Positions 1-37,879 of a stretch of 37,879 nucleotides of DNA are shown one piece after another. Below the pieces are notes generated by a model. That model saw only the letters and a list, made by a program, of their open reading frames with translations. It searched no databases and had not been told where the DNA came from. Numbering within the stretch: position 1 is the first letter of the stretch; every line of letters starts with the position of its first letter. The position numbers and the translations under genes were made by a program. Source of the DNA: an uncultured Lentimicrobiaceae bacterium (GTDB lineage: Bacteria > Bacteroidota > Bacteroidia > Bacteroidales > F082); the NCBI GenBank assembly GCA_964470665.1, contig CAYYDS010000002.1:1-37879 (forward strand), given 5' to 3'.

Positions 1-165
1 TCCGTTTCTGCAAGCAAACAATCTGGGGATGTTACAGAATCTATCAGTAGGAATTATTCCCTAAATGGTACTTGTAATCCCCCAGCTTCTGTAACAGCCA
101 CATTTACAGAGGCTTTTAACACAGCTGTAAGAGCAGATATTATTAACCTTGCAAAGGCTCTTTAG
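1..165 (+). CDS. 3' end of an unidentified protein gene (partial, enters from left edge)
   Basis: Frame 1 is open from base 1 to TAG 163-165 (...TEAFNTAVRADIINLAKAL*). The stop abuts the next start (TAGTATG). Less AT-rich than the rest of the window. Confidence 0.6.
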   Translation, partial: SVSASKQSGDVTESISRNYSLNGTCNPPASVTATFTEAFNTAVRADIINLAKAL

Positions 166-166
166 T

Positions 167-649
167 ATGAAAGCAGGTAATCTATATAAGATACAAGAGT
201 TAATTAACAATATTAACCTTAAAGGTGCAAACAAGGACTTCGCTCTTTCATTAATGAAAACAAGAATAAACCTTATTCCTCATGTAAAAGGAATTAATGA
301 AAAATTAGAACAGGCACATAAAGATGCTTTTCCTGAGGATTATCGTGCAAGGGAGGAAAAGTATAATGAAGCTGTGAAGGAATACCAAGCTGCAAAAGAA
401 AAGGGTGAGAATATTTCTAAATTAGAGAGGAAAGTCTCTAAACTTTATGATGATATATCTCCAGAAATGCAATCTAATAATAATACTTATAATGAATTGG
501 TTAAAACCATTTTTGATGAGGATATAGAGGTTGCTATATTTCCAGTCACTTTAGAAGATTTACTTCAAGCTATTGAAAAGACAGACAGGATATCTTACAT
601 AAATGCTGAGCACATTGAAGCTTTAGAGAAAATATGTAAGGTTGAATAA
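167..649 (+). CDS. hypothetical helical/coiled-coil protein, 160 aa
   Basis: ATG 167 two bases after the upstream TAG; the track ORF 149..649 starts at a TTG that overlaps the upstream gene. TAA stop 647-649. No TGA and no Trp codon. E/K-rich helical composition. Confidence 0.75.
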   Translation: MKAGNLYKIQELINNINLKGANKDFALSLMKTRINLIPHVKGINEKLEQAHKDAFPEDYRAREEKYNEAVKEYQAAKEKGENISKLERKVSKLYDDISPEMQSNNNTYNELVKTIFDEDIEVAIFPVTLEDLLQAIEKTDRISYINAEHIEALEKICKVE

Positions 650-911
650 CTACAACTATAAATTTATAGGGGTCACAACAAATTACTTTAAACGGAAGTA
701 ATCAATTAGTTACAATAGAAAGCGAGAATATATTAACTGATATTCCATATAGTACAGAAAAAGCTATCGTAGAAATTACTGGACTTGATAGTTGAGAGGT
801 AAATTTACCAGCTAATTATGTAGGATAATAACTAACATATAATTAGTATAAACAGATATACTGAAGAAATAGATAATTCGATTAAACAAAAAATCAAATT
901 TTTAAAATCAC

Positions 912-1310
912 ATGTTAGAATTTTTAATTAATAATTGAGTGCAATTATCTACTACTTTAGGTATTATAATAGCCTTCTTTGTCGAGCGGAAGAAACGGCG
1001 TGCAGAATCAGATGAAGCCCAATCTTCCGCCTTAACAAAGATGCAGACAGCGTATGATAAATTTGTCACAGACAGTAATAAAAAAATAGATGAATTATTA
1101 GAAAGAATTAAAGAATTAGATAAACTAGTTGAGATATATAGAAAAGAAAAAAATGAATTGACTGAGAAAATAGAAAGTTTAGAAAAACAATCAACCGATG
1201 ACCAAAGAACAATAGAGGAATTTGGTGAAAAAATAAAGTCTCAAGATAGATTAATCAAAGAACAAAAACGAAGAATAGGTACTTTAGAAGAACAAATAAA
1301 AAGAATATAG
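912..1310 (+). CDS. single-pass membrane protein with long coiled coil (spanin-like or holin-regulator-like; lysis-module candidate), 132 aa
   Basis: ATG 912, with in-frame TAA at 903 upstream. Track ORF 939..1310 begins just after in-frame TGA 936-938. With TGA=Trp the N-terminus is MLEFLINNWVQLSTTLGIIIAFFVERKKRR (hydrophobic helix plus positive cluster), followed by heptad-like E/K-rich sequence. TAG stop 1308-1310. Confidence 0.7.
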
Positions 1311-1312
1311 TT

Positions 1313-1606
1313 ATGATATTTGAAATAATTAAATTAGTCGGTTGAAGTATTGTGTTAATACTATTAGGTATTTTTAAAGGAACAATTCCTCTTAAACATT
1401 TTTATTCAATGCTTTGTTCTACCATTTTAATGCTATATGTTATTATAGATGGTATAATTAGTCATCAGATTTACGATTTATATGTGCGAGATTTTGGCAA
1501 TATAGCTATAATTATAACCTTTATTTTTTATATATTTAATTATTCTAAAGAATTTGATTGAATAGAGGATTATAAAGCTGGTAAAAAAGGATTAAAAATT
1601 GATTAG
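1313..1606 (+). CDS. small 3-TM membrane protein (class I holin-like), 97 aa
   Basis: ATG 1313 two bases after the previous stop. In-frame TGA at 1343-1345 and 1559-1561; TAG stop 1604-1606. Three hydrophobic segments (LVGWSIVLILLGIF, MLCSTILMLYVIIDGII, GNIAIIITFIFYIF) and a charged C-terminal tail. Confidence 0.65.
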
Positions 1607-1628
1607 ATATATTCCCCTTTTAAAACAA

Positions 1629-1835
1629 ATGCTTATGAACAAAAAACAAATTTTAAGATCAATTGCACTATTTTTCATAGTGTTCATTCCATTTATCGCA
1701 GGGATAGTCTGTAAAGAACTATCAAACAATCTTTTTGAAATTATAATTGGTTGGTCAACAATGGCTATCCAAGTAGGAGTAGGAATATGATTGTTACGCA
1801 AAGATCCTAAAAAGATTAAAGAAAAAACTGAATAA
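1629..1835 (+). CDS. small 2-TM membrane protein with basic C-terminus (class II holin-like), 68 aa
   Basis: ATG 1629 (alternative TTG 1599 overlaps the previous gene). In-frame TGA 1788-1790; TAA stop 1833-1835. TM1 SIALFFIVFIPFIAGIV, TM2 LFEIIIGWSTMAIQVGVGIWLL, then RKDPKKIKEKTE. Confidence 0.65.
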
Positions 1836-1914
1836 TTCAGTTTAGATTAAAAAGTTGCAGATTAAATATAATTTTTCAATTAAAAAGATAATTTATAATA
1901 AATTTTTAGATTTA

Positions 1915-1968
1915 TTTGGAATATTGAGAAATTATATTTAATTTTGCAACAATGAATTAATGTTTAAT
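1915..1968 (+). promoter_or_regulatory. Bacteroidota-type promoter P1: TTTG(-33)-N20-TAATTTTG(-7) plus downstream AATGTTTAAT box
   Basis: TTTG 1915-1918, 20-nt spacer, TAnnTTTG 1939-1946, 12 nt, AATGTTTAAT 1959-1968. Sits in the 151-nt non-coding gap before gene 1987. Geometry is identical to P2 at 20899-20952. Confidence 0.6.
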
Positions 1969-1986
1969 ATATAAAAGAAAAAAGCA

Positions 1987-2373
1987 ATGGTAAATTTAGA
2001 GTTATTAAATTTTCAACAGATTCTTTCCAATAGTAAAACTAAAGGGATTGATCACGAAGATTCCATTAAATGGATTAAGATTAAAAGAGAATGGACAAAG
2101 AAGATTGAAGAGTTTCAAGAAATTAATAAAGAATTAGTATCAACTAATAATATTAAAGTTTCTGATTCTGGAAAAATTGATACAGATAATACAAGTAAAG
2201 AAGATTTGTCTAATTACAATAAATCTTTTTCTAAGCTATTAACCGAAGAAATTACTTTTTCAACAATAGGTAAATTGAAAACTGATACTATTTTTACATT
2301 AAGAGATTTAAATGATTGGGATAGTGAAGTATTAGATTTAATATTGAAAAATTTTGGTAATGAACTAGAATAA
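1987..2373 (+). CDS. hypothetical protein, 128 aa
   Basis: ATG 1987, TAA stop. First gene after P1. All 3 Trp are TGG; no TGA. Confidence 0.75.
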   Translation: MVNLELLNFQQILSNSKTKGIDHEDSIKWIKIKREWTKKIEEFQEINKELVSTNNIKVSDSGKIDTDNTSKEDLSNYNKSFSKLLTEEITFSTIGKLKTDTIFTLRDLNDWDSEVLDLILKNFGNELE

Positions 2374-2378
2374 ATACT

Positions 2379-2666
2379 ATGCAAACAACAAACATTACAA
2401 CAAACGTTAATTGTACACACGTAATTGACGGAATTAATATAAATATAAATTACAGTTTTAATGCGTCTGCTCCAATAACAATTAGAGTAGACTGTAATAA
2501 ATCAAGTGAAGGAGTTTATATTAATGTAAATAGAGAGTATTCTGCTAATGGCACTTATACTCCTACACAATCTTCTAAACCTTTTGGTGAAGAATTTGAT
2601 ACAAAACTAGCTACTTTAATGATAGCTGTTTTTGAAAATTATACCGATCCTTCCTTGGTTCAATAA
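2379..2666 (+). CDS. hypothetical protein, 95 aa
   Basis: ATG 2379 five bases after the previous stop; TAA stop. No Trp codons. Confidence 0.65.
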   Translation: MQTTNITTNVNCTHVIDGINININYSFNASAPITIRVDCNKSSEGVYINVNREYSANGTYTPTQSSKPFGEEFDTKLATLMIAVFENYTDPSLVQ

Positions 2667-2691
2667 AAACAAATAAATAAAATGAATTAAT

Positions 2692-3735
2692 ATGTCAAAT
2701 GGATTAGATTTCTACGGATTAGATGATCAATTACAATCTATAGTAGAGCCAACTGAAAAAATTCCCGTTCAAGAGGGAACAATAGAACCACATATTACAG
2801 ATCCTCAGATACAATACGATGATGACGATTTAATCGGAAGAGTATTATTATCAAAAGGAATTTCAGATTTTAATAAAATAAAATTTGAAAATGATAATGG
2901 TGAGATAGAAGAAAAAAACTGAAATGATTTATCAATAGATGAACAATTCAATATAATAAATTCTTCAGATGTAGATCAAGATTACGGGTTAGACGATGAT
3001 GAGATTAATCTTATTAATGTAATAAGATCAAATAATATGACAGTTGATGAGTTTATCAACGTTGTACGAAATCAATCTCAAACTCAACCAGAAGAACTCG
3101 ACCAATTCACAATAGACCAATTTTCGGATGATGAATTGTACGTAACAGATATGCAAGCAAAATTTCCTGATTTAACAGAAGAAGAAATTTTAAATTCTTT
3201 AGAACATGATAAATCAAATTCGGCATTATTTGATAAAAAAATGAATAATTTGAGAAATGAATACAAAGAATTAGAAAGATTGAAAATAGAACAGGAATTG
3301 GCTGAACAAGAAGCAGCTTTTCAAGAACAGCAAGAAATATTTCAAAATTCTGTAGTTGAAGCTCTTAATAATATTAATACTAGTACTATTGGAGGTTTTC
3401 AATTAGATTTGAGCGATAATGATATGCAAGGGATTTACGATTTTCTAACTCAAACAGATAGAGGAAACGTAAGATATTTAGCAAAAGCGTTAAATGATCC
3501 TAATACTCTTGTTAAGATGGCATGGTTTGCTATTAAAGGAGATGAAGCATTACAGGATATTAAAAACTATTATAGTAGAGAAATATCATCTGTGGCTAAA
3601 ACAAATTACGAAAAAGGTCTCTTAGACGGTAAGAAACAACAATCTGGAACTTTATTCGTAACAAATAATAAAAATAATAATAAAAGTACAGGTGGAGTAA
3701 AATCCCACAGTACTCTTTTTAAAGACGACTTTTAA
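2692..3735 (+). CDS. acidic coiled-coil protein, scaffolding-protein candidate, 347 aa
   Basis: Track ORFs 2692..2922 and 3037..3735 share frame 1 and are joined through TGA 2920-2922 with no TAA/TAG between. Very acidic N-terminal half, coiled-coil stretch (EYKELERLKIEQELAEQEAAFQEQQEIFQ). Lies directly upstream of the capsid-sized gene. Confidence 0.55.
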
Positions 3736-3749
3736 AATTAATAAAAATT

Positions 3750-5171
3750 ATGTTAGTAGCAAATTTTACAACCGTAAGACCAACAATGGGTGATACCCGT
3801 ACATATGCAGACTTTACTAAATTCTTGGGTGATAAACCTACTAGATTAGGTATTGTAGCTAGTATGTATGAAGATAATACCCTTACATATTTAACTGAAT
3901 CTCTTAAAAACATTGTGTACATGAGTGCAAAATCTGACGAAAAATATCGTAAGATTAATTCAATGTATTTTGAGTGGGAAGTTAAAAATGCTCAGATTAA
4001 AAGAATTGCATTTGCAGCAGTCCCTACTGATAATGGAGCAAATGGTTCTGAAATAGATATGGTATTTACTGAAAATTATTTCCAGAAATACGATATATTT
4101 AAAATAGAAAAAACTAGACAACAGTGTATTGTTCTTTATAGACCTATTAGAATTAGTGACGCATCTTGGAAAGTAACTGTACGTTTGATCGATAATGATT
4201 ATCGTAGCGTGCTTGATACATCTGGTTGTCAAATTGGTGATACTTGTGTATTCCAGTCAGTAGCTATGCCTGAAATGCATGAAGAAGGTTACGCAAAATA
4301 TCAAAGTTCTATCGAAAGACATCGTGGTTATATTACTACCCATCGTGTTGATGATAGTTGGTCAGCAGTTTATGCAGCTACCGAAGATATGTTTGTTCGT
4401 ATAGCAACAGGAAGTGATGAGAAAGATAAAAAAGAATCTGTATATCAAATGAATAGTAAAGAAAAAGATTTGTTAGACAATTTCATGTTCGTTAAGAATA
4501 GTGGACTTTTGTTTAATAAAACTAACGTAGATGCTAATGGTAGAGTTACTATTAGTGATCCCGATACTAATCGTCCTATTTACATTGGTGATGGTGCTAT
4601 TCCTCAGATTGAAAGATTTGCTGATAAATATGGTTATAATAACTTAACCGTAGATGTACTTCAGACAGTTCTTTCTATGATGAATGGAAAATCTGAGTCT
4701 CCTACTGGAAACCATTACGTATTTTTATGTAATGATAAATTCTGGACTGACGCTCAGAAGAAACTTCTCTCTTATCTTTCAGCATTTCAAGCTGACGGTA
4801 CATATTTGTGGTCAAAGGTAGAAAACGATTATATCAAAGTAGGTGCTACTTTTGATTCTTATGTTTTCGGTGGAAATACAATTAGTTTCAAAGTAGATAG
4901 AACTTATTCTAGAGAATATGGTTCAAATAAAGGATTCGCTACTTGCTTTAACTTAACTAAAGATAAAACTTCAGGAACTCCTGCTATTGAAATGTTTACA
5001 TTGAAAGGTGGAGACTTTATTACAAATAAGTTTGTAGGTGTTGGGGGTTATGATGGTTTGACATCAGGTTTAGTTTCTAGTGCTGTTGCTGGATCAAAAC
5101 TTATATATTGGGGATATAGCGGAATCGCCGTTTACAATCCTTATAGATCATTTATACTTTTTGAAGTGTAG
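3750..5171 (+). CDS. major capsid protein candidate, 473 aa
   Basis: Uninterrupted 473-aa ORF. Less biased codon usage; 6 TGG and 0 TGA. Tandem TAG-TAA stops, followed by a strong hairpin terminator. Positioned after the scaffold-like gene. Assigned from size, position and expression signals, not from a recognised motif. Confidence 0.55.
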   Translation: MLVANFTTVRPTMGDTRTYADFTKFLGDKPTRLGIVASMYEDNTLTYLTESLKNIVYMSAKSDEKYRKINSMYFEWEVKNAQIKRIAFAAVPTDNGANGSEIDMVFTENYFQKYDIFKIEKTRQQCIVLYRPIRISDASWKVTVRLIDNDYRSVLDTSGCQIGDTCVFQSVAMPEMHEEGYAKYQSSIERHRGYITTHRVDDSWSAVYAATEDMFVRIATGSDEKDKKESVYQMNSKEKDLLDNFMFVKNSGLLFNKTNVDANGRVTISDPDTNRPIYIGDGAIPQIERFADKYGYNNLTVDVLQTVLSMMNGKSESPTGNHYVFLCNDKFWTDAQKKLLSYLSAFQADGTYLWSKVENDYIKVGATFDSYVFGGNTISFKVDRTYSREYGSNKGFATCFNLTKDKTSGTPAIEMFTLKGGDFITNKFVGVGGYDGLTSGLVSSAVAGSKLIYWGYSGIAVYNPYRSFILFEV

Positions 5172-5187
5172 TAAATAAATAAGAAAA

Positions 5188-5230
5188 AGAAAGAAATTCT
5201 CTATGAATTTAAATAGAGAATTTCTTTTTA
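5188..5230 (+). terminator. intrinsic terminator hairpin after the capsid-sized gene
   Basis: Perfect inverted repeat AAGAAATTCTCTAT (5191-5204) / ATAGAGAATTTCTT (5213-5226), extendable by flanking A/T pairs. 8-nt loop GAATTTAA; runs into a T tract. Confidence 0.7.
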
Positions 5231-5246
5231 AAAAATATGAATTAAT

Positions 5247-6074
5247 ATGGAAAATGCAAGAAGAAACCTTATCGTTTTAAGAAGCGTATACCCTAAATCA
5301 GGAAATAAGATTATAACTAATCCAGTTAAAGATCCTAAAACAGGAAGATATCCCGATTGTGTTAAAGCAGTTAATAGTAATAATGATATGATATTAACTG
5401 ATAAAGAAATTAACAGTGGAAGATATTTTATAAAAGAAACTGAGATATTTGTATTAGAGGAAGGTAAAACGTTTGATTTATCAGATGAAATAGAATCAGC
5501 TCAATGAGATGCTGTTAAAAATAATCCTCTAATTGCTCCAGATCGTGATGCGAGAGATGCTCAAGGAAATCTAATTATAGATGGTGGAGAAACAAGATAT
5601 GGTAGAGCCGAGTTATATATTGAAAAACCTGGTTACGAATCACAGAAGAAAGTATCTAAGAAACGTTTAATTAAAGATGCGTTAACTTATATATTTGAAG
5701 ATAGTAATGAAGGATTAGTTACCAAATGTAAACTATTAGGTAAAAATATGAGTAATATTCCAATTCCTGATGTGCAGGATTATTTAATTGGAGTATCTGA
5801 GAAAAATCCCGAAATTATTATCGAATTATATACTGGAACAGATACTAATTTAAGATTGTTATTCGTGGAAGCTAAAGAAAAACGAGTAATATTTATAAAA
5901 GATAAACTATATATGTATGGAGAAGGTATAGTGTTGGGTGCTTCAGATAGTGCTGCAATTACTTGAATGAAAGAACCTAAAAATAAGAAAATGCTTAAGA
6001 TGATTGAGCAAGATACTTATCCTGATCTTTTTCCTGCAGAAGTAGTAGAAGAAAAAGCAAAAGACAAAAAATAA
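5247..6074 (+). CDS. hypothetical head-module protein, 275 aa
   Basis: Track ORFs 5247..5507 and 5748..5966 (frame 0) join through TGA 5505-5507 and 5964-5966. TAA TAA at 6072. No TAA/TAG in the gaps. Confidence 0.8.
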
Positions 6075-6080
6075 TAAAAA

Positions 6081-7313
6081 ATGACATCAAGACAAGTATA
6101 TGAAGCTACACTGATAGAGTGTAATCAAACATCTGCTACATCACTTTTGTTAGAAGATTATAATTATTTAATAAATAAAGCCATATATCAGTATATAGAT
6201 AAAAGATATAATTTGTATGATATTAATCAACAATTAAGTGATGATTTAAGAGTATTAAAAAGTACTTGTATATTAACTCCTACTTTGTCTGATGATTATC
6301 CTACTAATTCTATATTTGGTGCCACTTACGAAGTAAATTTACCAGACGATTATTTTCATGTACTTAATTGTATTTGTGAGTATAATATAACAAAACAATT
6401 TAAATGTTATGACGCCAATAGTAGATGAGCACAATCTGCTAAAAGATTAACTTCTGATATGTGGTCTCAAGTTATTAATAATGCTTATAATAAACCTAGT
6501 TATAGAAATCCTTATTTCTTTATTCATAATGTAAATTCTCAAATTGGTTTACCTACTAATTCTTATACTCCTCAAAGAGGAACAGATGTTAATCTAAGTA
6601 CTAGTAACTTTAGAGGTACTATTACTTGTACTACAGCTACTAATTTAACAATTAATGGTGAAACTGTTACAAATTTTATTGGAACAGGTAGTTATGAAGG
6701 AGCAACATCAGTAGATATTAGTAATAATACTATTAGTGGTGGAACTATGATTTTAGTTGGATCATTTACTGTAGTTACTGCTGATCAAAGTAGTATTGGT
6801 GAGTTTAGTGGAACAGCTACTGCTAGTGGACCTAACACTGTTTATTCTAATAATTCTGTTATTAAAATAAATGTTACATCTGCTGTATTAGTGAATAATA
6901 TTTATAGTAAAGAAGCTATTACACTAACTATTCCTCAAAATTCTATAACATTAGGTAATGGAAGTACTTTGAATACTGTTGAAAGAACAGGAGGTCATCG
7001 TTTCGGAAATGTAACAAGAGTACGATTAGAAATTAGATATGGAAAAGATAATTCTTTATTTCAATTAGATAAAGTGTATGTTGATTATTTAAAAACACCT
7101 CAACACATTAGATTAACACCACTTCAATTAGACACAACGGAAGATACTTCTCAAGTATTAGAATTTCCCGATTATGTCTGCCAAGAGATCATAAAAGAGT
7201 TAGTAATACTTGTTATGGAAAATTCAAGTAATCCTAGATTACAAACAAATATTCCTATTAATCAAGCAATTCCTTCTCAAACACAACAAACACAACAAAC
7301 ACAAAATAATTAA
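6081..7313 (+). CDS. hypothetical virion protein with T/S/G/N-rich insertion domain, 410 aa
   Basis: Track ORFs 6081..6428 and 6459..7313 (frame 0) join through TGA 6426-6428. The middle ~180 aa are Thr/Ser/Gly/Asn-rich and beta-like. C-terminus ends in (QTQ)x3 NN. TAA TAA stop. Confidence 0.8.
7278..7304 (+). repeat. 3 x 9-nt in-frame tandem repeat CAAACACAA (QTQ QTQ QTQ) at the C-terminus of gene 6081..7313
   Basis: Direct reading: caaacacaa caaacacaa caaacacaa, then aataattaa. Confidence 0.9.
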
Positions 7314-7318
7314 TAATT

Positions 7319-8128
7319 ATGTTTAATTTTACAACAACAACCGTTTTTAATACAGCAGATAGTTTTAGTGCAGTATCTGGTAAACTTACTGTAAAAGGTA
7401 TAGGTACTTTCAAAAAAAATGAAGCAGTTTTTAAGAAAACCGCAGGTGCTGCTGGAGTAGCTCCTGTTTTAACAGCAACACCTACTGGAAATGCTGACGC
7501 AACAACAGCAGGATTATATAGATTAACACTTAGTATTAAACTAGTAGATAGTATGGAAACTAGTTTTAATAATAGTTTATCAGATTCAACCAAAGTGTCT
7601 TATTTTGAATTTAATGTAGCTAATGGAGATACTGTCGCAGATATTAGTGAAAATATAGCAGATTTAGTTAATTTTAATCGTTTTGGTCCACAATCACTTG
7701 TGGTAGCCACACATACTGCTAATAAAGCTACTATTACTGGAGCTAATCCTTATTTAGTTTTCAACAATTATGTTATTGAGAAATATAACACAACTACTGA
7801 TATATGGGCTGCTTCGAGTTATATTACTTTAGGTTATACTCCCTCTTCTAGAGGTTTGGGTACTTATGAATTTTTGATTAAAAATATTGTATTACCTACT
7901 TCAGAAAATCTAAGATTTAGTGCCCCTGTTGGTGATATGCCAATTAAAGGTGCTACATATACACAATATGTTTTTACTCTTACTAAACCTAGAGTTGGAA
8001 TAGGATCATCCGTAGTTGGTGAGAAGAATACTTCTATTACTAAACACGTATGTTATGTTCTCTCTGGCGCTGTTACTACAACTGTAGATGGTCTTATTAC
8101 TACATCTACTATTGACGCAGAAGTGTAA
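7319..8128 (+). CDS. abundant structural protein candidate (decoration, auxiliary capsid or fibre-like), 269 aa
   Basis: Uninterrupted ORF with no TGA (single Trp is TGG). T/A/G/V-rich beta-like sequence. Followed by the only GC-rich hairpin terminator in the region. Confidence 0.6.
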   Translation: MFNFTTTTVFNTADSFSAVSGKLTVKGIGTFKKNEAVFKKTAGAAGVAPVLTATPTGNADATTAGLYRLTLSIKLVDSMETSFNNSLSDSTKVSYFEFNVANGDTVADISENIADLVNFNRFGPQSLVVATHTANKATITGANPYLVFNNYVIEKYNTTTDIWAASSYITLGYTPSSRGLGTYEFLIKNIVLPTSENLRFSAPVGDMPIKGATYTQYVFTLTKPRVGIGSSVVGEKNTSITKHVCYVLSGAVTTTVDGLITTSTIDAEV

Positions 8129-8158
8129 AAATAAGAAAGGATGGATGGTGAAAGCCAA

Positions 8159-8195
8159 GGGCATCCCGTAAAAAGGGTGCCCACCTTTTCTTTTT
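8159..8195 (+). terminator. intrinsic terminator (GC-rich hairpin plus T tract)
   Basis: GGGCA(T)CCC 8159-8167 pairs with GGGTGCCC 8175-8182. 7-nt loop GTAAAAA, then ACCTTTTCTTTTT. Confidence 0.8.
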
Positions 8196-8223
8196 AATAA
8201 AATAATTTAATAAATTAAATAAA

Positions 8224-8889
8224 ATGTTATATAGTAAATTAGCTTCAGCAATATATAATGATATAGTATCTGGTTTATCTGGATATACTTCTGTTCCAAA
8301 CATTTCTATGGAGCAGTTAGAAGATGATATTGTAGATGAAAGACTAAAAGTAATTCAAGAAATAATGGTTTCTGGAAAATTACAGAAAGAAGATTTACTA
8401 TTGACTATACCTTGTATTAAAACAAATTGTGATTCAATAGATAAATGTAATAAATGTATTAATGATAATACAGCCAATAAATTTCCAACATTACATTTTG
8501 AAATACCACAATTTATATTAATTGATTATATTGGTTCAACGGATAAACAAAATCCATTTATAGTATATACTAATTTATATGAATGAAATTATCATAAATA
8601 TAGAAAAAGATTTCATAATAAACCAGTAGTTTTTGTAGATAGTACTCCTAATAGTAATAATTTCTGTGATTGTTGAGTATTTAATGCTCCTTTATTAAGA
8701 GAAGTTACAGTAATAGGGATATTTAAAGATGTAAAACAATTAGAATTTTATGGTTGTTGTCCAGATGAGGAAATACGTAATTTCACTTATATAGACAATG
8801 AAGTAAAAAAGAGATTAACTCAAAAGAAATTGATGTTTTATCGTCAATATTCTAAGCATGTTGAACCAAACGATCAAGCACCTAAATAA
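8224..8889 (+). CDS. Cys-rich hypothetical virion/neck protein, 221 aa
   Basis: Track ORF 8224..8586 continues in frame 1 through TGA 8584-8586 and a second TGA (about 8674) to TAA 8887-8889. Several Cys clusters (CIKTNCDSIDKCNKC, CDCW, GCCP). Confidence 0.75.
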
Positions 8890-9572
8890 TGAAGACTAAT
8901 GATTTTTATGCAGCGTTATATGAAGCAAATTTATTATACGGTATTACTTTATCTGATGATAAGTTTGAGGAAATAGGACTAATAGGTTGAAATAAAATAG
9001 GAAATAAATCTACTAGACTATATCATTATTTTACTACTCCAATAAATGGGGAAGTTGCTTTGCCATGTAATTGTGATATTATAGAAGCAGTTTGTTATAC
9101 TTTTGAATCTATTGAACATAATAAATTAGAATCTGGATTTAATAATGATTCTGGTAATACTGAACATTTTATTGAAGCACAAAAAATATTAAAAAATCCA
9201 TTATATATTAGTGGAGATTATGTAAAATATCGTGAGATAGGTGATTATATATATGTTGATGAAGATATTCCTTTACACATATTATACCATGGTGTTCAAT
9301 TAGATAATAGAGATTTACCTTATTTAAATGATCGTGAAGTAAGTGCTATAGCAGCATATGTTGCTTTTGTATTAGCTAGAAAAGAATATTATATTAATAT
9401 GAATAGAGAAGTATTACAAAAAGCAATGCATTTAGAAGCAGAATGAAAAAAATTATGTAATTTAGCTAGAGTACCAGATCATTTAAATCAAAATGATATG
9501 AACAATATTTTAGAAGCTAAATATAATTGAAATAGAAAGATATTTAACAAGTCATATAAACCTTTAAAATAA
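8889..9572 (+). CDS. hypothetical head-tail joining region protein, 227 aa
   Basis: ATG 8889 overlaps the previous stop (TAATG). Frame 0 through TGA 8988-8990, 9444-9446 and one more near 9528. TAA 9570-9572. Absorbs track ORF 9060..9446. Confidence 0.75.
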
Positions 9573-10039
9573 TGTATGATGAAAAAGAAGTTTATCCTTT
9601 ACGGATAGCTGACGGTTACTCAATAAATGGACATGAATTATTTATTGATTATGATTATAGAAAAAGATTAAAAGGTGATTATAGAACATACTATTATTTA
9701 TATCATTCTAATAAAATACGTAGAACTTTAGCAAGAATTTTTCTTAAAAGTGTAGAATTAATTGTTAAAGATATAGTATATAATAATGTTACTTTTAGTA
9801 TACCAGGTAAACGATATAATGGAAAATTATATATTAAACGATTATCTGATGAAAAATTTAAAAAACTCAGACAAAAAGGATTAATGTTAGACGTAGATAT
9901 ATTGGCTACTAATTTTAGCGGTTATCAAATGGTTTTAGAAACTGGAACAAGACATATTCAATCACATAGAATATATATTCCGAGAAAATTAACTGATAAA
10001 ATTACAGAAAATATAAATAACGGTAAATTTTACTTTTAA
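9572..10039 (+). CDS. basic K/R/Y-rich small protein, possible nucleic-acid binding, 155 aa
   Basis: ATG overlaps the previous stop (TAATG). Uninterrupted, no Trp codons, strongly basic. Any HU/IHF-like assignment would be speculation. Confidence 0.7.
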   Translation: MYDEKEVYPLRIADGYSINGHELFIDYDYRKRLKGDYRTYYYLYHSNKIRRTLARIFLKSVELIVKDIVYNNVTFSIPGKRYNGKLYIKRLSDEKFKKLRQKGLMLDVDILATNFSGYQMVLETGTRHIQSHRIYIPRKLTDKITENINNGKFYF

Positions 10040-10040
10040 T

Positions 10041-10664
10041 ATGAAAACAATCGAAGATTATTATGAACAAATGTATGAGTTATTTCCTACTCTTCCTAAA
10101 GAAGATGTAAGAAAAATAATGAGATATGGATGATCTAATTTAATGAGAGCACTTAGTTGAGGTTGTGATATTAATTTAACAAACGGTAGTTCTTTTCATT
10201 TTCATGTAGGACTATTATTTAAACATAGTTTAACTTGAGGTAAAGTATATATTCTGAAATTAGCTAGAAAATTTAGATTTATAGCTAAATTAAAAGATAT
10301 TCCTTGAGATGGATATTATTATTTTACTTTATCTCCAGAAAGACACGAAAAAATATTAAATCAACTAAAAAAAGATGGAACTCTTCATAAAAAGAAGAAA
10401 ATAAATTACGAAAATATAATGGTATATAAGTTAAAAGATGAAGCTATATTAAGAAGTATAGGACAACCTTATCTATATAGAATGAAAAGAATGTTAGATA
10501 TAGGTAATATTTTTTACTTTCCAGAGGTATTTGATAAAAATAAAATTGAATTTATGTATAAAATTGAATTACCTCCAACAATTACATCTAGACTTGTTAC
10601 TAATTATAAATATGAGACATTAGCATGAAAAAAACAGCAATCAACTCCTTTAATGAAGGTTTAA
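10041..10664 (+). CDS. hypothetical protein, 207 aa
   Basis: ATG 10041. Frame 0 passes through five in-frame TGA codons, the last at 10626-10628, to TAA 10662-10664. Absorbs track ORF 10419..10628. The last 12 codons overlap the next gene. If TGA 10626 terminates, the end would be 10628. Confidence 0.65.
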
Positions 10665-13600
10665 ACATAGATGCTTATTCAGTAATGAAAAATAATCAGT
10701 CGTATTCTGATGCTTTAAACGCAACATTGATTACGATGAATGGTGATGATATGGTATTACAAAATGATATGGGTAATATCACAGAACAAGATTGACATTT
10801 AAAAGAAGGATATATCCCCGTAGGAATGAAAGAACACGGGGGTATTCTATATATTGTATCATATAATCCTACAAACGGACATAGTGAGATTGGATCATTT
10901 CCATCTCCATCTACAAGCGAGGAAGATATATTTTCAGACGAAACCCATAGAGATATTGTTGTTGTAAATGATATAACAAACGATTTTGCTAATAAAACAA
11001 GATACGTTTATCAAATTTTTCCTGATAAAAACATATATCCTGGAGATAAATTTAAATTTAAATTTAATGATACAACTAACTCGTTAGCACACGAATTAGA
11101 TTATAATTTAGGTATAGTTACTGAGGATAGTAAAATAGAATTACTAAAATTAGATAAAGATTATACTGTATCTATTAATAATAATGTATATACTTTTGAA
11201 AATCCATTAAATGAGGGTAATTATATTTATTATAAAGGTAGTAAAAAAGGTAGATTAATTTTATTGTTTTCTGTTAAATTATTTGATGATTTTGAATTAC
11301 AGATTACAACTAATAAAGTTGGAAATAATACAACTGTTGAAATAATTTCAAAAGCTGTTCCAGAAAATCTTATTACAAATAATAAATCAGGAATTGTTTA
11401 TTCAAATGGACAAGAAGTTAAATACTCATTGTGTAATAGTGCCCCAAATCTACCAAAATTAACTATAACATCAGTAACAGATGAAACAATAGATTATAAA
11501 CTTTGACCATTTAGAAAATGAGGAGAACAACAAAATTTAACAATTAGTGGTAAAATAAATACAGCTTTAATAAATACCGGAGCATTTGAACAATCTAAAT
11601 GAAAATATAGAATAGCTAATAATACATTATATTTATTATGAGATGCTTCTCATTATCCTAAAGAAGGAAGTATTGCAACATCTTATAATTTTACTTTTTA
11701 CGATCTTTTAAATAATGAAACATTTACAATAAGTTGTTCAAGACAATCTAAAATAAATTGAACTGGAACATTTATTGATCAATTTAAATTAGGACCCCAA
11801 GTAAAAGAAAATACTTGTTATGTTGTAACTCAGACATTTAATACCTCACCGATTACAGTTTTTAATAATATTATATCTACTTTTAATTTATATGATGAGT
11901 CTTTATTTTATAATGAAAATAAAAAAACATATAATACTGAAACACAATCGTTCATATATAATATTAAATCTTCATTTGGTTTAACAAATAATTCATATAC
12001 TGACGAATATATTTATAAAAATATTGGAGCTTCTGAAATTACAAACTTATATGGAAAATATTATGCTACAACACAATATGGTTTAACAGATAATTTAGAA
12101 TTAACTTCTAATAGTAGTTTATTGATTCCATCATTTACTGGAAATTTATTAAATGGATATACAATCAATTCAGTAAATGTTAAAAATGTTGATAGAAAAA
12201 TTATTGGTTCAAACGAAAATATTACACTAATTAATAATAATACATCTATTACAGGAAGTAATATTGATAAAACATATGTTGATGATGAAGATACTTTAAT
12301 TCGAGTTAAAATTACTAATAACGATTTATTAGTTAAAACAACAAACGAAATTAAATCAACATCAATATCAAAACAATTATTATTAACTGGTTATGAATTA
12401 AAACCATATTTTGATTCTCTCGATACTGAGCGAATGAATTATTTATTTGGATTTAATCCATATGGTGCATCTAATCCTCAAATAAAATTAGTATGAACTT
12501 TAAGAAATCACGGATATAAAAAAGCATACGATGGTATTTCTTATTATATAGATCATTCTCAGTTTTGAGCAGAATTACAAGAATGACAATATGATGAAAT
12601 CAGTAAAGATTTAACATCTAGTAGAGTAACAAATACTTTTCTTTCTGGAGAAATAGGAAATGGTTATAAAGATTCTGATTTTGATAAAATTTTAGGATTA
12701 TATATTAGTAAATATGCATCTGTACCAAGAATATTATTTATTAGTTCTTTAGAAACTTCAGAATCATTACCAAATATAGATGTTAATAAAAGAGCAACTA
12801 GATCATCTTTATTTAATTATGGTTCACAGAGTCCTTATTTTCGATTATCTGGTAATGATTTAACAGCATTAACACCATACAGAGATTGAGTTGGTATTCA
12901 ATGAAAAACTAATAGTAAAAATAATTCTAGTTATGGTACATTTAATAAATTTTATAAACGTAATCATAATTTAGATTATTCTGGTACTTCTGGAAGTAGT
13001 ATTTATAAAATAGGAACATCTAAATTAATCACAGTATTAGATAAATTCTTTTCAACAATATATGTTGGACAACCAAATAGTGTAACGGTTACTAAGTATG
13101 TTCCAAAAAATACAATATATAATCAACAATATGATTTAGAAATCAAATTAAATATTACTACTAATGCTTTAATAGATATTACTTTAAAATATGATGATGT
13201 TGAAATAAAATCAAAGCTTCATTCTGCAATAGACGCATTAACATTAACAAATGAAGTTAAAACTACATTAAAACAATATGTAACTACAATGTTTACTTAT
13301 AATACTACACTTGATTCACAAAATACAGAATTTACATTTAACCATAAAACAAACGATATAGTATCAAAAGCTAATGATTTTCATAATGTTTCGCTAACTA
13401 ATAAAAATAATGTTTGATTTAAAACTGAAAATAATGAATTAATCTTAGAAGATGATCAAAATAATTTACTAAATAAATCATCAGCATATATATTAGATAG
13501 TAATCGTTTAAAAAAATTAAATAAATATGATAGACATTCTATTTCTGATGAAGTATATAAATTAAATTTTGCTTTTGATGTTGTTCAAATAAACGATTAT

Positions 13601-13741
13601 CAAGAATTACTATTAGATACTAGTGGATTAACTACGGAAAGTTATATGGTTACTGATTGTGTAACTAGTTATTTATCTCCACCTATTAGTGAACAGTTAG
13701 CAGATGCTGCTAAAATAACAACTTATAAAATTATAAATTAA
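10625..13741 (+). CDS. large tail structural protein, 1038 aa
   Basis: ATG 10625 within an ATGA junction. Frame 2 joins track ORFs 10826..11506 and 12122..12496 through about 12 TGA codons. I read both gaps and found no TAA/TAG. TAA 13739-13741. The N-terminus (NEGLNIDAYS...GGILYIVSYNPTNGHSEIGSF) resembles large phage tail/propeller-like proteins from memory only. Confidence 0.8.
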
Positions 13742-13742
13742 T

Positions 13743-16700
13743 ATGGCAACTTTTACTATAACTAATGGAGCATCATGAGAAAATCCTATTTTTAAATTAT
13801 CCGATTTACGGATATATTTAGAAAGAAAAGACTTATGTAATTATCCTATTAGTGGATTATTAGTAAATAAATATCGTCCATTTAATAATTTACGTAAATC
13901 TTCTGGAGAAATTGTTGAATTTAATACTAATAAATTAGATTTTGATATTACATCTCCAGTTGATATAACAATACAACCCTCTTATGATGGAACTGTTAAT
14001 TTAATATTAAATGATGATAAGAATAAACCACGATTAATTAATTCTAGATTTACAGTTTTAGAAAACAATCAATATTCTATTATTGATAGAGATGGTAATA
14101 ATGATACTAATATATATAATGATGATACTTTAGAAAATGAAGTATCTTTATATAAACAAAGTATCGCTATTCCTGATGTTTACTTTTTAGGATTGGCTCC
14201 AAATGGTAATATGAAAGTAGGAAATTATGTATTTTATTTTAAATACGTAGATGATGATGGAAATGAAACAGATTTTATTGAAGAATCTGGAATTGTGAGT
14301 TGTTTTATTGGTGAGTCACCAAGATCAATTAGAGGAGGAATTGATAACGAAAATAGTTTTAAATCTATATTATTTAGAATATTAAATTGTGATGCTAACT
14401 ATAATCAAATTAATGTTTATTATACAAGATCTACTTCTTCTGAAATAAGTGATGAAATAACAACAGCATATAAAATAAATAAATCTTATTCTGTTGTTAA
14501 TAGTAACTGTAATATTACAATAAGTGGTTATGAATCAATTACTCCTTTATCTATTAATGATATTAATTTACAATATAATATTGTAGATAAAGTTAAATCA
14601 CAAGAACAATTACAAAATGTTTTATTCTTCGCAAATACTAGTCAGGCTGAAATTGATTATGTAGAATTAGAAGATTTATCTTTACGCATACTACCAAAAG
14701 TAGTAATATCAGATGTTGAATTATCTTTAAATGTTGATTATATTAATACAGAAGGTTATTATAATCCAACTAATATATATTATAATTTAGGTTATTGAAA
14801 TTATGAAATATATCGTTTTGGGATAGTATATATTTTAAAAAATAATACACTTTCACCTGTATTTAATATTAGAGGTAGAAATGATTTAACAACTAATTCT
14901 GAGTATACTGCTTTTGCTTTAAAAGATTCAAATGAAAATAGACAATATATTGAATTAACAGACGATGGTCTAATTCATGGACAATATCCTTTAGAAAATT
15001 CTTTCGGAGTTGTTAGATTAAATCAATCTAATGTTGAAATAGATGATATATTAGGAATTAATTTTGAAATATCTAAAGAAGTATTAACAGAATTAAATAA
15101 ATACGTTAATGGTTATTTCTTTGTAAGACAAAAAAGAATACCTAGTATTTTATCTCAAGCTTTAGTTATTGGTTATGATAATGAATCAAAATTACCAGTA
15201 ATTCCTTTTAATGATAATAAATATTATATTGAAAGTTTTTTAAATAGTGATCAAACACTATCTCATAATTTTTCAGAACATAAACATGAGGTTAAAAAAC
15301 CATCTGCTTCTACAGCAATTTGTCCAGATTATACACTAAATCGTTTATTTTTAGATAATTATTTTACTGGAGACAAAATTAAAATTAGATATTCTGATCA
15401 TCAACCATCATCTAATAATCCTATAACTGTTGGTTATACTGATAGATTATTTATGATTGAAAATTATAATATTTCAACAGATGATATTTTTCAAACTATT
15501 CATATAAAAGGAGTTTCTGAAGATACTTCTATTTGTATGTTAAACAATATGGAGTTTAAAAGCAGAGCTGGTGAAAGGGAACAAGTTGATTTATTTGAAT
15601 ATATTAATAACGAATCTATTGATTCAAAGACAAACAATATTGTTAGAGGTTCATTTAATTCTTATTTAGGTTTGTCTAAATATTATGGAACTTTATTAAA
15701 GTTTATAGACATTTATGTTCCTGGATATGATTTAAAATATATGAATAATTATTTTACTGAAAGACAAAATGATAGTTCACCATATTATGCTATAAGTAAA
15801 CGAACAAAATTAGTTATTCCAGTAAACAATAATTCAATTACATACGATTGTTATCGAGGAGATTGTTTTATATGTAATTATACACATAGAATGAATTGAA
15901 ATTTTCAAGATCCTGAAACTCCTATTAACGATAGAATATTAAAACCATATTCTTGAAAAGAGAATTATGTAAAAGGCGATAATGAAAAAATAGCTAAAAT
16001 AAATAGAGCTGATATAAATGCTGTAAATTTAGGACATTGAATTACTTTTAAAGTAAGAAGTTCTAATAATATTTCTTTACGTTGTGAAGATATATCAAAT
16101 CCTGCAGAAGAAGCAGTAAACGGACATCCAAGAACATTTTATCCATATCGTGAAGTATCAGCAAGTTCAGCATATAATGTTCCAGAATCATATGTATTAA
16201 ATAAAGGATATAATTCTACTACTTCCGATAGATATAACGTAATGTTACCTCGTGTACCTTATTTGAAGAATTATTTTCATACTAGAATTTCATACTCTAA
16301 TGTTGCAATAACAGATGCTTTCGATAATGGATTTAGAACATTTAGAGGTACAGCTTATAGAGATTATCCGATTAATTATGGAGGAATTACTAAGATAGTT
16401 TCTTGGTTTAATTCACTCATTTGTGTATTTGAACACGCAGTTGGTATAATTCCAGTAAACGAAAGATTGCTTTCCGCCCAAGGTGTTGGTGGGAATGTCT
16501 ATATTAACACTCAAAATCTGCTCGCAGAGAACGTAACTATTATCAATGATACCTTTGGTAGTCAGTGAGCAAATTCTGTCATTAAAACGCCAAATTTTAT
16601 TTATGGTATAGATACCACAAATAAGAAAATATGACGAACAAATGGTACAAGTTTTGAAACTATATCTGATTTATCTGTTCAAAAGTTTCTTAACGATAAC

Positions 16701-18224
16701 ATTACTTTACAAAATAATGAATTAACTACTATTATCGGAATACGAGATGTATCTACTCATTATAATAAAACCAAAGGAGATGTGATGTTTACTTTTTATG
16801 ATACTTTATCAACTAATAAATACAATGTTACATTAGAAGAAAAAGTATGACATCTTTGTTATAATGAATTATTAAAAAAGTGAATTACTTTTTACTCGTG
16901 AGTTCCGTTATTATCTTCTAATATTTATAATTACTTTTATTCTTTTGATAGAGAACAAAGTAAGAATTTATCATACTTATATTTACAAAATCCTAATATC
17001 TACTTAGATACAATAAATAGGATATTATTAAATAGTAATAATAAAATAACAAATAATAGATTTTATCATCAAAATTATGTTATAGATCCAGAAAGTACTG
17101 ATAATGAGTTAATTTATAGAAAAGATATTAATAATACTATTAGTTATACTTTTGAATCAGATTTTGAAGATAATTATAAGAAAGTAAAATTTGATAAAAA
17201 TACTGGTTGTATTGTATTTAGAGACGGAGAAAGTGGTGATAATTTAAGATTAATTATAACGGTTAAAAATAATAACGGATCTCCTTTTTCCTCAACTGTT
17301 TTATTTAATAAAACAGATATACAATTATCTTTATATAAACATGGAGGATTAAATAATAAACCATCTAACTGATATGGTAAACAACATCCTTTTGAGATAG
17401 AATTTACAGTAATTGATGCTGAAAGTATACACAAAATATTTGAAACAATGAATATTATTTCAAATAAAGTTGCTCCCGAATCATTTCATTATAAATTACT
17501 AGGTGAACAATTATCTTTTAATCACGAATTACCAACAATGTTTTGGAGACAAGAAGCGTGAAATAATATATTACAATTAAATGGTAAAAATTTAATATAT
17601 AATAAATATTATGAACAAATGAATGTTCCTATTCAAGAAGAAGGTATTGTAAGATCTACAATTTTTCCATTATATTATTTTAATTTTCAACCATACGATG
17701 TGGTATATAATAATTATCAACTAAAGACAGACAATCCTATATATAATTATGCTAATTTATCTGGAACAAATATTAGTTTTGATGGTAAATACTTTTATTT
17801 AAACGTACACTGTTTAGCTGTTGATGCGGCAGTACATGGTAGATTAAGAGGAAATATTCATTATAAAAATGATTATTGATCTGTTCAAATACCAAGTATT
17901 AATTTTGTACAAAGTAATGAAAGTAGTTGAAGTATAGGAAATAGTACTAAATTACCAACATTATATACAAGATTATGTAATGTACCATATAGTAGCCATA
18001 GTAATGAAAATACTTTAAACATTACAAAATTACCTAAAAAATTAACAGAAATGGGATATAGTATTAATCCATTAAAAGGATTTAATATAAATGATGATTG
18101 AAATATTGATACAAAAAGATATGAGTGTAATATTAGAGACAAATATTTAAAAGTAAGATTAAGATATGATGGAAGTAAATTAACATTTATTTCTGCGATA
18201 ATAACAACATTTAATACGATTTAA
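13743..18224 (+). CDS. very large tail protein, possibly P22 gp10 / 'stabilisation protein'-like, 1493 aa
   Basis: ATG 13743. Frame 0 joins track ORFs 14193, 15453, 16242 and 17619 through about 15 TGA codons; all gaps read with no TAA/TAG. TAA 18222-18224. Motifs QPSYDGTVNLILNDDKNKPRLINSRF, GNYVFYFKYVDDDGNETDF and GYFFVRQKRIPSIL match my recollection of stabilisation-type tail proteins of Bacteroidota phages (unverified). Confidence 0.8.
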
Positions 18225-18226
18225 TT

Positions 18227-20284
18227 ATGTCACAAGATAATCAACATTCTTTTGCAAAACTTAGTCAAGAAAATAGACAGAAATATTTTAAAATATTACA
18301 AAAATTATCTAAACCGTACACATCTTATAGTGGTGATGTTTCAGAGTTTTTAAATCAATTTCCTGAATATATAAATAATCCGTCAAAAGCTTGACAGGAT
18401 ATACGAACTTATTTTAGTGATTTAATTCCACAGAGTAATAATCCACTTAATCCAACACCAACTCTTCATAATTCAATTTCAAGTTTAACGGATACAAATA
18501 ATCAATCTTCAACAAATCAACAAAATATAAATATAACCAAAAATATTAATTCAAATTTAACAGTAAATGACTCACCAACATATGCGTCAGGCACAAATTC
18601 AAATATTTTTATTCCAATACCAGAGATTTTGTTAAATATAAACCCAAATAAAAACATTATAGAAGAACCATCGTCTTTTGATTTTATGAGTATACCATTA
18701 AAGACTGATTCAAATATTGTCTCTTTAACAAATGATAAACCAAAAAACGATTTTAATTCTTTTACAGTAAATCTTAATCCTGGTTTTAAAGTTCCTAGTT
18801 CTACAGCAAATACAAATTTTAATAATATAGAGTATCGAAAAATGCGTTGAGATAGTAATAGTTCATTACCAAAAATTACACCTATTACTCCACCAACTAC
18901 GTTATCTCAGACAATTGTAGCAACAAACTCTGCTATAAAATCAGGAAAAGATTTACTCAAAGAATTAAAAAATGCTAAAAGTGCTGACGCAGCTAAATCT
19001 GCTGACGCAGCTAAATCTGCTAAAGCAGAAATGCGAAATGCATTAGGTGGAATGGCTATAGGAGCAGCTACTAGCATATTAGATTCTGTTCATGACACAA
19101 CTATTGATAATAGTAATAGTAAACTATCTAATCAAATATATGATCAAATTACTAATCAGGTTGCTATGTTAGGTCCCTGAGGAATGGCTGGAGCCGCAGC
19201 AATGCAAGCCATACAACACACAGGAGGAAATGTAGATGCTTCAGAGGGATTAGGTACTGGTAATGATATAGGTAATTTTGTTATGAGTATGATACCTGGT
19301 GCTGGTTATTTTGTTCCTCGTACTACAAAATATACGGTTAATCCTGAATTAGAAAGAGCTTCTGGTTTTTCTGGAACAGCTTCTGACGCTAGAACAGCAG
19401 TAAGTAATGCTGGAGGTAATATCTTATTTGGTAGACAACAAGCAGAAGAAAATATTCAACAAGCAATGCGAGATGAAAAATATATATCAAATCTAACTAG
19501 ACGAAATAAAAATTTACAATCTCAAACAGGATCTTATGAAATTAGAAATAGAATAGCTAGACAAGGAGGAATGAGTAATGTAGCAGTTGGTAAACAAGGT
19601 ATGAAAATTAAATCTAAACCTGTTCAACAAAACGAATATGTTACTTTTTATAAATCATTACCTGCAAATTTACAGACAAATTCTGGGTTTAATATGTACG
19701 AATATTGAAATGATTTAGGAAAACCTAAAAATTTCAGTTTAATAAAAGATTATTTTAAAATAGTTAACAACAAATATGAACCATATAGTACTAATTTTAT
19801 AGATGGTAAATATAAATGATATGTTGATCCAAAATCTGAGAAATTTACAAATGAAGTAAATTGATATAATTCTGATGATCCAGAAGCTGTTTCATTTAGA
19901 AATGATGGATGAAGAATAAACAATATGGATAATCAATATTATTATATGTTGGATCTACCTATATATAAAGAAGGAGGAGCAATAAATGTTTTACCCGATG
20001 GTGCGTTACACGCTAGATTACACAATATGGATATAGAAGGAATAACCAAAAAAGGAATACCTGTTGTGGATAATGATAATAATCAACAAGCCGAAATCGA
20101 AAGAGAAGAATGAGTAATTCATAAAGAATTTACGGATTATTTAGAAAAGGCTTATAAAGAATGTAAAAAGTGCAAAGAAAAAGAAAAAATAAATAAATGA
20201 ATAGAAGTAGGAAAAAGAGTTGTTGAAGAACTTCTATTTAATACTCAAGATAACGTATCATTAATCGAAAAAATAGAAGTATAA
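18227..20284 (+). CDS. internal/ejected-protein-like protein with Gly/Ala-rich hydrophobic segments, 685 aa
   Basis: ATG 18227. Frame 2 joins track ORFs 18629, 19184 and 19925 through about 9 TGA codons. TAA 20282-20284. Hydrophobic G/A-rich stretches (ALGGMAIGAATSIL, GPWGMAGAAAMQAI, FVMSMIPGAGYFVP). C-terminal motif YKEGGAINVLPDGALHARLHNM. Confidence 0.8.
18983..19018 (+). repeat. 2 x 18-nt perfect in-frame tandem repeat GCTGACGCAGCTAAATCT (ADAAKS x2)
   Basis: Copies at 18983-19000 and 19001-19018, followed by a partial copy (gctaaagca). Confidence 0.9.
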
Positions 20285-20862
20285 TGGAATTAGAAGTAAA
20301 CGGAAAAGAATACGATGTTAAGGTAGCTAAAACAGACGAAGAAAGAGAAAAAGGTTTATCTGATATTAAAAGTTTACCAAAAGATGAAGGAATGTTATTT
20401 GTATTTGATACTCCAGAAGAAGTATCTTTTTGAATGAAAGATACACTTATTCCATTAGATATTATATTTATAGACAAAAATAAAAAAGTAATAAGAACGT
20501 ATGCCGGTATTCCTAATGATGAAACTTTTTTAACAGAAGATAATGTATTATATGTTTTAGAAGTAAATATTAATTCAGGCATAATTAGTGGTGATGAAAT
20601 AGAATTTGAATTAGATGAAGAATCCGATGATGATAATAAATATGTTTTAAAAATATTAAATCAAGATGGATCTGTTCAAATGAACTTAGAAGGAGGAGAA
20701 AGAATTTTTAGTAGAAAACATTCAAAACGAATTATAGAGTTAGCTAAAAAAGCTGATCTATCTAAATCAGATAAAGATTACAGATCATTAGGAAGAACTA
20801 TTTTAAAGTATATTGATATTCAAGAAAATGCCGATCCCGAATATGTAGATATTAAAAAATAG
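20284..20862 (+). CDS. DUF192-domain protein with acidic/basic C-terminal extension, 192 aa
   Basis: ATG overlaps the previous stop (TAATG). N-terminal ~105 aa carry the DUF192 (COG1430) pattern: EREKGLSD...DEGMLFVF...FWMKDTLIPLDIIFID...YVLEVN...GDEIEF. The W of FWMK is TGA 20431-20433. TAG stop 20860-20862. Confidence 0.8.
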
Positions 20863-20898
20863 AGATTATATATCATTATTCAAACATATATTTATAAT

Positions 20899-20952
20899 TT
20901 TGGTAATTAGGAAAATACTTGTTACCTTTGTAATTAATGATAAATGTTTAAT
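20899..20952 (+). promoter_or_regulatory. Bacteroidota-type promoter P2: TTTG-N20-TACCTTTG plus AATGTTTAAT box
   Basis: TTTG 20899-20902, 20-nt spacer, TAnnTTTG 20923-20930, 12 nt, AATGTTTAAT 20943-20952. Same spacings as P1. Lies in the 132-nt non-coding gap before gene 20995. Confidence 0.6.
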
Positions 20953-20994
20953 GAAACATAGATTATTGCAATAATTATTTAATCTAAAAACAAA

Positions 20995-21270
20995 ATGAAT
21001 TTAATTCCAACCGAAAAAGTTACAAAAGTTAGGAAAAATCAACAGGGTGGACAAATGCCTGCTCAACCAGCACAAGGTGGACAACCAGAACAAGATCCAA
21101 TGATGATAATTCTTCAAGGTGCTGAACAAGCGTTACAATCTAAGAATTGTGAACAAGCATTACAAGTTTGCGGAGCATTGTTAGAAATAGCACAAGGAGC
21201 TCAACAGGAACAACCACAAGGAGAACCTGTTTATAAAAAAGGTGGCAAACTAGTTAAACGCCTTTCTTAA
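20995..21270 (+). CDS. small Q/G/P/A/E-rich protein with basic termini, 91 aa (probably abundant)
   Basis: ATG 20995, TAA 21268-21270. Bracketed by P2 and a terminator. Composition unlike the N/K/I/D-rich neighbours. No Trp codons. C-terminus YKKGGKLVKRLS. Confidence 0.75.
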   Translation: MNLIPTEKVTKVRKNQQGGQMPAQPAQGGQPEQDPMMIILQGAEQALQSKNCEQALQVCGALLEIAQGAQQEQPQGEPVYKKGGKLVKRLS

Positions 21271-21292
21271 TTTTTATTTATTAATTTAAGAT

Positions 21293-21321
21293 AAGGGCAT
21301 TTTTTTAAGATGCCCTTTTTT
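21293..21321 (+). terminator. intrinsic terminator hairpin after the 91-aa gene
   Basis: AAGGGCAT 21293-21300 pairs with ATGCCCTT 21310-21317. 9-nt loop, then a T run. The ATG at 21310 used by the ORF track lies inside this hairpin. Confidence 0.75.
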
Positions 21322-21333
21322 ATTGAACATATT

Positions 21334-24300
21334 ATGGCACACATACGAAAATACCAAGAAGGGAACAAATTAAAAAAATATACCGAACAAGATATTACAT
21401 CACATTTGAAAGGATTAGAACCAGGTAATTTTTCAGATGTTTTACAATATGCTTTAGTAAATACTACATTAAATGATCAATTTAAGAGTAATATTACTGC
21501 TGGTAAATTAACAGATGGAACATATAAATTAATAAATGATTATATATCTGCTAAAGGATATAAAGGTATCAATTTAAGTGAAATAGGTAGAGAATTACTT
21601 AAATTTGAAGAAGATTATGGTGCTTATCCAGAAGAGCCAAAACCCGTTGTTCCTACTAAAAAGGAAGCGTTCAGTTTTATGACAGAGTTATCTAAATTAT
21701 TAAGTGGTTTAGTTTCTGATAAAACTTTTGATATATCCCAAGAAAATCATCATAAAGCATATTGGGCTAATCCAAATGCAGGAGCATCTTATATAGCGAG
21801 TGTTCTTAAAGATTCATTAAATGATAAAAATTATTTTAATAATCTTTATGAACAATATGATTTTTCTAATACTTCTATTAAAAGTGCTGATGATTTAAAA
21901 ACACGATATTCTAATCTTATAGCAGAATTAGAAAACGGATATGATCCTAAAACAACAAATAGTGATATTTCAGCTATTGCTAAATTAACAACAGATGGTA
22001 CATTTTTACGATTATTGGATAACTCTATTAACTCAGATAGAACTACAACCACAACTACTAATCCAGAAAGTACAACTACTCAAAGAGACGCTTTATCACA
22101 ACTTACTATACCTACCGTAAAAATAGGGGATACAGAAGTACCTATAAGTCGGGCTTGACCAGAACACCGAACTTCATTATTAGCTAGTAATTATGCAACA
22201 TATACTCCTTTTACTACTCCTAACTTAGCTTTATTGGGAATGGAAGGATTACCAGAACATTTTAGAATAGGAGATGTTAGTGAAAGATTTATACCAAAAG
22301 GTGAAAAAAAAGATGTTTCTATTCTTAGTATATTAGATGAAGCAACAGGTAAAGAAAGATACATTATAGGAAAAGGTAATGATCTTTCTCAGTATAAACC
22401 ATTTAATCCAATAAAAAGTACAATCGATCAAAATAAATTAGTATTTGATGACATAGAATATAGTTATGATCCAACTAAATCAGTAATTGGTATTCCAGAT
22501 TTATATGAATATAACTTGGATAAAGTATCTACTTGATTAGATAACGCTAAACTTTCAGAAAATTATATAGATATGTTAGCAAGTAAAGCTAAACTATTGA
22601 ATGAAGGACATAATCAGTTTTTAGAAGCACTAAATAACAGTGTATTAGAAAGAACAAGACTGGGTACTAATCAAAATGGTTGAGCTAAATTAAGAACACC
22701 AAATCAAGGTATATTGTTTCATCAAACAAAAGACGGTACTAAATTACCTTGAGTGATAAATAATGTAAATAATAAATGAACATTAAATCCTTTTACTTCT
22801 CCATTTACGTCTAATTCTTCAACAAACAATCTATCTCAAAACGCTCTTTATTTTCTAGCAACCTATCAAGTAGGTGGAAAATTTAATAAAGGTGCTCTTT
22901 CTCCAATTCAAAAAGGTAAAGTAAAACAAGAAGATGAAGACGCAGCAACAAAAGCAATGTATTCAATAGGAGATAAAAGAAAAACCATGTCTATTACTGG
23001 AAAAGATGTATCTAAAGAAGGTGGTATTGAAAAAATGGGAGGAGATATATCTGATTATGATAGAGCTAGATGAAGGGCTACATTATTAGATATTTTATCT
23101 ATGGGAATAGCTCTTGCTCCAGCACCAGGAATGGGAATAGCAGGAGGTGCTATTGGAGCAGTAGGCAGTGTTGGTCATTTTATAGCGGATCTATCTGATG
23201 GATTTCAATTAGGCGATCTTGTAAGATTTGCTTCAAATTTAGGAGCCGATGGTGTTTCGATGACAAGATTTGGAGCATTAGCTAAATTAGGAAGAATTAG
23301 AAAAGGAGTAGCTTTTATGTTACCTGGATTAAGTGCTTTAATGTTAGGTAAACAAATTACTGATCCAACACAAAGAGAAAGTTTTGGTAAAACTTTTGAA
23401 AAACTTGGTAAATTTGAATTTACAAAATTAAATACAACTGACTTAAGTAATATTAGAACAATGATGGCTGCTGTAACTACAGGTAAAGCTGTTGTTGGAG
23501 GTAGTAAAACCATACAGAAAAATCTTCAATCGAAAACAACTAAAGACTCTAGTGTTTTAAAAACTGATGTAGAATTTAAAGGAAAAGATGGAAATGTTGT
23601 TAAAAGAACGGTAGAAATAGCTAATCCTTCTAGAAGTTGAAAGGATATAAAAGGTGGTCATAGATCTGGAGAAGTTAGTACTGCAGCAAAGAGTAAAGTT
23701 AAAAGCGATCTTAAATTAGATGATGCTGATATAAGTGATTTTAAAGTTATTGATTATAGTAAAAAAGTAACAACTAATCCTAGAACTAATTGATTCTTTA
23801 GAGGACTTCAAGTTAATAAACCTGAAAAACTTAATCTTTGAGGCGCAGAAGAAATAACTCCTGAAATATATAATGAATTTTTAAACTCAAAAGAAAAATT
23901 TAACAGAAATCCTTTTAATTGAGATGATGTTGCTCTTAAATTTAAACCAGTCATAATTGATAATTTTAAGTCTGGTGGAAAAATACAATATTTACAATTA
24001 GGCGATTCATTTAACATTCCTTGAAAATTAAAATTAGGATCAAATAATAAATTATATAAAGATTTTAATTTAATTCTTAATAAAACATGAGGTTACGAAG
24101 ATGAAAAAAATAAATCTTTTAATACCTTTGTAGCAAATTGACAAAAAACACAATCACCATTATTCAGTAGTTCCATTGTTATTCCAAAAAGAGTTACTGA
24201 ATCTTCTAAATCATTAGGTCCAACAATAGGTGTCGGTAATCAATCAGTATTACCTAGACCTAAGTTTGATTGATATACAATGATTACTAATATGGGAAAT

Positions 24301-25074
24301 GCTGGTAGTAGTATAGCAGCAAGTATAAGTAATTATAATAAATTAAAAAATTATCAACCGATTCTTGATCCCATATCTTCTCCTATTGTTATGCCGAAAG
24401 CACCAGTATTACAAGATGTTACTCCTTTTAAAAATGAAATATTTTCTCAAGTACATAATATGAGATTTTCAGATCCTTCTTTATTAACAGCAACTAAATA
24501 CGAAGGAATTAAACAAGCTACTGATTTAGATATAAAAGCAAATACTGCAAATATTGAAACATTAAATAATTATAATGCTTCTTTAACAAATGCTCAAACA
24601 CTAAGTAATCAACATAGACAATCAATAGCTGCATCAAATAATGCTAAACTTAATGAACTTAGTAGAGAAAAAATGCAAGGATTAGCTGATCTTAAAACAC
24701 ATATTGTAAAAATTAATTCTGATGTTAATAAAGTAGGATTGGTTTTGAAAGAACAATATGACACAAAGAGTGATAATTATGATTATATGAAAAACTTAAT
24801 GGGAATTAATACTGAATTAACAAATAAATCTACTCGTTTAGCTGAATTAACTAATATGTCTGCTCGTAATTCTGTATTAGAAGCTGAAAAAATTAGATTA
24901 GAAAAGGAAATAGACGAGTTAACAACAGTGTTTAATCGTTTACGGTATGGGAGTCCTTGGTTATATGAGTATCATAACAGTGGATCTTATGGACGAGGTA
25001 ATCCTGATAAAACATCAGTTCGTCAAAAAGGTGGAAAATTAAATTATATACAAAAATTAAAGAGTAATGGGTAA
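21334..25074 (+). CDS. giant internal/ejected-protein-like protein (tape-measure-like or cargo-like), 1246 aa
   Basis: Track ORFs 21310, 22234, 23101 and 24280 are all frame 1 and join through about 14 TGA codons; gaps read with no TAA/TAG. Start placed at ATG 21334, downstream of the terminator. G/A-rich hydrophobic block GIALAPAPGMGIAGGAIGAVGSVGHF...FMLPGLSALMLG. TAA 25072-25074. Confidence 0.8.
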
Positions 25075-26896
25075 TTATAACTTTTTAGTTCCTTATGAAC
25101 CTATTCTTATGAATAGACCTTCGGAAAAAGGAGCTTCTCCAGAAATGAGTAATTCAATAGATAACGATAAAACTAAACTTGATAAGGTTGAAGGACTTAG
25201 TTCTGATGTTAATGGATTTACTCAAAAATGAATGCATTTAATGAATAATATGAGTCTTTCAACAGGATCGACTTCTAGGTATTTACAGTTATATAATAAA
25301 GATTTAACTATTTTAAAAAATAATAAAGAACAATATGATGAAGCATTAAAATGGAGTAAGGATAATAAAAGTTTTAATGATTTCGCTGTTACAAATAATA
25401 TGGTATTAGGGTTAGATTTGAAAGAACAAAGTCTAACCTATATACCTATTAATGATATAAGTAAAAATAGAAACAATTTAGTACAAACCGAAAACGGTTT
25501 TGTTTATTCTAGCGGAGAAAACAAATATAAATTATTAACAAACCGTGAAGCATTACGTTATAGACACGATTATGTTACGGATAATAATTTAATAGATGTT
25601 GTATTAGGTTCATCTAGTTATTCTAATATACAAACTAAACTAATAGATGTTATTGATAAATTTAAAAACAAAACAATTAAAATTGGTAAAAGCGGGGCAA
25701 CTCGTCAAAAAATAGAAGATGGTATATTACGATTAGAAGAAAGCGAATATCAGTTAACTGAAAGTTTTTTAAAACCAGGCGAAGATGGAAAAGCATTAGT
25801 TATAGAATTAAGAGAATGATTAACTCCTACTGAACAAGGATTAATGCAGTTAAGAGCAGCTGTCACAGGAAAATCATTTGAAGAAACCATTATCGAATCT
25901 GTTAATCGTTATACTTCAGAACGACACGAAAATGTTGAAAAAGATACGTTTAGAGAAAAAGGATTACCTGGTAGTAAAAGTGGTGGAGGTGGTGATGGAT
26001 TAAGTGGTTCTCAAGAATTAAATTGGTTAACAATGCTTACTGAAAACAGGGGTAAAGTAGAACCAATGTATGTATTAAACATAGGAAGTGAAAATGAAAT
26101 GATTGCTACTAATGTTAGTACTTGATCAAACCCTGTAACATTATCCAATAAACCAATTAGTAGAAGTGTTACTTTAAATAAACTAATAACTGAAACAGGA
26201 TTAAATTCAGCAGGACAAGTAAATTCTGTTTATTTTGGAGAACAACGAATGGATGAAGATGCTTGAAACAGTATTGTATTTAATGCTGCTGAAAAAATAG
26301 CTGTTGCTAGAATGATTGCAGTAGAAGAAGCAGACGGTAGTGTTCATCCTGATTTTGATTTAATGGGAAGAATAAAAGCCGCAGAAGAAGAAATAAATAA
26401 GAGAGGTGGAAACTTAAGCGATAGTGATAAAGAATCAATATACGAAGATTTTAAAGTATATAGTAATATTATTCCATCTTTACTTGATCCTGATAAAGAA
26501 ATACCTGAAGAATATACTCGATTATTTATAGTAATGAGCGGATATGGAACAGACGATGGTAATTTAGTAAGTTCTAATAATAGAAGTGTAACTAAAATTA
26601 ATCATCGAGAAGAAGGTAATTTACGTGATTTATTAACTAGAACAATTAATGATCCTAGTAATTATGCCGATAATAAGAAAGGTGGTACTAAACTAAAATC
26701 ATTCTTTTTAGGTAGAGACAATATATATAAAGGTAATATTTATATTCCTTATAGTCCTGATAGAATTACTACAGCATCAATGAGTAAAACATTAAATGAA
26801 GTTAAATGGGCATATAGTCCAGAATTAGATAGAAGTAGCGATAATATGCATAATAAAGTTACTCCACCAATAACAACTTGATCAACAACAAAATAA
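25067..26896 (+). CDS. hypothetical large protein, 609 aa
   Basis: ATG 25067 overlaps the previous gene end (ATGGGTAA). Frame 2 joins track ORFs 25232, 25844 and 26312 through 5 TGA codons. TAA 26894-26896. Confidence 0.8.
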
Positions 26897-26897
26897 T

Positions 26898-29800
26898 ATG
26901 GATAATACTTTTGAACACGATTGGTTAGCATCCAAAATACATAATGACGATAATAAAAGTGATTGACAATTAAAATTACGCACTTTCGGTATAAACAAAA
27001 ATAATATTGGTTTATTACCGAAAGATGCTTATTTGAAAATGCCACAGGTAAGAGAATTAAGTTTATTTGTAGATACTGATGGAAATTTCAATCAAAGTAA
27101 GTTTGACAAATATTATGATGTTGCTTTAAAAGAATTTAACGAATTTATTGAAGATGATACATTAGATGAAGTTTTTTCTAAAGGAATATTATTTGATTAT
27201 TATCGTTTACCTTTAGGTGAACAAAAAGTATATTTGCGACCTTCTGTTAATCCTGAATTAAAAACAAAAGGTATTGGTAGATTGTTCGGAGAAGGTGCTC
27301 CTACAAGAAGTATGCGTGAAGCTGCTCAAACTCAAAAAGTATTTAATACAGAAACAAATGATTGAGAAGATTATTCTCCTAATGATTTAGGTATAAAGTA
27401 TTTTTTCAAGCAACCTTTAATTGAAGCTAGGTGAGAAGAAACAGGAATAGAAATTACTCCTTCTGGACAACAAAAGATACATTATGCTGGTGATTGAAAA
27501 CAAAATGAAAAAGGAATGCCCTTTTATGAAACACTTGGTAATAGAGATGTTGCTAATAAAGGCATTTTACATGTTGCCGACATTTTAACAGAAGATGGAT
27601 CTAAAGCTAATAAATTTGATGTATTTGATTCAGACGATATAGATAAATCTATTGGATCTGTAGTAGCTAAATCATTATTATCTGTACTTCCTTATTTAAT
27701 ACCCTATGTTGGTAGAGTTTATGGTTTAGTACAGGCTTCTACTTTTCTAACACAAGCACTCTCTGTATTCGGTAAAGCTATTATTCCAGATGAAGAGTTA
27801 GGAATATGAAAAGCAATGAACAAAGTGGATTCTGCTGTTAGAAAGTTTGATTATTCTACATCAGATAAAGGAAGTGGTTCATTTTTTACAGTTGAATCAT
27901 TAGGTAATATGTTACCTGAAATTGTTGGTCAATTATACCAACAGAGAATGATAGCTAAGTTACCTAAATTATTAGGTATGGATAAAGCAGCAAGTAGAGA
28001 AGCTGCTGAATTTGTTAATAAAAATTCAAAAACATATCTTTCTAAGTATGGGATAACTTTAGAAGAAGCTATTAAAACCAACAAAATTGATCCGGTCTTT
28101 TTTGAAGAATATTTAACTGGTATAAATTCTGTAACAAAATTAGCTAACGAAAGATCTAGAAAACTAGCAGAAAATGGATCTAAACTATATATGGCTTTTA
28201 CTCAATCATCAGATATGTATGATACATTTAAACAAAATGGTTATAGTGATTTAGGTACGGCTGTTGGTATGATGGGAGCATTATATGGGTTTCATCGTAT
28301 CTTTGCATCAAGTTTGGGTGATGTTGCATTAAGTGGTTTAGGGTTAGACGACACTAATAAACTAGTAAAAGCTTTATCCGCTGATATGATAGCTAAAACA
28401 GGAACTAAAGAATCTTTAGAAGCTGCCGCAAAAGCTGGATCATCTAAATTCATAAAAGCTGTAAATAAATTTGGAAATACTATGCAAAAGAATTTTGTTA
28501 AAATACTTGATAACAAAGAAGGTGTTTTAGCAAATATGGTTAAAGAGTCACTTGAAGAGGTTTCTGAAGAAGCTTTACAAGATGCTATATATTTTGGTAT
28601 GGAAAAATTAGACTGAGCTTTTAAAAAATTAGGGATTACTGAAAAACAAGGTAAACAAAAGTTTTTAGAATCAAGTCCTTTCCAGCGTTATTTAGCGTCT
28701 GCTGTTGGTGGTGCTATTGGTGGTGCTATGTTTCAAGGTATTGGGAAATTAGATGATATTATTCATAATGAATATCAAAAAGTACAAACTTTTAATGAAG
28801 CATTAGATAATAATCTGTATGGTGTTTTAATGGATCACATTAGAAATAACAAAACTGATGAAATATTAGCTACTATTGATAAAGAAGTAAAAAATGGTAA
28901 AGTTGCTTCTAAAAACTTGTCTTTTGATAAAAAAACAAAAGATACATTCGATGTTACCGATGATCCAAACAAATCACAAAATAAAGTATTAGGTGATATG
29001 TTAAGGCAATATGTAACATTAATGGATGTTATTATTAATAAAGGTGGTTATAGACTATCTGATAACGATATAGTTAATAGTGCTATAGATAAAGATGCTC
29101 TTGTTGAGGCTTTATCAGTTAAGCAAGATTTCTTTGATAACTCTTCTATTAGTGAACACATAATGTCTGATTTTACTTCTAATTTAGCAAATTATACTAA
29201 GAAAAGAGCAGAAGAATTAACTTGGACCGATGAACAAAAACAAGCGAATAAAGGATTACCTTTAGAATCTGAAATTTATAAACAACAATTAGATGATTTA
29301 TTAAGTGGTTCTAAAAAAGCGGATTACTTAATAAATTTACCATATTGATTTAATCCAACAATCAATGATAAATTGTTTGCTATGAATAAAGAAGTATTAG
29401 CTTATTCAATGTATGATCGTAATTATCAACAACTGAGTGTAGTTGAAACTCAAAAAGTTGATGAAATGTTTAATTTATATTCTTCTAATAAACAAGAATT
29501 TCATAAAAAACATGGTTTAAAGTTTTATAGAAGTATGTTAGAATTATCTAAGAATTTTGTTAATTCTAACAATTATAGCGAACAATTAATTAATTTTAAA
29601 GAAGAATTTAATAAATTAACAAAAGAATATAAAACCAAAGCTGTTGAAAAATTATTAAATTTTGATACTTTTAAAACACAATTTTTAAAAAATAAAACAG
29701 AATTAGAATTTTTTAATGAAAATCCTGATATTTTTAAATATTTAACTATAAAAGGTGATGTTATACCTGACGCTGAAAAAATAGAAGCTGTTGATAAATA

Positions 29801-32800
29801 TATTAAAGCAGAAAGCAGAAACATGGATAATGCTCAAACAAACAATAATGTTTCTGACTTTATCAAAACGAAAATAAATACACATAGTGGATTATCAGTT
29901 GATACAGATAGTGTGTTATTTGAGGATGATTTATTAATAGAATATTTAAATAAAGTAAAGGAAATAGTTGATAAACACCAGTATATTGATAAAGATACTA
30001 AGGAATATTTAACATATTTAAGAGAAACATATAATTCTCATAATCCTAATTTATTAGTTGACAAAATATTAAATAAAATTGTTGATGATTTAAAACCATC
30101 TTTCAATGTAATAGATTCTTTTAATTTAACTGAAGAAGATAAAAATAAAACGATAGAATCTATAAAACAATACAAAAAAGATTTAGAAAGACTTAGTAAA
30201 TTACCTACACTGAAGCCTAATGTAGCTACAGCCTTTTTTAACATATTGCCTTCAGCTTGACATGAAGATCAAACTAGTCTTAGGAAAGTAGATCCTTTTA
30301 GTGTATTGGGTGATTTTATTGAGTTAGTAGATCAGGATCCAAATATAATAAATGATCATACTTCTCCAGACGGAATTGCTTTAAATTATTTACTTGATGA
30401 AAATAGTTGAGAAAATATTGATAGTAATTTTACAGATTTAACTCCCATAAATAAATTAAAATATTTAAAATATAAAATTGAATCTGATTGAGAAGCTCAA
30501 GTTGTTGAAAATATTAACGTGTTAGAAGGGATAAGTGTTTTATTAGAAAGTGGTGATGATGCAAAAATTCAACGAGCAACTAAGTTTATTAATGACAATA
30601 AGGATACTTGAAAAGATATTGTTGATATTGATTTAGACCCTAACGTAAACATATTAGATAATGTAAACACTCTTATAAAAGCATTTGAGTCTGAATTAAA
30701 TGATACTGAGTATGATAACACAAAAGCATTATTAACTACATATGATTTTACACCTGATTTTAAAACAAAAATAGACAGCGATATAAACAATATAGATAGA
30801 CTATTAGATATATTAGAAAAATCAAGTATTGATTATGAAGATTTTAATGAAATAAATGTATTATATAATGAAGTTAAATATGGTATTGAAAAAAATACTA
30901 TAGTAGATCCTAATAATCCCCTCGATAATATTACTAATGTTTATAAATTAAATGATATTCTTGCTGATTATTATGATACAAAAATTCAAGTTTTTAGAAA
31001 CTTAGTAAATATAAACGACTTAACAAACGCTAATAACAATATAGCGACTATATTATCTACTTACGGGATTAAAGAAGATGGTAACAATAAAAAAATATCT
31101 GATTTAAAATTAGCTGAAAAAATAAGATTTATATCTTTAAATTTACCTTCTTTATTAATAAGTAATTTTACTACTCCTAATCCTGTTGTTTTTGATAATG
31201 CTTTGTTAAAACCAAAAATGGATCAAGTAATAAACGAAACTTATGATAAATCTAAAGAAATAGTTGATATTATATCATCTATAGATAATAATGTAAGTGT
31301 AGATAGTAGTCTTTATGATTTTACAAATACTGTAACTACTAAATTATTTGGTGAAAATATTAATGAAATTATTAGTAAAGAACAACTTAAATTTTTAGAT
31401 GATCCTAACTATCAGTATGAGCCAGAAGAAGGGTTGATTGATCGATTAAGATTAATGCACGATAGTCTTTTGACAGTATCTAAAATAATGAGCTTGTTTA
31501 TTAATGATGGTCCAACTTTAGGAGAAGGTTTAAATTATGTATCTATAATGAAAAACTATTTCAAGGATTATGATATGAAATCATTAACTAGTAAAGAGTT
31601 TGAAATATATGCTACAAATACTGACGCTTTATTAAGAAAAATAAATCAACTTATTGATAACGGTAAAGGTAGAGCTGAAACAGAAATAGCGGACAATGAA
31701 ATTGTTTGAAGTAAAGGAACAAATAGTATTATAACTGCGTTTATCAAAGGAGAAACTGGAGACAAATTAAAAAATATAAAAACTATTAGCGGTGATTCTT
31801 TTATAGAATTAGTAATAAAAGAGTTTGTAAACATTGATAATATTGATAACTTGCTGAGTAATCCTGATGAAGATCATATAAAATTATTTTTTGATTTTTT
31901 AAGTGCTGTTAATAAAGTATTTTCAGAATTAGACGATACTAATAAAGAATATGTTGTTAAATCATTTGTTAATTCTAATGTAATAACAAGTGAAAAAGAT
32001 TTAATGACAACTGTTAGTACTGTTTTTAACAAAACTACAACGGCTGATGATATACACATTAATTTACTAATTCATCTGTTAATGGCATCATCAGCATATG
32101 ATATTAAAAAGTTTAATAATGAATATAAAACCGCTTTGAACAATGGTTTAAAACATACTTTATTTTTTCAACAATATTTAGCTTCTTTTGAAAATGTTGC
32201 ATTTACTATAAATAATCCAGCATTTGAACATTATTTATCTTCTGATGATGATACTCGTTCTTTTAAACCAAATAATATTTCAAAGAAAATGATGTTAACT
32301 ACTGGTGTAGCCGGAAGTGGAAAATCTACAGCTACTCCAGAAGCAACAAATGCTATTTTACAACAAATGATTGTAAAAAACACAGAAGGTAAAGATCGTA
32401 AACTAAAAGTTTGATATTCTTCTCCTTCTGATTATACCTTAACTTTAAAAAATAATGTAAAAGGTATTAATAAAACTGAAGCTGAATCTTCTAAACAAGA
32501 ACCAAATTATTTTTCAAGAACAGAACTATTTAGTAAAATTTTTGGAGAAACAATTTATAATGAAGCATTACAAGCATATGAACGAAAAGAAACTGAATTT
32601 TTAACTAAAGATCATATTACTAAATTAACAGATGTAGAATTACCTGATGTTATATTGGTAGACGAGTATACTTGATTTCATAATGATGAAATGTGAGCTT
32701 TAGAAAAATTAGGAATTACTGTACTAATGTTTGGTGATAATAAACAAGATGGATTACGAGAAAGAGACAATAATTTATATTTTCAGGGAGCTAATTTTGA

Positions 32801-35681
32801 ATCTCCAGAAATAGTATTGCGTTTACGTAGTAATAATATGGCTATGAATCAAGCCAACAAAACACTATATAATATTGTTAGAGAATATAATGAAACTGAA
32901 AATCCGCGGGAGGGAAGAAAAAAAGTATTTGAAAAATTAAAACAATTATCATTTATACATTTCTATAATGTTGATAAAACAATATTAAATGGTGTAGATG
33001 TTGTACCTAATGATTCTTCTTTACACGATAAAGCAAAATCTTTAATGAGTGGATTAAAACCAGGTGAAAAAATAACAGTTATTACAAATAAAAGAAGTGG
33101 ATGATTTGATAATTTAAGAGGTGAATTATTAACAATATTACCTCCAGAAAACACAAGAGGTGCTGAAACAGCTTATTCTATTATAGATATAGACTGACAA
33201 TTAATTAATGGTGAAGATAAATCTAATACTTTTGCGGCAAGATTATATACTTTAGTAAGTAGAGCGAAACACGGTGTTATTTTGGTTAACAATAGCCAGT
33301 ATACTTTACCTTCTAACGAAATATCATATCGTATTAGTTATGATGAAAAATTTACTACTGATGATTTAAATAAACTTAAAAATCATATGTTAAATGTAGT
33401 GTTAAAAGATGCTAAAGTAGATCCTACTAAAAAAGAAAATAAAGAAAATAAACAGCAAATTACTAAAGAAGCTAGTGAAGAAAAAAAACTTCAAAAACTA
33501 AGTAATGAAATATTAAACTTATTAAAAAAGGAAGATGCTCCAGAACAAAAAAATATAGCTACTCCAAACAGAATTGCTATTAATTTATCAAGTTTAGATA
33601 AAACTTTCATGTGTGCTAATAGTATAGATTTATATGACTTATTGAACTATAATTCAGAATCACAAGATAAATTATCTAATTTTGCAAAATTTTCTGATTT
33701 TTTCTTACAAAGTAATCCTGATAAAATTTATGATAGTTTTTTATTAAATTTTATAAAAGAAACGTTTTCGGCTGACGATATAAGTAATATTGATGAAAGT
33801 ATTATTGAATCGTGAGATGATTTTAAAAAATTATTAACTTTTAAATTAATATATGATAAGAAGTTAAATAAATATTTTTTAGCTGTTACTATTAATTTTA
33901 AGGGTATAGAGGGATTTACAACAACTAAACATTCCTGAACTATCTATTTAGGTGAACTTTATAAAGAATTATCACAGAATGATGTTAATACTAATACAAT
34001 AAAACAATATTTAAACCAAAATGGTGAATTTATAATAGATGATTATTATAATGAAAATAATAAATTTATTAGAAAAAATACTTATGGGGAAGGTAATCCA
34101 CAAGAAGTAAATGACTTTACAACAATATATTGAAGAAATAAAATTGGAGATGTTAGATTAACCCCCGGTTCTGAAGGTTTTGTAAATCATTTTTCTGGAA
34201 GAACTGTTTTATTTGTAGATAATAATTTCTGAAGAGCTGATCAAAATAAAAATATTTTAGAATATTATTTAGAAGAACTACAAAATAATCAAAAAAGTAC
34301 TGATTTAGTTAGCAAATCATCATATATGTTTATGTTAAATGAAGTTGGTATTACACCATCTGAATTTATGAAAAATTATGCGAAATCAGATAGATCTATT
34401 ATAAAAAACGTAAATATGGGAAAATTTATATTGTCCTTATATTTATTAAAACAAGATTTAGACAATGATATTATAACTTTAGATAGTAGTGAGAAAGACT
34501 TAGCTATTGAATTAATTAATAATTATTTTATTACAGATAGGAGATTACATTCATTAACGGATATAACTATTTCTAGTCGTGTTACAACACCCATTGAAAA
34601 TTCAGATTTAATAGATACTGAAAAAAGAGGAGCTTCTCTTTCTTCATCTCAACGAAATTCTTGATATTACATAGAACAAAATAAGGATAATTATAAAGAT
34701 TCAATAAAACATGTAATTAATATTTTAAACAACGGTGCTTTTAACGATGGTGATTTAAATAAATTTATTGATGACTTTTTAGGACGATTAAAGGATTTTG
34801 ATTCTATACAGTATAGAAGTAGTGTACTTTTAGCTAACGCTCCCGCTAATTCAAATTCAAACTACTTAAATTTCTTACAATTATTAACAAAAGACGATGT
34901 AATTAGTATTCTTTTAAGTAAGTTTAATATTGATAAGGATATTAAAAAACAGCGATATGATATAAAAACATTATTAGAAAATGGTGTAGTTCCAATATTT
35001 TTTAAATTAAATTCTATGTTATCAACCTATGTTGATATGTTTAATAATAATGTATATTTTAAAGAAATTGTAGAAAAAAGTTGAGAAAGATATTTTTTTC
35101 CAGGAGGATATTTTGTTACAGGGTTAAGTAAAAAAAGAACAAGTGACACACATATTAATGGGTTTTATAAAGCAACAGATGAGATTGTTAAAAATGCTAG
35201 AGTACCTGGTTTTCTTAAATATCAAAATATTTATTTAGACGGATTAGATATTGTTAAGAAAATGAACAATGGTATTGTTTCACAAACTCCTCCTTCTATT
35301 CCTACTAATACTAATAAATCTACTACTAAGTCTGTTAAATCAAAACCTCAGTTAAAAAATACTTCTCAGAAAAAGTCTAAGATTAATCAGAATATTTCTA
35401 CTATTATTCCAAGTTCTCAATCTAATTCTCAATCTTCTACTAATCTATCTACTATTCCGACTTCTACTCAACCTCCTGTTCCTGTTTCTACTTTAAATTC
35501 TTCCACAATAGAAGTTATAGACTATGATGATAAAATACAATATAATATGGATGGTGAGAATTATATTCGTGTAGGAAATAATTGAAAATATAAAAAAGGT
35601 AAAACTGTAACCGATCAATCAATTATAGATGCGTTAAATAAATATCAAGAAGAAAATAAACCAGAAGACTGTAAACCTTAA
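26898..35681 (+). CDS. giant multidomain protein, 2927 aa, with hydrophobic N-terminal third, internal SF1-helicase-like ATPase domain and S/T/P-rich C-terminal linker
   Basis: ATG 26898. Ten track ORFs (27033, 27516, 27816, 28728, 29373, 31203, 31851, 32727, 33282, 34326, 35262) are all frame 0. I read every gap codon by codon, including the 943-nt gap 30261-31202, and found only TGA (about 24 in total). TAA 35679-35681. Confidence 0.85.
32290..33290 (+). other. SF1 (RecD/Dda/alphavirus-like) helicase-type P-loop NTPase domain inside the 2927-aa ORF
   Basis: Walker A GVAGSGKST (32304-32330). Walker B ILVDEY (DE at 32661-32666). Motif III-like MFGDNKQDG (32727-32753). Motif V-like ENTRGAETAYSIIDID. 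Motif VI-like YTLVSRAKHGVILV (33246-33287). Canonical order and spacing. Confidence 0.65.
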
Positions 35682-35686
35682 ACAAT

Positions 35687-37879
35687 ATGGCAAAGTGTAT
35701 AAATTTAAAAACAAGTAACCCAGAGATTAAAAAAATATATGATGAATATTTTACAGATCTTGATTCTTATAATCCAAGTACTGTAAAAAGTTATATTGAT
35801 GCTGTTGGGAGTAAAACAAAAATTAAGGATAAAATTGCTATTTATAACAATATCCGTTCTGATCAAAATATTAATAGTAACTTTAAACATTTTACTAATT
35901 CTGATTGAATTGATGTTATAAACTATGCTCTCGATGTAAATACTAAATATGAGTCTTTACAAATAAATGATAATATAACTTTTGAAAATAAAGATTATAA
36001 GTTTTTTTCAAGTAATATAGTTAAAACTAAATTTCTTAAAAAATTACATAAAAGTTTAATTAATATAACTTATTTTAAATATGGTACAATTGCTCCTGTT
36101 ATATCTAATTCTGATTTAACAAAAAGTATTAATGCTTGAAAAACAACATTAATGAATAAATTGAAAACAGAATTAAAGATTGAACACTTAGATGATAGGA
36201 GTGCGTTGATATACAGTAAATTGTTTTTAAAAGAAGCTAATTTAAAAAATATTTCTTCTGATTTAGCTGATCCTACAATAACTTGAGCTGAAGCAGCTTA
36301 TATATTACATAATTTTGATAAAATTATTAGAGATACTAAATTTATTACTAAAAACGGAAATGCGTATTCTTTTGAACGAAAGGTTTTAGAAAAATCTTAT
36401 TATGATAATGAGACAGCTATGTCTACATCTACTCCTCAATATTTAAAAAATTATATTGAATCATTAATATTAGACGATGATTGAACAACTATGAGTATGC
36501 AAAATTTAAATGATATTAGTAGAATATTATCTAATTTAATTAATAGTAACACTTCATTTTGAAATGAGGAGGATGAAATCGATAATACTAAAACTTTTGG
36601 ATCTGATACAATAAGTATTCAAGATAAAATGCATCAATTGTATCACTATTCTGATAAATATTTTATTAAAGAAAAATCATTGATAAAAGCAATGCAAACA
36701 CTATATCACGCTGTTTATTCTCCATATGAAGACGATAACTCATTATGATATAGATATAATAAATATTATAAAAATAATGAAACAAATTGAGGAGAATTAC
36801 CTTGAAATTTATATGATATTGTTTCTAAGCATTTACTTACTTCTAAAGCAATAGTTTATACAGAAAGTTTATATGATAAAGAATCAAATACAAACACACT
36901 AGTTAAATCTGATTTTAAAGCTATTGATAAAAGAGTTAAACAACTTAGACGAAGTATTCAAGGATCTTTGTTTTTAGAATCTAATATTAAAGAAAAAGAA
37001 AATGAATTAGAAATAAAATTATCTTCTGACAAATCTATTGTTATTAAAAATAAAAAAATATTATATAACAATAATCCATTAACAACTAATGAAAGTGATT
37101 ATGATATTTGAAAATATATTTTTTCTGATGTTATTGGTCAAAATTTTTCTACAGAACAATTAAGAGATCTTTTTAGTTGAGAAGGCTTAACAAACTATAC
37201 TAATGCTTCAAATCAATTAAATTTGATATATGATTTAGTAATTTCTTCATATATATCTAAACAAGCACTTAATAATAATCAAGTATTGACAATAAGTGAA
37301 ATAAAAGATGCTTTAAATAATAATAAATTTATTAATGATAATATAAAAAAGGGATATAGAAATAGTACTCAAATAAATAGTATTAGTTCTCAAATAAATA
37401 GTATTATAAATTATATAGCTTATTCATTACAAAAAACAGATAATATTCCGCTTGATTCGTTTTTTATAAATGCTAAAAAAGATAATATTGCTAGAGATAG
37501 AGTTAGAAATGTTGCTTTAGAAGCTCCTCAAATAATGAGAAAAACTATATCAAATTTGGGGTTAGATAAAAATATATTTAGTGATTTATTAAATAATCCT
37601 ACACATGGTAAAGATTGAGGATTACATTTAATGGGGTATATACAAAATAATTCAGGATATAGTAAATCTGTACAAAAATTATCATTATCTGAATCTTGAT
37701 ATAATAATTTTGTTGAAAATTTTGTAAAGTTATATACTAACGATAATACAATGAATAATAACATTATATCTAAAATGTTATTTTTTCAACCAACGGTATA
37801 TGCTGATAAAGGTAATATTTTTAAAATCCCTCTTACTTTTGATTTTTTAGATAGTGTTGGATTAAATTTAAATGATAAA
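35687..37879 (+). CDS. 5' part of another giant protein (at least 731 aa, runs off right edge)
   Basis: ATG 35687. Frame 2 joins track ORFs 35687..35908 and 37223..37618 through about 12 TGA codons. Still open at the last codon, 37877-37879. No recognisable motifs. Confidence 0.8.

What the first reader, a model, noticed from the sequence alone, without database searches (positions are those of the whole stretch)
1..37879. The window only makes sense with TGA read as Trp (code 4): about 60 ORF fragments fuse into 25 genes
In the standard-code track nearly every + ORF stops at TGA and the next resumes in the same frame (21310/22234/23101/24280 all frame 1; 27033 to 35262 all frame 0; 13743 to 17619 all frame 0). 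Reading the gaps by hand I found only TGA in frame, never TAA or TAG. After merging, every gene ends in TAA or TAG (TAG at 163, 1308, 1604, 5169, 20860), so TGA is never needed as a stop. By manual count there are on the order of 100 in-frame TGA against roughly 25 TGG. Contexts are Trp-like (YKLWPFRKWGEQ, SQFWAELQEWQYDE, YRDWVGIQWKTN). One TGA (20431-20433) falls on the conserved Trp of the DUF192 FWMK signature. TGA-to-Trp recoding is known in some gut phages, so the phenomenon is not new. It does determine every annotation here, and the phage would need its own decoding machinery if the host uses the standard code.
Basis: partly seen in the sequence, partly recalled or inferred. Interest (0 to 1): 0.9.

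Follow-up and report, generated by a model that had tools for sequence, protein, structure and literature searches.

The report
Gut crAss-like phage reading TGA as tryptophan
This 38-kb contig is the virion-gene block of a crAss-like gut phage whose genes make sense only if the stop codon TGA is read as tryptophan, which is a real but already documented habit of this phage group.

Summary
With the standard code the + strand breaks into 49 fragments of at least 300 nt. With TGA read as sense it becomes 24 back-to-back genes plus one 3' fragment, covering 97% of the window. There are 110 in-frame TGA against 22 TGG, and every stop is TAA or TAG. TGA means Trp, not Gly. In 35 standard-code relatives, Trp is the majority residue at 26 of 70 alignable TGA sites, and it is near-invariant at the well-aligned ones. 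Total Trp content also matches the orthologues.

The window is an entire NCBI contig. It carries the late (capsid, tail, cargo) block of a divergent crAss-like phage, most likely of the Zeta group. Its relatives use the standard code, TAG recoding or TGA recoding, as published for that group. So this is a new member of a known kind.

Outside the capsid genes TGA is used exactly like any other A-ending synonymous codon, with no context bias, so decoding must be nearly complete. The capsid block avoids TGA.

The decoding machinery (suppressor tRNA, release-factor control) is not on the contig and could not be tested.

The parts
1..165 (+). 3' end of an upstream gene, stop TAG at 163-165
167..649 (+). 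g01, 160 aa, no Trp codon, unknown function
912..1835 (+). g02-g04 (912-1310, 1313-1606, 1629-1835): three small membrane or coiled-coil proteins. Together 4 TGA and 1 TGG. A lysis cassette is a possibility read from the sequence only.
   Evidence: no family match
1987..8128 (+). TGA-poor capsid block g05-g11: g05 1987-2373, g06 2379-2666, g07 2692-3735, g08 3750-5171, g09 5247-6074, g10 6081-7313, g11 7319-8128. Together 4 TGA and 12 TGG.
   Evidence: P = 4e-7 against the other NNA/NNG codon pairs of the same genes
3750..5171 (+). g08, major capsid protein, 473 aa, 0 TGA and 6 TGG, stop TAG
   Evidence: PF23898 Crass_capsid; phrog_11589 major head protein; 65% identical to MT835470
5188..5229 (+). 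17-bp hairpin followed by a U-run, directly after the capsid gene (attenuator or terminator-like)
   Evidence: -19.9 kcal/mol, z = -6.4
8159..8182 (+). G+C-rich hairpin plus T-run closing the capsid block
   Evidence: -16.4 kcal/mol
8224..10664 (+). g12-g15 (8224-8889, 8889-9572, 9572-10039, 10041-10664): conserved virion-block proteins. Together 10 TGA and 0 TGG. Several of these TGA fall on Trp that is invariant in 30+ relatives.
10625..13741 (+). g16, 1038 aa, 12 TGA and 0 TGG. Large tail protein, orthologue of the 1143-aa ORF of MT835470.
13743..18224 (+). g17, 1493 aa, crassvirus muzzle protein, 15 TGA and 2 TGG
   Evidence: PF25731 crAss_MUZ, E = 1.8e-23; phrog_15100
18227..20284 (+). 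g18, 685 aa, 9 TGA and 0 TGG, unknown virion protein
20284..20862 (+). g19, DUF192 protein, 192 aa. Its single Trp codon is TGA at 20431-20433, in the FWMK motif.
20995..21270 (+). g20, 91 aa, Gln/Gly/Pro-rich, no Trp codon
21310..26896 (+). g21 (21310-25074, 1254 aa, 14 TGA and 2 TGG) and g22 (25067-26896, 609 aa, 5 TGA and 3 TGG). Large proteins syntenic with MT835470 ORFs.
26898..35681 (+). g23, 2927 aa, 24 TGA and 2 TGG, with a weak SF1 helicase-like P-loop region. Orthologue of an intact 2967-aa standard-code ORF in MT835470.
   Evidence: (PF01443, 23.6 bits)
35687..37879 (+). g24, at least 731 aa, runs off the contig end, 12 TGA and 0 TGG. Weak match to the 2275-aa ORF of MT835470.

Best explanation
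The contig is the late (capsid, tail and cargo) gene block of a divergent crAss-like phage, most likely of the Zeta group, in which UGA is a sense codon for tryptophan.

Shown: TGA is in frame 110 times and is never a terminator. It aligns with Trp in standard-code relatives. Outside the capsid genes it is used at the same frequency as any other A-ending synonymous codon.

Inferred: the host is a standard-code gut bacterium, most likely a Bacteroidota. The phage re-programmes translation late in infection from genes elsewhere in its genome of roughly 150-190 kb. The expected components are a tRNA with anticodon UCA charged with Trp, plus some way of out-competing or disabling release factor 2. 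These virion genes therefore cannot be translated until that switch is on.

The capsid operon, above all the major capsid gene, keeps TGG. This makes the highest-copy proteins independent of UGA decoding, or less exposed to any residual termination at UGA.
For: Code:
- ORF fusion and 97% coding under code 4.
- All stops are TAA or TAG.
- TGA columns align with Trp.
- Trp content matches the orthologues.
- ORF lengths match intact standard-code orthologues.

Identity:
- PF23898 Crass_capsid on g08 and PF25731 crassvirus muzzle on g17.
- Synteny of g07-g24 with MT835470 and MT835492 from human faeces.
- MCP relatives sit on contigs up to 183-194 kb.
- MT835470 carries PolA, RNR and ThyX-like genes (PolA, RNR and ThyX are my reading of the N-terminal sequences printed there, no family search was run), as described for Zeta (PMC7886860).

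The code is set by the phage, not the host:
- Of 46 IMG/VR relatives, 34 use the standard code, 9 are TAG-recoded and 4 are TGA-recoded.
- On the MCP tree the window sits next to a TAG-recoded genome and away from the other TGA clade.
- 22 of 24 genes lack any Shine-Dalgarno-like motif. My own knowledge is that this is typical of Bacteroidota and their phages.

Efficient decoding:
- TGA is 91.4% of Trp codons outside the capsid block, against 90.3% A-ending in five other NNA/NNG pairs.
- The base after TGA matches background (p = 0.6).
- g23 has 24 TGA, so 90% read-through per codon would leave only 8% full-length product.

Capsid exception:
- g05-g11 have 4 TGA and 12 TGG (P = 4e-7). The MCP has 0 and 6 (P = 1.5e-4).
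- The block ends at a terminator-like hairpin.
- The MCP also has 0 TGA in the four other TGA-recoded relatives.

Literature:
- Recoding in late genes of crAss-like phages, with code switches inside Zeta (PMC7886860).
- Standard-code hosts, with suppressor tRNAs detected in only 35% of TGA-recoded genomes (bioRxiv 10.1101/2021.08.26.457843).
Against: - No tRNA, tmRNA or other Rfam family is on the contig. The contig is all that exists of this genome, so neither the suppressor tRNA nor any release-factor device was observed.
- No early gene is present, so 'late genes only' is untested here.
- No host link (CRISPR spacer or prophage) was obtained.
- Saturated, context-free TGA use is also what a phage of a native code-4 host would show.
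- The Zeta assignment rests on relatives' contig sizes and gene content, not on a TerL or portal phylogeny.
- The capsid-block depletion could partly reflect general codon optimisation. The MCP also favours CAG and TTG. Against the most G-rich pair, P is only about 0.04 (my arithmetic, 0.583^6, from the codon counts; no tool call computed it).
Confidence: 0.8

Rival explanations
1. The host itself reads UGA as Trp (a code-4 bacterium such as a Mycoplasmatales-type mollicute). The phage simply mirrors its host, so no phage decoding machinery is needed.
For: - Very low G+C (26.7%, GC3 about 10%).
- TGA is used as a neutral synonymous codon without context bias.
- 24 TGA in one ORF demands almost complete decoding.
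- No tRNA on the contig.
- A related phage contig is binned with an Anaeroplasmataceae MAG.
Against: - Close relatives with the same gene order use the standard code or TAG recoding. No known bacterial host code explains TAG recoding, so in this clade the code follows the phage.
- Shine-Dalgarno motifs are absent. My own knowledge is that this is unlike Mollicutes and Firmicutes phages.
- The capsid genes avoid TGA, which a native code-4 host would not impose.
- The Anaeroplasmataceae-binned locus looks TAG-recoded. My own knowledge is that this family uses UGA as a stop.
- crAss-like phages are assigned overwhelmingly to Bacteroidetes (PMC7886860).
Confidence: 0.08
2. UGA is read without a dedicated suppressor tRNA. 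The phage would modify or exploit host tRNA-Trp(CCA) for near-cognate reading and inactivate release factor 2.
For: - Suppressor tRNAs are undetected in about 65% of TGA-recoded phage genomes (bioRxiv 10.1101/2021.08.26.457843) and in several opal-recoded Zeta genomes (PMC12386605, Table 1).
- Near-complete decoding is needed here.
- No tRNA was found in the 21-kb loci of TGA-recoded relatives. Those loci cover only the capsid region.
Against: - No direct evidence at all.
- Some opal-recoded Zeta phages do carry tRNA-Sup-TCA (PMC12386605).
- The missing tRNAs may be a detection or assembly problem.
Confidence: 0.1
3. TGA encodes glycine (code 25), as in Gracilibacteria and Absconditabacteria and their phages.
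For: Code 25 gives the same ORF structure as code 4. The G+C content is low.
Against: - Gly is the majority residue at only 4 of 70 TGA sites, all in poorly aligned stretches covered by 1-2 sequences. Trp is the majority at 26, and Phe or Tyr at 12.
- The DUF192 motif Trp falls on a TGA.
- Gly content would rise, and Trp would fall to 0.16%.
Confidence: 0.01
4. The TGA codons are real stops. The contig would then be a decayed or mis-assembled sequence made of gene fragments.
For: None beyond the fragmented look under code 11.
Against: - No TAA or TAG occurs in 36.8 kb of code-4 ORFs, although both are abundant in the other frames.
- Homology continues across every TGA.
- The same sequence was assembled independently in a Logan contig.
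Confidence: 0.01

Closest known systems
Zeta-group crAss-like phages with opal (TGA to Trp) recoding (Yutin et al. 2021, PMC7886860; phage Lera and relatives, PMC12386605)
   Same: - Crass-type capsid and muzzle proteins, from human-gut-type samples.
- In-frame TGA concentrated in structural genes, with TGA aligned to Trp.
- Neighbouring lineages use TAG recoding or the standard code.
- Low G+C.
   Different: - The MCP is at most 67% identical to anything except near-identical fragments.
- On the MCP tree the window branches apart from the TGA-recoded IMG/VR relatives found here.
- G+C is 26.7%, below the 28-38% listed for Zeta genomes.
- TGA is 83% of Trp codons, against roughly 40% in the TGA-recoded relatives inspected.
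- Only 38 kb is available, so genome size, tRNAs, introns and DNA polymerase type are unknown.
TGA-recoded gut phage clades Jade, Sapphire and Agate (Borges et al., bioRxiv 10.1101/2021.08.26.457843)
   Same: Code 4 in phages predicted to infect standard-code hosts. Recoding lies in structural and lysis genes. Related phages with different codes sit close together on the tree.
   Different: - These are different phage lineages, not crAss-like.
- Jade carries a visible code-change module (suppressor tRNA, TrpRS, RF1). Nothing of the kind can be checked here.
TAG-recoded (code 15) crAss-like phages validated by metaproteomics (PMC9523058)
   Same: Same order of phages and the same logic of late-gene stop-codon recoding.
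   Different: A different codon and amino acid (TAG to Gln). In the papers read here, code 4 in phages is described as predicted, not as validated by peptides.
Mycoplasma and Spiroplasma genetic code 4 and their phages
   Same: UGA = Trp, a very A+T-rich genome, and TGA as the dominant Trp codon.
   Different: There the host lacks RF2 and carries tRNA-Trp(UCA) itself. Here relatives with other codes, the absence of Shine-Dalgarno motifs and the crAss affiliation point to a standard-code host.

Membership tests
Genetic code 4 usage (UGA = Trp) | In-frame TGA inside conserved protein-coding genes, with ORFs restored when TGA is read as sense | tested here: met
   110 in-frame TGA. 49 fragments fuse into 22 long ORFs and coding rises to 97%.
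Genetic code 4 usage (UGA = Trp) | TGA positions align with Trp, not Gly or gaps, in homologues that use the standard code | tested here: met
   Trp is the majority at 26 of 70 sites and near-invariant at well-aligned ones. Gly is the majority at 4 weak sites. The DUF192 motif Trp is a TGA.
Genetic code 4 usage (UGA = Trp) | TGA is not used as a terminator | tested here: met
   23 of 23 complete genes, and the upstream fragment, end in TAA or TAG.
Genetic code 4 usage (UGA = Trp) | A tRNA with anticodon UCA is available | not testable with these tools
   No tRNA or Rfam hit on the contig. The contig is the whole record and was not found in IMG/VR or JGI.
Genetic code 4 usage (UGA = Trp) | Release factor 2 absent, disabled or out-competed | not testable with these tools
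   Only indirect evidence: neutral TGA frequency, no context bias, and 24 TGA in one ORF.
Genetic code 4 usage (UGA = Trp) | Peptides with Trp at TGA positions | not testable with these tools
   No proteomic data.
Crassvirales (crAss-like phages) | Crass-type major capsid protein | tested here: met
   PF23898 Crass_capsid on g08; phrog_11589.
Crassvirales (crAss-like phages) | Crassvirus tail muzzle protein and a conserved structural gene order | tested here: met
   PF25731, E = 1.8e-23, on g17. g07-g24 are syntenic with MT835470 and MT835492.
Crassvirales (crAss-like phages) | Signature TerL, portal, primase and giant RNAP genes | not tested
   These genes lie outside the 38-kb contig. No RNAP motif was recognised in g21-g24.
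Zeta group of crAss-like phages | Largest genomes of the order (about 145-192 kb), with a rich replication and nucleotide-metabolism gene set | tested here: inconclusive
   Contigs of relatives reach 183-194 kb. MT835470 has PolA, RNR and ThyX-like ORFs (my reading of the N-terminal sequences printed there, no family search was run). The window itself is only 38 kb.
Zeta group of crAss-like phages | Switches between the standard code, TAG recoding and TGA recoding at short phylogenetic distance | tested here: met
   34 standard, 9 TAG and 4 TGA among 46 MCP relatives. The window sits next to a TAG-recoded genome on the MCP tree.
Late-gene-restricted recoding (Borges model) | Early and replication genes stay in the standard code while structural and lysis genes are recoded | not testable with these tools
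   The contig holds only late genes. Within it the capsid operon is TGA-poor.

The most novel reading that the evidence does not exclude
In cells infected by this phage, termination at UGA is essentially abolished. TGA behaves as a fully neutral Trp codon: 91% of Trp codons, no context bias, and up to 24 per ORF. That would require either an as yet unidentified phage device that neutralises release factor 2, or a crAss-like phage with a natural code-4 host.

The capsid operon is kept TGA-poor. It would then form a second translational regime that can be expressed before, or independently of, the code switch.
Probability: 0.3. Interest if true: 0.6.

Novelty: new member of a known kind. Interest (0 to 1): 0.3.

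Why it matters
Practically, any standard-code annotation of this contig is wrong. About 50-70 fragments replace 24 real genes, including a 2,927-aa protein.

Biologically, it adds a deep-branching, very A+T-rich lineage to the crAss-like phages that read UGA as Trp. It is also an unusually saturated case. The neutral use of TGA sets a lower bound on decoding efficiency. The TGA-poor capsid operon hints that decoding is not cost-free or not always on. Both points bear on the open question of how recoded phages overcome host release factor 2.

None of this is a new principle. The phenomenon has been published since 2014, and for this phage group since 2021.

Tried and rejected
- TAG or TAA as the recoded stop gives no gain in ORF length.
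- Code 25 (Gly) is rejected by the alignments.
- tRNA, tmRNA and Rfam scans of the window found nothing.
- Looking for the rest of the genome failed. Exact DNA searches in IMG/VR and JGI found nothing. The Logan contig covers only window 988-17425. A homology search with g24 found nothing. The cluster look-up shows the window is the whole 37,879-bp NCBI contig.
- Reaching the tRNA or early regions of TGA-recoded relatives also failed. A 677-aa protein next to the MT835492 tRNA block, and the MT835470 PolA, retrieved only close relatives of those two genomes or unrelated phages. The tRNA blocks found there hold no suppressor. MT835470 has no tRNA at all.
- A test for a leaky context after TGA found no bias.
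- PDB sequence searches with g08, g09, g10 and g16 gave no crAss001 hits.
- A DxDxD motif scan for the virion RNA polymerase was uninformative.
- The genome-contig scan returned two TAG-recoded relatives in Anaeroplasmataceae and Muribaculaceae bins. This is not usable as host evidence.
Full report
**1. Observation**

The window has 26.7% G+C and all its genes are on the + strand.
- With the standard code, the + strand holds 49 stop-to-stop fragments of at least 300 nt. They sum to 27,981 nt and the longest is 1,449 nt.
- With TGA as sense there are 22 ORFs summing to 36,819 nt, which is 97% of the window. The longest are 8,808, 4,488, 3,780 and 3,132 nt.
- Freeing TAG instead changes almost nothing.

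I called 24 genes with code 4, plus a 3' gene fragment at 1-165. They contain 110 in-frame TGA and 22 TGG. The 23 complete genes stop at TAA (19) or TAG (4).

Chance is not an option. TAA plus TAG occur 1,015 and 1,426 times in the two other frames of these genes and never inside them.

**2. Which amino acid**

The only relatives in the GenBank phage collection are two unannotated human-faecal contigs.
- MT835470 (117 kb, 36% G+C) has intact ORFs of up to 8,913 nt under the standard code.
- MT835492 (122 kb, 29% G+C) needs TAG read as sense on its structural strand.

Genes g07 to g24 are syntenic with both. The merged window ORFs match the lengths of intact MT835470 ORFs: 2927 vs 2967 aa, 609 vs 610, 1493 vs 1590, 1038 vs 1143 and 473 vs 473.

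I masked TGA as X and aligned the window proteins to MT835470 plus 34 standard-code IMG/VR relatives.
- 70 TGA sites were covered. The majority residue is Trp at 26, Phe at 6, Tyr at 6 and Gly at 4.
- The Gly sites all lie in poorly aligned regions covered by one or two sequences.
- At well-aligned sites in g07, g09, g12, g13 and g15, 30-33 of 32-34 relatives have Trp.
- TGG sites behave the same way, with Trp the majority at 7 of 15.

Two further checks agree.
- The DUF192 gene (Pfam E = 7e-26) has its TGA on the Trp of FWMRNT and WMKNT in PDB 3m7a and 3pjy.
- Trp content under code 4 is 1.07%, against 0.89% in the orthologous MT835470 block. It would be 0.16% from TGG alone.

TGA is therefore Trp. 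Code 25 (Gly) is rejected.

**3. What the sequence is**

- g08 carries PF23898 Crass_capsid (precomputed for exactly this protein) and matches a PHROG major head protein.
- g17 matches the crassvirus muzzle protein PF25731.
- g23 has a weak SF1 helicase-like region.
- Most other proteins have no family match and no PDB sequence match.

MCP homologues number 661 at E <= 1e-10. Many sit on contigs of 160-190 kb. IMG/VR relatives sit on contigs up to 194 kb.

MT835470 encodes PolA, ribonucleotide reductase and ThyX-like proteins (that reading rests on my recognition of their N-terminal sequences, not on a family search). This fits the Zeta group of crAss-like phages, which has the largest genomes and a rich replication apparatus. 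It does not fit the Epsilon group, which lacks a DNA polymerase (PMC7886860). I regard the Zeta assignment as likely but not proven, because TerL, portal and polymerase are not on this contig.

The window is the entire NCBI contig: the longest contig carrying this exact MCP is 37,879 bp. A Logan assembly (SRR8925814) independently covers positions 988-17425.

**4. Code switching in the clade**

Of 46 IMG/VR loci around related MCP genes, 34 read well with the standard code, 9 need TAG as sense, and 4 need TGA as sense (L042-L044 and L052).

On a rough neighbour-joining MCP tree the window sits on a long branch next to TAG-recoded MT835492. It is separate from the L042-L044 TGA clade. Its MCP is 64-67% identical to standard-code relatives but 55-57% identical to the other TGA-recoded ones.

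[quoted passage not shown] It also means the code follows the phage lineage rather than a host lineage.

**5. How TGA is used**

GC3 is about 10%.
- Outside the capsid block, TGA makes up 91.4% of Trp codons (106 of 116).
- The A-ending member makes up 90.3% of the Lys, Glu, Gln, Leu(TTR) and Arg(AGR) pairs, so the two fractions do not differ.
- The base following TGA has the background distribution (p = 0.6). It also matches the distribution after TGG in MT835470 (p = 0.94). True stops are followed mostly by T or A.

TGA thus evolves as an ordinary synonymous codon under A+T pressure. There is no sign of selection for leaky contexts.

With 24 TGA in g23 and 15 in g17, 90% decoding per codon would give only 8% and 21% full-length protein. 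At 99% the yields would be 79% and 86%. Decoding must therefore be close to complete when these genes are expressed. This is an inference from the sequence.

**6. The capsid exception**

Genes g05-g11 (1987-8128) hold 4 TGA and 12 TGG. Of their other NNA/NNG codons, 83.5% are A-ending (binomial P = 4e-7; Fisher test against the rest of the window, P = 2e-8).

The MCP alone has 0 TGA and 6 TGG (P = 1.5e-4). Five of its six Trp are conserved in the relatives.

The structures around the block are as follows.
- It is preceded by a 151-nt gap.
- It ends at a G+C-rich hairpin with a T-run at 8159-8182.
- A 17-bp hairpin with a U-run follows the MCP stop.

The MCP also has no TGA in the four other TGA-recoded relatives, where TGA is about 40% of Trp codons overall. 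Those four are not independent of one another, so this support is weak.

The MCP also favours CAG and TTG, so part of the effect may be general codon optimisation of a highly expressed gene.

My reading is that the highest-copy proteins are kept independent of UGA decoding, or protected from its residual failure rate. This is an inference.

**7. Mechanism and its limits**

No tRNA, tmRNA or other Rfam family is on the contig, and there is no more of this genome to search.

From the literature:
- Many crAss-like phages carry suppressor tRNAs, but their presence agrees imperfectly with recoding (PMC7886860).
- Only 35% of TGA-recoded gut phage genomes have a detectable tRNA(UCA). Two Jade phages carry a tRNA, TrpRS and RF1 module (bioRxiv 10.1101/2021.08.26.457843).
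- Several opal-recoded Zeta genomes show no suppressor, while Lera and c815351 do (PMC12386605).

Three observations make a standard-code, probably Bacteroidota, host the best guess:
- Shine-Dalgarno-like motifs are absent upstream of 22 of 24 genes.
- The phage is crAss-affiliated.
- Sister lineages use other codes.

I estimate about 0.8 for a phage-imposed switch in a standard-code host, including the variant without a dedicated tRNA. I estimate about 0.08 for a native code-4 host. That TGA is Trp I hold at about 0.97.

**8. Novelty**

Stop-codon recoding in gut and oral phages has been known since Ivanova et al. 2014 (as cited in PMC7886860). TGA to Trp in crAss-like phages, including Zeta, has been known since 2021. 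Annotation tools now handle it (PMC11210395).

In the papers read here, code 15 is the one validated by peptides (PMC9523058), and code 4 in phages is described as predicted.

This contig is a new, deep-branching and unusually saturated member of a known kind. The finding is correct and matters for annotation, but it is not surprising to a specialist.

Noticed in passing
L055 3050-3383; L056 6628-6957; L057 4463-4796; L062 5771-6103; L064, L067, L068 (IMG/VR relatives of TAG-recoded MT835492): ARAGORN calls phage-borne tmRNA genes (tag peptides ARVINMTPVSYAIAA and ARVINMTPAYQAAA) a few kb upstream of the tRNA block in relatives of a stop-codon-recoded phage. The same 20-kb loci hold no suppressor tRNA. 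A ribosome-rescue RNA in recoded phages may be relevant to how they cope with stop-codon read-through.
   Followed up: no
window 5188-5229, 8159-8182, 21293-21317: Three strong hairpins. One is a 17-bp stem plus U-run right after the capsid gene (z = -6.4). One is a G+C-rich terminator-like stem after g11. One contains the ATG of g21 (z = -4.9). They probably mark transcription-unit boundaries or attenuators.
   Followed up: partly
L052 10001-12586: In this TGA-recoded relative the capsid gene is split into two pieces by an insert of about 1.1 kb carrying a 318-aa ORF. It looks like the self-splicing introns reported at high density in Zeta phages.
   Followed up: no
L163 (CAVAQB010000092.1, 158 kb) and L164 (CAZEMQ010000001.1, 130 kb): Whole phage-sized contigs with related capsid genes sit inside genome bins named Anaeroplasmataceae and Muribaculaceae. 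Both loci read best with TAG as sense. They are probably binning artefacts, but they are possible host hints.
   Followed up: partly
window 912-1835: g02-g04 are three small proteins with predicted membrane helices (g02 also has a coiled coil). Together they hold 4 TGA and 1 TGG, and they lie just upstream of the capsid block. They may be a lysis cassette, the class of genes reported to prefer recoded stops. No family match was found.
   Followed up: partly
MT835470 (L002-L004), whole 117-kb record: This standard-code relative has no detectable tRNA gene at all. It uses TGA as the stop in only 2 of 26 large late-strand ORFs, against 5 of 12 on the early strand. That fits the idea that loss of TGA stops in late genes precedes recoding.
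   Followed up: no

What the first reader, a model, noticed from the sequence alone, without database searches (positions are those of the whole stretch)
912..1835. Three consecutive small membrane proteins (lysis-cassette-like), each carrying in-frame TGA (codons 9 and 11 in the first two)
The genes are 912-1310 (N-terminal TM plus long coiled coil), 1313-1606 (3 TM plus charged tail) and 1629-1835 (2 TM plus basic tail). They are packed end to end and have spanin/holin-like architectures. The first TGA is at codon 9 in gene 912 (936-938), codon 11 in gene 1313 (1343-1345) and codon 54 of 68 in gene 1629 (1788-1790). Without TGA suppression only non-functional stubs would be made, so membrane-active proteins would be locked off until suppressor activity appears. 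I did not recognise an endolysin next to them.
Basis: partly seen in the sequence, partly recalled or inferred. Interest (0 to 1): 0.65.

Follow-up and report, generated by a model that had tools for sequence, protein, structure and literature searches.

The report
Holin-type lysis genes, recoded crAss-like phage
The three small membrane-protein genes are real, and the first two are a conserved pair that in related phages sits directly in front of the cell-wall-degrading enzyme, so they are most likely lysis (holin-type) genes; their in-frame TGA codons are simply this phage's normal tryptophan codon, used in almost every gene of the contig, not a special lock on these genes.

Summary
Observation confirmed. 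The window is a whole 37.9-kb contig of a crAss-like phage (Crass_capsid MCP, muzzle protein) that reads TGA as Trp. There are 110 in-frame TGA in 17 of 24 genes, and they align with W in standard-code relatives. The three genes carry no excess of TGA (4 seen, 2.7 expected).

The first two genes form a rare pair absent from Pfam, PHROGs and NCBIfam. In every relative with enough context the pair lies directly upstream of an endolysin, of three different enzyme types. Relatives use the standard code or read TAG as a sense codon, evidently Gln.

Gene 2 is a three-helix, class-I-like holin candidate. Gene 1 has one N-terminal TM helix, a basic cluster and a long helix. Its predicted topology is N-out/C-in, so it is not spanin-like. 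Gene 3 (2 TM) is an orphan sitting where relatives have the endolysin, and no endolysin or tRNA lies in the contig.

The 'TGA lock on lysis' idea is a published genome-wide hypothesis (Borges et al.) and is neither specific to these genes nor testable here. Verdict: a new member of a known kind, of modest interest.

The parts
912..1310 (+). Gene 1 (132 aa). It has an acidic N-terminus (MLEF), a TM helix at about residues 10-24, the basic cluster ERKKRR and then a long charged helix. It is the partner of the holin candidate, a bitopic protein with predicted N-out/C-in topology.
   Evidence: ORF in code 4. Hydropathy. Homologues P0008-P0014 are 32-40% identical. AF2 of homologue P0008 gives helix 2-30 plus helix 34-128. 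Ten of 10 natural variants are synonymous.
936..938 (+). TGA, codon 9 of gene 1, read as Trp.
   Evidence: It aligns with W in 3 of 4 family members: TGG in the standard-code L053 and in the TAG-recoded L055.
1313..1606 (+). Gene 2 (97 aa). It has three TM helices and a charged C-terminal tail, which makes it a class-I-like holin candidate.
   Evidence: Hydropathy. AF2 pLDDT 83 with helices 2-20, 27-50 and 57-88. Homologues P0003 (44% identity, E 1e-16), P0004 and P0006 each lie next to an endolysin wherever the contig reaches that far.
1343..1345 (+). TGA, codon 11 of gene 2, read as Trp.
   Evidence: W is invariant in all four family members and is TGG in the standard-code relatives.
1559..1561 (+).
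   Evidence: It aligns with W in P0003.
1629..1835 (+). Gene 3 (68 aa). It has a basic N-terminus, two TM helices and a basic tail, giving a predicted N-in/C-in hairpin. It is lineage-specific and sits where relatives have the endolysin.
   Evidence: Hydropathy. No similar sequence in the related loci or GenBank phages and no family match. The same 68-aa call is made in five other assemblies.
1788..1790 (+). TGA, codon 54 of gene 3. The codon 42 Trp of the same gene is TGG (1752-1754).
650..911 (.). Non-coding leader of the cassette. It contains a mosaic breakpoint at about 839 and an indel-rich stretch at 845-909.
   Evidence: L052 and L048 diverge completely upstream of 839. There is no ORF of 30 aa or more.
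1825..1843 (+). 8-bp hairpin whose loop is the TAA stop of gene 3. It may mark the end of the cassette transcript (weak evidence).
   Evidence: RNAfold gives -6.1 kcal/mol. A 151-nt AT-rich gap follows before gene 1987.

Best explanation
The window is part of the late (structural) region of a crAss-like phage that decodes TGA as tryptophan. Genes 912-1310 and 1313-1606 are a conserved pair, 2 nt apart here and overlapping by 4-11 nt in relatives, which suggests translational coupling. Together they form the membrane-permeabilising (holin) part of the phage's lysis system.

The 97-aa protein has three TM helices, a predicted N-out/C-in topology and a charged cytoplasmic tail. It is the likely hole-former, needed to let a signal-less endolysin reach the cell wall.

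The 132-aa protein is anchored by one N-terminal helix, with a long charged helix predicted to lie in the cytoplasm. It most likely acts as co-holin or timing regulator. The same architecture is seen in the mycobacteriophage LysF1b class.

Gene 1629-1835 is a lineage-specific two-helix membrane protein, probably a second holin- or antiholin-like accessory. It occupies the slot where relatives encode the endolysin, so this phage's endolysin must lie outside the contig.

The TGA codons are ordinary Trp codons at conserved Trp positions. Any block on translation before a phage suppressor tRNA appears would apply to most of the genes on the contig (17 of 24 carry TGA), not to these three in particular.

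Shown: the gene structure, TGA = Trp, the conservation, and the synteny with endolysins. Inferred: the holin activity, the topology, the roles of genes 1 and 3, a standard-code host and the timing effect.
For: Phage identity:
- The MCP carries PF23898 Crass_capsid and the 1493-aa protein matches the crAss muzzle family at E 2e-23.
- The MCP is 58-65% identical to human-gut phages.

Genetic code:
- Reading TGA as sense gives ORFs up to 2927 aa, against 473 aa otherwise.
- TGA aligns with W 37 times and with G never in relatives L001 and L002.
- No gene on the contig ends in TGA.

Lysis role:
- A full HMMER scan found three homologues of gene 2, and a profile search found seven relatives of gene 1 besides near-identical copies of the query.
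- L053: 129 aa, 95 aa, then PF00959 lysozyme.
- L054 and L057: 137-140 aa, 102 aa, a small ORF, PF08291 Peptidase_M15_3, then a protein with lipobox LSSC and a C-terminal TM.
- L056 and L058: 136 aa, 102 aa, PF11860 Muramidase, then a 189-aa protein with a signal sequence.
- That makes three unrelated muralytic enzymes behind one conserved pair, none with an N-terminal hydrophobic segment by reading of their sequences. This is the classic signature of a holin.
- In L056 the cassette lies between a tail-fibre-like gene and an acidic, scaffold-like gene. This is the same position as in the window.

Real genes:
- Ten of 10 natural substitutions in gene 1 are synonymous.

Structure and precedent:
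- Searches support the helices.
- A functional precedent exists for a single-TM N-out/C-in holin-like protein with a basic cluster and a charged C-terminal domain (PMC13056207).
Against: - No endolysin follows the pair in this phage. None of four tested types is detectable anywhere in the 37.9 kb.
- Neither family matches any curated holin family in Pfam, PHROGs or NCBIfam.
- Foldseek against BFVD gives only non-significant hits, E > 1.
- The family is tiny: four lineages, mostly on contigs of 1-4 kb. The synteny therefore rests on few independent loci.
- Topology comes from charge distribution only.
- Gene 3 has no homologues, so its role is a guess from architecture.
Confidence: 0.68

Rival explanations
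1. The TGA codons at codons 9 and 11 are an evolved, gene-specific safety lock on a spanin/holin cassette, so that these toxic proteins are made only once suppressor activity appears.
For: The TGA lies very early in genes 1 and 2, so RF2 termination would leave peptides of 8 and 10 residues. Borges et al. report preferential recoding of lysis genes in crAss-like and Agate phages. The opal-recoded Zeta crAss-like phage Lera has TGA in its holin and in three of four lysin genes. The homologous cassette in the TAG-recoded relative L056 carries 10 in-frame TAG.
Against: TGA is in 17 of 24 genes and makes up 83% of all Trp codons. The three genes show no excess (P = 0.28; 4 of 5 Trp codons against 83% overall). 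The early TGAs sit at Trp residues already conserved, as TGG, in standard-code relatives. Position therefore reflects protein architecture, not an added lock. Other genes also have early TGA: codon 12 of the muzzle gene and codon 23 of the 2927-aa gene. The spanin assignment fails on topology and on the missing lipoprotein partner. No suppressor tRNA is on the contig.
Confidence: 0.15
2. The three proteins are membrane proteins unrelated to lysis, for example superinfection exclusion, an anti-defence or injection-blocking function, or membrane anchoring of assembly. They merely neighbour endolysins in relatives.
For: There is no adjacent endolysin in this phage and no match to known holin families. 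The cassette lies between tail-fibre-type genes and head genes, next to a recombination hot spot, where accessory 'moron' genes are common.
Against: The pair-then-endolysin order is kept across four lineages, with three enzyme types and three genetic codes. The genes overlap by 4-11 nt in relatives. The endolysins appear signal-less by reading and need a holin, and no other holin candidate lies between them and the pair.
Confidence: 0.12
3. The host itself uses genetic code 4, so TGA has no regulatory meaning at all and the phage simply matches its host.
For: TGA is used throughout the contig and no suppressor tRNA is seen in 37.9 kb. GC is very low, 24-31%, as in code-4 bacteria.
Against: Close relatives of the same phage group use the standard code or TAG recoding. 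The lysis module's relatives use TGA as a real stop. By established knowledge, known TGA=Trp bacteria (Mycoplasma and its relatives, reduced endosymbionts) mostly lack a peptidoglycan wall, yet this module is tied to peptidoglycan hydrolases. The MCP uses only TGG, 6 of 6 (P = 2e-5), which suggests TGA decoding is costly. The contig is only part of a genome probably larger than 95 kb, so the tRNA may lie elsewhere, as in Lera.
Confidence: 0.07

Closest known systems
Class I holins (lambda S105 type)
   Same: Gene 2 is small (95-102 aa in the family). It has three TM helices, a predicted N-out/C-in topology and a charged C-terminal tail. In relatives it lies immediately upstream of a soluble endolysin.
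   Different: There is no sequence or significant structural similarity to any described holin family. No dual-start motif is evident. In this phage no endolysin follows.
LysF1b-type single-TM holin-like proteins of mycobacteriophages (PMC13056207)
   Same: Gene 1 is 129-140 aa in the family. It has a single N-terminal TM, several basic residues right after it, a highly charged C-terminal domain and a predicted N-out/C-in topology. It is paired with a second small multi-TM protein in a lysis cassette.
   Different: No sequence similarity was found between the two groups, and the phage group and presumably the host differ. The partner here has 3 TM rather than 2 or 4, and gene 1 precedes its partner. 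Function is untested.
i-spanin (lambda Rz type)
   Same: An N-terminal TM followed by a long coiled-coil-forming helix. One family member gives a weak PHROG hit to 'Rz-like spanin' (E 0.003).
   Different: The charge distribution predicts the helix to be cytoplasmic, not periplasmic. There is no o-spanin or lipobox ORF embedded, overlapping or adjacent. Relatives have separate spanin-like genes downstream of the endolysin. The gene lies upstream of the holin rather than after the endolysin.
Stop-codon-recoded gut phages: opal-recoded crAss-like phages such as Lera, and the Borges et al. clades
   Same: TGA is read as Trp in late structural and lysis genes of a low-GC crAss-like phage. Relatives use the standard code or are TAG-recoded.
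   Different: Only a 37.9-kb late-gene fragment is available. Suppressor tRNA, RF1/TrpRS and standard-code early genes cannot be shown. The MCP is TGA-free.
Class II holins / pinholins (phage 21 S68)
   Same: Gene 3 is 68 aa with two TM helices, a predicted N-in/C-in topology and a basic C-terminal tail. TM2 is rich in G, A, S and T.
   Different: TM1 is strongly hydrophobic and not SAR-like. No SAR endolysin was found, no homologues exist and no dual start is evident.

Membership tests
Holin (functional class), gene 2 / 1313-1606 | Small protein with at least one TM helix and a hydrophilic, charged C-terminal tail | tested here: met
   97 aa. Three hydrophobic segments. AF2 helices 2-20, 27-50 and 57-88. 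The tail is SKEFDWIEDYKAGKKGLKID.
Holin (functional class), gene 2 / 1313-1606 | Encoded next to the endolysin gene | tested here: inconclusive
   Met in all relatives with enough context (L053, L054, L057, L056, L058). Not met in the window itself, where the next gene is a 68-aa 2-TM protein and no endolysin is on the contig.
Holin (functional class), gene 2 / 1313-1606 | Membership of a described holin sequence family | tested here: not met
   No Pfam, PHROG or NCBIfam match. Foldseek BFVD E > 1.
Holin (functional class), gene 2 / 1313-1606 | Lethal, energy-poison-triggerable membrane hole that releases the endolysin | not testable with these tools
   This needs expression and lysis assays.
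Two-component spanin, gene 1 / 912-1310 | i-spanin topology: N-in TM with a periplasmic coiled-coil domain | tested here: not met
   The family has an acidic N-terminus (M-x-E-F) and a D/E-R/K-K-K-R cluster after the TM. By the positive-inside rule the helix is cytoplasmic. This is a prediction only.
Two-component spanin, gene 1 / 912-1310 | Cognate o-spanin: a small lipoprotein with a lipobox Cys, embedded, overlapping or adjacent | tested here: not met
   A lipobox-pattern scan of all three + strand frames of 881-1900 found nothing, in any frame. The only candidate Cys, C28 of gene 3, is in context GIVC, which does not fit the pattern.
Code-4 (TGA=Trp) recoded phage | Long ORFs are restored only when TGA is read as sense, and TGA is never used as a stop | tested here: met
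   Maximum ORF is 2927 aa against 473 aa. There are 110 in-frame TGA. Stops are 19 TAA and 4 TAG.
Code-4 (TGA=Trp) recoded phage | TGA aligns with Trp in standard-code homologues | tested here: met
   37 W, 9 F and 0 G among the aligned positions. W9, W11 and W83 of the cassette.
Code-4 (TGA=Trp) recoded phage | Phage-encoded suppressor tRNA(UCA), and early genes in the standard code | tested here: inconclusive
   ARAGORN finds no tRNA on the contig. The contig is partial and no early (replication) gene module was recognised on it.
crAss-like phages (Crassvirales) | Crass-type major capsid protein and muzzle protein in a collinear structural block | tested here: met
   PF23898 on the 473-aa MCP. 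PF25731 crAss_MUZ at E 2e-23. Collinear with MT835470 and MT835492.
Pinholin / class II holin, gene 3 / 1629-1835 | Two TM helices with a SAR-like, weakly hydrophobic TM1, and a SAR endolysin partner | tested here: not met
   Two TM helices are present, but TM1 is the strongly hydrophobic one (KD up to 3.0). No endolysin is found.

The most novel reading that the evidence does not exclude
Genes 1 and 2 define a new two-component holin system of crAss-like phages. A bitopic N-out/C-in protein with a roughly 95-residue cytoplasmic helix works obligatorily with a 3-TM protein. In this lineage the adjacent endolysin has been replaced by a 68-aa two-helix protein. Lysis here would then use either a distant, unlinked endolysin or a small membrane protein that attacks the envelope without a muralytic enzyme.
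Probability: 0.15. Interest if true: 0.55.

Novelty: new member of a known kind. Interest (0 to 1): 0.35.

Why it matters
Few lysis genes of crAss-like phages have been characterised experimentally. This result gives a concrete, testable holin candidate pair that no curated family covers. It also shows the same lysis module in three genetic-code states: standard, TAG as sense (evidently Gln) and TGA=Trp. That is a natural comparison set for testing whether stop-codon recoding really times lysis. It corrects the idea that the in-frame TGAs are a special feature of these genes. Finally, the TGA-free major capsid gene hints that reading TGA as Trp is costly for the most abundant protein.

Tried and rejected
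- tblastn of the three proteins against 46 related loci (the two GenBank relatives plus 44 IMG/VR loci; up to 10 kb, for L001/L002 20 kb, either side of the MCP) found nothing.
- Word-indexed searches of 5.8 billion proteins with genes 2 and 1 returned only near-identical copies. Only the full HMMER scan and the profile search found relatives.
- Degenerate-pattern scans with both family alignments found nothing in IMG/VR, JGI metagenomes or GTDB genomes.
- tblastn of family members and of gene 3 against GenBank phages found nothing meaningful.
- Pfam, PHROGs and NCBIfam gave only coiled-coil noise for gene 1 and nothing for genes 2 and 3.
- Foldseek of the gene 2 model against BFVD was not significant. 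Several top hits are named holin, but with E > 1.
- The sigma-70 promoter/terminator scan and the Bacteroides -7 motif TAnnTTTG occur at chance frequency.
- An exact look-up of the 160-aa upstream protein, meant to extend the contig, found no record.
A homologue was modelled instead.
- I guessed that genes 1987 and 2379 correspond to a gene pair in relative L002. tblastn did not support this.
- An embedded o-spanin was considered and rejected.
- A lipoprotein or u-spanin reading of gene 3 was rejected. Its Cys is in context GIVC and the mature part would be only 41 aa.

Full report
**1. What the window is**

The 37,879-base window is a whole metagenomic contig: the longest contig on record that carries gene 2's protein is exactly 37,879 bases. 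GC is 24-31% and every gene lies on the + strand.

- With the standard code the longest ORF is 473 aa. With TGA read as sense, ORFs of 1038, 1493, 1254 and 2927 aa appear.
- The 473-aa protein (3750-5171) carries Pfam PF23898 Crass_capsid.
- The 1493-aa protein matches the crassvirus muzzle family at E 2e-23.
- The block from the scaffold-like gene to the DUF192 gene is collinear with two unannotated human-gut phage records, MT835470 and MT835492. MCP identity to them is 58-65%.
- The 44 IMG/VR relatives come from contigs of up to about 212 kb, mostly 90-190 kb.

This is therefore the late structural region of a crAss-like phage. The same phage, at 99-100% identity, turns up in bioreactor and wastewater metagenomes from 2019 to 2025.

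**2. The genetic code**

- In-frame TGA occurs 110 times in 12,284 codons and in 17 of 24 genes.
- TGG occurs 22 times, so 83% of Trp codons are TGA.
- No gene ends in TGA: 19 end in TAA and 4 in TAG.
- In alignments with relative L001 (standard code) and L002 (TAG-recoded), window TGA positions face W 37 times, F 9 times and G never.

So TGA = Trp (code 4). Within the same phage group, relatives use the standard code or read TAG as sense. No tRNA gene is on the contig, and the contig is only part of the genome.

**3. The observation**

The three ORFs and the TGA positions are exactly as described. Other assemblies of the same phage carry the same 132, 97 and 68-aa gene calls.

Hydropathy and AlphaFold support the stated architectures.

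The genes are under purifying selection. All 10 natural substitutions seen in gene 1 across samples are synonymous. They fall at codons 6-40, on both sides of the TGA at codon 9. This also shows that translation runs through the TGA.

The TGA content is not special. For 297 codons 2.7 TGA are expected and 4 are observed (P = 0.28).

**4. What genes 1 and 2 are**

Word-indexed searches found only near-identical copies. The exhaustive HMMER scan of 1.84 billion representatives found three true homologues of gene 2:

| Protein | Identity to gene 2 | E-value |
|---|---|---|
| P0003 | 44% | 1e-16 |
| P0004 | 41% | 2e-10 |
| P0006 | 33% (alignment A2); 37% over matched stretches | 1e-4 |

A profile of gene 1 relatives found seven more proteins. 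Their contigs show one fixed arrangement:

| Locus | Code | Gene order |
|---|---|---|
| L053 | standard | 129 aa (gene 1-like), 95 aa (gene 2-like), PF00959 Phage_lysozyme, TM plus coiled-coil protein |
| L054 / L057 | standard | 137-140 aa, 102 aa, small ORF, PF08291 Peptidase_M15_3, protein with lipobox LSSC and C-terminal TM (unimolecular-spanin architecture) |
| L056 / L058 (L055 is a shorter copy) | TAG-recoded, GC 0.28 | tail-fibre-like gene, 62 aa, 136 aa, 102 aa, PF11860 Muramidase, 189-aa signal-bearing protein ending in Phe, acidic scaffold-like gene |

Several points follow.

- One conserved pair is followed by three unrelated muralytic enzymes, none of which shows an N-terminal hydrophobic segment in its sequence. 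The genes are tightly packed, with 4-11 nt overlaps in relatives and a 2-nt spacer in the window. This is the textbook context of a holin.
- In L056 the cassette lies between a tail-fibre-like gene and an acidic scaffold-like gene. The window's cassette is in the same position.
- The TGA-encoded W9 of gene 1 and W11 and W83 of gene 2 align with Trp in relatives. In the standard-code relatives those codons are TGG, and several of their cassette genes end in TGA. The early TGAs therefore mark conserved Trp residues at the start of the first TM helix. They are not an added lock.

**5. Likely roles**

*Gene 2.* It has three helices and a K-rich first loop. Loop 2 carries D56, R59 and D60, and the C-terminal tail is charged. 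This fits the class I holin pattern (N-out/C-in).

*Gene 1.* The family has an acidic N-terminus (M-x-E-F), one TM helix, then D/E-R/K-K-K-R and a single helix of about 95 residues.

- The positive-inside rule puts that helix in the cytoplasm, the opposite of an i-spanin.
- No lipobox ORF is embedded in or adjacent to the cassette.
- Relatives have their own spanin-like genes after the endolysin.
- The architecture matches the experimentally studied LysF1b class of mycobacteriophages. These are single-TM, N-out/C-in proteins with basic residues after the TM and a charged C-terminal domain, and they work with a second small TM protein (PMC13056207).
- I therefore read gene 1 as co-holin or lysis-timing partner. 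This is inference.

*Gene 3.* It has 68 aa and two TM helices, with basic N- and C-termini. No similar sequence was found in the related loci or GenBank phages and it matches no family. It resembles class II holins in outline only, because its TM1 is strongly hydrophobic and not SAR-like.

*The missing endolysin.* Gene 3 sits where relatives have the endolysin. None of four endolysin types (GH24 lysozyme, M15, Muramidase, DUF5675) is detectable anywhere in the window. Pfam scans of 20 of the window's 24 proteins (all but the 2927-aa ORF, the cut last ORF and the products of 167-649 and 2692-3735) found no muralytic domain either. The endolysin is presumably outside the contig.

**6. The 'lock' idea**

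Borges et al. proposed that stop-codon recoding keeps late and lysis proteins untranslated until a phage suppressor tRNA is expressed. They also reported that lysis genes are preferentially recoded (10.1101/2021.08.26.457843). Opal-recoded crAss-like phages with TGA in the holin and lysin genes have been described (PMC12386605).

In this window it would apply to most of the genes (17 of 24 carry TGA), and there is no enrichment in the cassette.

A standard-code host is likely but not shown. Relatives use other codes, and the module is tied to peptidoglycan hydrolases, whereas known TGA=Trp bacteria are mostly wall-less (established knowledge).

One new fact is relevant to that hypothesis. The homologous cassette is also recoded in the TAG-recoded lineage, with 10 in-frame TAG in four genes.

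**7. Verdict**

- Lysis module: yes for genes 1 and 2.
- Spanin: no.
- Gene-specific TGA lock: no.

The pair is a previously unannotated holin-type module, a new member of a known kind. Interest is modest at 0.35.

Noticed in passing
window 3750-5171 (also 1987-2373): The major capsid gene uses TGG for all six Trp codons and has no TGA, although 83% of Trp codons on the contig are TGA (binomial P about 2e-5). Gene 1987-2373 is likewise 0 of 3. In the TAG-recoded relative L002 the MCP does carry in-frame TAG. Possible explanations are selection against slow or leaky TGA decoding in the most abundant protein, or a recent import from a standard-code phage.
   Followed up: partly
window about 839; L052 1-2102: There is a mosaic breakpoint just upstream of the cassette. 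Contig L052 (ENA ERZ15185566) is 99.4% identical from window 839 onward. Upstream it carries two different tail-fibre-like genes with GC 0.36, 8 TGG and no TGA. This looks like a host-range module swapped in from a standard-code phage. L048 also diverges at 839, and 845-909 is rich in indels.
   Followed up: partly
L054 2323-2802; L057 1416-1877: After the M15 endolysin there is a protein of about 155 aa with a lipoprotein signal (LSSC) and a C-terminal TM helix. This is the architecture of a unimolecular spanin, as in phage T1 gp11.
   Followed up: no
L056 1905-2474; L058 1892-2461: After the Muramidase endolysin lies a 189-aa protein with an N-terminal signal-like segment and a C-terminal ...GIMWVF, which resembles an outer-membrane beta-barrel terminus. 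It is a candidate outer-membrane disruptor and carries 4 in-frame TAG.
   Followed up: no
L001 16303-16755; L002 3488-3745: Standard-code and TAG-recoded relatives carry a DUF5675 protein (E 3e-29) among the tail-fibre genes upstream of the scaffold and MCP. Its H..G..DTLGC motif recalls L,D-transpeptidase-type catalytic sites (from memory). It could be their wall-degrading enzyme. The window has none.
   Followed up: partly
window 1825-1843: A perfect 8-bp hairpin (AAACTGAA / TTCAGTTT) has the TAA stop of gene 1629-1835 as its loop. A 151-nt AT-rich spacer follows. It may be the end of the cassette transcript.
   Followed up: partly
window 26898-35681: A 2927-aa ORF has 24 in-frame TGA and a P-loop-like motif (GVAGSGKST). 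It was not scanned against family libraries. By position it may be a giant crAss virion or cargo protein.
   Followed up: no
window 20284-20862: A DUF192 (PF02643) protein (E 7e-26) lies inside the tail and cargo gene block. It is conserved in L001 and L002 at 49-51% identity.
   Followed up: no
window 939-941: The codon right after the TGA of gene 1 is GTG. A standard-code gene caller therefore predicts a 123-aa product starting there (P0002). Re-initiation could in principle give a nearly full-length protein without suppression.
   Followed up: no

What the first reader, a model, noticed from the sequence alone, without database searches (positions are those of the whole stretch)
1987..8128. 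Bimodal Trp codon choice: probable high-abundance genes are TGA-free while neighbours use TGA for most Trp
The unit from P1 to the first terminator (1987-5171) has 10 TGG and 1 TGA. The capsid-sized gene alone has 6 TGG and 0 TGA (FEWEV, ASWKV, DSWSA, KFWTD, YLWSK, IYWGY). Gene 7319-8128 uses TGG for its only Trp. The tail gene 13743-18224 has about 15 TGA and 2 TGG. Given the strong AT pressure and the roughly 4:1 TGA preference elsewhere, six of six TGG in one gene is unlikely by chance. Two readings fit. Suppression of TGA may be limiting or costly, so the most highly translated genes avoid it. Alternatively these genes must be translatable before the recoding machinery is active, which would be a temporal gate.
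Basis: seen in the sequence. Interest (0 to 1): 0.75.

Follow-up and report, generated by a model that had tools for sequence, protein, structure and literature searches.

The report
Abundant capsid proteins avoid recoded TGA
In this gut phage, which reads the stop codon TGA as tryptophan, the two proteins made in the largest numbers (the capsid shell protein and its partner) avoid TGA while low-copy tail genes use it almost exclusively, and related phages that recoded TGA or TAG separately show the same pattern, which suggests that reading a recoded stop codon carries a cost.

Summary
The window holds 110 in-frame TGA and 22 TGG. The major capsid protein (MCP, 3750-5171) has 6 TGG and 0 TGA (leave-one-out binomial P=4e-6; about 6e-4 after adjusting for the gene's G-ending preference).

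The window is the late structural module of a 26.7% GC, TGA=Trp crAss-like phage related to the Zeta group. Gene 7319-8128 is a structural homologue of the crAss001 auxiliary capsid protein gp36 (AUX), which is present 1:1 with MCP.

The pattern recurs in relatives. Across 16 dereplicated recoded lineages (5 TGA, 11 TAG), the recoded share of Trp or Gln codons is 4% and 8% in MCP, 0% and 1.4% in AUX, and about 32-86% in ring, tail and muzzle genes. The Mantel-Haenszel odds ratio is 0.038 (P=7e-31). The depletion holds at ancestrally conserved W and Q sites.

The best explanation is mutation-selection balance. Decoding a recoded stop in a standard-code host is costly, so it is purged in proportion to translation flux. 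A strict temporal gate is disfavoured, because MCP keeps 1-4 recoded codons in several lineages and the gene just upstream of MCP (2692-3735) needs TGA decoding.

The decoding machinery is not in the window. I did not find this within-late-module depletion described in the papers I could search.

The parts
1915..1946 (+). Bacteroides-type promoter-like motif (TTTG-N20-TAnnTTTG) in the 151-nt gap upstream of g1987.
   Evidence: there are 4 matches in the window, no more than chance overall, but 2 of the 4 fall in the rare intergenic gaps (this one and 20899-20930). The consensus comes from my own knowledge of Bacteroides promoters. Function is inferred.
1987..2373 (+). g1987, a 128-aa protein of unknown function with 3 TGG and 0 TGA.
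   Evidence: P=3e-3 alone, not robust to multiple testing. The only detectable orthologue (L049 lineage, 50% identity) has 1 TGA and 1 TGG. There is a weak match to phrog_13237, of unknown function.
2692..3735 (+). g2692, a 347-aa acidic protein encoded directly upstream of MCP. It may be the scaffolding protein (my guess from composition and position, untested). It has 1 TGA (codon 77, nt 2920-2922) and 1 TGG.
   Evidence: the TGA aligns with TGG-Trp in 38 of 44 relatives. The recoded share is intermediate in relatives (TAG 51/257, TGA 6/14). No Pfam or PHROG match.
3750..5171 (+). Major capsid protein (MCP). It has 6 TGG (codons 76, 140, 204, 332, 354, 454), 0 TGA, and a TAG stop codon.
   Evidence: Pfam PF23898 Crass_capsid at 44.1 bits and phrog_11589. 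Codons 76, 140, 332 and 454 are Trp in at least 45 of about 47 relatives, codon 354 in 34 of 47, and codon 204 is Tyr in 45 of 47. NNC preference is raised in every relative (0.46-0.48 against 0.22-0.37).
5190..5227 (.). 15-bp perfect palindromic hairpin followed by a T-run, 19 nt after the MCP stop codon.
   Evidence: Its role as a terminator or mRNA-stabilising element is inferred.
5247..6074 (+). g5247, a conserved 275-aa head-module protein with 2 TGA and 0 TGG.
   Evidence: both TGA codons sit at positions that are TGG in 46 of 46 relatives. In other recoded lineages this family is mostly depleted (TGA 2/10, TAG 11/68), so the window is the exception.
6081..7313 (+). g6081, a 410-aa head-module protein with 1 TGA and 1 TGG.
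7319..8128 (+). Auxiliary capsid protein (AUX, homologue of crAss001 gp36) with 1 TGG and 0 TGA.
   Evidence: AlphaFold2 model from a 34-sequence alignment (pLDDT 69.8, pTM 0.63). The top Foldseek hit is 7qof_a (333 aa, crAss001 icosahedral capsid; E=8.5e-6, probability 1.0, TM 0.49). The third hit is 7qoh_e, a 267-aa chain of the crAss001 unique-vertex reconstruction. Some homologues carry a C-terminal BACON domain. Recoded share in relatives: 0/5 TGA and 1/73 TAG.
8159..8182 (+). G+C-rich hairpin (8 pairs, 6 of them GC) followed by a T-run, 31 nt after the AUX stop codon. It looks like an intrinsic terminator and marks the boundary between the TGA-poor head block and the TGA-rich tail block.
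   Evidence: The block 1987-8128 has 4 TGA and 12 TGG. The block 8224-37879 has 102 TGA and 9 TGG.
8889..9572 (+). Ring-protein-1 homologue, a low-copy tail-barrel protein, with 3 TGA and 0 TGG.
   Evidence: The L049 orthologue carries a weak precomputed hit to PF24228 CrAss_Ring_1. All three TGA codons sit at positions that are TGG in 36-40 of 40 relatives.
13743..18224 (+). Muzzle protein (tail tip) with 15 TGA and 2 TGG.
   Evidence: Pfam PF25731 crAss_MUZ at 83 bits. Eleven of the 15 TGA codons align with TGG-Trp in the relatives that reach those positions.

Best explanation
The window is the late structural module of a very AT-rich, TGA=Trp crAss-like phage related to the Zeta group. Its hosts are, by inference, standard-code Bacteroidota.

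Strong G-to-A mutation pressure has converted about 95% of Trp codons to TGA in low-copy virion genes (ring, tail, muzzle). Each TGA must be read by suppression machinery that is not in the window. This is presumably a phage tRNA-Trp(UCA), possibly helped by interference with release factor 2. Such decoding would be slower or less complete than TGG read by the host tRNA-Trp(CCA).

The fitness cost of a TGA (lost full-length protein, wasted synthesis, truncated subunits) scales with the translation flux through the gene. Selection therefore keeps TGG in the two proteins made in about 500 copies per virion, MCP and its 1:1 partner AUX. It partly keeps TGG in other head genes and is too weak to resist drift in proteins needed at around a dozen copies or fewer.

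Shown here: the counts, the gene identities, the recurrence across separate TGA and TAG lineages, and persistence at conserved sites. Inferred: the host's code, the suppression machinery, its inefficiency, and the actual expression levels.
For: 1. Window counts: MCP 6/6 TGG against a 110:22 TGA:TGG background. At positions that are Trp in relatives, neighbouring genes have TGA at 24 of 25 sites and MCP at 0 of 5 (Fisher P=4e-5).

2. Identity: the TGA-free genes are the two most abundant virion proteins. crAss001 has nine MCP and nine AUX per asymmetric unit of a T=9 capsid (PMC10172136).

3. Recurrence: of 130 related loci, 76 use the standard code, 32 are TAG-recoded and 23 TGA-recoded. On the MCP tree, recoded clades are interleaved with standard-code ones.

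4. Pooled counts (recoded/standard) over 16 dereplicated recoded lineages. TGA lineages: MCP 1/23, AUX 0/5, g10041 11/2, g10625 24/7, MUZ 16/3. TAG lineages: MCP 15/168, AUX 1/72, g8224 27/34, g10041 25/14, MUZ 39/22.

5. The direction is the same in all 11 lineages that have tail data. The Mantel-Haenszel odds ratio is 0.038 and the Cochran-Mantel-Haenszel P is 7e-31.

6. Depletion holds at sites conserved as W or Q in standard-code relatives: 1/21 against 20/38 (P=2e-4) and 11/117 against 40/86 (P=3e-9).

7. TAG is G-ending, and MCP in TAG lineages prefers G-ending codons (0.54) yet avoids TAG. The effect is therefore specific to the recoded stop and is not a GC3 effect.

8. MCP shows the classic NNC preference of highly expressed genes in every relative.

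9. AUX evolves fast (25-34% identity to the window protein) yet is the most depleted family, so protein conservation is not the cause.

10. Whole record MT835492: the TAG-recoded domain runs from about 60 to 121 kb. Typical genes there have 0.42-0.80 TAG among Gln codons, against 0.17 for MCP and 0.13 for AUX.

11. Host inference: the relative OLOE01000004 is listed as Zeta group, code 11, host Bacteroides xylanisolvens (Yutin 2021 supplement).
Against: - No expression, proteomic or ribosome-profiling data exist for this phage. Abundance is inferred from homology to crAss001.
- No suppressor tRNA, release factor or TrpRS lies in the window or in any fetched locus. Incomplete suppression is therefore assumed, not shown.
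- The base after sense TGA codons does not differ from background (p=0.52). There is no sign of selection for weak-termination contexts, which competition with release factor 2 might predict.
- The correlation between NNC bias and recoded share over 11 families has the right sign but is not significant (rho -0.51, p=0.11).
- In this window g5247 has 2 TGA and 0 TGG, although its family is depleted elsewhere.
- TGA-free tail-fibre-like genes lie upstream in L049 and L053 (30 and 8 TGG, 0 TGA). They are not high-abundance genes and need a separate explanation, probably import from standard-code genomes.
- Two of the six peptide patterns used to retrieve relatives contain Trp, which could bias MCP towards TGG at those two sites. 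Without them MCP is 1/11 against 20/38 (P=0.014). AUX and the TAG lineages are not affected.
Confidence: 0.65

Rival explanations
1. Temporal gate or code independence. MCP and AUX are kept readable in the standard code because the shell proteins must be made before, or independently of, the switch to TGA decoding. The remaining virion and lysis genes are held back by their TGA codons.
For: In this window MCP and AUX are fully standard-code compatible, and each is followed by a hairpin. The published model holds that recoded stops delay late and lysis genes, and that integrases avoid them for timing reasons (Borges preprint). MT835492 shows a standard-code-compatible island at MCP inside the recoded domain.
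Against: - Depletion is graded and not absolute. MCP has a TGA at the invariant W140 in the sister lineage L049 and 1-4 TAG in seven TAG lineages and in MT835492. In those phages MCP needs suppression too.
- Gene 2692-3735, just upstream of MCP, and the head genes between MCP and AUX carry TGA at conserved Trp sites.
- TGA is already used in the small genes upstream of the head unit (912-1835).
Confidence: 0.12
2. Fidelity or assembly poisoning rather than yield. Recoded stops are decoded ambiguously (wrong amino acid or truncation). Lattice-forming proteins cannot tolerate defective subunits, because one bad copy can spoil a capsid of about 500 subunits. The codon is therefore purged from shell proteins whatever the translation cost.
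For: The two depleted families are exactly the two lattice-forming shell proteins. Large low-copy tail and muzzle proteins of the recoded block tolerate very high recoded shares.
Against: The available data cannot separate this from the flux-cost model. The intermediate depletion of non-lattice head genes (g2692, g5247) fits a continuous abundance effect better.
Confidence: 0.1
3. Recent import. The MCP gene, or the head block, was acquired by recombination from a standard-code relative and has not yet drifted to TGA.
For: MCP has a higher GC3 than its neighbours (0.19 against about 0.1). Module exchange does occur next door: the window and L053 are 99.4% identical from position 839 onwards and unrelated upstream. 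The upstream tail-fibre-like genes in L049 and L053 are TGA-free.
Against: - No relative has an MCP more than 67% identical, apart from near-identical strains, among 5.8 billion proteins.
- The closest MCP is that of the same TGA-recoded sister lineage that is closest for most neighbouring genes.
- The raised GC3 is mainly an NNC preference shared by MCP in all relatives.
- Import would have had to happen separately in about 16 lineages, and for AUX as well.
Confidence: 0.04
4. Chance or plain composition. Six Trp codons is a small sample, and the gene simply has more G-ending codons.
For: After adjusting for gene-level G-ending use, the window-only evidence falls to about P=6e-4. AUX has a single Trp codon.
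Against: The permutation p for heterogeneity is 1e-5. Across lineages the Cochran-Mantel-Haenszel P is 7e-31. In the TAG lineages the avoided codon is itself G-ending.
Confidence: 0.03

Closest known systems
Stop-codon recoding in crAss-like phages, especially the Zeta group (Yutin et al. 2021, PMC7886860; Borges et al. preprint 10.1101/2021.08.26.457843; Peters et al. 2022, PMC9523058)
   Same: TGA is read as Trp (or TAG as Gln) in the late structural and lysis module of phages that infect standard-code Bacteroidota. The code switches between TAG, TGA and standard at short phylogenetic distance. MCP genes are split by introns in some members. Genomes run to about 145-192 kb. All of these are seen in the relatives fetched here.
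   Different: Those papers describe a two-domain pattern (early genes standard, late genes recoded) and test which families are enriched for recoded codons (lysis genes, a tail tube). In the texts I could search I found no description of depletion in MCP and AUX inside the late module, graded with virion copy number. The window lineage is also unusually AT-rich (26.7% GC) and close to saturated with TGA.
Avoidance of in-frame recoded stops by integrase families in the temperate recoded phages Garnet and Topaz (Borges preprint)
   Same: A specific gene family within a recoded genome is significantly depleted in the recoded codon relative to its standard synonym.
   Different: Integrases are early or lysogeny genes that must be translated in the host's code before any switch, which is a timing argument. 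Here the depleted genes are late virion proteins, and the depletion tracks abundance.
Translational selection on synonymous codons in highly expressed genes (classical codon-adaptation theory; my own knowledge)
   Same: The strength of codon bias scales with expression. MCP shows the NNC preference typical of highly expressed genes in all relatives.
   Different: The disfavoured 'synonym' is a reassigned stop codon. Its decoding depends on machinery supplied during infection and may compete with a release factor.
Host-wide code 4 in Mycoplasmatota and their phages (my own knowledge)
   Same: TGA is read as Trp, and AT pressure favours TGA over TGG.
   Different: In those organisms release factor 2 is absent and the whole genome uses TGA. 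Here close relatives use the standard code or read TAG as Gln, TGA-free blocks with many TGG codons lie next door, and relatives are assigned to Bacteroides hosts.
PhicrAss001 virion architecture (Bayfield et al. 2023, PMC10172136)
   Same: Homologues of MCP (gp32), AUX (gp36), ring protein 1 and the muzzle protein lie in the same relative order as in the window.
   Different: crAss001 uses the standard code. Sequence identity is too low for phmmer to detect. The copy numbers used here are borrowed from crAss001, not measured for this phage.

Membership tests
Crassvirales (crAss-like phages) | Major capsid protein of the Crassvirus MCP family | tested here: met
   PF23898 Crass_capsid at 44.1 bits against a cut-off of 27. 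The precomputed annotation of the same protein agrees.
Crassvirales (crAss-like phages) | Crassvirus-specific tail parts: muzzle protein and ring proteins | tested here: met
   PF25731 crAss_MUZ at 83 bits for 13743-18224. CrAss_Ring_1 is only a weak precomputed hit on the L049 orthologue of 8889-9572.
Crassvirales (crAss-like phages) | Auxiliary capsid protein with the gp36 fold | tested here: met
   The top Foldseek hit is 7qof_a (E=8.5e-6, probability 1.0, TM 0.49) for a model of moderate confidence (pLDDT 69.8).
Crassvirales (crAss-like phages) | Conserved TerL, portal, primase and virion RNA polymerase genes | not testable with these tools
   These genes were not identified in the 37.9-kb window. 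The rest of the genome could not be retrieved.
Zeta group of crAss-like phages (Yutin 2021) | Phylogenetic placement with named Zeta genomes | tested here: inconclusive
   The MCP is 65% identical to that of OLOE01000004 (L058), which Yutin's supplement lists as zeta_1. The window plus L049 lineage branches outside the sampled standard-code Zeta cluster. No formal multi-gene tree with other crAss families was built.
Zeta group of crAss-like phages (Yutin 2021) | Code switching (TAG, TGA, standard) at short distance, intron-split core genes, genomes of 145-192 kb | tested here: met
   All three hold for the relatives: 76 standard, 32 TAG and 23 TGA loci; MCP split into 2-4 pieces in L040 and L042-L047; many contigs of 164-239 kb. 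The genome size of the window phage itself is unknown.
Phage that reads TGA as Trp in a standard-code host (Borges/Ivanova type) | In-frame TGA at conserved Trp positions, and no TGA used as a stop codon | tested here: met
   alignment to TGG-Trp; stop codons are TAA 19 times and TAG 4 times.
Phage that reads TGA as Trp in a standard-code host (Borges/Ivanova type) | Phage-encoded suppressor tRNA, release factor or tRNA synthetase | not testable with these tools
   No tRNA was found in the window or in 22 related loci. MT835492 has 5 tRNAs and none is a suppressor, but the record is probably incomplete.
Phage that reads TGA as Trp in a standard-code host (Borges/Ivanova type) | Host uses the standard code | not testable with these tools
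   This is inferred only. A Zeta relative is assigned to Bacteroides xylanisolvens, there is a Bacteroides-type promoter motif, and TGA-free blocks lie in sister contigs.

The most novel reading that the evidence does not exclude
Recoded stop codons in these phages are mostly non-adaptive passengers. Mutation pressure fixes them wherever translation flux is low enough, and selection purges them where flux is high. If so, the gradient from AUX and MCP through other head genes to tail genes, repeated across separate TAG and TGA recodings, is a quantitative read-out of a persistent per-codon cost of suppression in infected cells. The popular view of recoding as a designed timer for late genes would then explain little of where recoded codons sit.
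Probability: 0.3. Interest if true: 0.65.

Novelty: new variant of a known kind. Interest (0 to 1): 0.5.

Why it matters
Why phages recode stop codons is an open question. Proposals include a lysis timer, an anti-host weapon, and drift.

This result adds a simple, testable regularity. Within the recoded late module, the recoded codon is avoided in proportion to how many copies of the protein a virion needs. This holds in lineages that recoded TAG and TGA separately. It implies that reading a recoded stop still carries a cost during infection, and that the most heavily made late proteins are not the targets of any code-based gate.

There is also a practical point. MCP genes in these phages stay intact under the standard code. 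MCP-based screens for recoding will therefore miss recoded genomes, while MCP remains a reliable marker for finding them.

Tried and rejected
- **Base after sense TGA.** It does not differ from the base after other NNA codons (chi-square p=0.52), so there is no sign of selection for a leaky context.
- **NNC bias against recoded share.** The Spearman correlation over 11 families has the right sign but is not significant (rho -0.51, p=0.11 for TAG lineages; -0.47, p=0.17 for the window).
- **tRNA scans.** None found in the window or in 22 loci. MT835492 has five tRNAs and no suppressor.
- **Recovering the rest of the genome.** The exact-protein look-up of g167 found nothing. The MCP look-up returned only a 16.4-kb Logan contig lying inside the window. 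A 30-mer from the window end is absent from IMG/VR.
- **Sequence searches of PDB.** MCP, AUX and an AUX profile all found nothing.
- **First AlphaFold model of AUX.** Built from 7 sequences, it was too poor to use (pLDDT 41.9). The second, from 34 sequences, was usable.
- **Pfam and PHROGs on the small head genes.** No matches.
- **Strain polymorphism.** The differences between the window and L053 include none at Trp codons.
- **g1987 and g167 as paralogues.** They are not.
- **Sigma-70 promoter scan.** Uninformative: 76 found against 73.7 expected.
- **Import of MCP from a standard-code relative.** Rejected on phylogeny and recurrence.
- **Host-wide code 4.** Considered and rejected, because close relatives use the standard code or read TAG as Gln, and TGA-free blocks rich in TGG sit in sister contigs.

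Full report
**Observation.**
Under table 4 the window resolves into 24 co-directional ORFs that cover nearly all of it. Under table 11 the same ORFs break up at TGA. I recounted every Trp codon.

- The unit 1987-5171 has 10 TGG and 1 TGA.
- Gene 7319-8128 has 1 TGG and 0 TGA.
- Gene 13743-18224 has 15 TGA and 2 TGG.
- Window-wide there are 110 TGA and 22 TGG. Outside the unit the counts are 109:12.

The leave-one-out binomial probability of 6/6 TGG is 4.2e-6. A permutation test for heterogeneity among genes gives p=1e-5.

The capsid gene also has a higher GC3 and more G-ending two-fold codons than the downstream genes. I therefore fitted TGG use against each gene's G/(G+A). After that adjustment P(6/6) is 5.9e-4, and a term for the two capsid genes is still needed (likelihood-ratio p=0.0015). 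Within the window alone it rests mainly on one gene.

**What the window is.**
TGA codons align with TGG-Trp that is invariant in standard-code relatives, and no gene ends in TGA, so TGA is read as Trp.

- Gene 3750-5171 is a Crassvirus major capsid protein (MCP; PF23898, 44 bits).
- Gene 13743-18224 is the Crassvirus muzzle protein (PF25731, 83 bits).
- The orthologue of 8889-9572 carries a weak Ring_1 hit.

Relatives were fetched from IMG/VR, metagenomes, Logan, ENA and GenBank. They are colinear with the window from 2692 to at least 35681. One of them, OLOE01000004, is listed by Yutin et al. as a Zeta-group crAss-like phage with code 11 and host Bacteroides xylanisolvens.

The window is therefore the late structural module of a Zeta-related crassvirus. 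Its lineage is unusually AT-rich (26.7% GC). Apart from near-identical strains, its closest MCP among 5.8 billion proteins is 67% identical. That MCP belongs to a sister lineage (L049-L052) that is equally AT-rich and also TGA-recoded.

**Identity of the TGA-free genes.**
No sequence search identified the product of 7319-8128. An AlphaFold2 model built on 34 homologues (pLDDT 69.8) has as its best PDB match chain 7qof_a. This is the 333-residue chain of the crAss001 icosahedral capsid (E=8.5e-6, probability 1.0). The third hit is a 267-residue chain of the crAss001 unique-vertex reconstruction.

The length and context of 7qof_a identify it as gp36, the auxiliary capsid protein (AUX). In crAss001 the asymmetric unit of the T=9 capsid holds nine MCP and nine gp36 (PMC10172136).

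Each is followed by a hairpin with a T-run (5190-5227 and 8159-8182). The second hairpin marks a sharp boundary. The block 1987-8128 has 4 TGA and 12 TGG. The block 8224-37879 has 102 TGA and 9 TGG.

**Comparative test.**
Of 130 related loci, 76 use the standard code in this region, 32 read TAG as sense and 23 read TGA as sense. On the MCP tree, recoded clades are interleaved with standard-code ones, so recoding arose or changed several times.

I dereplicated the recoded loci at 93% MCP identity into 16 lineages. I then counted recoded against standard synonyms inside the regions aligned to each window protein.

| Family | TGA lineages (recoded/standard) | TAG lineages (recoded/standard) |
|---|---|---|
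| AUX | 0/5 | 1/72 |
| MCP | 1/23 | 15/168 |
| g5247 | 2/8 | 11/57 |
| g2692 | 6/8 | 51/206 |
| g6081 | 5/4 | 42/132 |
| g8224 | 5/4 | 27/34 |
| R1 (ring protein 1) | 10/15 | 17/26 |
| g10041 | 11/2 | 25/14 |
| g10625 | 24/7 | 20/43 |
| Muzzle | 16/3 | 39/22 |

In all 11 lineages with tail data, MCP plus AUX is lower than the tail group. The Mantel-Haenszel odds ratio is 0.038 and the Cochran-Mantel-Haenszel P is 7e-31.

In the one relative available as a long record (MT835492), the genome splits into a standard-code half and a TAG-recoded half. Inside the recoded half, typical genes have 42-80% TAG among Gln codons. MCP has 17% and AUX 13%.

**Controls and rivals.**

- *Conservation.* At sites where at least 80% of standard-code relatives have W or Q, MCP plus AUX still show 1/21 against 20/38 for TGA (P=2e-4), and 11/117 against 40/86 for TAG (P=3e-9). 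In the window itself, neighbouring genes have TGA at 24 of 25 sites that are Trp in relatives, and MCP at 0 of 5. AUX is one of the fastest-evolving families yet the most depleted.
- *Composition.* TAG is G-ending, and MCP in TAG lineages prefers G-ending codons, yet it avoids TAG. The effect is specific to the recoded stop.
- *Import.* The window's MCP is closest to that of the sister lineage that is also closest for most neighbouring genes. It is not nested among standard-code MCPs. Import would have to recur in every lineage, and for AUX too.
- *Retrieval bias.* Two of the six search peptides contain Trp. Leaving those two sites out gives 1/11 against 20/38 (P=0.014). AUX and the TAG lineages are unaffected.
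- *Temporal gate.* MCP carries a TGA at the invariant W140 in the sister lineage, and TAG at conserved Gln sites in L031. It has 1-4 TAG in several lineages. Gene 2692-3735, just upstream of MCP, has a TGA at codon 77 in the window. MCP is thus not kept strictly independent of the code switch.

**Mechanism.**
The best-supported account is mutation-selection balance. AT pressure pushes TGG to TGA, and in TAG lineages C-to-T changes push CAG to TAG. These changes become synonymous once the stop is reassigned.

[quoted passage not shown] If that decoding is slower or less complete than decoding of the ordinary codon, the cost of each recoded codon scales with translation flux. Selection then wins in MCP and AUX (about 500 copies each per virion by homology), partly wins in other head genes, and loses in proteins needed at around a dozen copies or fewer.

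MCP independently shows the NNC preference of highly expressed genes in every relative (0.46-0.48 against 0.22-0.37).

The steps that are inferred and not shown are the host's code, the nature and efficiency of the suppression machinery, and the expression levels. One direct prediction of release-factor competition, enrichment of weak-termination contexts after sense TGA, was not seen. I cannot separate a yield cost from a fidelity or assembly-poisoning cost.

**Relation to what is known.**
Uneven use of recoded stops in phage genomes is established in three respects: early genes are standard and late genes recoded, lysis genes are enriched, and integrases are depleted.

I did not find the within-late-module depletion of the major and auxiliary capsid proteins, or its gradient with copy number, in the papers I could search (and the texts read). 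One paper on an unrelated TAG-recoded group notes in passing that TerL and the tape-measure protein carry TAG, while listing MCP among the proteins analysed. The final published version of Borges et al. was not available to me.

The principle behind the pattern, codon selection scaling with expression, is classical. I therefore rate this as a new variant of a known kind with moderate interest. It qualifies the timer model and suggests that many recoded codons are tolerated rather than useful.

**Limits.**

- The window is a fragment, and neither the rest of the genome nor the decoding machinery was recovered.
- Copy numbers are borrowed from crAss001.
- Counts per lineage are small for Trp.
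- Lineages share ancestry, so the pooled P-values overstate independence, although the direction is unanimous.
- The TGG use of g1987 (3/3) is not conserved and remains unexplained.
- TGA-free tail-fibre-like genes upstream in sister contigs show that abundance is not the only route to a TGA-free gene.

Noticed in passing
window 1-839, compared with L053 1-2102: The window and the ENA contig L053 are 99.4% identical over window 839-7137 and unrelated upstream of about 839. L053 encodes tail-fibre-like proteins there (8 TGG, 0 TGA, GC3 0.21-0.28). In the sister lineage L049, three upstream genes have 30 TGG and 0 TGA, and one has a Shufflon_N-like domain. This looks like a module-swap hot spot receiving genes from standard-code genomes.
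   Followed up: partly
L040, L042-L047 and several of L100-L126 (MCP region): The MCP genes of many relatives are split into 2-4 pieces separated by 1-2 kb. This matches the group I introns reported for Zeta-group MCP genes. The exons are also poor in recoded codons.
   Followed up: partly
window 912-1835: Three small ORFs encode proteins that look, by eye, like transmembrane or coiled-coil proteins (132, 97 and 68 aa). They lie directly upstream of the head unit and may form a lysis cassette. They use TGA (4 TGA, 1 TGG), in line with reports that lysis genes are recoded.
   Followed up: no
window 1915-1946 and 20899-20930: Bacteroides-type promoter motifs (TTTG-N-TAnnTTTG) fall in two of the few intergenic gaps. 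The motif is not enriched window-wide (4 found against 3.2 expected).
   Followed up: partly
window 20284-20862: A DUF192 (PF02643, 90.6 bits) protein is encoded inside the tail and cargo module and is conserved in L001 and MT835492.
   Followed up: no
window 26898-35681: A giant 2927-aa ORF (24 TGA, 2 TGG) has a P-loop (GVAGSGKST) and a DEYTW motif in its middle. It may be a packaged cargo enzyme. It is 27% identical to a 1540-aa ORF of MT835492.
   Followed up: no
window 10625-10664: Genes 10041-10664 and 10625-13741 overlap by 40 nt in different frames. The same overlap appears in the gene calls for L049.
   Followed up: no
MT835492.1 (L131-L133): This 121.6-kb record is standard-code from 1 to about 60 kb and TAG-recoded from about 60 kb to the end. 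Its five tRNAs (Asn, Asp, Met, Tyr, Ala) include no suppressor. The record is unannotated in GenBank.
   Followed up: partly
homologues of window 7319-8128 (P0129-P0141): Some AUX homologues are about 390 aa long and carry a C-terminal BACON domain (PF13004). This suggests a surface-exposed carbohydrate-binding decoration on the capsid.
   Followed up: no
window 5169-5171; L049 9368-9370 and 12736-12738: MCP ends in TAG in the window and in the sister lineage L049, and AUX ends in TAG in L049. Most genes end in TAA (19 TAA and 4 TAG in the window). I have no explanation.
   Followed up: no

What the first reader, a model, noticed from the sequence alone, without database searches (positions are those of the whole stretch)
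26898..35681. A 2927-aa single ORF with an SF1-helicase-like ATPase buried at about residues 1800-2130
This is the largest gene in the window and is invisible in the standard-code track. The N-terminal third has hydrophobic segments like those of ejected internal virion proteins (VVAKSLLSVLPYLIPYVGRVYGLVQASTFLTQALSVFGKAI; LGTAVGMMGALYGF; YLASAVGGAIGGAMFQGIG). The middle carries an ordered set of SF1 motifs (GVAGSGKST, ILVDEY, FGDNKQDG, SRAKHGVILV). The C-terminus is a low-complexity S/T/P/N linker plus a small terminal domain. I do not recognise this combination: a helicase-type NTPase fused into a giant protein that sits in the virion/ejection gene block rather than a replication module. It could be an injected enzyme acting on the incoming genome or on host nucleic acids.
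Basis: partly seen in the sequence, partly recalled or inferred. Interest (0 to 1): 0.8.

Follow-up and report, generated by a model that had tools for sequence, protein, structure and literature searches.

The report
Helicase-bearing giant cargo protein, crassvirus
This is a real 2927-residue gene of a gut crAss-like (Zeta group) phage that reads TGA as tryptophan; it carries a conserved, probably active SF1B helicase and sits directly before the virion RNA polymerase gene, so it is most likely packaged and injected with the DNA to help start phage transcription.

Summary
Positions 26898-35681 form one 2927-codon ORF with 24 in-frame TGA and 2 TGG, and TGA=Trp is confirmed by homology. Pfam marks the window as a crassvirus (capsid, muzzle). 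Its gene order matches the Zeta crAss-like phage Lera, where the gene at this position is listed as "RecD-like protein".

Residues ~1698-2196 are a genuine SF1B helicase core. Pfam hits pass their cut-offs. A family profile hits Upf1, RecD and IGHMBP2. A good AlphaFold model of a family member matches only SF1B helicases. All catalytic motifs are invariant across lineages that are 17-22% identical.

The family has about 129 clusters at 50% identity. Nearly all long hits are 2400-3600-aa giants built as N-terminal module, variable middle, helicase, variable C-terminus. One lineage splits the gene in two.

The next gene is the crAss-type virion RNA polymerase. The gene in this position is a mass-spectrometry-verified virion protein in crAss001 (gp47) and phi14:2 (g067), but those lack a helicase.

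Best reading: an ejected cargo protein whose helicase prepares the incoming DNA for the virion polymerase. Packaging and activity are inferred, not shown.

An unreported signature also emerged: junction-facing terminal cysteines link this protein and the following RNAP-block giants across Crassvirales.

The parts
26898..35681 (+). Giant ORF, 2927 aa under code 4 (TGA=Trp), roughly 330 kDa by my estimate. It corresponds by position and size to Lera gene 191, 'RecD-like protein'.
26913..29459 (+). Universal N-terminal module (residues 6-854), the most conserved part of the family. A family member's model shows a small alpha/beta region followed by a long-helix bundle.
   Evidence: Family HMM E=1.4e-140. 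Present in all lineages. AF2 model of a relative has pLDDT 76. No PDB match by sequence or fold.
27648..27782 (+). The only segment with transmembrane-like hydropathy (residues ~251-295).
   Evidence: Kyte-Doolittle score >=1.4. The region is conserved in orthologues.
28686..28745 (+). Conserved Gly/Ala-rich 'glycine-zipper'-like segment RYLASAVGGAIGGAMFQGIG (residues 597-616).
   Evidence: R, Y, GG, GG and F are invariant in orthologues.
29460..31988 (+). Lineage-variable middle region (residues 855-1697).
   Evidence: No match to the family 'middle' HMM in the window, L004 or L044. BLAST against L004 extends only to ~1081 and resumes at 1468.
31989..33485 (+). SF1B helicase module (residues 1698-2196): a helical lead-in carrying an invariant Gln (with a nearly invariant Pro upstream), then two RecA-like domains.
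   Evidence: Family HMM E=1.2e-44. Pfam Viral_helicase1 29.7 bits (cut-off 21) and SLFN-g3_helicase 28.1 (cut-off 24). Profile against PDB hits Upf1, RecD and IGHMBP2. A family member's AF2 model matches SF1B helicases.
32304..32330 (+). Motif I / Walker A, GVAGSGKST (K1809).
   Evidence: G..G.GK is invariant across 10 lineages; G, G and K are invariant in the 60-sequence alignment.
32652..32669 (+). Motif II / Walker B, ILVDEY (D1922, E1923).
   Evidence: DE.T invariant.
32730..32753 (+). Motif III, FGDNKQDG (GD..Q.G).
   Evidence: Invariant.
33258..33287 (+). Motif VI, SRAKHGVILV (R2122, the likely arginine finger). Motif V lies just upstream as TRGAE, where the family has QG.E.
   Evidence: T, R and G invariant, Y and S nearly so. 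The window has R where 90% of lineages have Q.
33486..35678 (+). Lineage-variable C-terminal region (residues 2197-2927), including an S/T/P/Q-rich stretch. No homologue was detected.
   Evidence: No match to the family C-terminal HMM. Composition.
35670..35672 (+). Cys2925, third residue from the C-terminus and one of only two Cys in the protein. This is the family-wide C-terminal cysteine.
   Evidence: 84 of 87 family members and 39 of 39 loci have a Cys in the last 6 residues, against ~1% expected.
35687..37879 (+). Start of the next giant gene, the N-terminal part of the crAss-type virion RNA polymerase (cut by the window end). It begins MAKC (Cys4 at 35696-35698).
   Evidence: Orthologues are 3241-3254 aa and contain QGSDYDID, a DxDxD motif. 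A Cys in the first 8 residues occurs in 39 of 39 loci.
21310..26896 (+). Two upstream genes (1254 aa and 609 aa) in the positions of crAss001 cargo proteins C1 and C2. Both are completely free of cysteine.
   Evidence: Synteny. Zero Cys. No Pfam or PHROG match.
13743..18224 (+). Crassvirus muzzle protein.
   Evidence: Pfam crAss_MUZ, 83.1 bits against a cut-off of 27.
3750..5171 (+). Crassvirus major capsid protein.
   Evidence: Pfam Crass_capsid, 44.1 bits against a cut-off of 27. phrog_11589.

Best explanation
The ORF encodes the Zeta-group version of the crassvirus 'RNA-polymerase-associated' giant cargo protein. It is made late, packaged in the virion, and ejected into the host ahead of or together with the DNA and the virion RNA polymerase (vRNAP) encoded by the next gene.

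Shown here: (1) it is a real, conserved gene of a crassvirus; (2) it contains a bona fide SF1B helicase core under strong purifying selection, found almost only inside this giant; (3) its place in the gene order is fixed: muzzle, two cargo-like genes, this giant, then vRNAP.

Inferred: (a) it is packaged and ejected; (b) the conserved N-terminal helical module, with its hydrophobic and glycine-rich segments, serves packaging, passage or membrane anchoring; (c) once refolded in the cytoplasm, the helicase uses ATP to translocate on and open the incoming phage DNA. That would give the vRNAP the single-stranded template it prefers, and may also help draw the genome in. Early transcription would then depend less on host factors.

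The conserved Cys at its C-terminus and the Cys at the N-terminus of the vRNAP suggest that the two proteins are physically coupled head to tail.
For: Identity. Pfam Crass_capsid, crAss_MUZ and DUF192 are found in the window. Gene order matches phage Lera gene for gene, with the 8346-nt 'RecD-like protein' followed by the RNAP.

Helicase. Pfam hits exceed their cut-offs in the window tile and in orthologues. The family profile hits Upf1/NAM7 at 1e-8, RecD at 5e-6 and IGHMBP2. The AF2 model of P0001 has pLDDT ~90 over residues 1-500. Its top Foldseek hits at probability 1.0 are all SF1B helicases: nsp13, Upf1, Dna2, RecD2, Dda, Sen1. Motifs I-VI are invariant or nearly so across lineages 17-22% identical.

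Family. An exhaustive HMMER search found 129 clusters. Nearly all long hits are 2400-3600-aa giants with the helicase at ~1300-2200, and no ordinary cellular helicases appeared.

Late, virion context. The gene sits in a tight same-strand operon with the structural genes, 1 nt after the previous stop and 5 nt before the next ATG. It is heavily TGA-recoded like the other structural genes; Yutin 2021 reports that such recoding is mostly confined to late genes.

Packaging by analogy. The gene directly upstream of the vRNAP is an MS-verified virion protein in phi14:2 (g067) and crAss001 (gp47). Both share the C-terminal Cys signature with the window protein.

Why a helicase would help. The phi14:2 vRNAP transcribes single-stranded or denatured DNA efficiently but native dsDNA poorly. 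Its eukaryotic relative QDE-1 needs the helicase QDE-3 and RPA.

The next gene is the vRNAP. Orthologues carry QGSDYDID.
Against: No virion proteomics exists for any Zeta-group phage, so packaging rests on position and on the Cys signature. No sequence similarity to crAss001 gp47 or phi14:2 g067 was detectable, so orthology with those verified cargo proteins is positional only. The helicase's substrate (DNA or RNA) and polarity cannot be read from sequence; the best structural matches include RNA helicases. The window's motif V has R where 90% of lineages have Q. About 1570 residues (the middle and C-terminal regions) have no detectable homologue or assigned function. A protein of roughly 330 kDa would have to unfold to pass through the tail and then refold into an active enzyme, although the same is proposed for the vRNAP.
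Confidence: 0.6

Rival explanations
1. RNA-side partner of the vRNAP. A Sen1/Upf1-like 5'-3' translocase tracks along the nascent transcript, strips RNA from the single-stranded template (template recycling, R-loop removal) or terminates early transcription. It does not open the DNA.
For: The best sequence and structure matches include Upf1, Sen1, IGHMBP2 and RNA-virus helicases. The Pfam Viral_helicase1 model (RNA-virus SF1 helicases) passes its cut-off. Same adjacency to the vRNAP. From my own knowledge, phage N4 vRNAP needs E. coli SSB for template recycling, so an analogous need here is plausible.
Against: RecD, RecD2, Dna2 and Dda (DNA helicases) match about as well. Nothing in the sequence discriminates RNA from DNA substrates.
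Confidence: 0.15
2. Genome-internalisation motor. The protein is anchored at the membrane channel through its N-terminal module, and its helicase acts as an ATP-driven translocase that pulls the long (~150-190 kb) genome into the cell.
For: The conserved N-terminal module has a hydrophobic segment and a glycine-zipper-like segment. Zeta genomes are the largest in the order, 145-192 kb. The helicase is specific to this large-genome group and absent from gp47 and g067.
Against: Only one segment reaches transmembrane-like hydropathy. The N-terminal fold matches to membrane transporters are not significant (best E=0.14). From my own knowledge, SF1B enzymes track single strands, whereas entering phage DNA is double-stranded.
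Confidence: 0.12
3. Injected anti-defence 'polyvalent' protein in the manner of phage P1 DarB. It coats or remodels the incoming DNA, or displaces host restriction or other defence complexes from it.
For: P1 DarB is a giant head protein with a helicase-like ATPase that protects the DNA in cis against type I restriction. Giant multidomain proteins delivered with DNA are a recognised class. There are weak structural resemblances of the N-terminal module to polyvalent-protein-associated domains (E=0.03-0.06).
Against: No methylase or other counter-defence domain, and no polyvalent-protein Pfam domain, was found in the window protein or three full-length orthologues. DarB's ATPase is SF2/SNF2, not SF1B. 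No PADLOC match. The strict coupling to the vRNAP gene, and the shared terminal-Cys signature, point to the transcription apparatus.
Confidence: 0.08
4. Not packaged. It is a replication/recombination helicase ('RecD-like') that merely happens to be encoded next to the structural genes.
For: The automatic annotation is 'RecD-like protein'. RecD is among the profile hits.
Against: No NCBIfam RecD/Dda/Pif1 model matches. The helicase is fused, in almost every lineage, to a ~860-aa conserved module and ~1500 further residues that are not helicase-like. Its position between cargo-like genes and the vRNAP is invariant. Zeta phages carry separate DnaB and SNF2 helicases and a primase in their replication block. 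It is recoded like the late genes.
Confidence: 0.05

Closest known systems
Lera phage (Zeta crAss-like, proposed 'Echekviridae') gene 191 'RecD-like protein'; UniProt A0A8S5RTY8 'RecD-like protein [Siphoviridae sp. gcode 4]' and A0A8S5TKT5 'Helicase [Podoviridae sp.]'
   Same: Same family and same gene-order position: muzzle, hypothetical, DUF192, small ORF, two hypotheticals, giant, then RNAP. Similar size (8346 nt against 8784 nt). Lera also uses code 4 with TGA inside this gene. The UniProt entries are the top structural matches to the family's N-terminal module.
   Different: Those are automatic names in a supplementary table and in database records. No main text that I could search discusses the protein. 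The window protein shares only ~20-34% identity with the members I could align, and has its own middle and C-terminal regions.
crAss001 gp47 and phi14:2 g067 (virion-packaged giants encoded next to the crassvirus vRNAP)
   Same: Same position after the muzzle and two or three smaller cargo/structural genes. In phi14:2 the giant lies directly before the catalytic vRNAP gene, as in the window; in crAss001 gp47 is followed by the RNAP genes gp49 and gp50 on the opposite strand. Giant size (2341 and 1797 aa). Both are detected in virions by mass spectrometry. Same near-absence of cysteine apart from one at the C-terminus: gp47 has its single Cys at position -3, as in the window, and g067 has its single Cys as the last residue.
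   Different: No detectable sequence similarity, no helicase domain and no Walker A motif.
Phage P1 DarB and the 'polyvalent proteins' of Iyer et al. 2017 (PMC5512222)
   Same: Giant multidomain phage proteins that are delivered into the host with the DNA and carry a helicase-type ATPase acting on the incoming DNA.
   Different: DarB combines a methylase with an SF2 (SNF2-like) ATPase and works against restriction. Here there is a single recognisable enzymatic domain, it is SF1B, and the context is the virion transcription apparatus. None of the polyvalent-protein signature domains was detected.
SF1B helicases Upf1, RecD/RecD2, Dda, Dna2, Sen1 and nidovirus nsp13
   Same: The full motif set I-VI and the two-RecA-domain fold.
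   Different: Only 10-16% identity in structural alignments, with low TM-scores (0.23-0.30) caused by different accessory domains. No curated family model matches. The domain is embedded ~1700 residues into a 2927-aa protein.
Phage N4 (Schitoviridae) virion RNA polymerase and its co-ejected proteins
   Same: A giant RNAP is packaged and expelled with additional ejection proteins to start early transcription (abstract of PMC13434306). From my own knowledge, N4 vRNAP also needs single-stranded promoter hairpins and host helpers (gyrase, SSB).
   Different: N4 relies on host factors and, to my knowledge, has no packaged helicase. The RNAP families are unrelated.
Poxvirus cores and the conjugative relaxase-helicase TraI (comparison from my own knowledge, not tested here)
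   Same: Poxvirus cores package helicase-type NTPases (NPH-I, NPH-II) together with the viral RNAP for early transcription. TraI is an SF1B helicase-containing pilot protein transported into the recipient cell with the DNA.
   Different: Unrelated lineages and delivery machines. These are functional analogies only.

Membership tests
Superfamily 1 helicases, SF1B branch (Upf1/RecD/Pif1-Dda-like) | Walker A (motif I) GxxxxGK[ST] and Walker B (motif II) DE | tested here: met
   GVAGSGKST at 1803 and VDEY at 1921-1924. Invariant in the 10-, 27- and 60-sequence alignments.
Superfamily 1 helicases, SF1B branch (Upf1/RecD/Pif1-Dda-like) | Motifs III (GDxxQ), IV (conserved R), V (QGxE) and VI (arginine finger), in the right order | tested here: met
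   GD..Q.G, P...SLR..N, (Q/R)G.E and YT..SR..G are invariant or nearly so. The window has R in place of the motif V Gln.
Superfamily 1 helicases, SF1B branch (Upf1/RecD/Pif1-Dda-like) | Significant match to curated SF1 profiles and to solved SF1B proteins | tested here: met
   Viral_helicase1 and SLFN-g3_helicase are above cut-off in the window tile. AAA_30, AAA_19 and Viral_helicase1 are above cut-off in orthologues. The profile hits Upf1 at 1e-8 and RecD at 5e-6.
Superfamily 1 helicases, SF1B branch (Upf1/RecD/Pif1-Dda-like) | Two tandem RecA-like domains with the SF1B fold | tested here: met
   Tested on family member P0001, not the window protein itself, because the tools refuse code-4 translations. 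AF2 gave pLDDT ~90 and pTM 0.76. The listed top Foldseek hits are SF1B helicases at probability 1.0. The window segment matches the same family HMM at 1e-44.
Superfamily 1 helicases, SF1B branch (Upf1/RecD/Pif1-Dda-like) | Nucleic-acid-dependent ATPase with 5'-3' translocation or unwinding | not testable with these tools
   Needs biochemistry.
RecD proper (RecBCD subunit / RecD2) | Match to curated RecD family models, and RecB/RecC partners or the RecD2 architecture | tested here: not met
   No NCBIfam model matches the window tile, P0001 or two full-length members. No RecB/RecC-like Pfam domains were found in the neighbouring giants. 'RecD-like' is therefore only a loose label.
Crassvirales (crAss-like phages), Zeta group | Crassvirus capsid and muzzle proteins | tested here: met
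   Pfam Crass_capsid scores 44.1 bits and crAss_MUZ 83.1 bits, both against a cut-off of 27.
Crassvirales (crAss-like phages), Zeta group | Gene order of the Zeta structural/transcription block, and mixed TAG/TGA/standard codes among relatives | tested here: met
   Collinear with Lera Table S1. Relatives use the standard code, TAG>Q or TGA>W, as described for Zeta.
Crassvirales (crAss-like phages), Zeta group | Giant vRNAP with a DxDxD motif | tested here: inconclusive
   Orthologues of the next gene carry QGSDYDID. In the window only the first 730 codons of that gene are present, so the motif itself lies outside the window.
Crassvirus virion cargo / RNAP-associated giants (crAss001 gp47, phi14:2 g067) | Encoded between the smaller cargo genes and the vRNAP genes | tested here: met
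Crassvirus virion cargo / RNAP-associated giants (crAss001 gp47, phi14:2 g067) | Sequence homology to gp47 or g067 | tested here: not met
   hhalign probability <1% against gp47. The family HMMs find nothing in gp47 or g065-g071. These proteins are known to evolve very fast, so this does not exclude common origin.
Crassvirus virion cargo / RNAP-associated giants (crAss001 gp47, phi14:2 g067) | Physical presence in virions | not testable with these tools
   Mass-spectrometry data exist only for crAss001 and phi14:2.
Polyvalent proteins (Iyer et al. 2017) | Several effector domains plus polyvalent-protein-associated (LPD) domains in one polypeptide | tested here: not met
   Only one enzymatic domain is recognisable, and there are no LPD or ART-PolyVal Pfam hits. 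Only weak structural resemblance (E=0.03-0.06).

The most novel reading that the evidence does not exclude
The helicase giant is the first link of a covalently or metal-tethered chain of ejected proteins. Across Crassvirales, each giant of the RNAP block carries a cysteine at its C-terminus, and the next protein carries one at residue 3-7. These proteins are otherwise almost free of cysteine. In phi14:2 the only Cys residues are g067 C1797, g066 C3 and C2179, and g065 C3.

The proposal is that these pairs form head-to-tail disulfide (or CxxC-like metal) links in the virion. The unfolded proteins would then be pulled through the tail one after another in a fixed order, and released or kept adjacent on reaching the reducing cytoplasm. 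In the Zeta group this would deliver a helicase physically coupled to the virion RNA polymerase. That would amount to a self-contained transcription machine for duplex DNA, and could explain how a polymerase that prefers single-stranded templates starts on the injected genome.
Probability: 0.3. Interest if true: 0.85.

Novelty: new variant of a known kind. Interest (0 to 1): 0.62.

Why it matters
Crassviruses are the most abundant viruses of the human gut, and how they start infection is poorly understood. Their virion RNA polymerase has been shown in vitro to work well on single-stranded DNA and poorly on native duplex DNA, and what opens the template in vivo is unknown.

A conserved, apparently active SF1B helicase encoded directly before that polymerase, in a protein that by position should be co-injected, is an obvious candidate for the missing activity in the Zeta group. 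This makes the question directly testable by running polymerase plus helicase module on native DNA.

It would also be an SF1B example of a helicase delivered inside a phage virion; the best-known precedent, P1 DarB, is SF2 and acts against restriction.

The terminal-cysteine signature found along the way can be tested immediately in the two cultured phages, and bears on how very large proteins are ejected in order through a narrow tail.

Tried and rejected
1. Word-indexed protein searches with the window helicase tile and with the 10-lineage profile found nothing useful. The 3-sequence profile gave only P0001 and one unrelated helicase.
2. The restricted tools refuse code-4 translations of the window. 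I therefore modelled family members (P0001, P0027) and transferred the result through family HMMs.
3. PHROGs gave nothing for the giant or its large neighbours, in the window or in orthologues.
4. The N-terminal module has no sequence match and no significant fold match in the PDB.
5. Homology to crAss001 gp47 or phi14:2 g065-g071 was tested and not found.
6. NCBIfam and PADLOC gave no match.
7. Pfam found nothing in the vRNAP or in the two proteins after it, so Lera's 'exonuclease V' label for the last one could not be reproduced.
8. I considered a Mycoplasma/Spiroplasma-type phage because of code 4 and 26% GC. I rejected this because crassvirus capsid and muzzle families and Zeta synteny are present.
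9. I considered the Epsilon crAss group, which is reported to lack the RNAP block. I rejected this because orthologues of the next gene carry the DxDxD motif.
10. I considered that the split gene in MT835492 was an assembly error. I rejected this because two separate 50%-identity clusters (P0003, P0005) and an independent assembly (P0001) start at the same place.
11. No tRNA (and so no suppressor) is present in the window.

Full report
**1. The observation**

Under the bacterial code the region 26898-35681 is broken by 24 in-frame stops, all of them TGA. The same frame holds only 2 TGG codons and ends in TAA. Reading TGA as a sense codon turns the whole 37.9-kb window into 23 tightly packed genes on the + strand. 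Together they have 109 in-frame TGA and 21 TGG, and every complete gene ends in TAA or TAG.

From the window's base composition (26% G+C), the chance of 2927 consecutive codons with no TAA or TAG is about 1e-98. At the window's TGA positions inside the conserved modules, 27 of 96 aligned orthologue residues are Trp, against a background Trp frequency of 0.8%. So TGA=Trp and the 2927-aa ORF is real.

The quoted helicase motifs lie at residues 1803, 1919, 1945 and 2121. The three quoted hydrophobic stretches exist. Only the first (~251-295) reaches transmembrane-like hydropathy; the other two are conserved Gly/Ala-rich segments.

**2. What genome this is**

- Pfam identifies a crassvirus major capsid protein (3750-5171), a crassvirus muzzle protein (13743-18224) and a DUF192 protein (20284-20862), all above their curated cut-offs.
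- The nearest deposited genomes are two unannotated human-gut MAGs, MT835470 and MT835492 (capsid 65% and 58% identical). Classified Crassvirales are only remote relatives.
- MT835470 uses the standard code, MT835492 needs TAG recoded, and the window uses TGA=Trp. IMG/VR relatives on contigs of 49-190 kb (plus one short fragment) show all three codes. This matches the description of the Zeta crAss-like group: 145-192 kb genomes, code switching at short distances, recoding mostly in late genes.
- The published gene table of the Zeta phage Lera gives the order: major capsid, ring proteins, muzzle (4575 nt), hypothetical, DUF192 (570 nt), small ORF, two hypotheticals (2796 and 1887 nt), 'RecD-like protein' (8346 nt), hypothetical (6321 nt), homing endonuclease, 'DNA-dependent RNA polymerase'. 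The window is collinear with this, so the finding's ORF corresponds to Lera gene 191.

**3. The helicase**

- Residues 1739-2178 of the window protein hit Pfam Viral_helicase1 (29.7 bits, cut-off 21) and SLFN-g3_helicase (28.1 bits, cut-off 24). There are weaker AAA_30 and UvrD_C_2 hits in the right order.
- Standard-code orthologues hit AAA_30, AAA_19 and Viral_helicase1 above cut-off, and nothing else anywhere in ~2900 residues.
- In an alignment of ten lineages only 17-22% identical to the window, the invariant columns are the SF1 catalytic residues. These are Walker A G..G.GK, Walker B DE.T, motif III GD..Q.G, motif IV P/R, motif V G (with Q and E nearly invariant) and motif VI T, R and G (with Y and S nearly invariant). 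An invariant Gln lies upstream of Walker A. The core of this set recurs in the 27- and 60-sequence alignments.
- The family profile finds Upf1/NAM7 (1e-8, both RecA halves), RecD (5e-6), IGHMBP2, Sen1 and a nidovirus helicase among solved structures.
- An AlphaFold model of the family's stand-alone helicase protein P0001 is confident (pLDDT ~90 over residues 1-500, pTM 0.76). All its top Foldseek hits, at probability 1.0, are SF1B helicases: nsp13, Upf1, alphavirus and tobamovirus helicases, Dna2, RecD2/RecD, SLFN11, Dda, IGHMBP2, Sen1.
- The window segment 1698-2196 matches the family helicase HMM at 1e-44.
- No NCBIfam model (RecD, Dda, Pif1 and so on) and no PADLOC model matches. It is therefore an SF1B helicase of its own clade, and 'RecD-like' is a loose label.
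- One deviation: the window has Arg where 90% of lineages have the motif V Gln.

**4. The family and its architecture**

An exhaustive HMMER search of 1.84 billion representative proteins with P0001 found 129 clusters. Nearly all long hits are 2400-3600-aa proteins with the helicase at about residues 1300-2200. Two are stand-alone proteins of ~1550-1600 aa with the helicase at the N-terminus. No ordinary cellular helicase appears.

All 39 IMG/VR loci with a full-length copy have an intact ORF of 2895-3298 codons (stop to stop).

Region-specific family HMMs show two universal parts: an N-terminal module (window residues 6-854, E=1e-140) and the helicase. The middle region and the ~750-1300-aa C-terminal region are lineage-variable. 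The window, L004 and L044 match neither variable-region HMM. L040 keeps part of the middle region but lacks the common C-terminal domain. L019 keeps the middle region but not the C-terminal domain.

In the MT835492 lineage the gene is split into a 1540-aa N-terminal protein and a 1555-aa helicase protein. This is seen in independent assemblies and in two clusters only 44% identical, so the two halves can work as separate polypeptides.

The N-terminal module, modelled on a relative (pLDDT 76), is a small alpha/beta region followed by long helices. It has no significant match in the PDB. In the viral structure library its top hits are family members named 'Helicase' and 'RecD-like protein ... 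gcode 4'.

**5. Context**

In every lineage the order is: a ~1000-1550-aa protein, a ~600-640-aa protein, the helicase giant, then a giant of more than 2200 aa. The window has the same order (1254 aa, 609 aa, 2927 aa, and at least 730 aa before the window ends).

The downstream giant is the virion RNA polymerase. In L047 and L073 it is a single 3241-3254-aa ORF containing QGSDYDID, a DxDxD motif like the catalytic DFDID of phi14:2 gp66. In MT835470, L066 and Lera a homing-endonuclease gene is inserted in this gene. In MT835470 and L066 the first ORF ends ...QGSDY, inside the motif, as reported for the Zeta group.

In the cultured crassviruses the corresponding block is experimentally characterised:
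- **crAss001:** muzzle gp44, cargo C1 gp45, cargo C2 gp46, then gp47 (262.5 kDa), gp49 and gp50. All were detected in virions by mass spectrometry and are proposed to be ejected, partly unfolded, through the tail.
- **phi14:2:** g067 (1797 aa), the vRNAP g066, then g065. All are MS-verified virion proteins.

The window's giant therefore occupies the gp47/g067 position. I found no sequence similarity to gp47 or g067, and neither has a helicase. The helicase thus appears specific to this Zeta-type family.

**6. How it most likely works**

Shown:
- an apparently active SF1B NTPase under purifying selection;
- fixed fusion to a conserved N-terminal module;
- fixed adjacency and tight operon coupling to the vRNAP gene;
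- late-gene-like recoding.

Inferred: packaging and ejection, by analogy with gp47 and g067.

The phi14:2 vRNAP transcribes single-stranded or denatured DNA efficiently but native duplex DNA poorly. Its eukaryotic structural relative QDE-1 needs the helicase QDE-3 and RPA. A co-delivered helicase that opens the entering genome for the polymerase is therefore the simplest role, and I commit to it at moderate confidence.

The variants I cannot exclude are: stripping RNA from the template or terminating transcription (Sen1/Upf1-like); acting as a motor to pull in the very long genome; and an anti-defence role like P1 DarB. A plain replication helicase is unlikely, given the architecture, the position, and the separate DnaB/SNF2 helicases of Zeta phages.

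**7. An unexpected signature**

The window protein has only two cysteines, one of them third from the C-terminus.

| Test | Result |
|---|---|
| Family members with a Cys in the last 6 residues | 84 of 87 (33 as the very last residue), against ~1% expected |
| Loci with a Cys in the last 6 residues of the giant | 39 of 39 |
| Downstream vRNAP ORFs with a Cys in the first 8 residues | 39 of 39 (MAC, MANC, MAKC...) |
| Control: upstream ORFs of at least 300 aa with either feature | 0 of 77; these ORFs are essentially Cys-free |

The chain continues downstream. In L047 and L073 the vRNAP ends ...INC or ...INCE, the next protein runs MSC...E[ND]C, and the one after starts MAC. In the split lineage the new termini are again ...ACKVIA and MQSNC....

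The same pattern holds in the cultured phages:
- **phi14:2:** g067 has one Cys (the last residue), g066 has two (residues 3 and 2179), and g065 has one (residue 3).
- **crAss001:** gp47 has one Cys, at position -3. gp49 has one, at residue 5. gp50 starts MSKRC.

[quoted passage not shown] A fused junction would read C-M-A-C. The crAss001 virion does contain structural disulfides. No paper I could search mentions these terminal cysteines.

The signature independently ties the window's giant to the packaged RNAP-block proteins. It also suggests head-to-tail coupling, which is a hypothesis only.

**8. Novelty**

The gene family is already present in databases, with an automatic helicase label. 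The existence of the domain is therefore not new, and the window's protein is a divergent new member.

What is not in the literature I could search is the analysis itself:
- a dedicated SF1B clade confined to the gp47-position cargo giant of Zeta crassviruses;
- the modular architecture;
- the proposed functional link to the vRNAP's template preference;
- the terminal-cysteine chain.

I rate it a new variant of a known kind (crassvirus cargo giants / polyvalent injected proteins).

Noticed in passing
window 35670-35672 (Cys2925 of the giant) and 35696-35698 (Cys4 of the next gene); also L047, L066, L073, L003, L046 (crAss001), L077 (phi14:2): Junction-facing terminal cysteines. Each giant of the RNAP block ends with a Cys (last 1-6 residues) and the next begins with a Cys (residue 3-7), in proteins otherwise almost free of Cys. 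The counts are 39/39 and 39/39 loci against 0/77 control ORFs. In phi14:2 the only Cys residues of g067, g066 and g065 are 1797; 3 and 2179; and 3. I could not find this reported in any paper available to me.
   Followed up: partly
window 21310-25074 and 25067-26896; L001 2491-7155 and 7146-8978; phi14:2 g070 and g068: The cargo-like proteins upstream of the giant contain no cysteine at all (0 in 1254 and 609 aa in the window). The mean Cys frequency is 2e-5 in 77 such ORFs across loci. This is extreme depletion, consistent with avoidance of stray disulfides in ejected proteins.
   Followed up: partly
L002 11992-16614 and 16596-21263 (MT835492); P0001, P0003, P0005: In one lineage the giant is split into an N-terminal protein (1540 aa) and a helicase protein (1555 aa), with the ORFs overlapping by 19 nt. 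The new termini again carry Cys (...ACKVIA and MQSNC...).
   Followed up: partly
L003 (MT835470), L066, and Lera genes 188-190, compared with L047 and L073: A homing-endonuclease ORF (~233 aa) is inserted in the vRNAP gene in MT835470, L066 and Lera, and is absent from close relatives. In MT835470 and L066 the break falls exactly inside the catalytic DxDxD motif (QGSDY | DIDK...).
   Followed up: partly
window, L001, L002, L018, L040, L044: Close relatives carrying the same gene block use three different genetic codes: standard, TAG>Gln and TGA>Trp. No suppressor tRNA lies within this window.
   Followed up: partly
window 33486-35678 and 29460-31988: The window protein's C-terminal ~730 residues and middle ~840 residues match neither the family HMMs nor any database protein. 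The common ~1000-aa C-terminal domain of other lineages is absent here and also in L004, L019, L040 and L044.
   Followed up: partly
window 21310-25074, protein residues ~590-690: The 1254-aa upstream protein has a long Gly/Ala-rich hydrophobic stretch (ILSMGIALAPAPGMGIAGGAIGAVGSVGHF... through ...LPGLSALMLG). This recalls the predicted transmembrane helix of crAss001 cargo protein C1 (gp45), but there is no Pfam crAss_CARG1 match.
   Followed up: no
window 20284-20862: A DUF192 (COG1430) protein is encoded between the muzzle region and the cargo-like genes, as in phage Lera. Its role in a virion block is unknown.
   Followed up: no
BFVD hit A0A345N460: A 1004-aa viral protein with no name in the tables at hand matches the N-terminal module model at E=6e-8 with only 15% identity. 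It may be a distant relative of the module outside the helicase-giant family.
   Followed up: no
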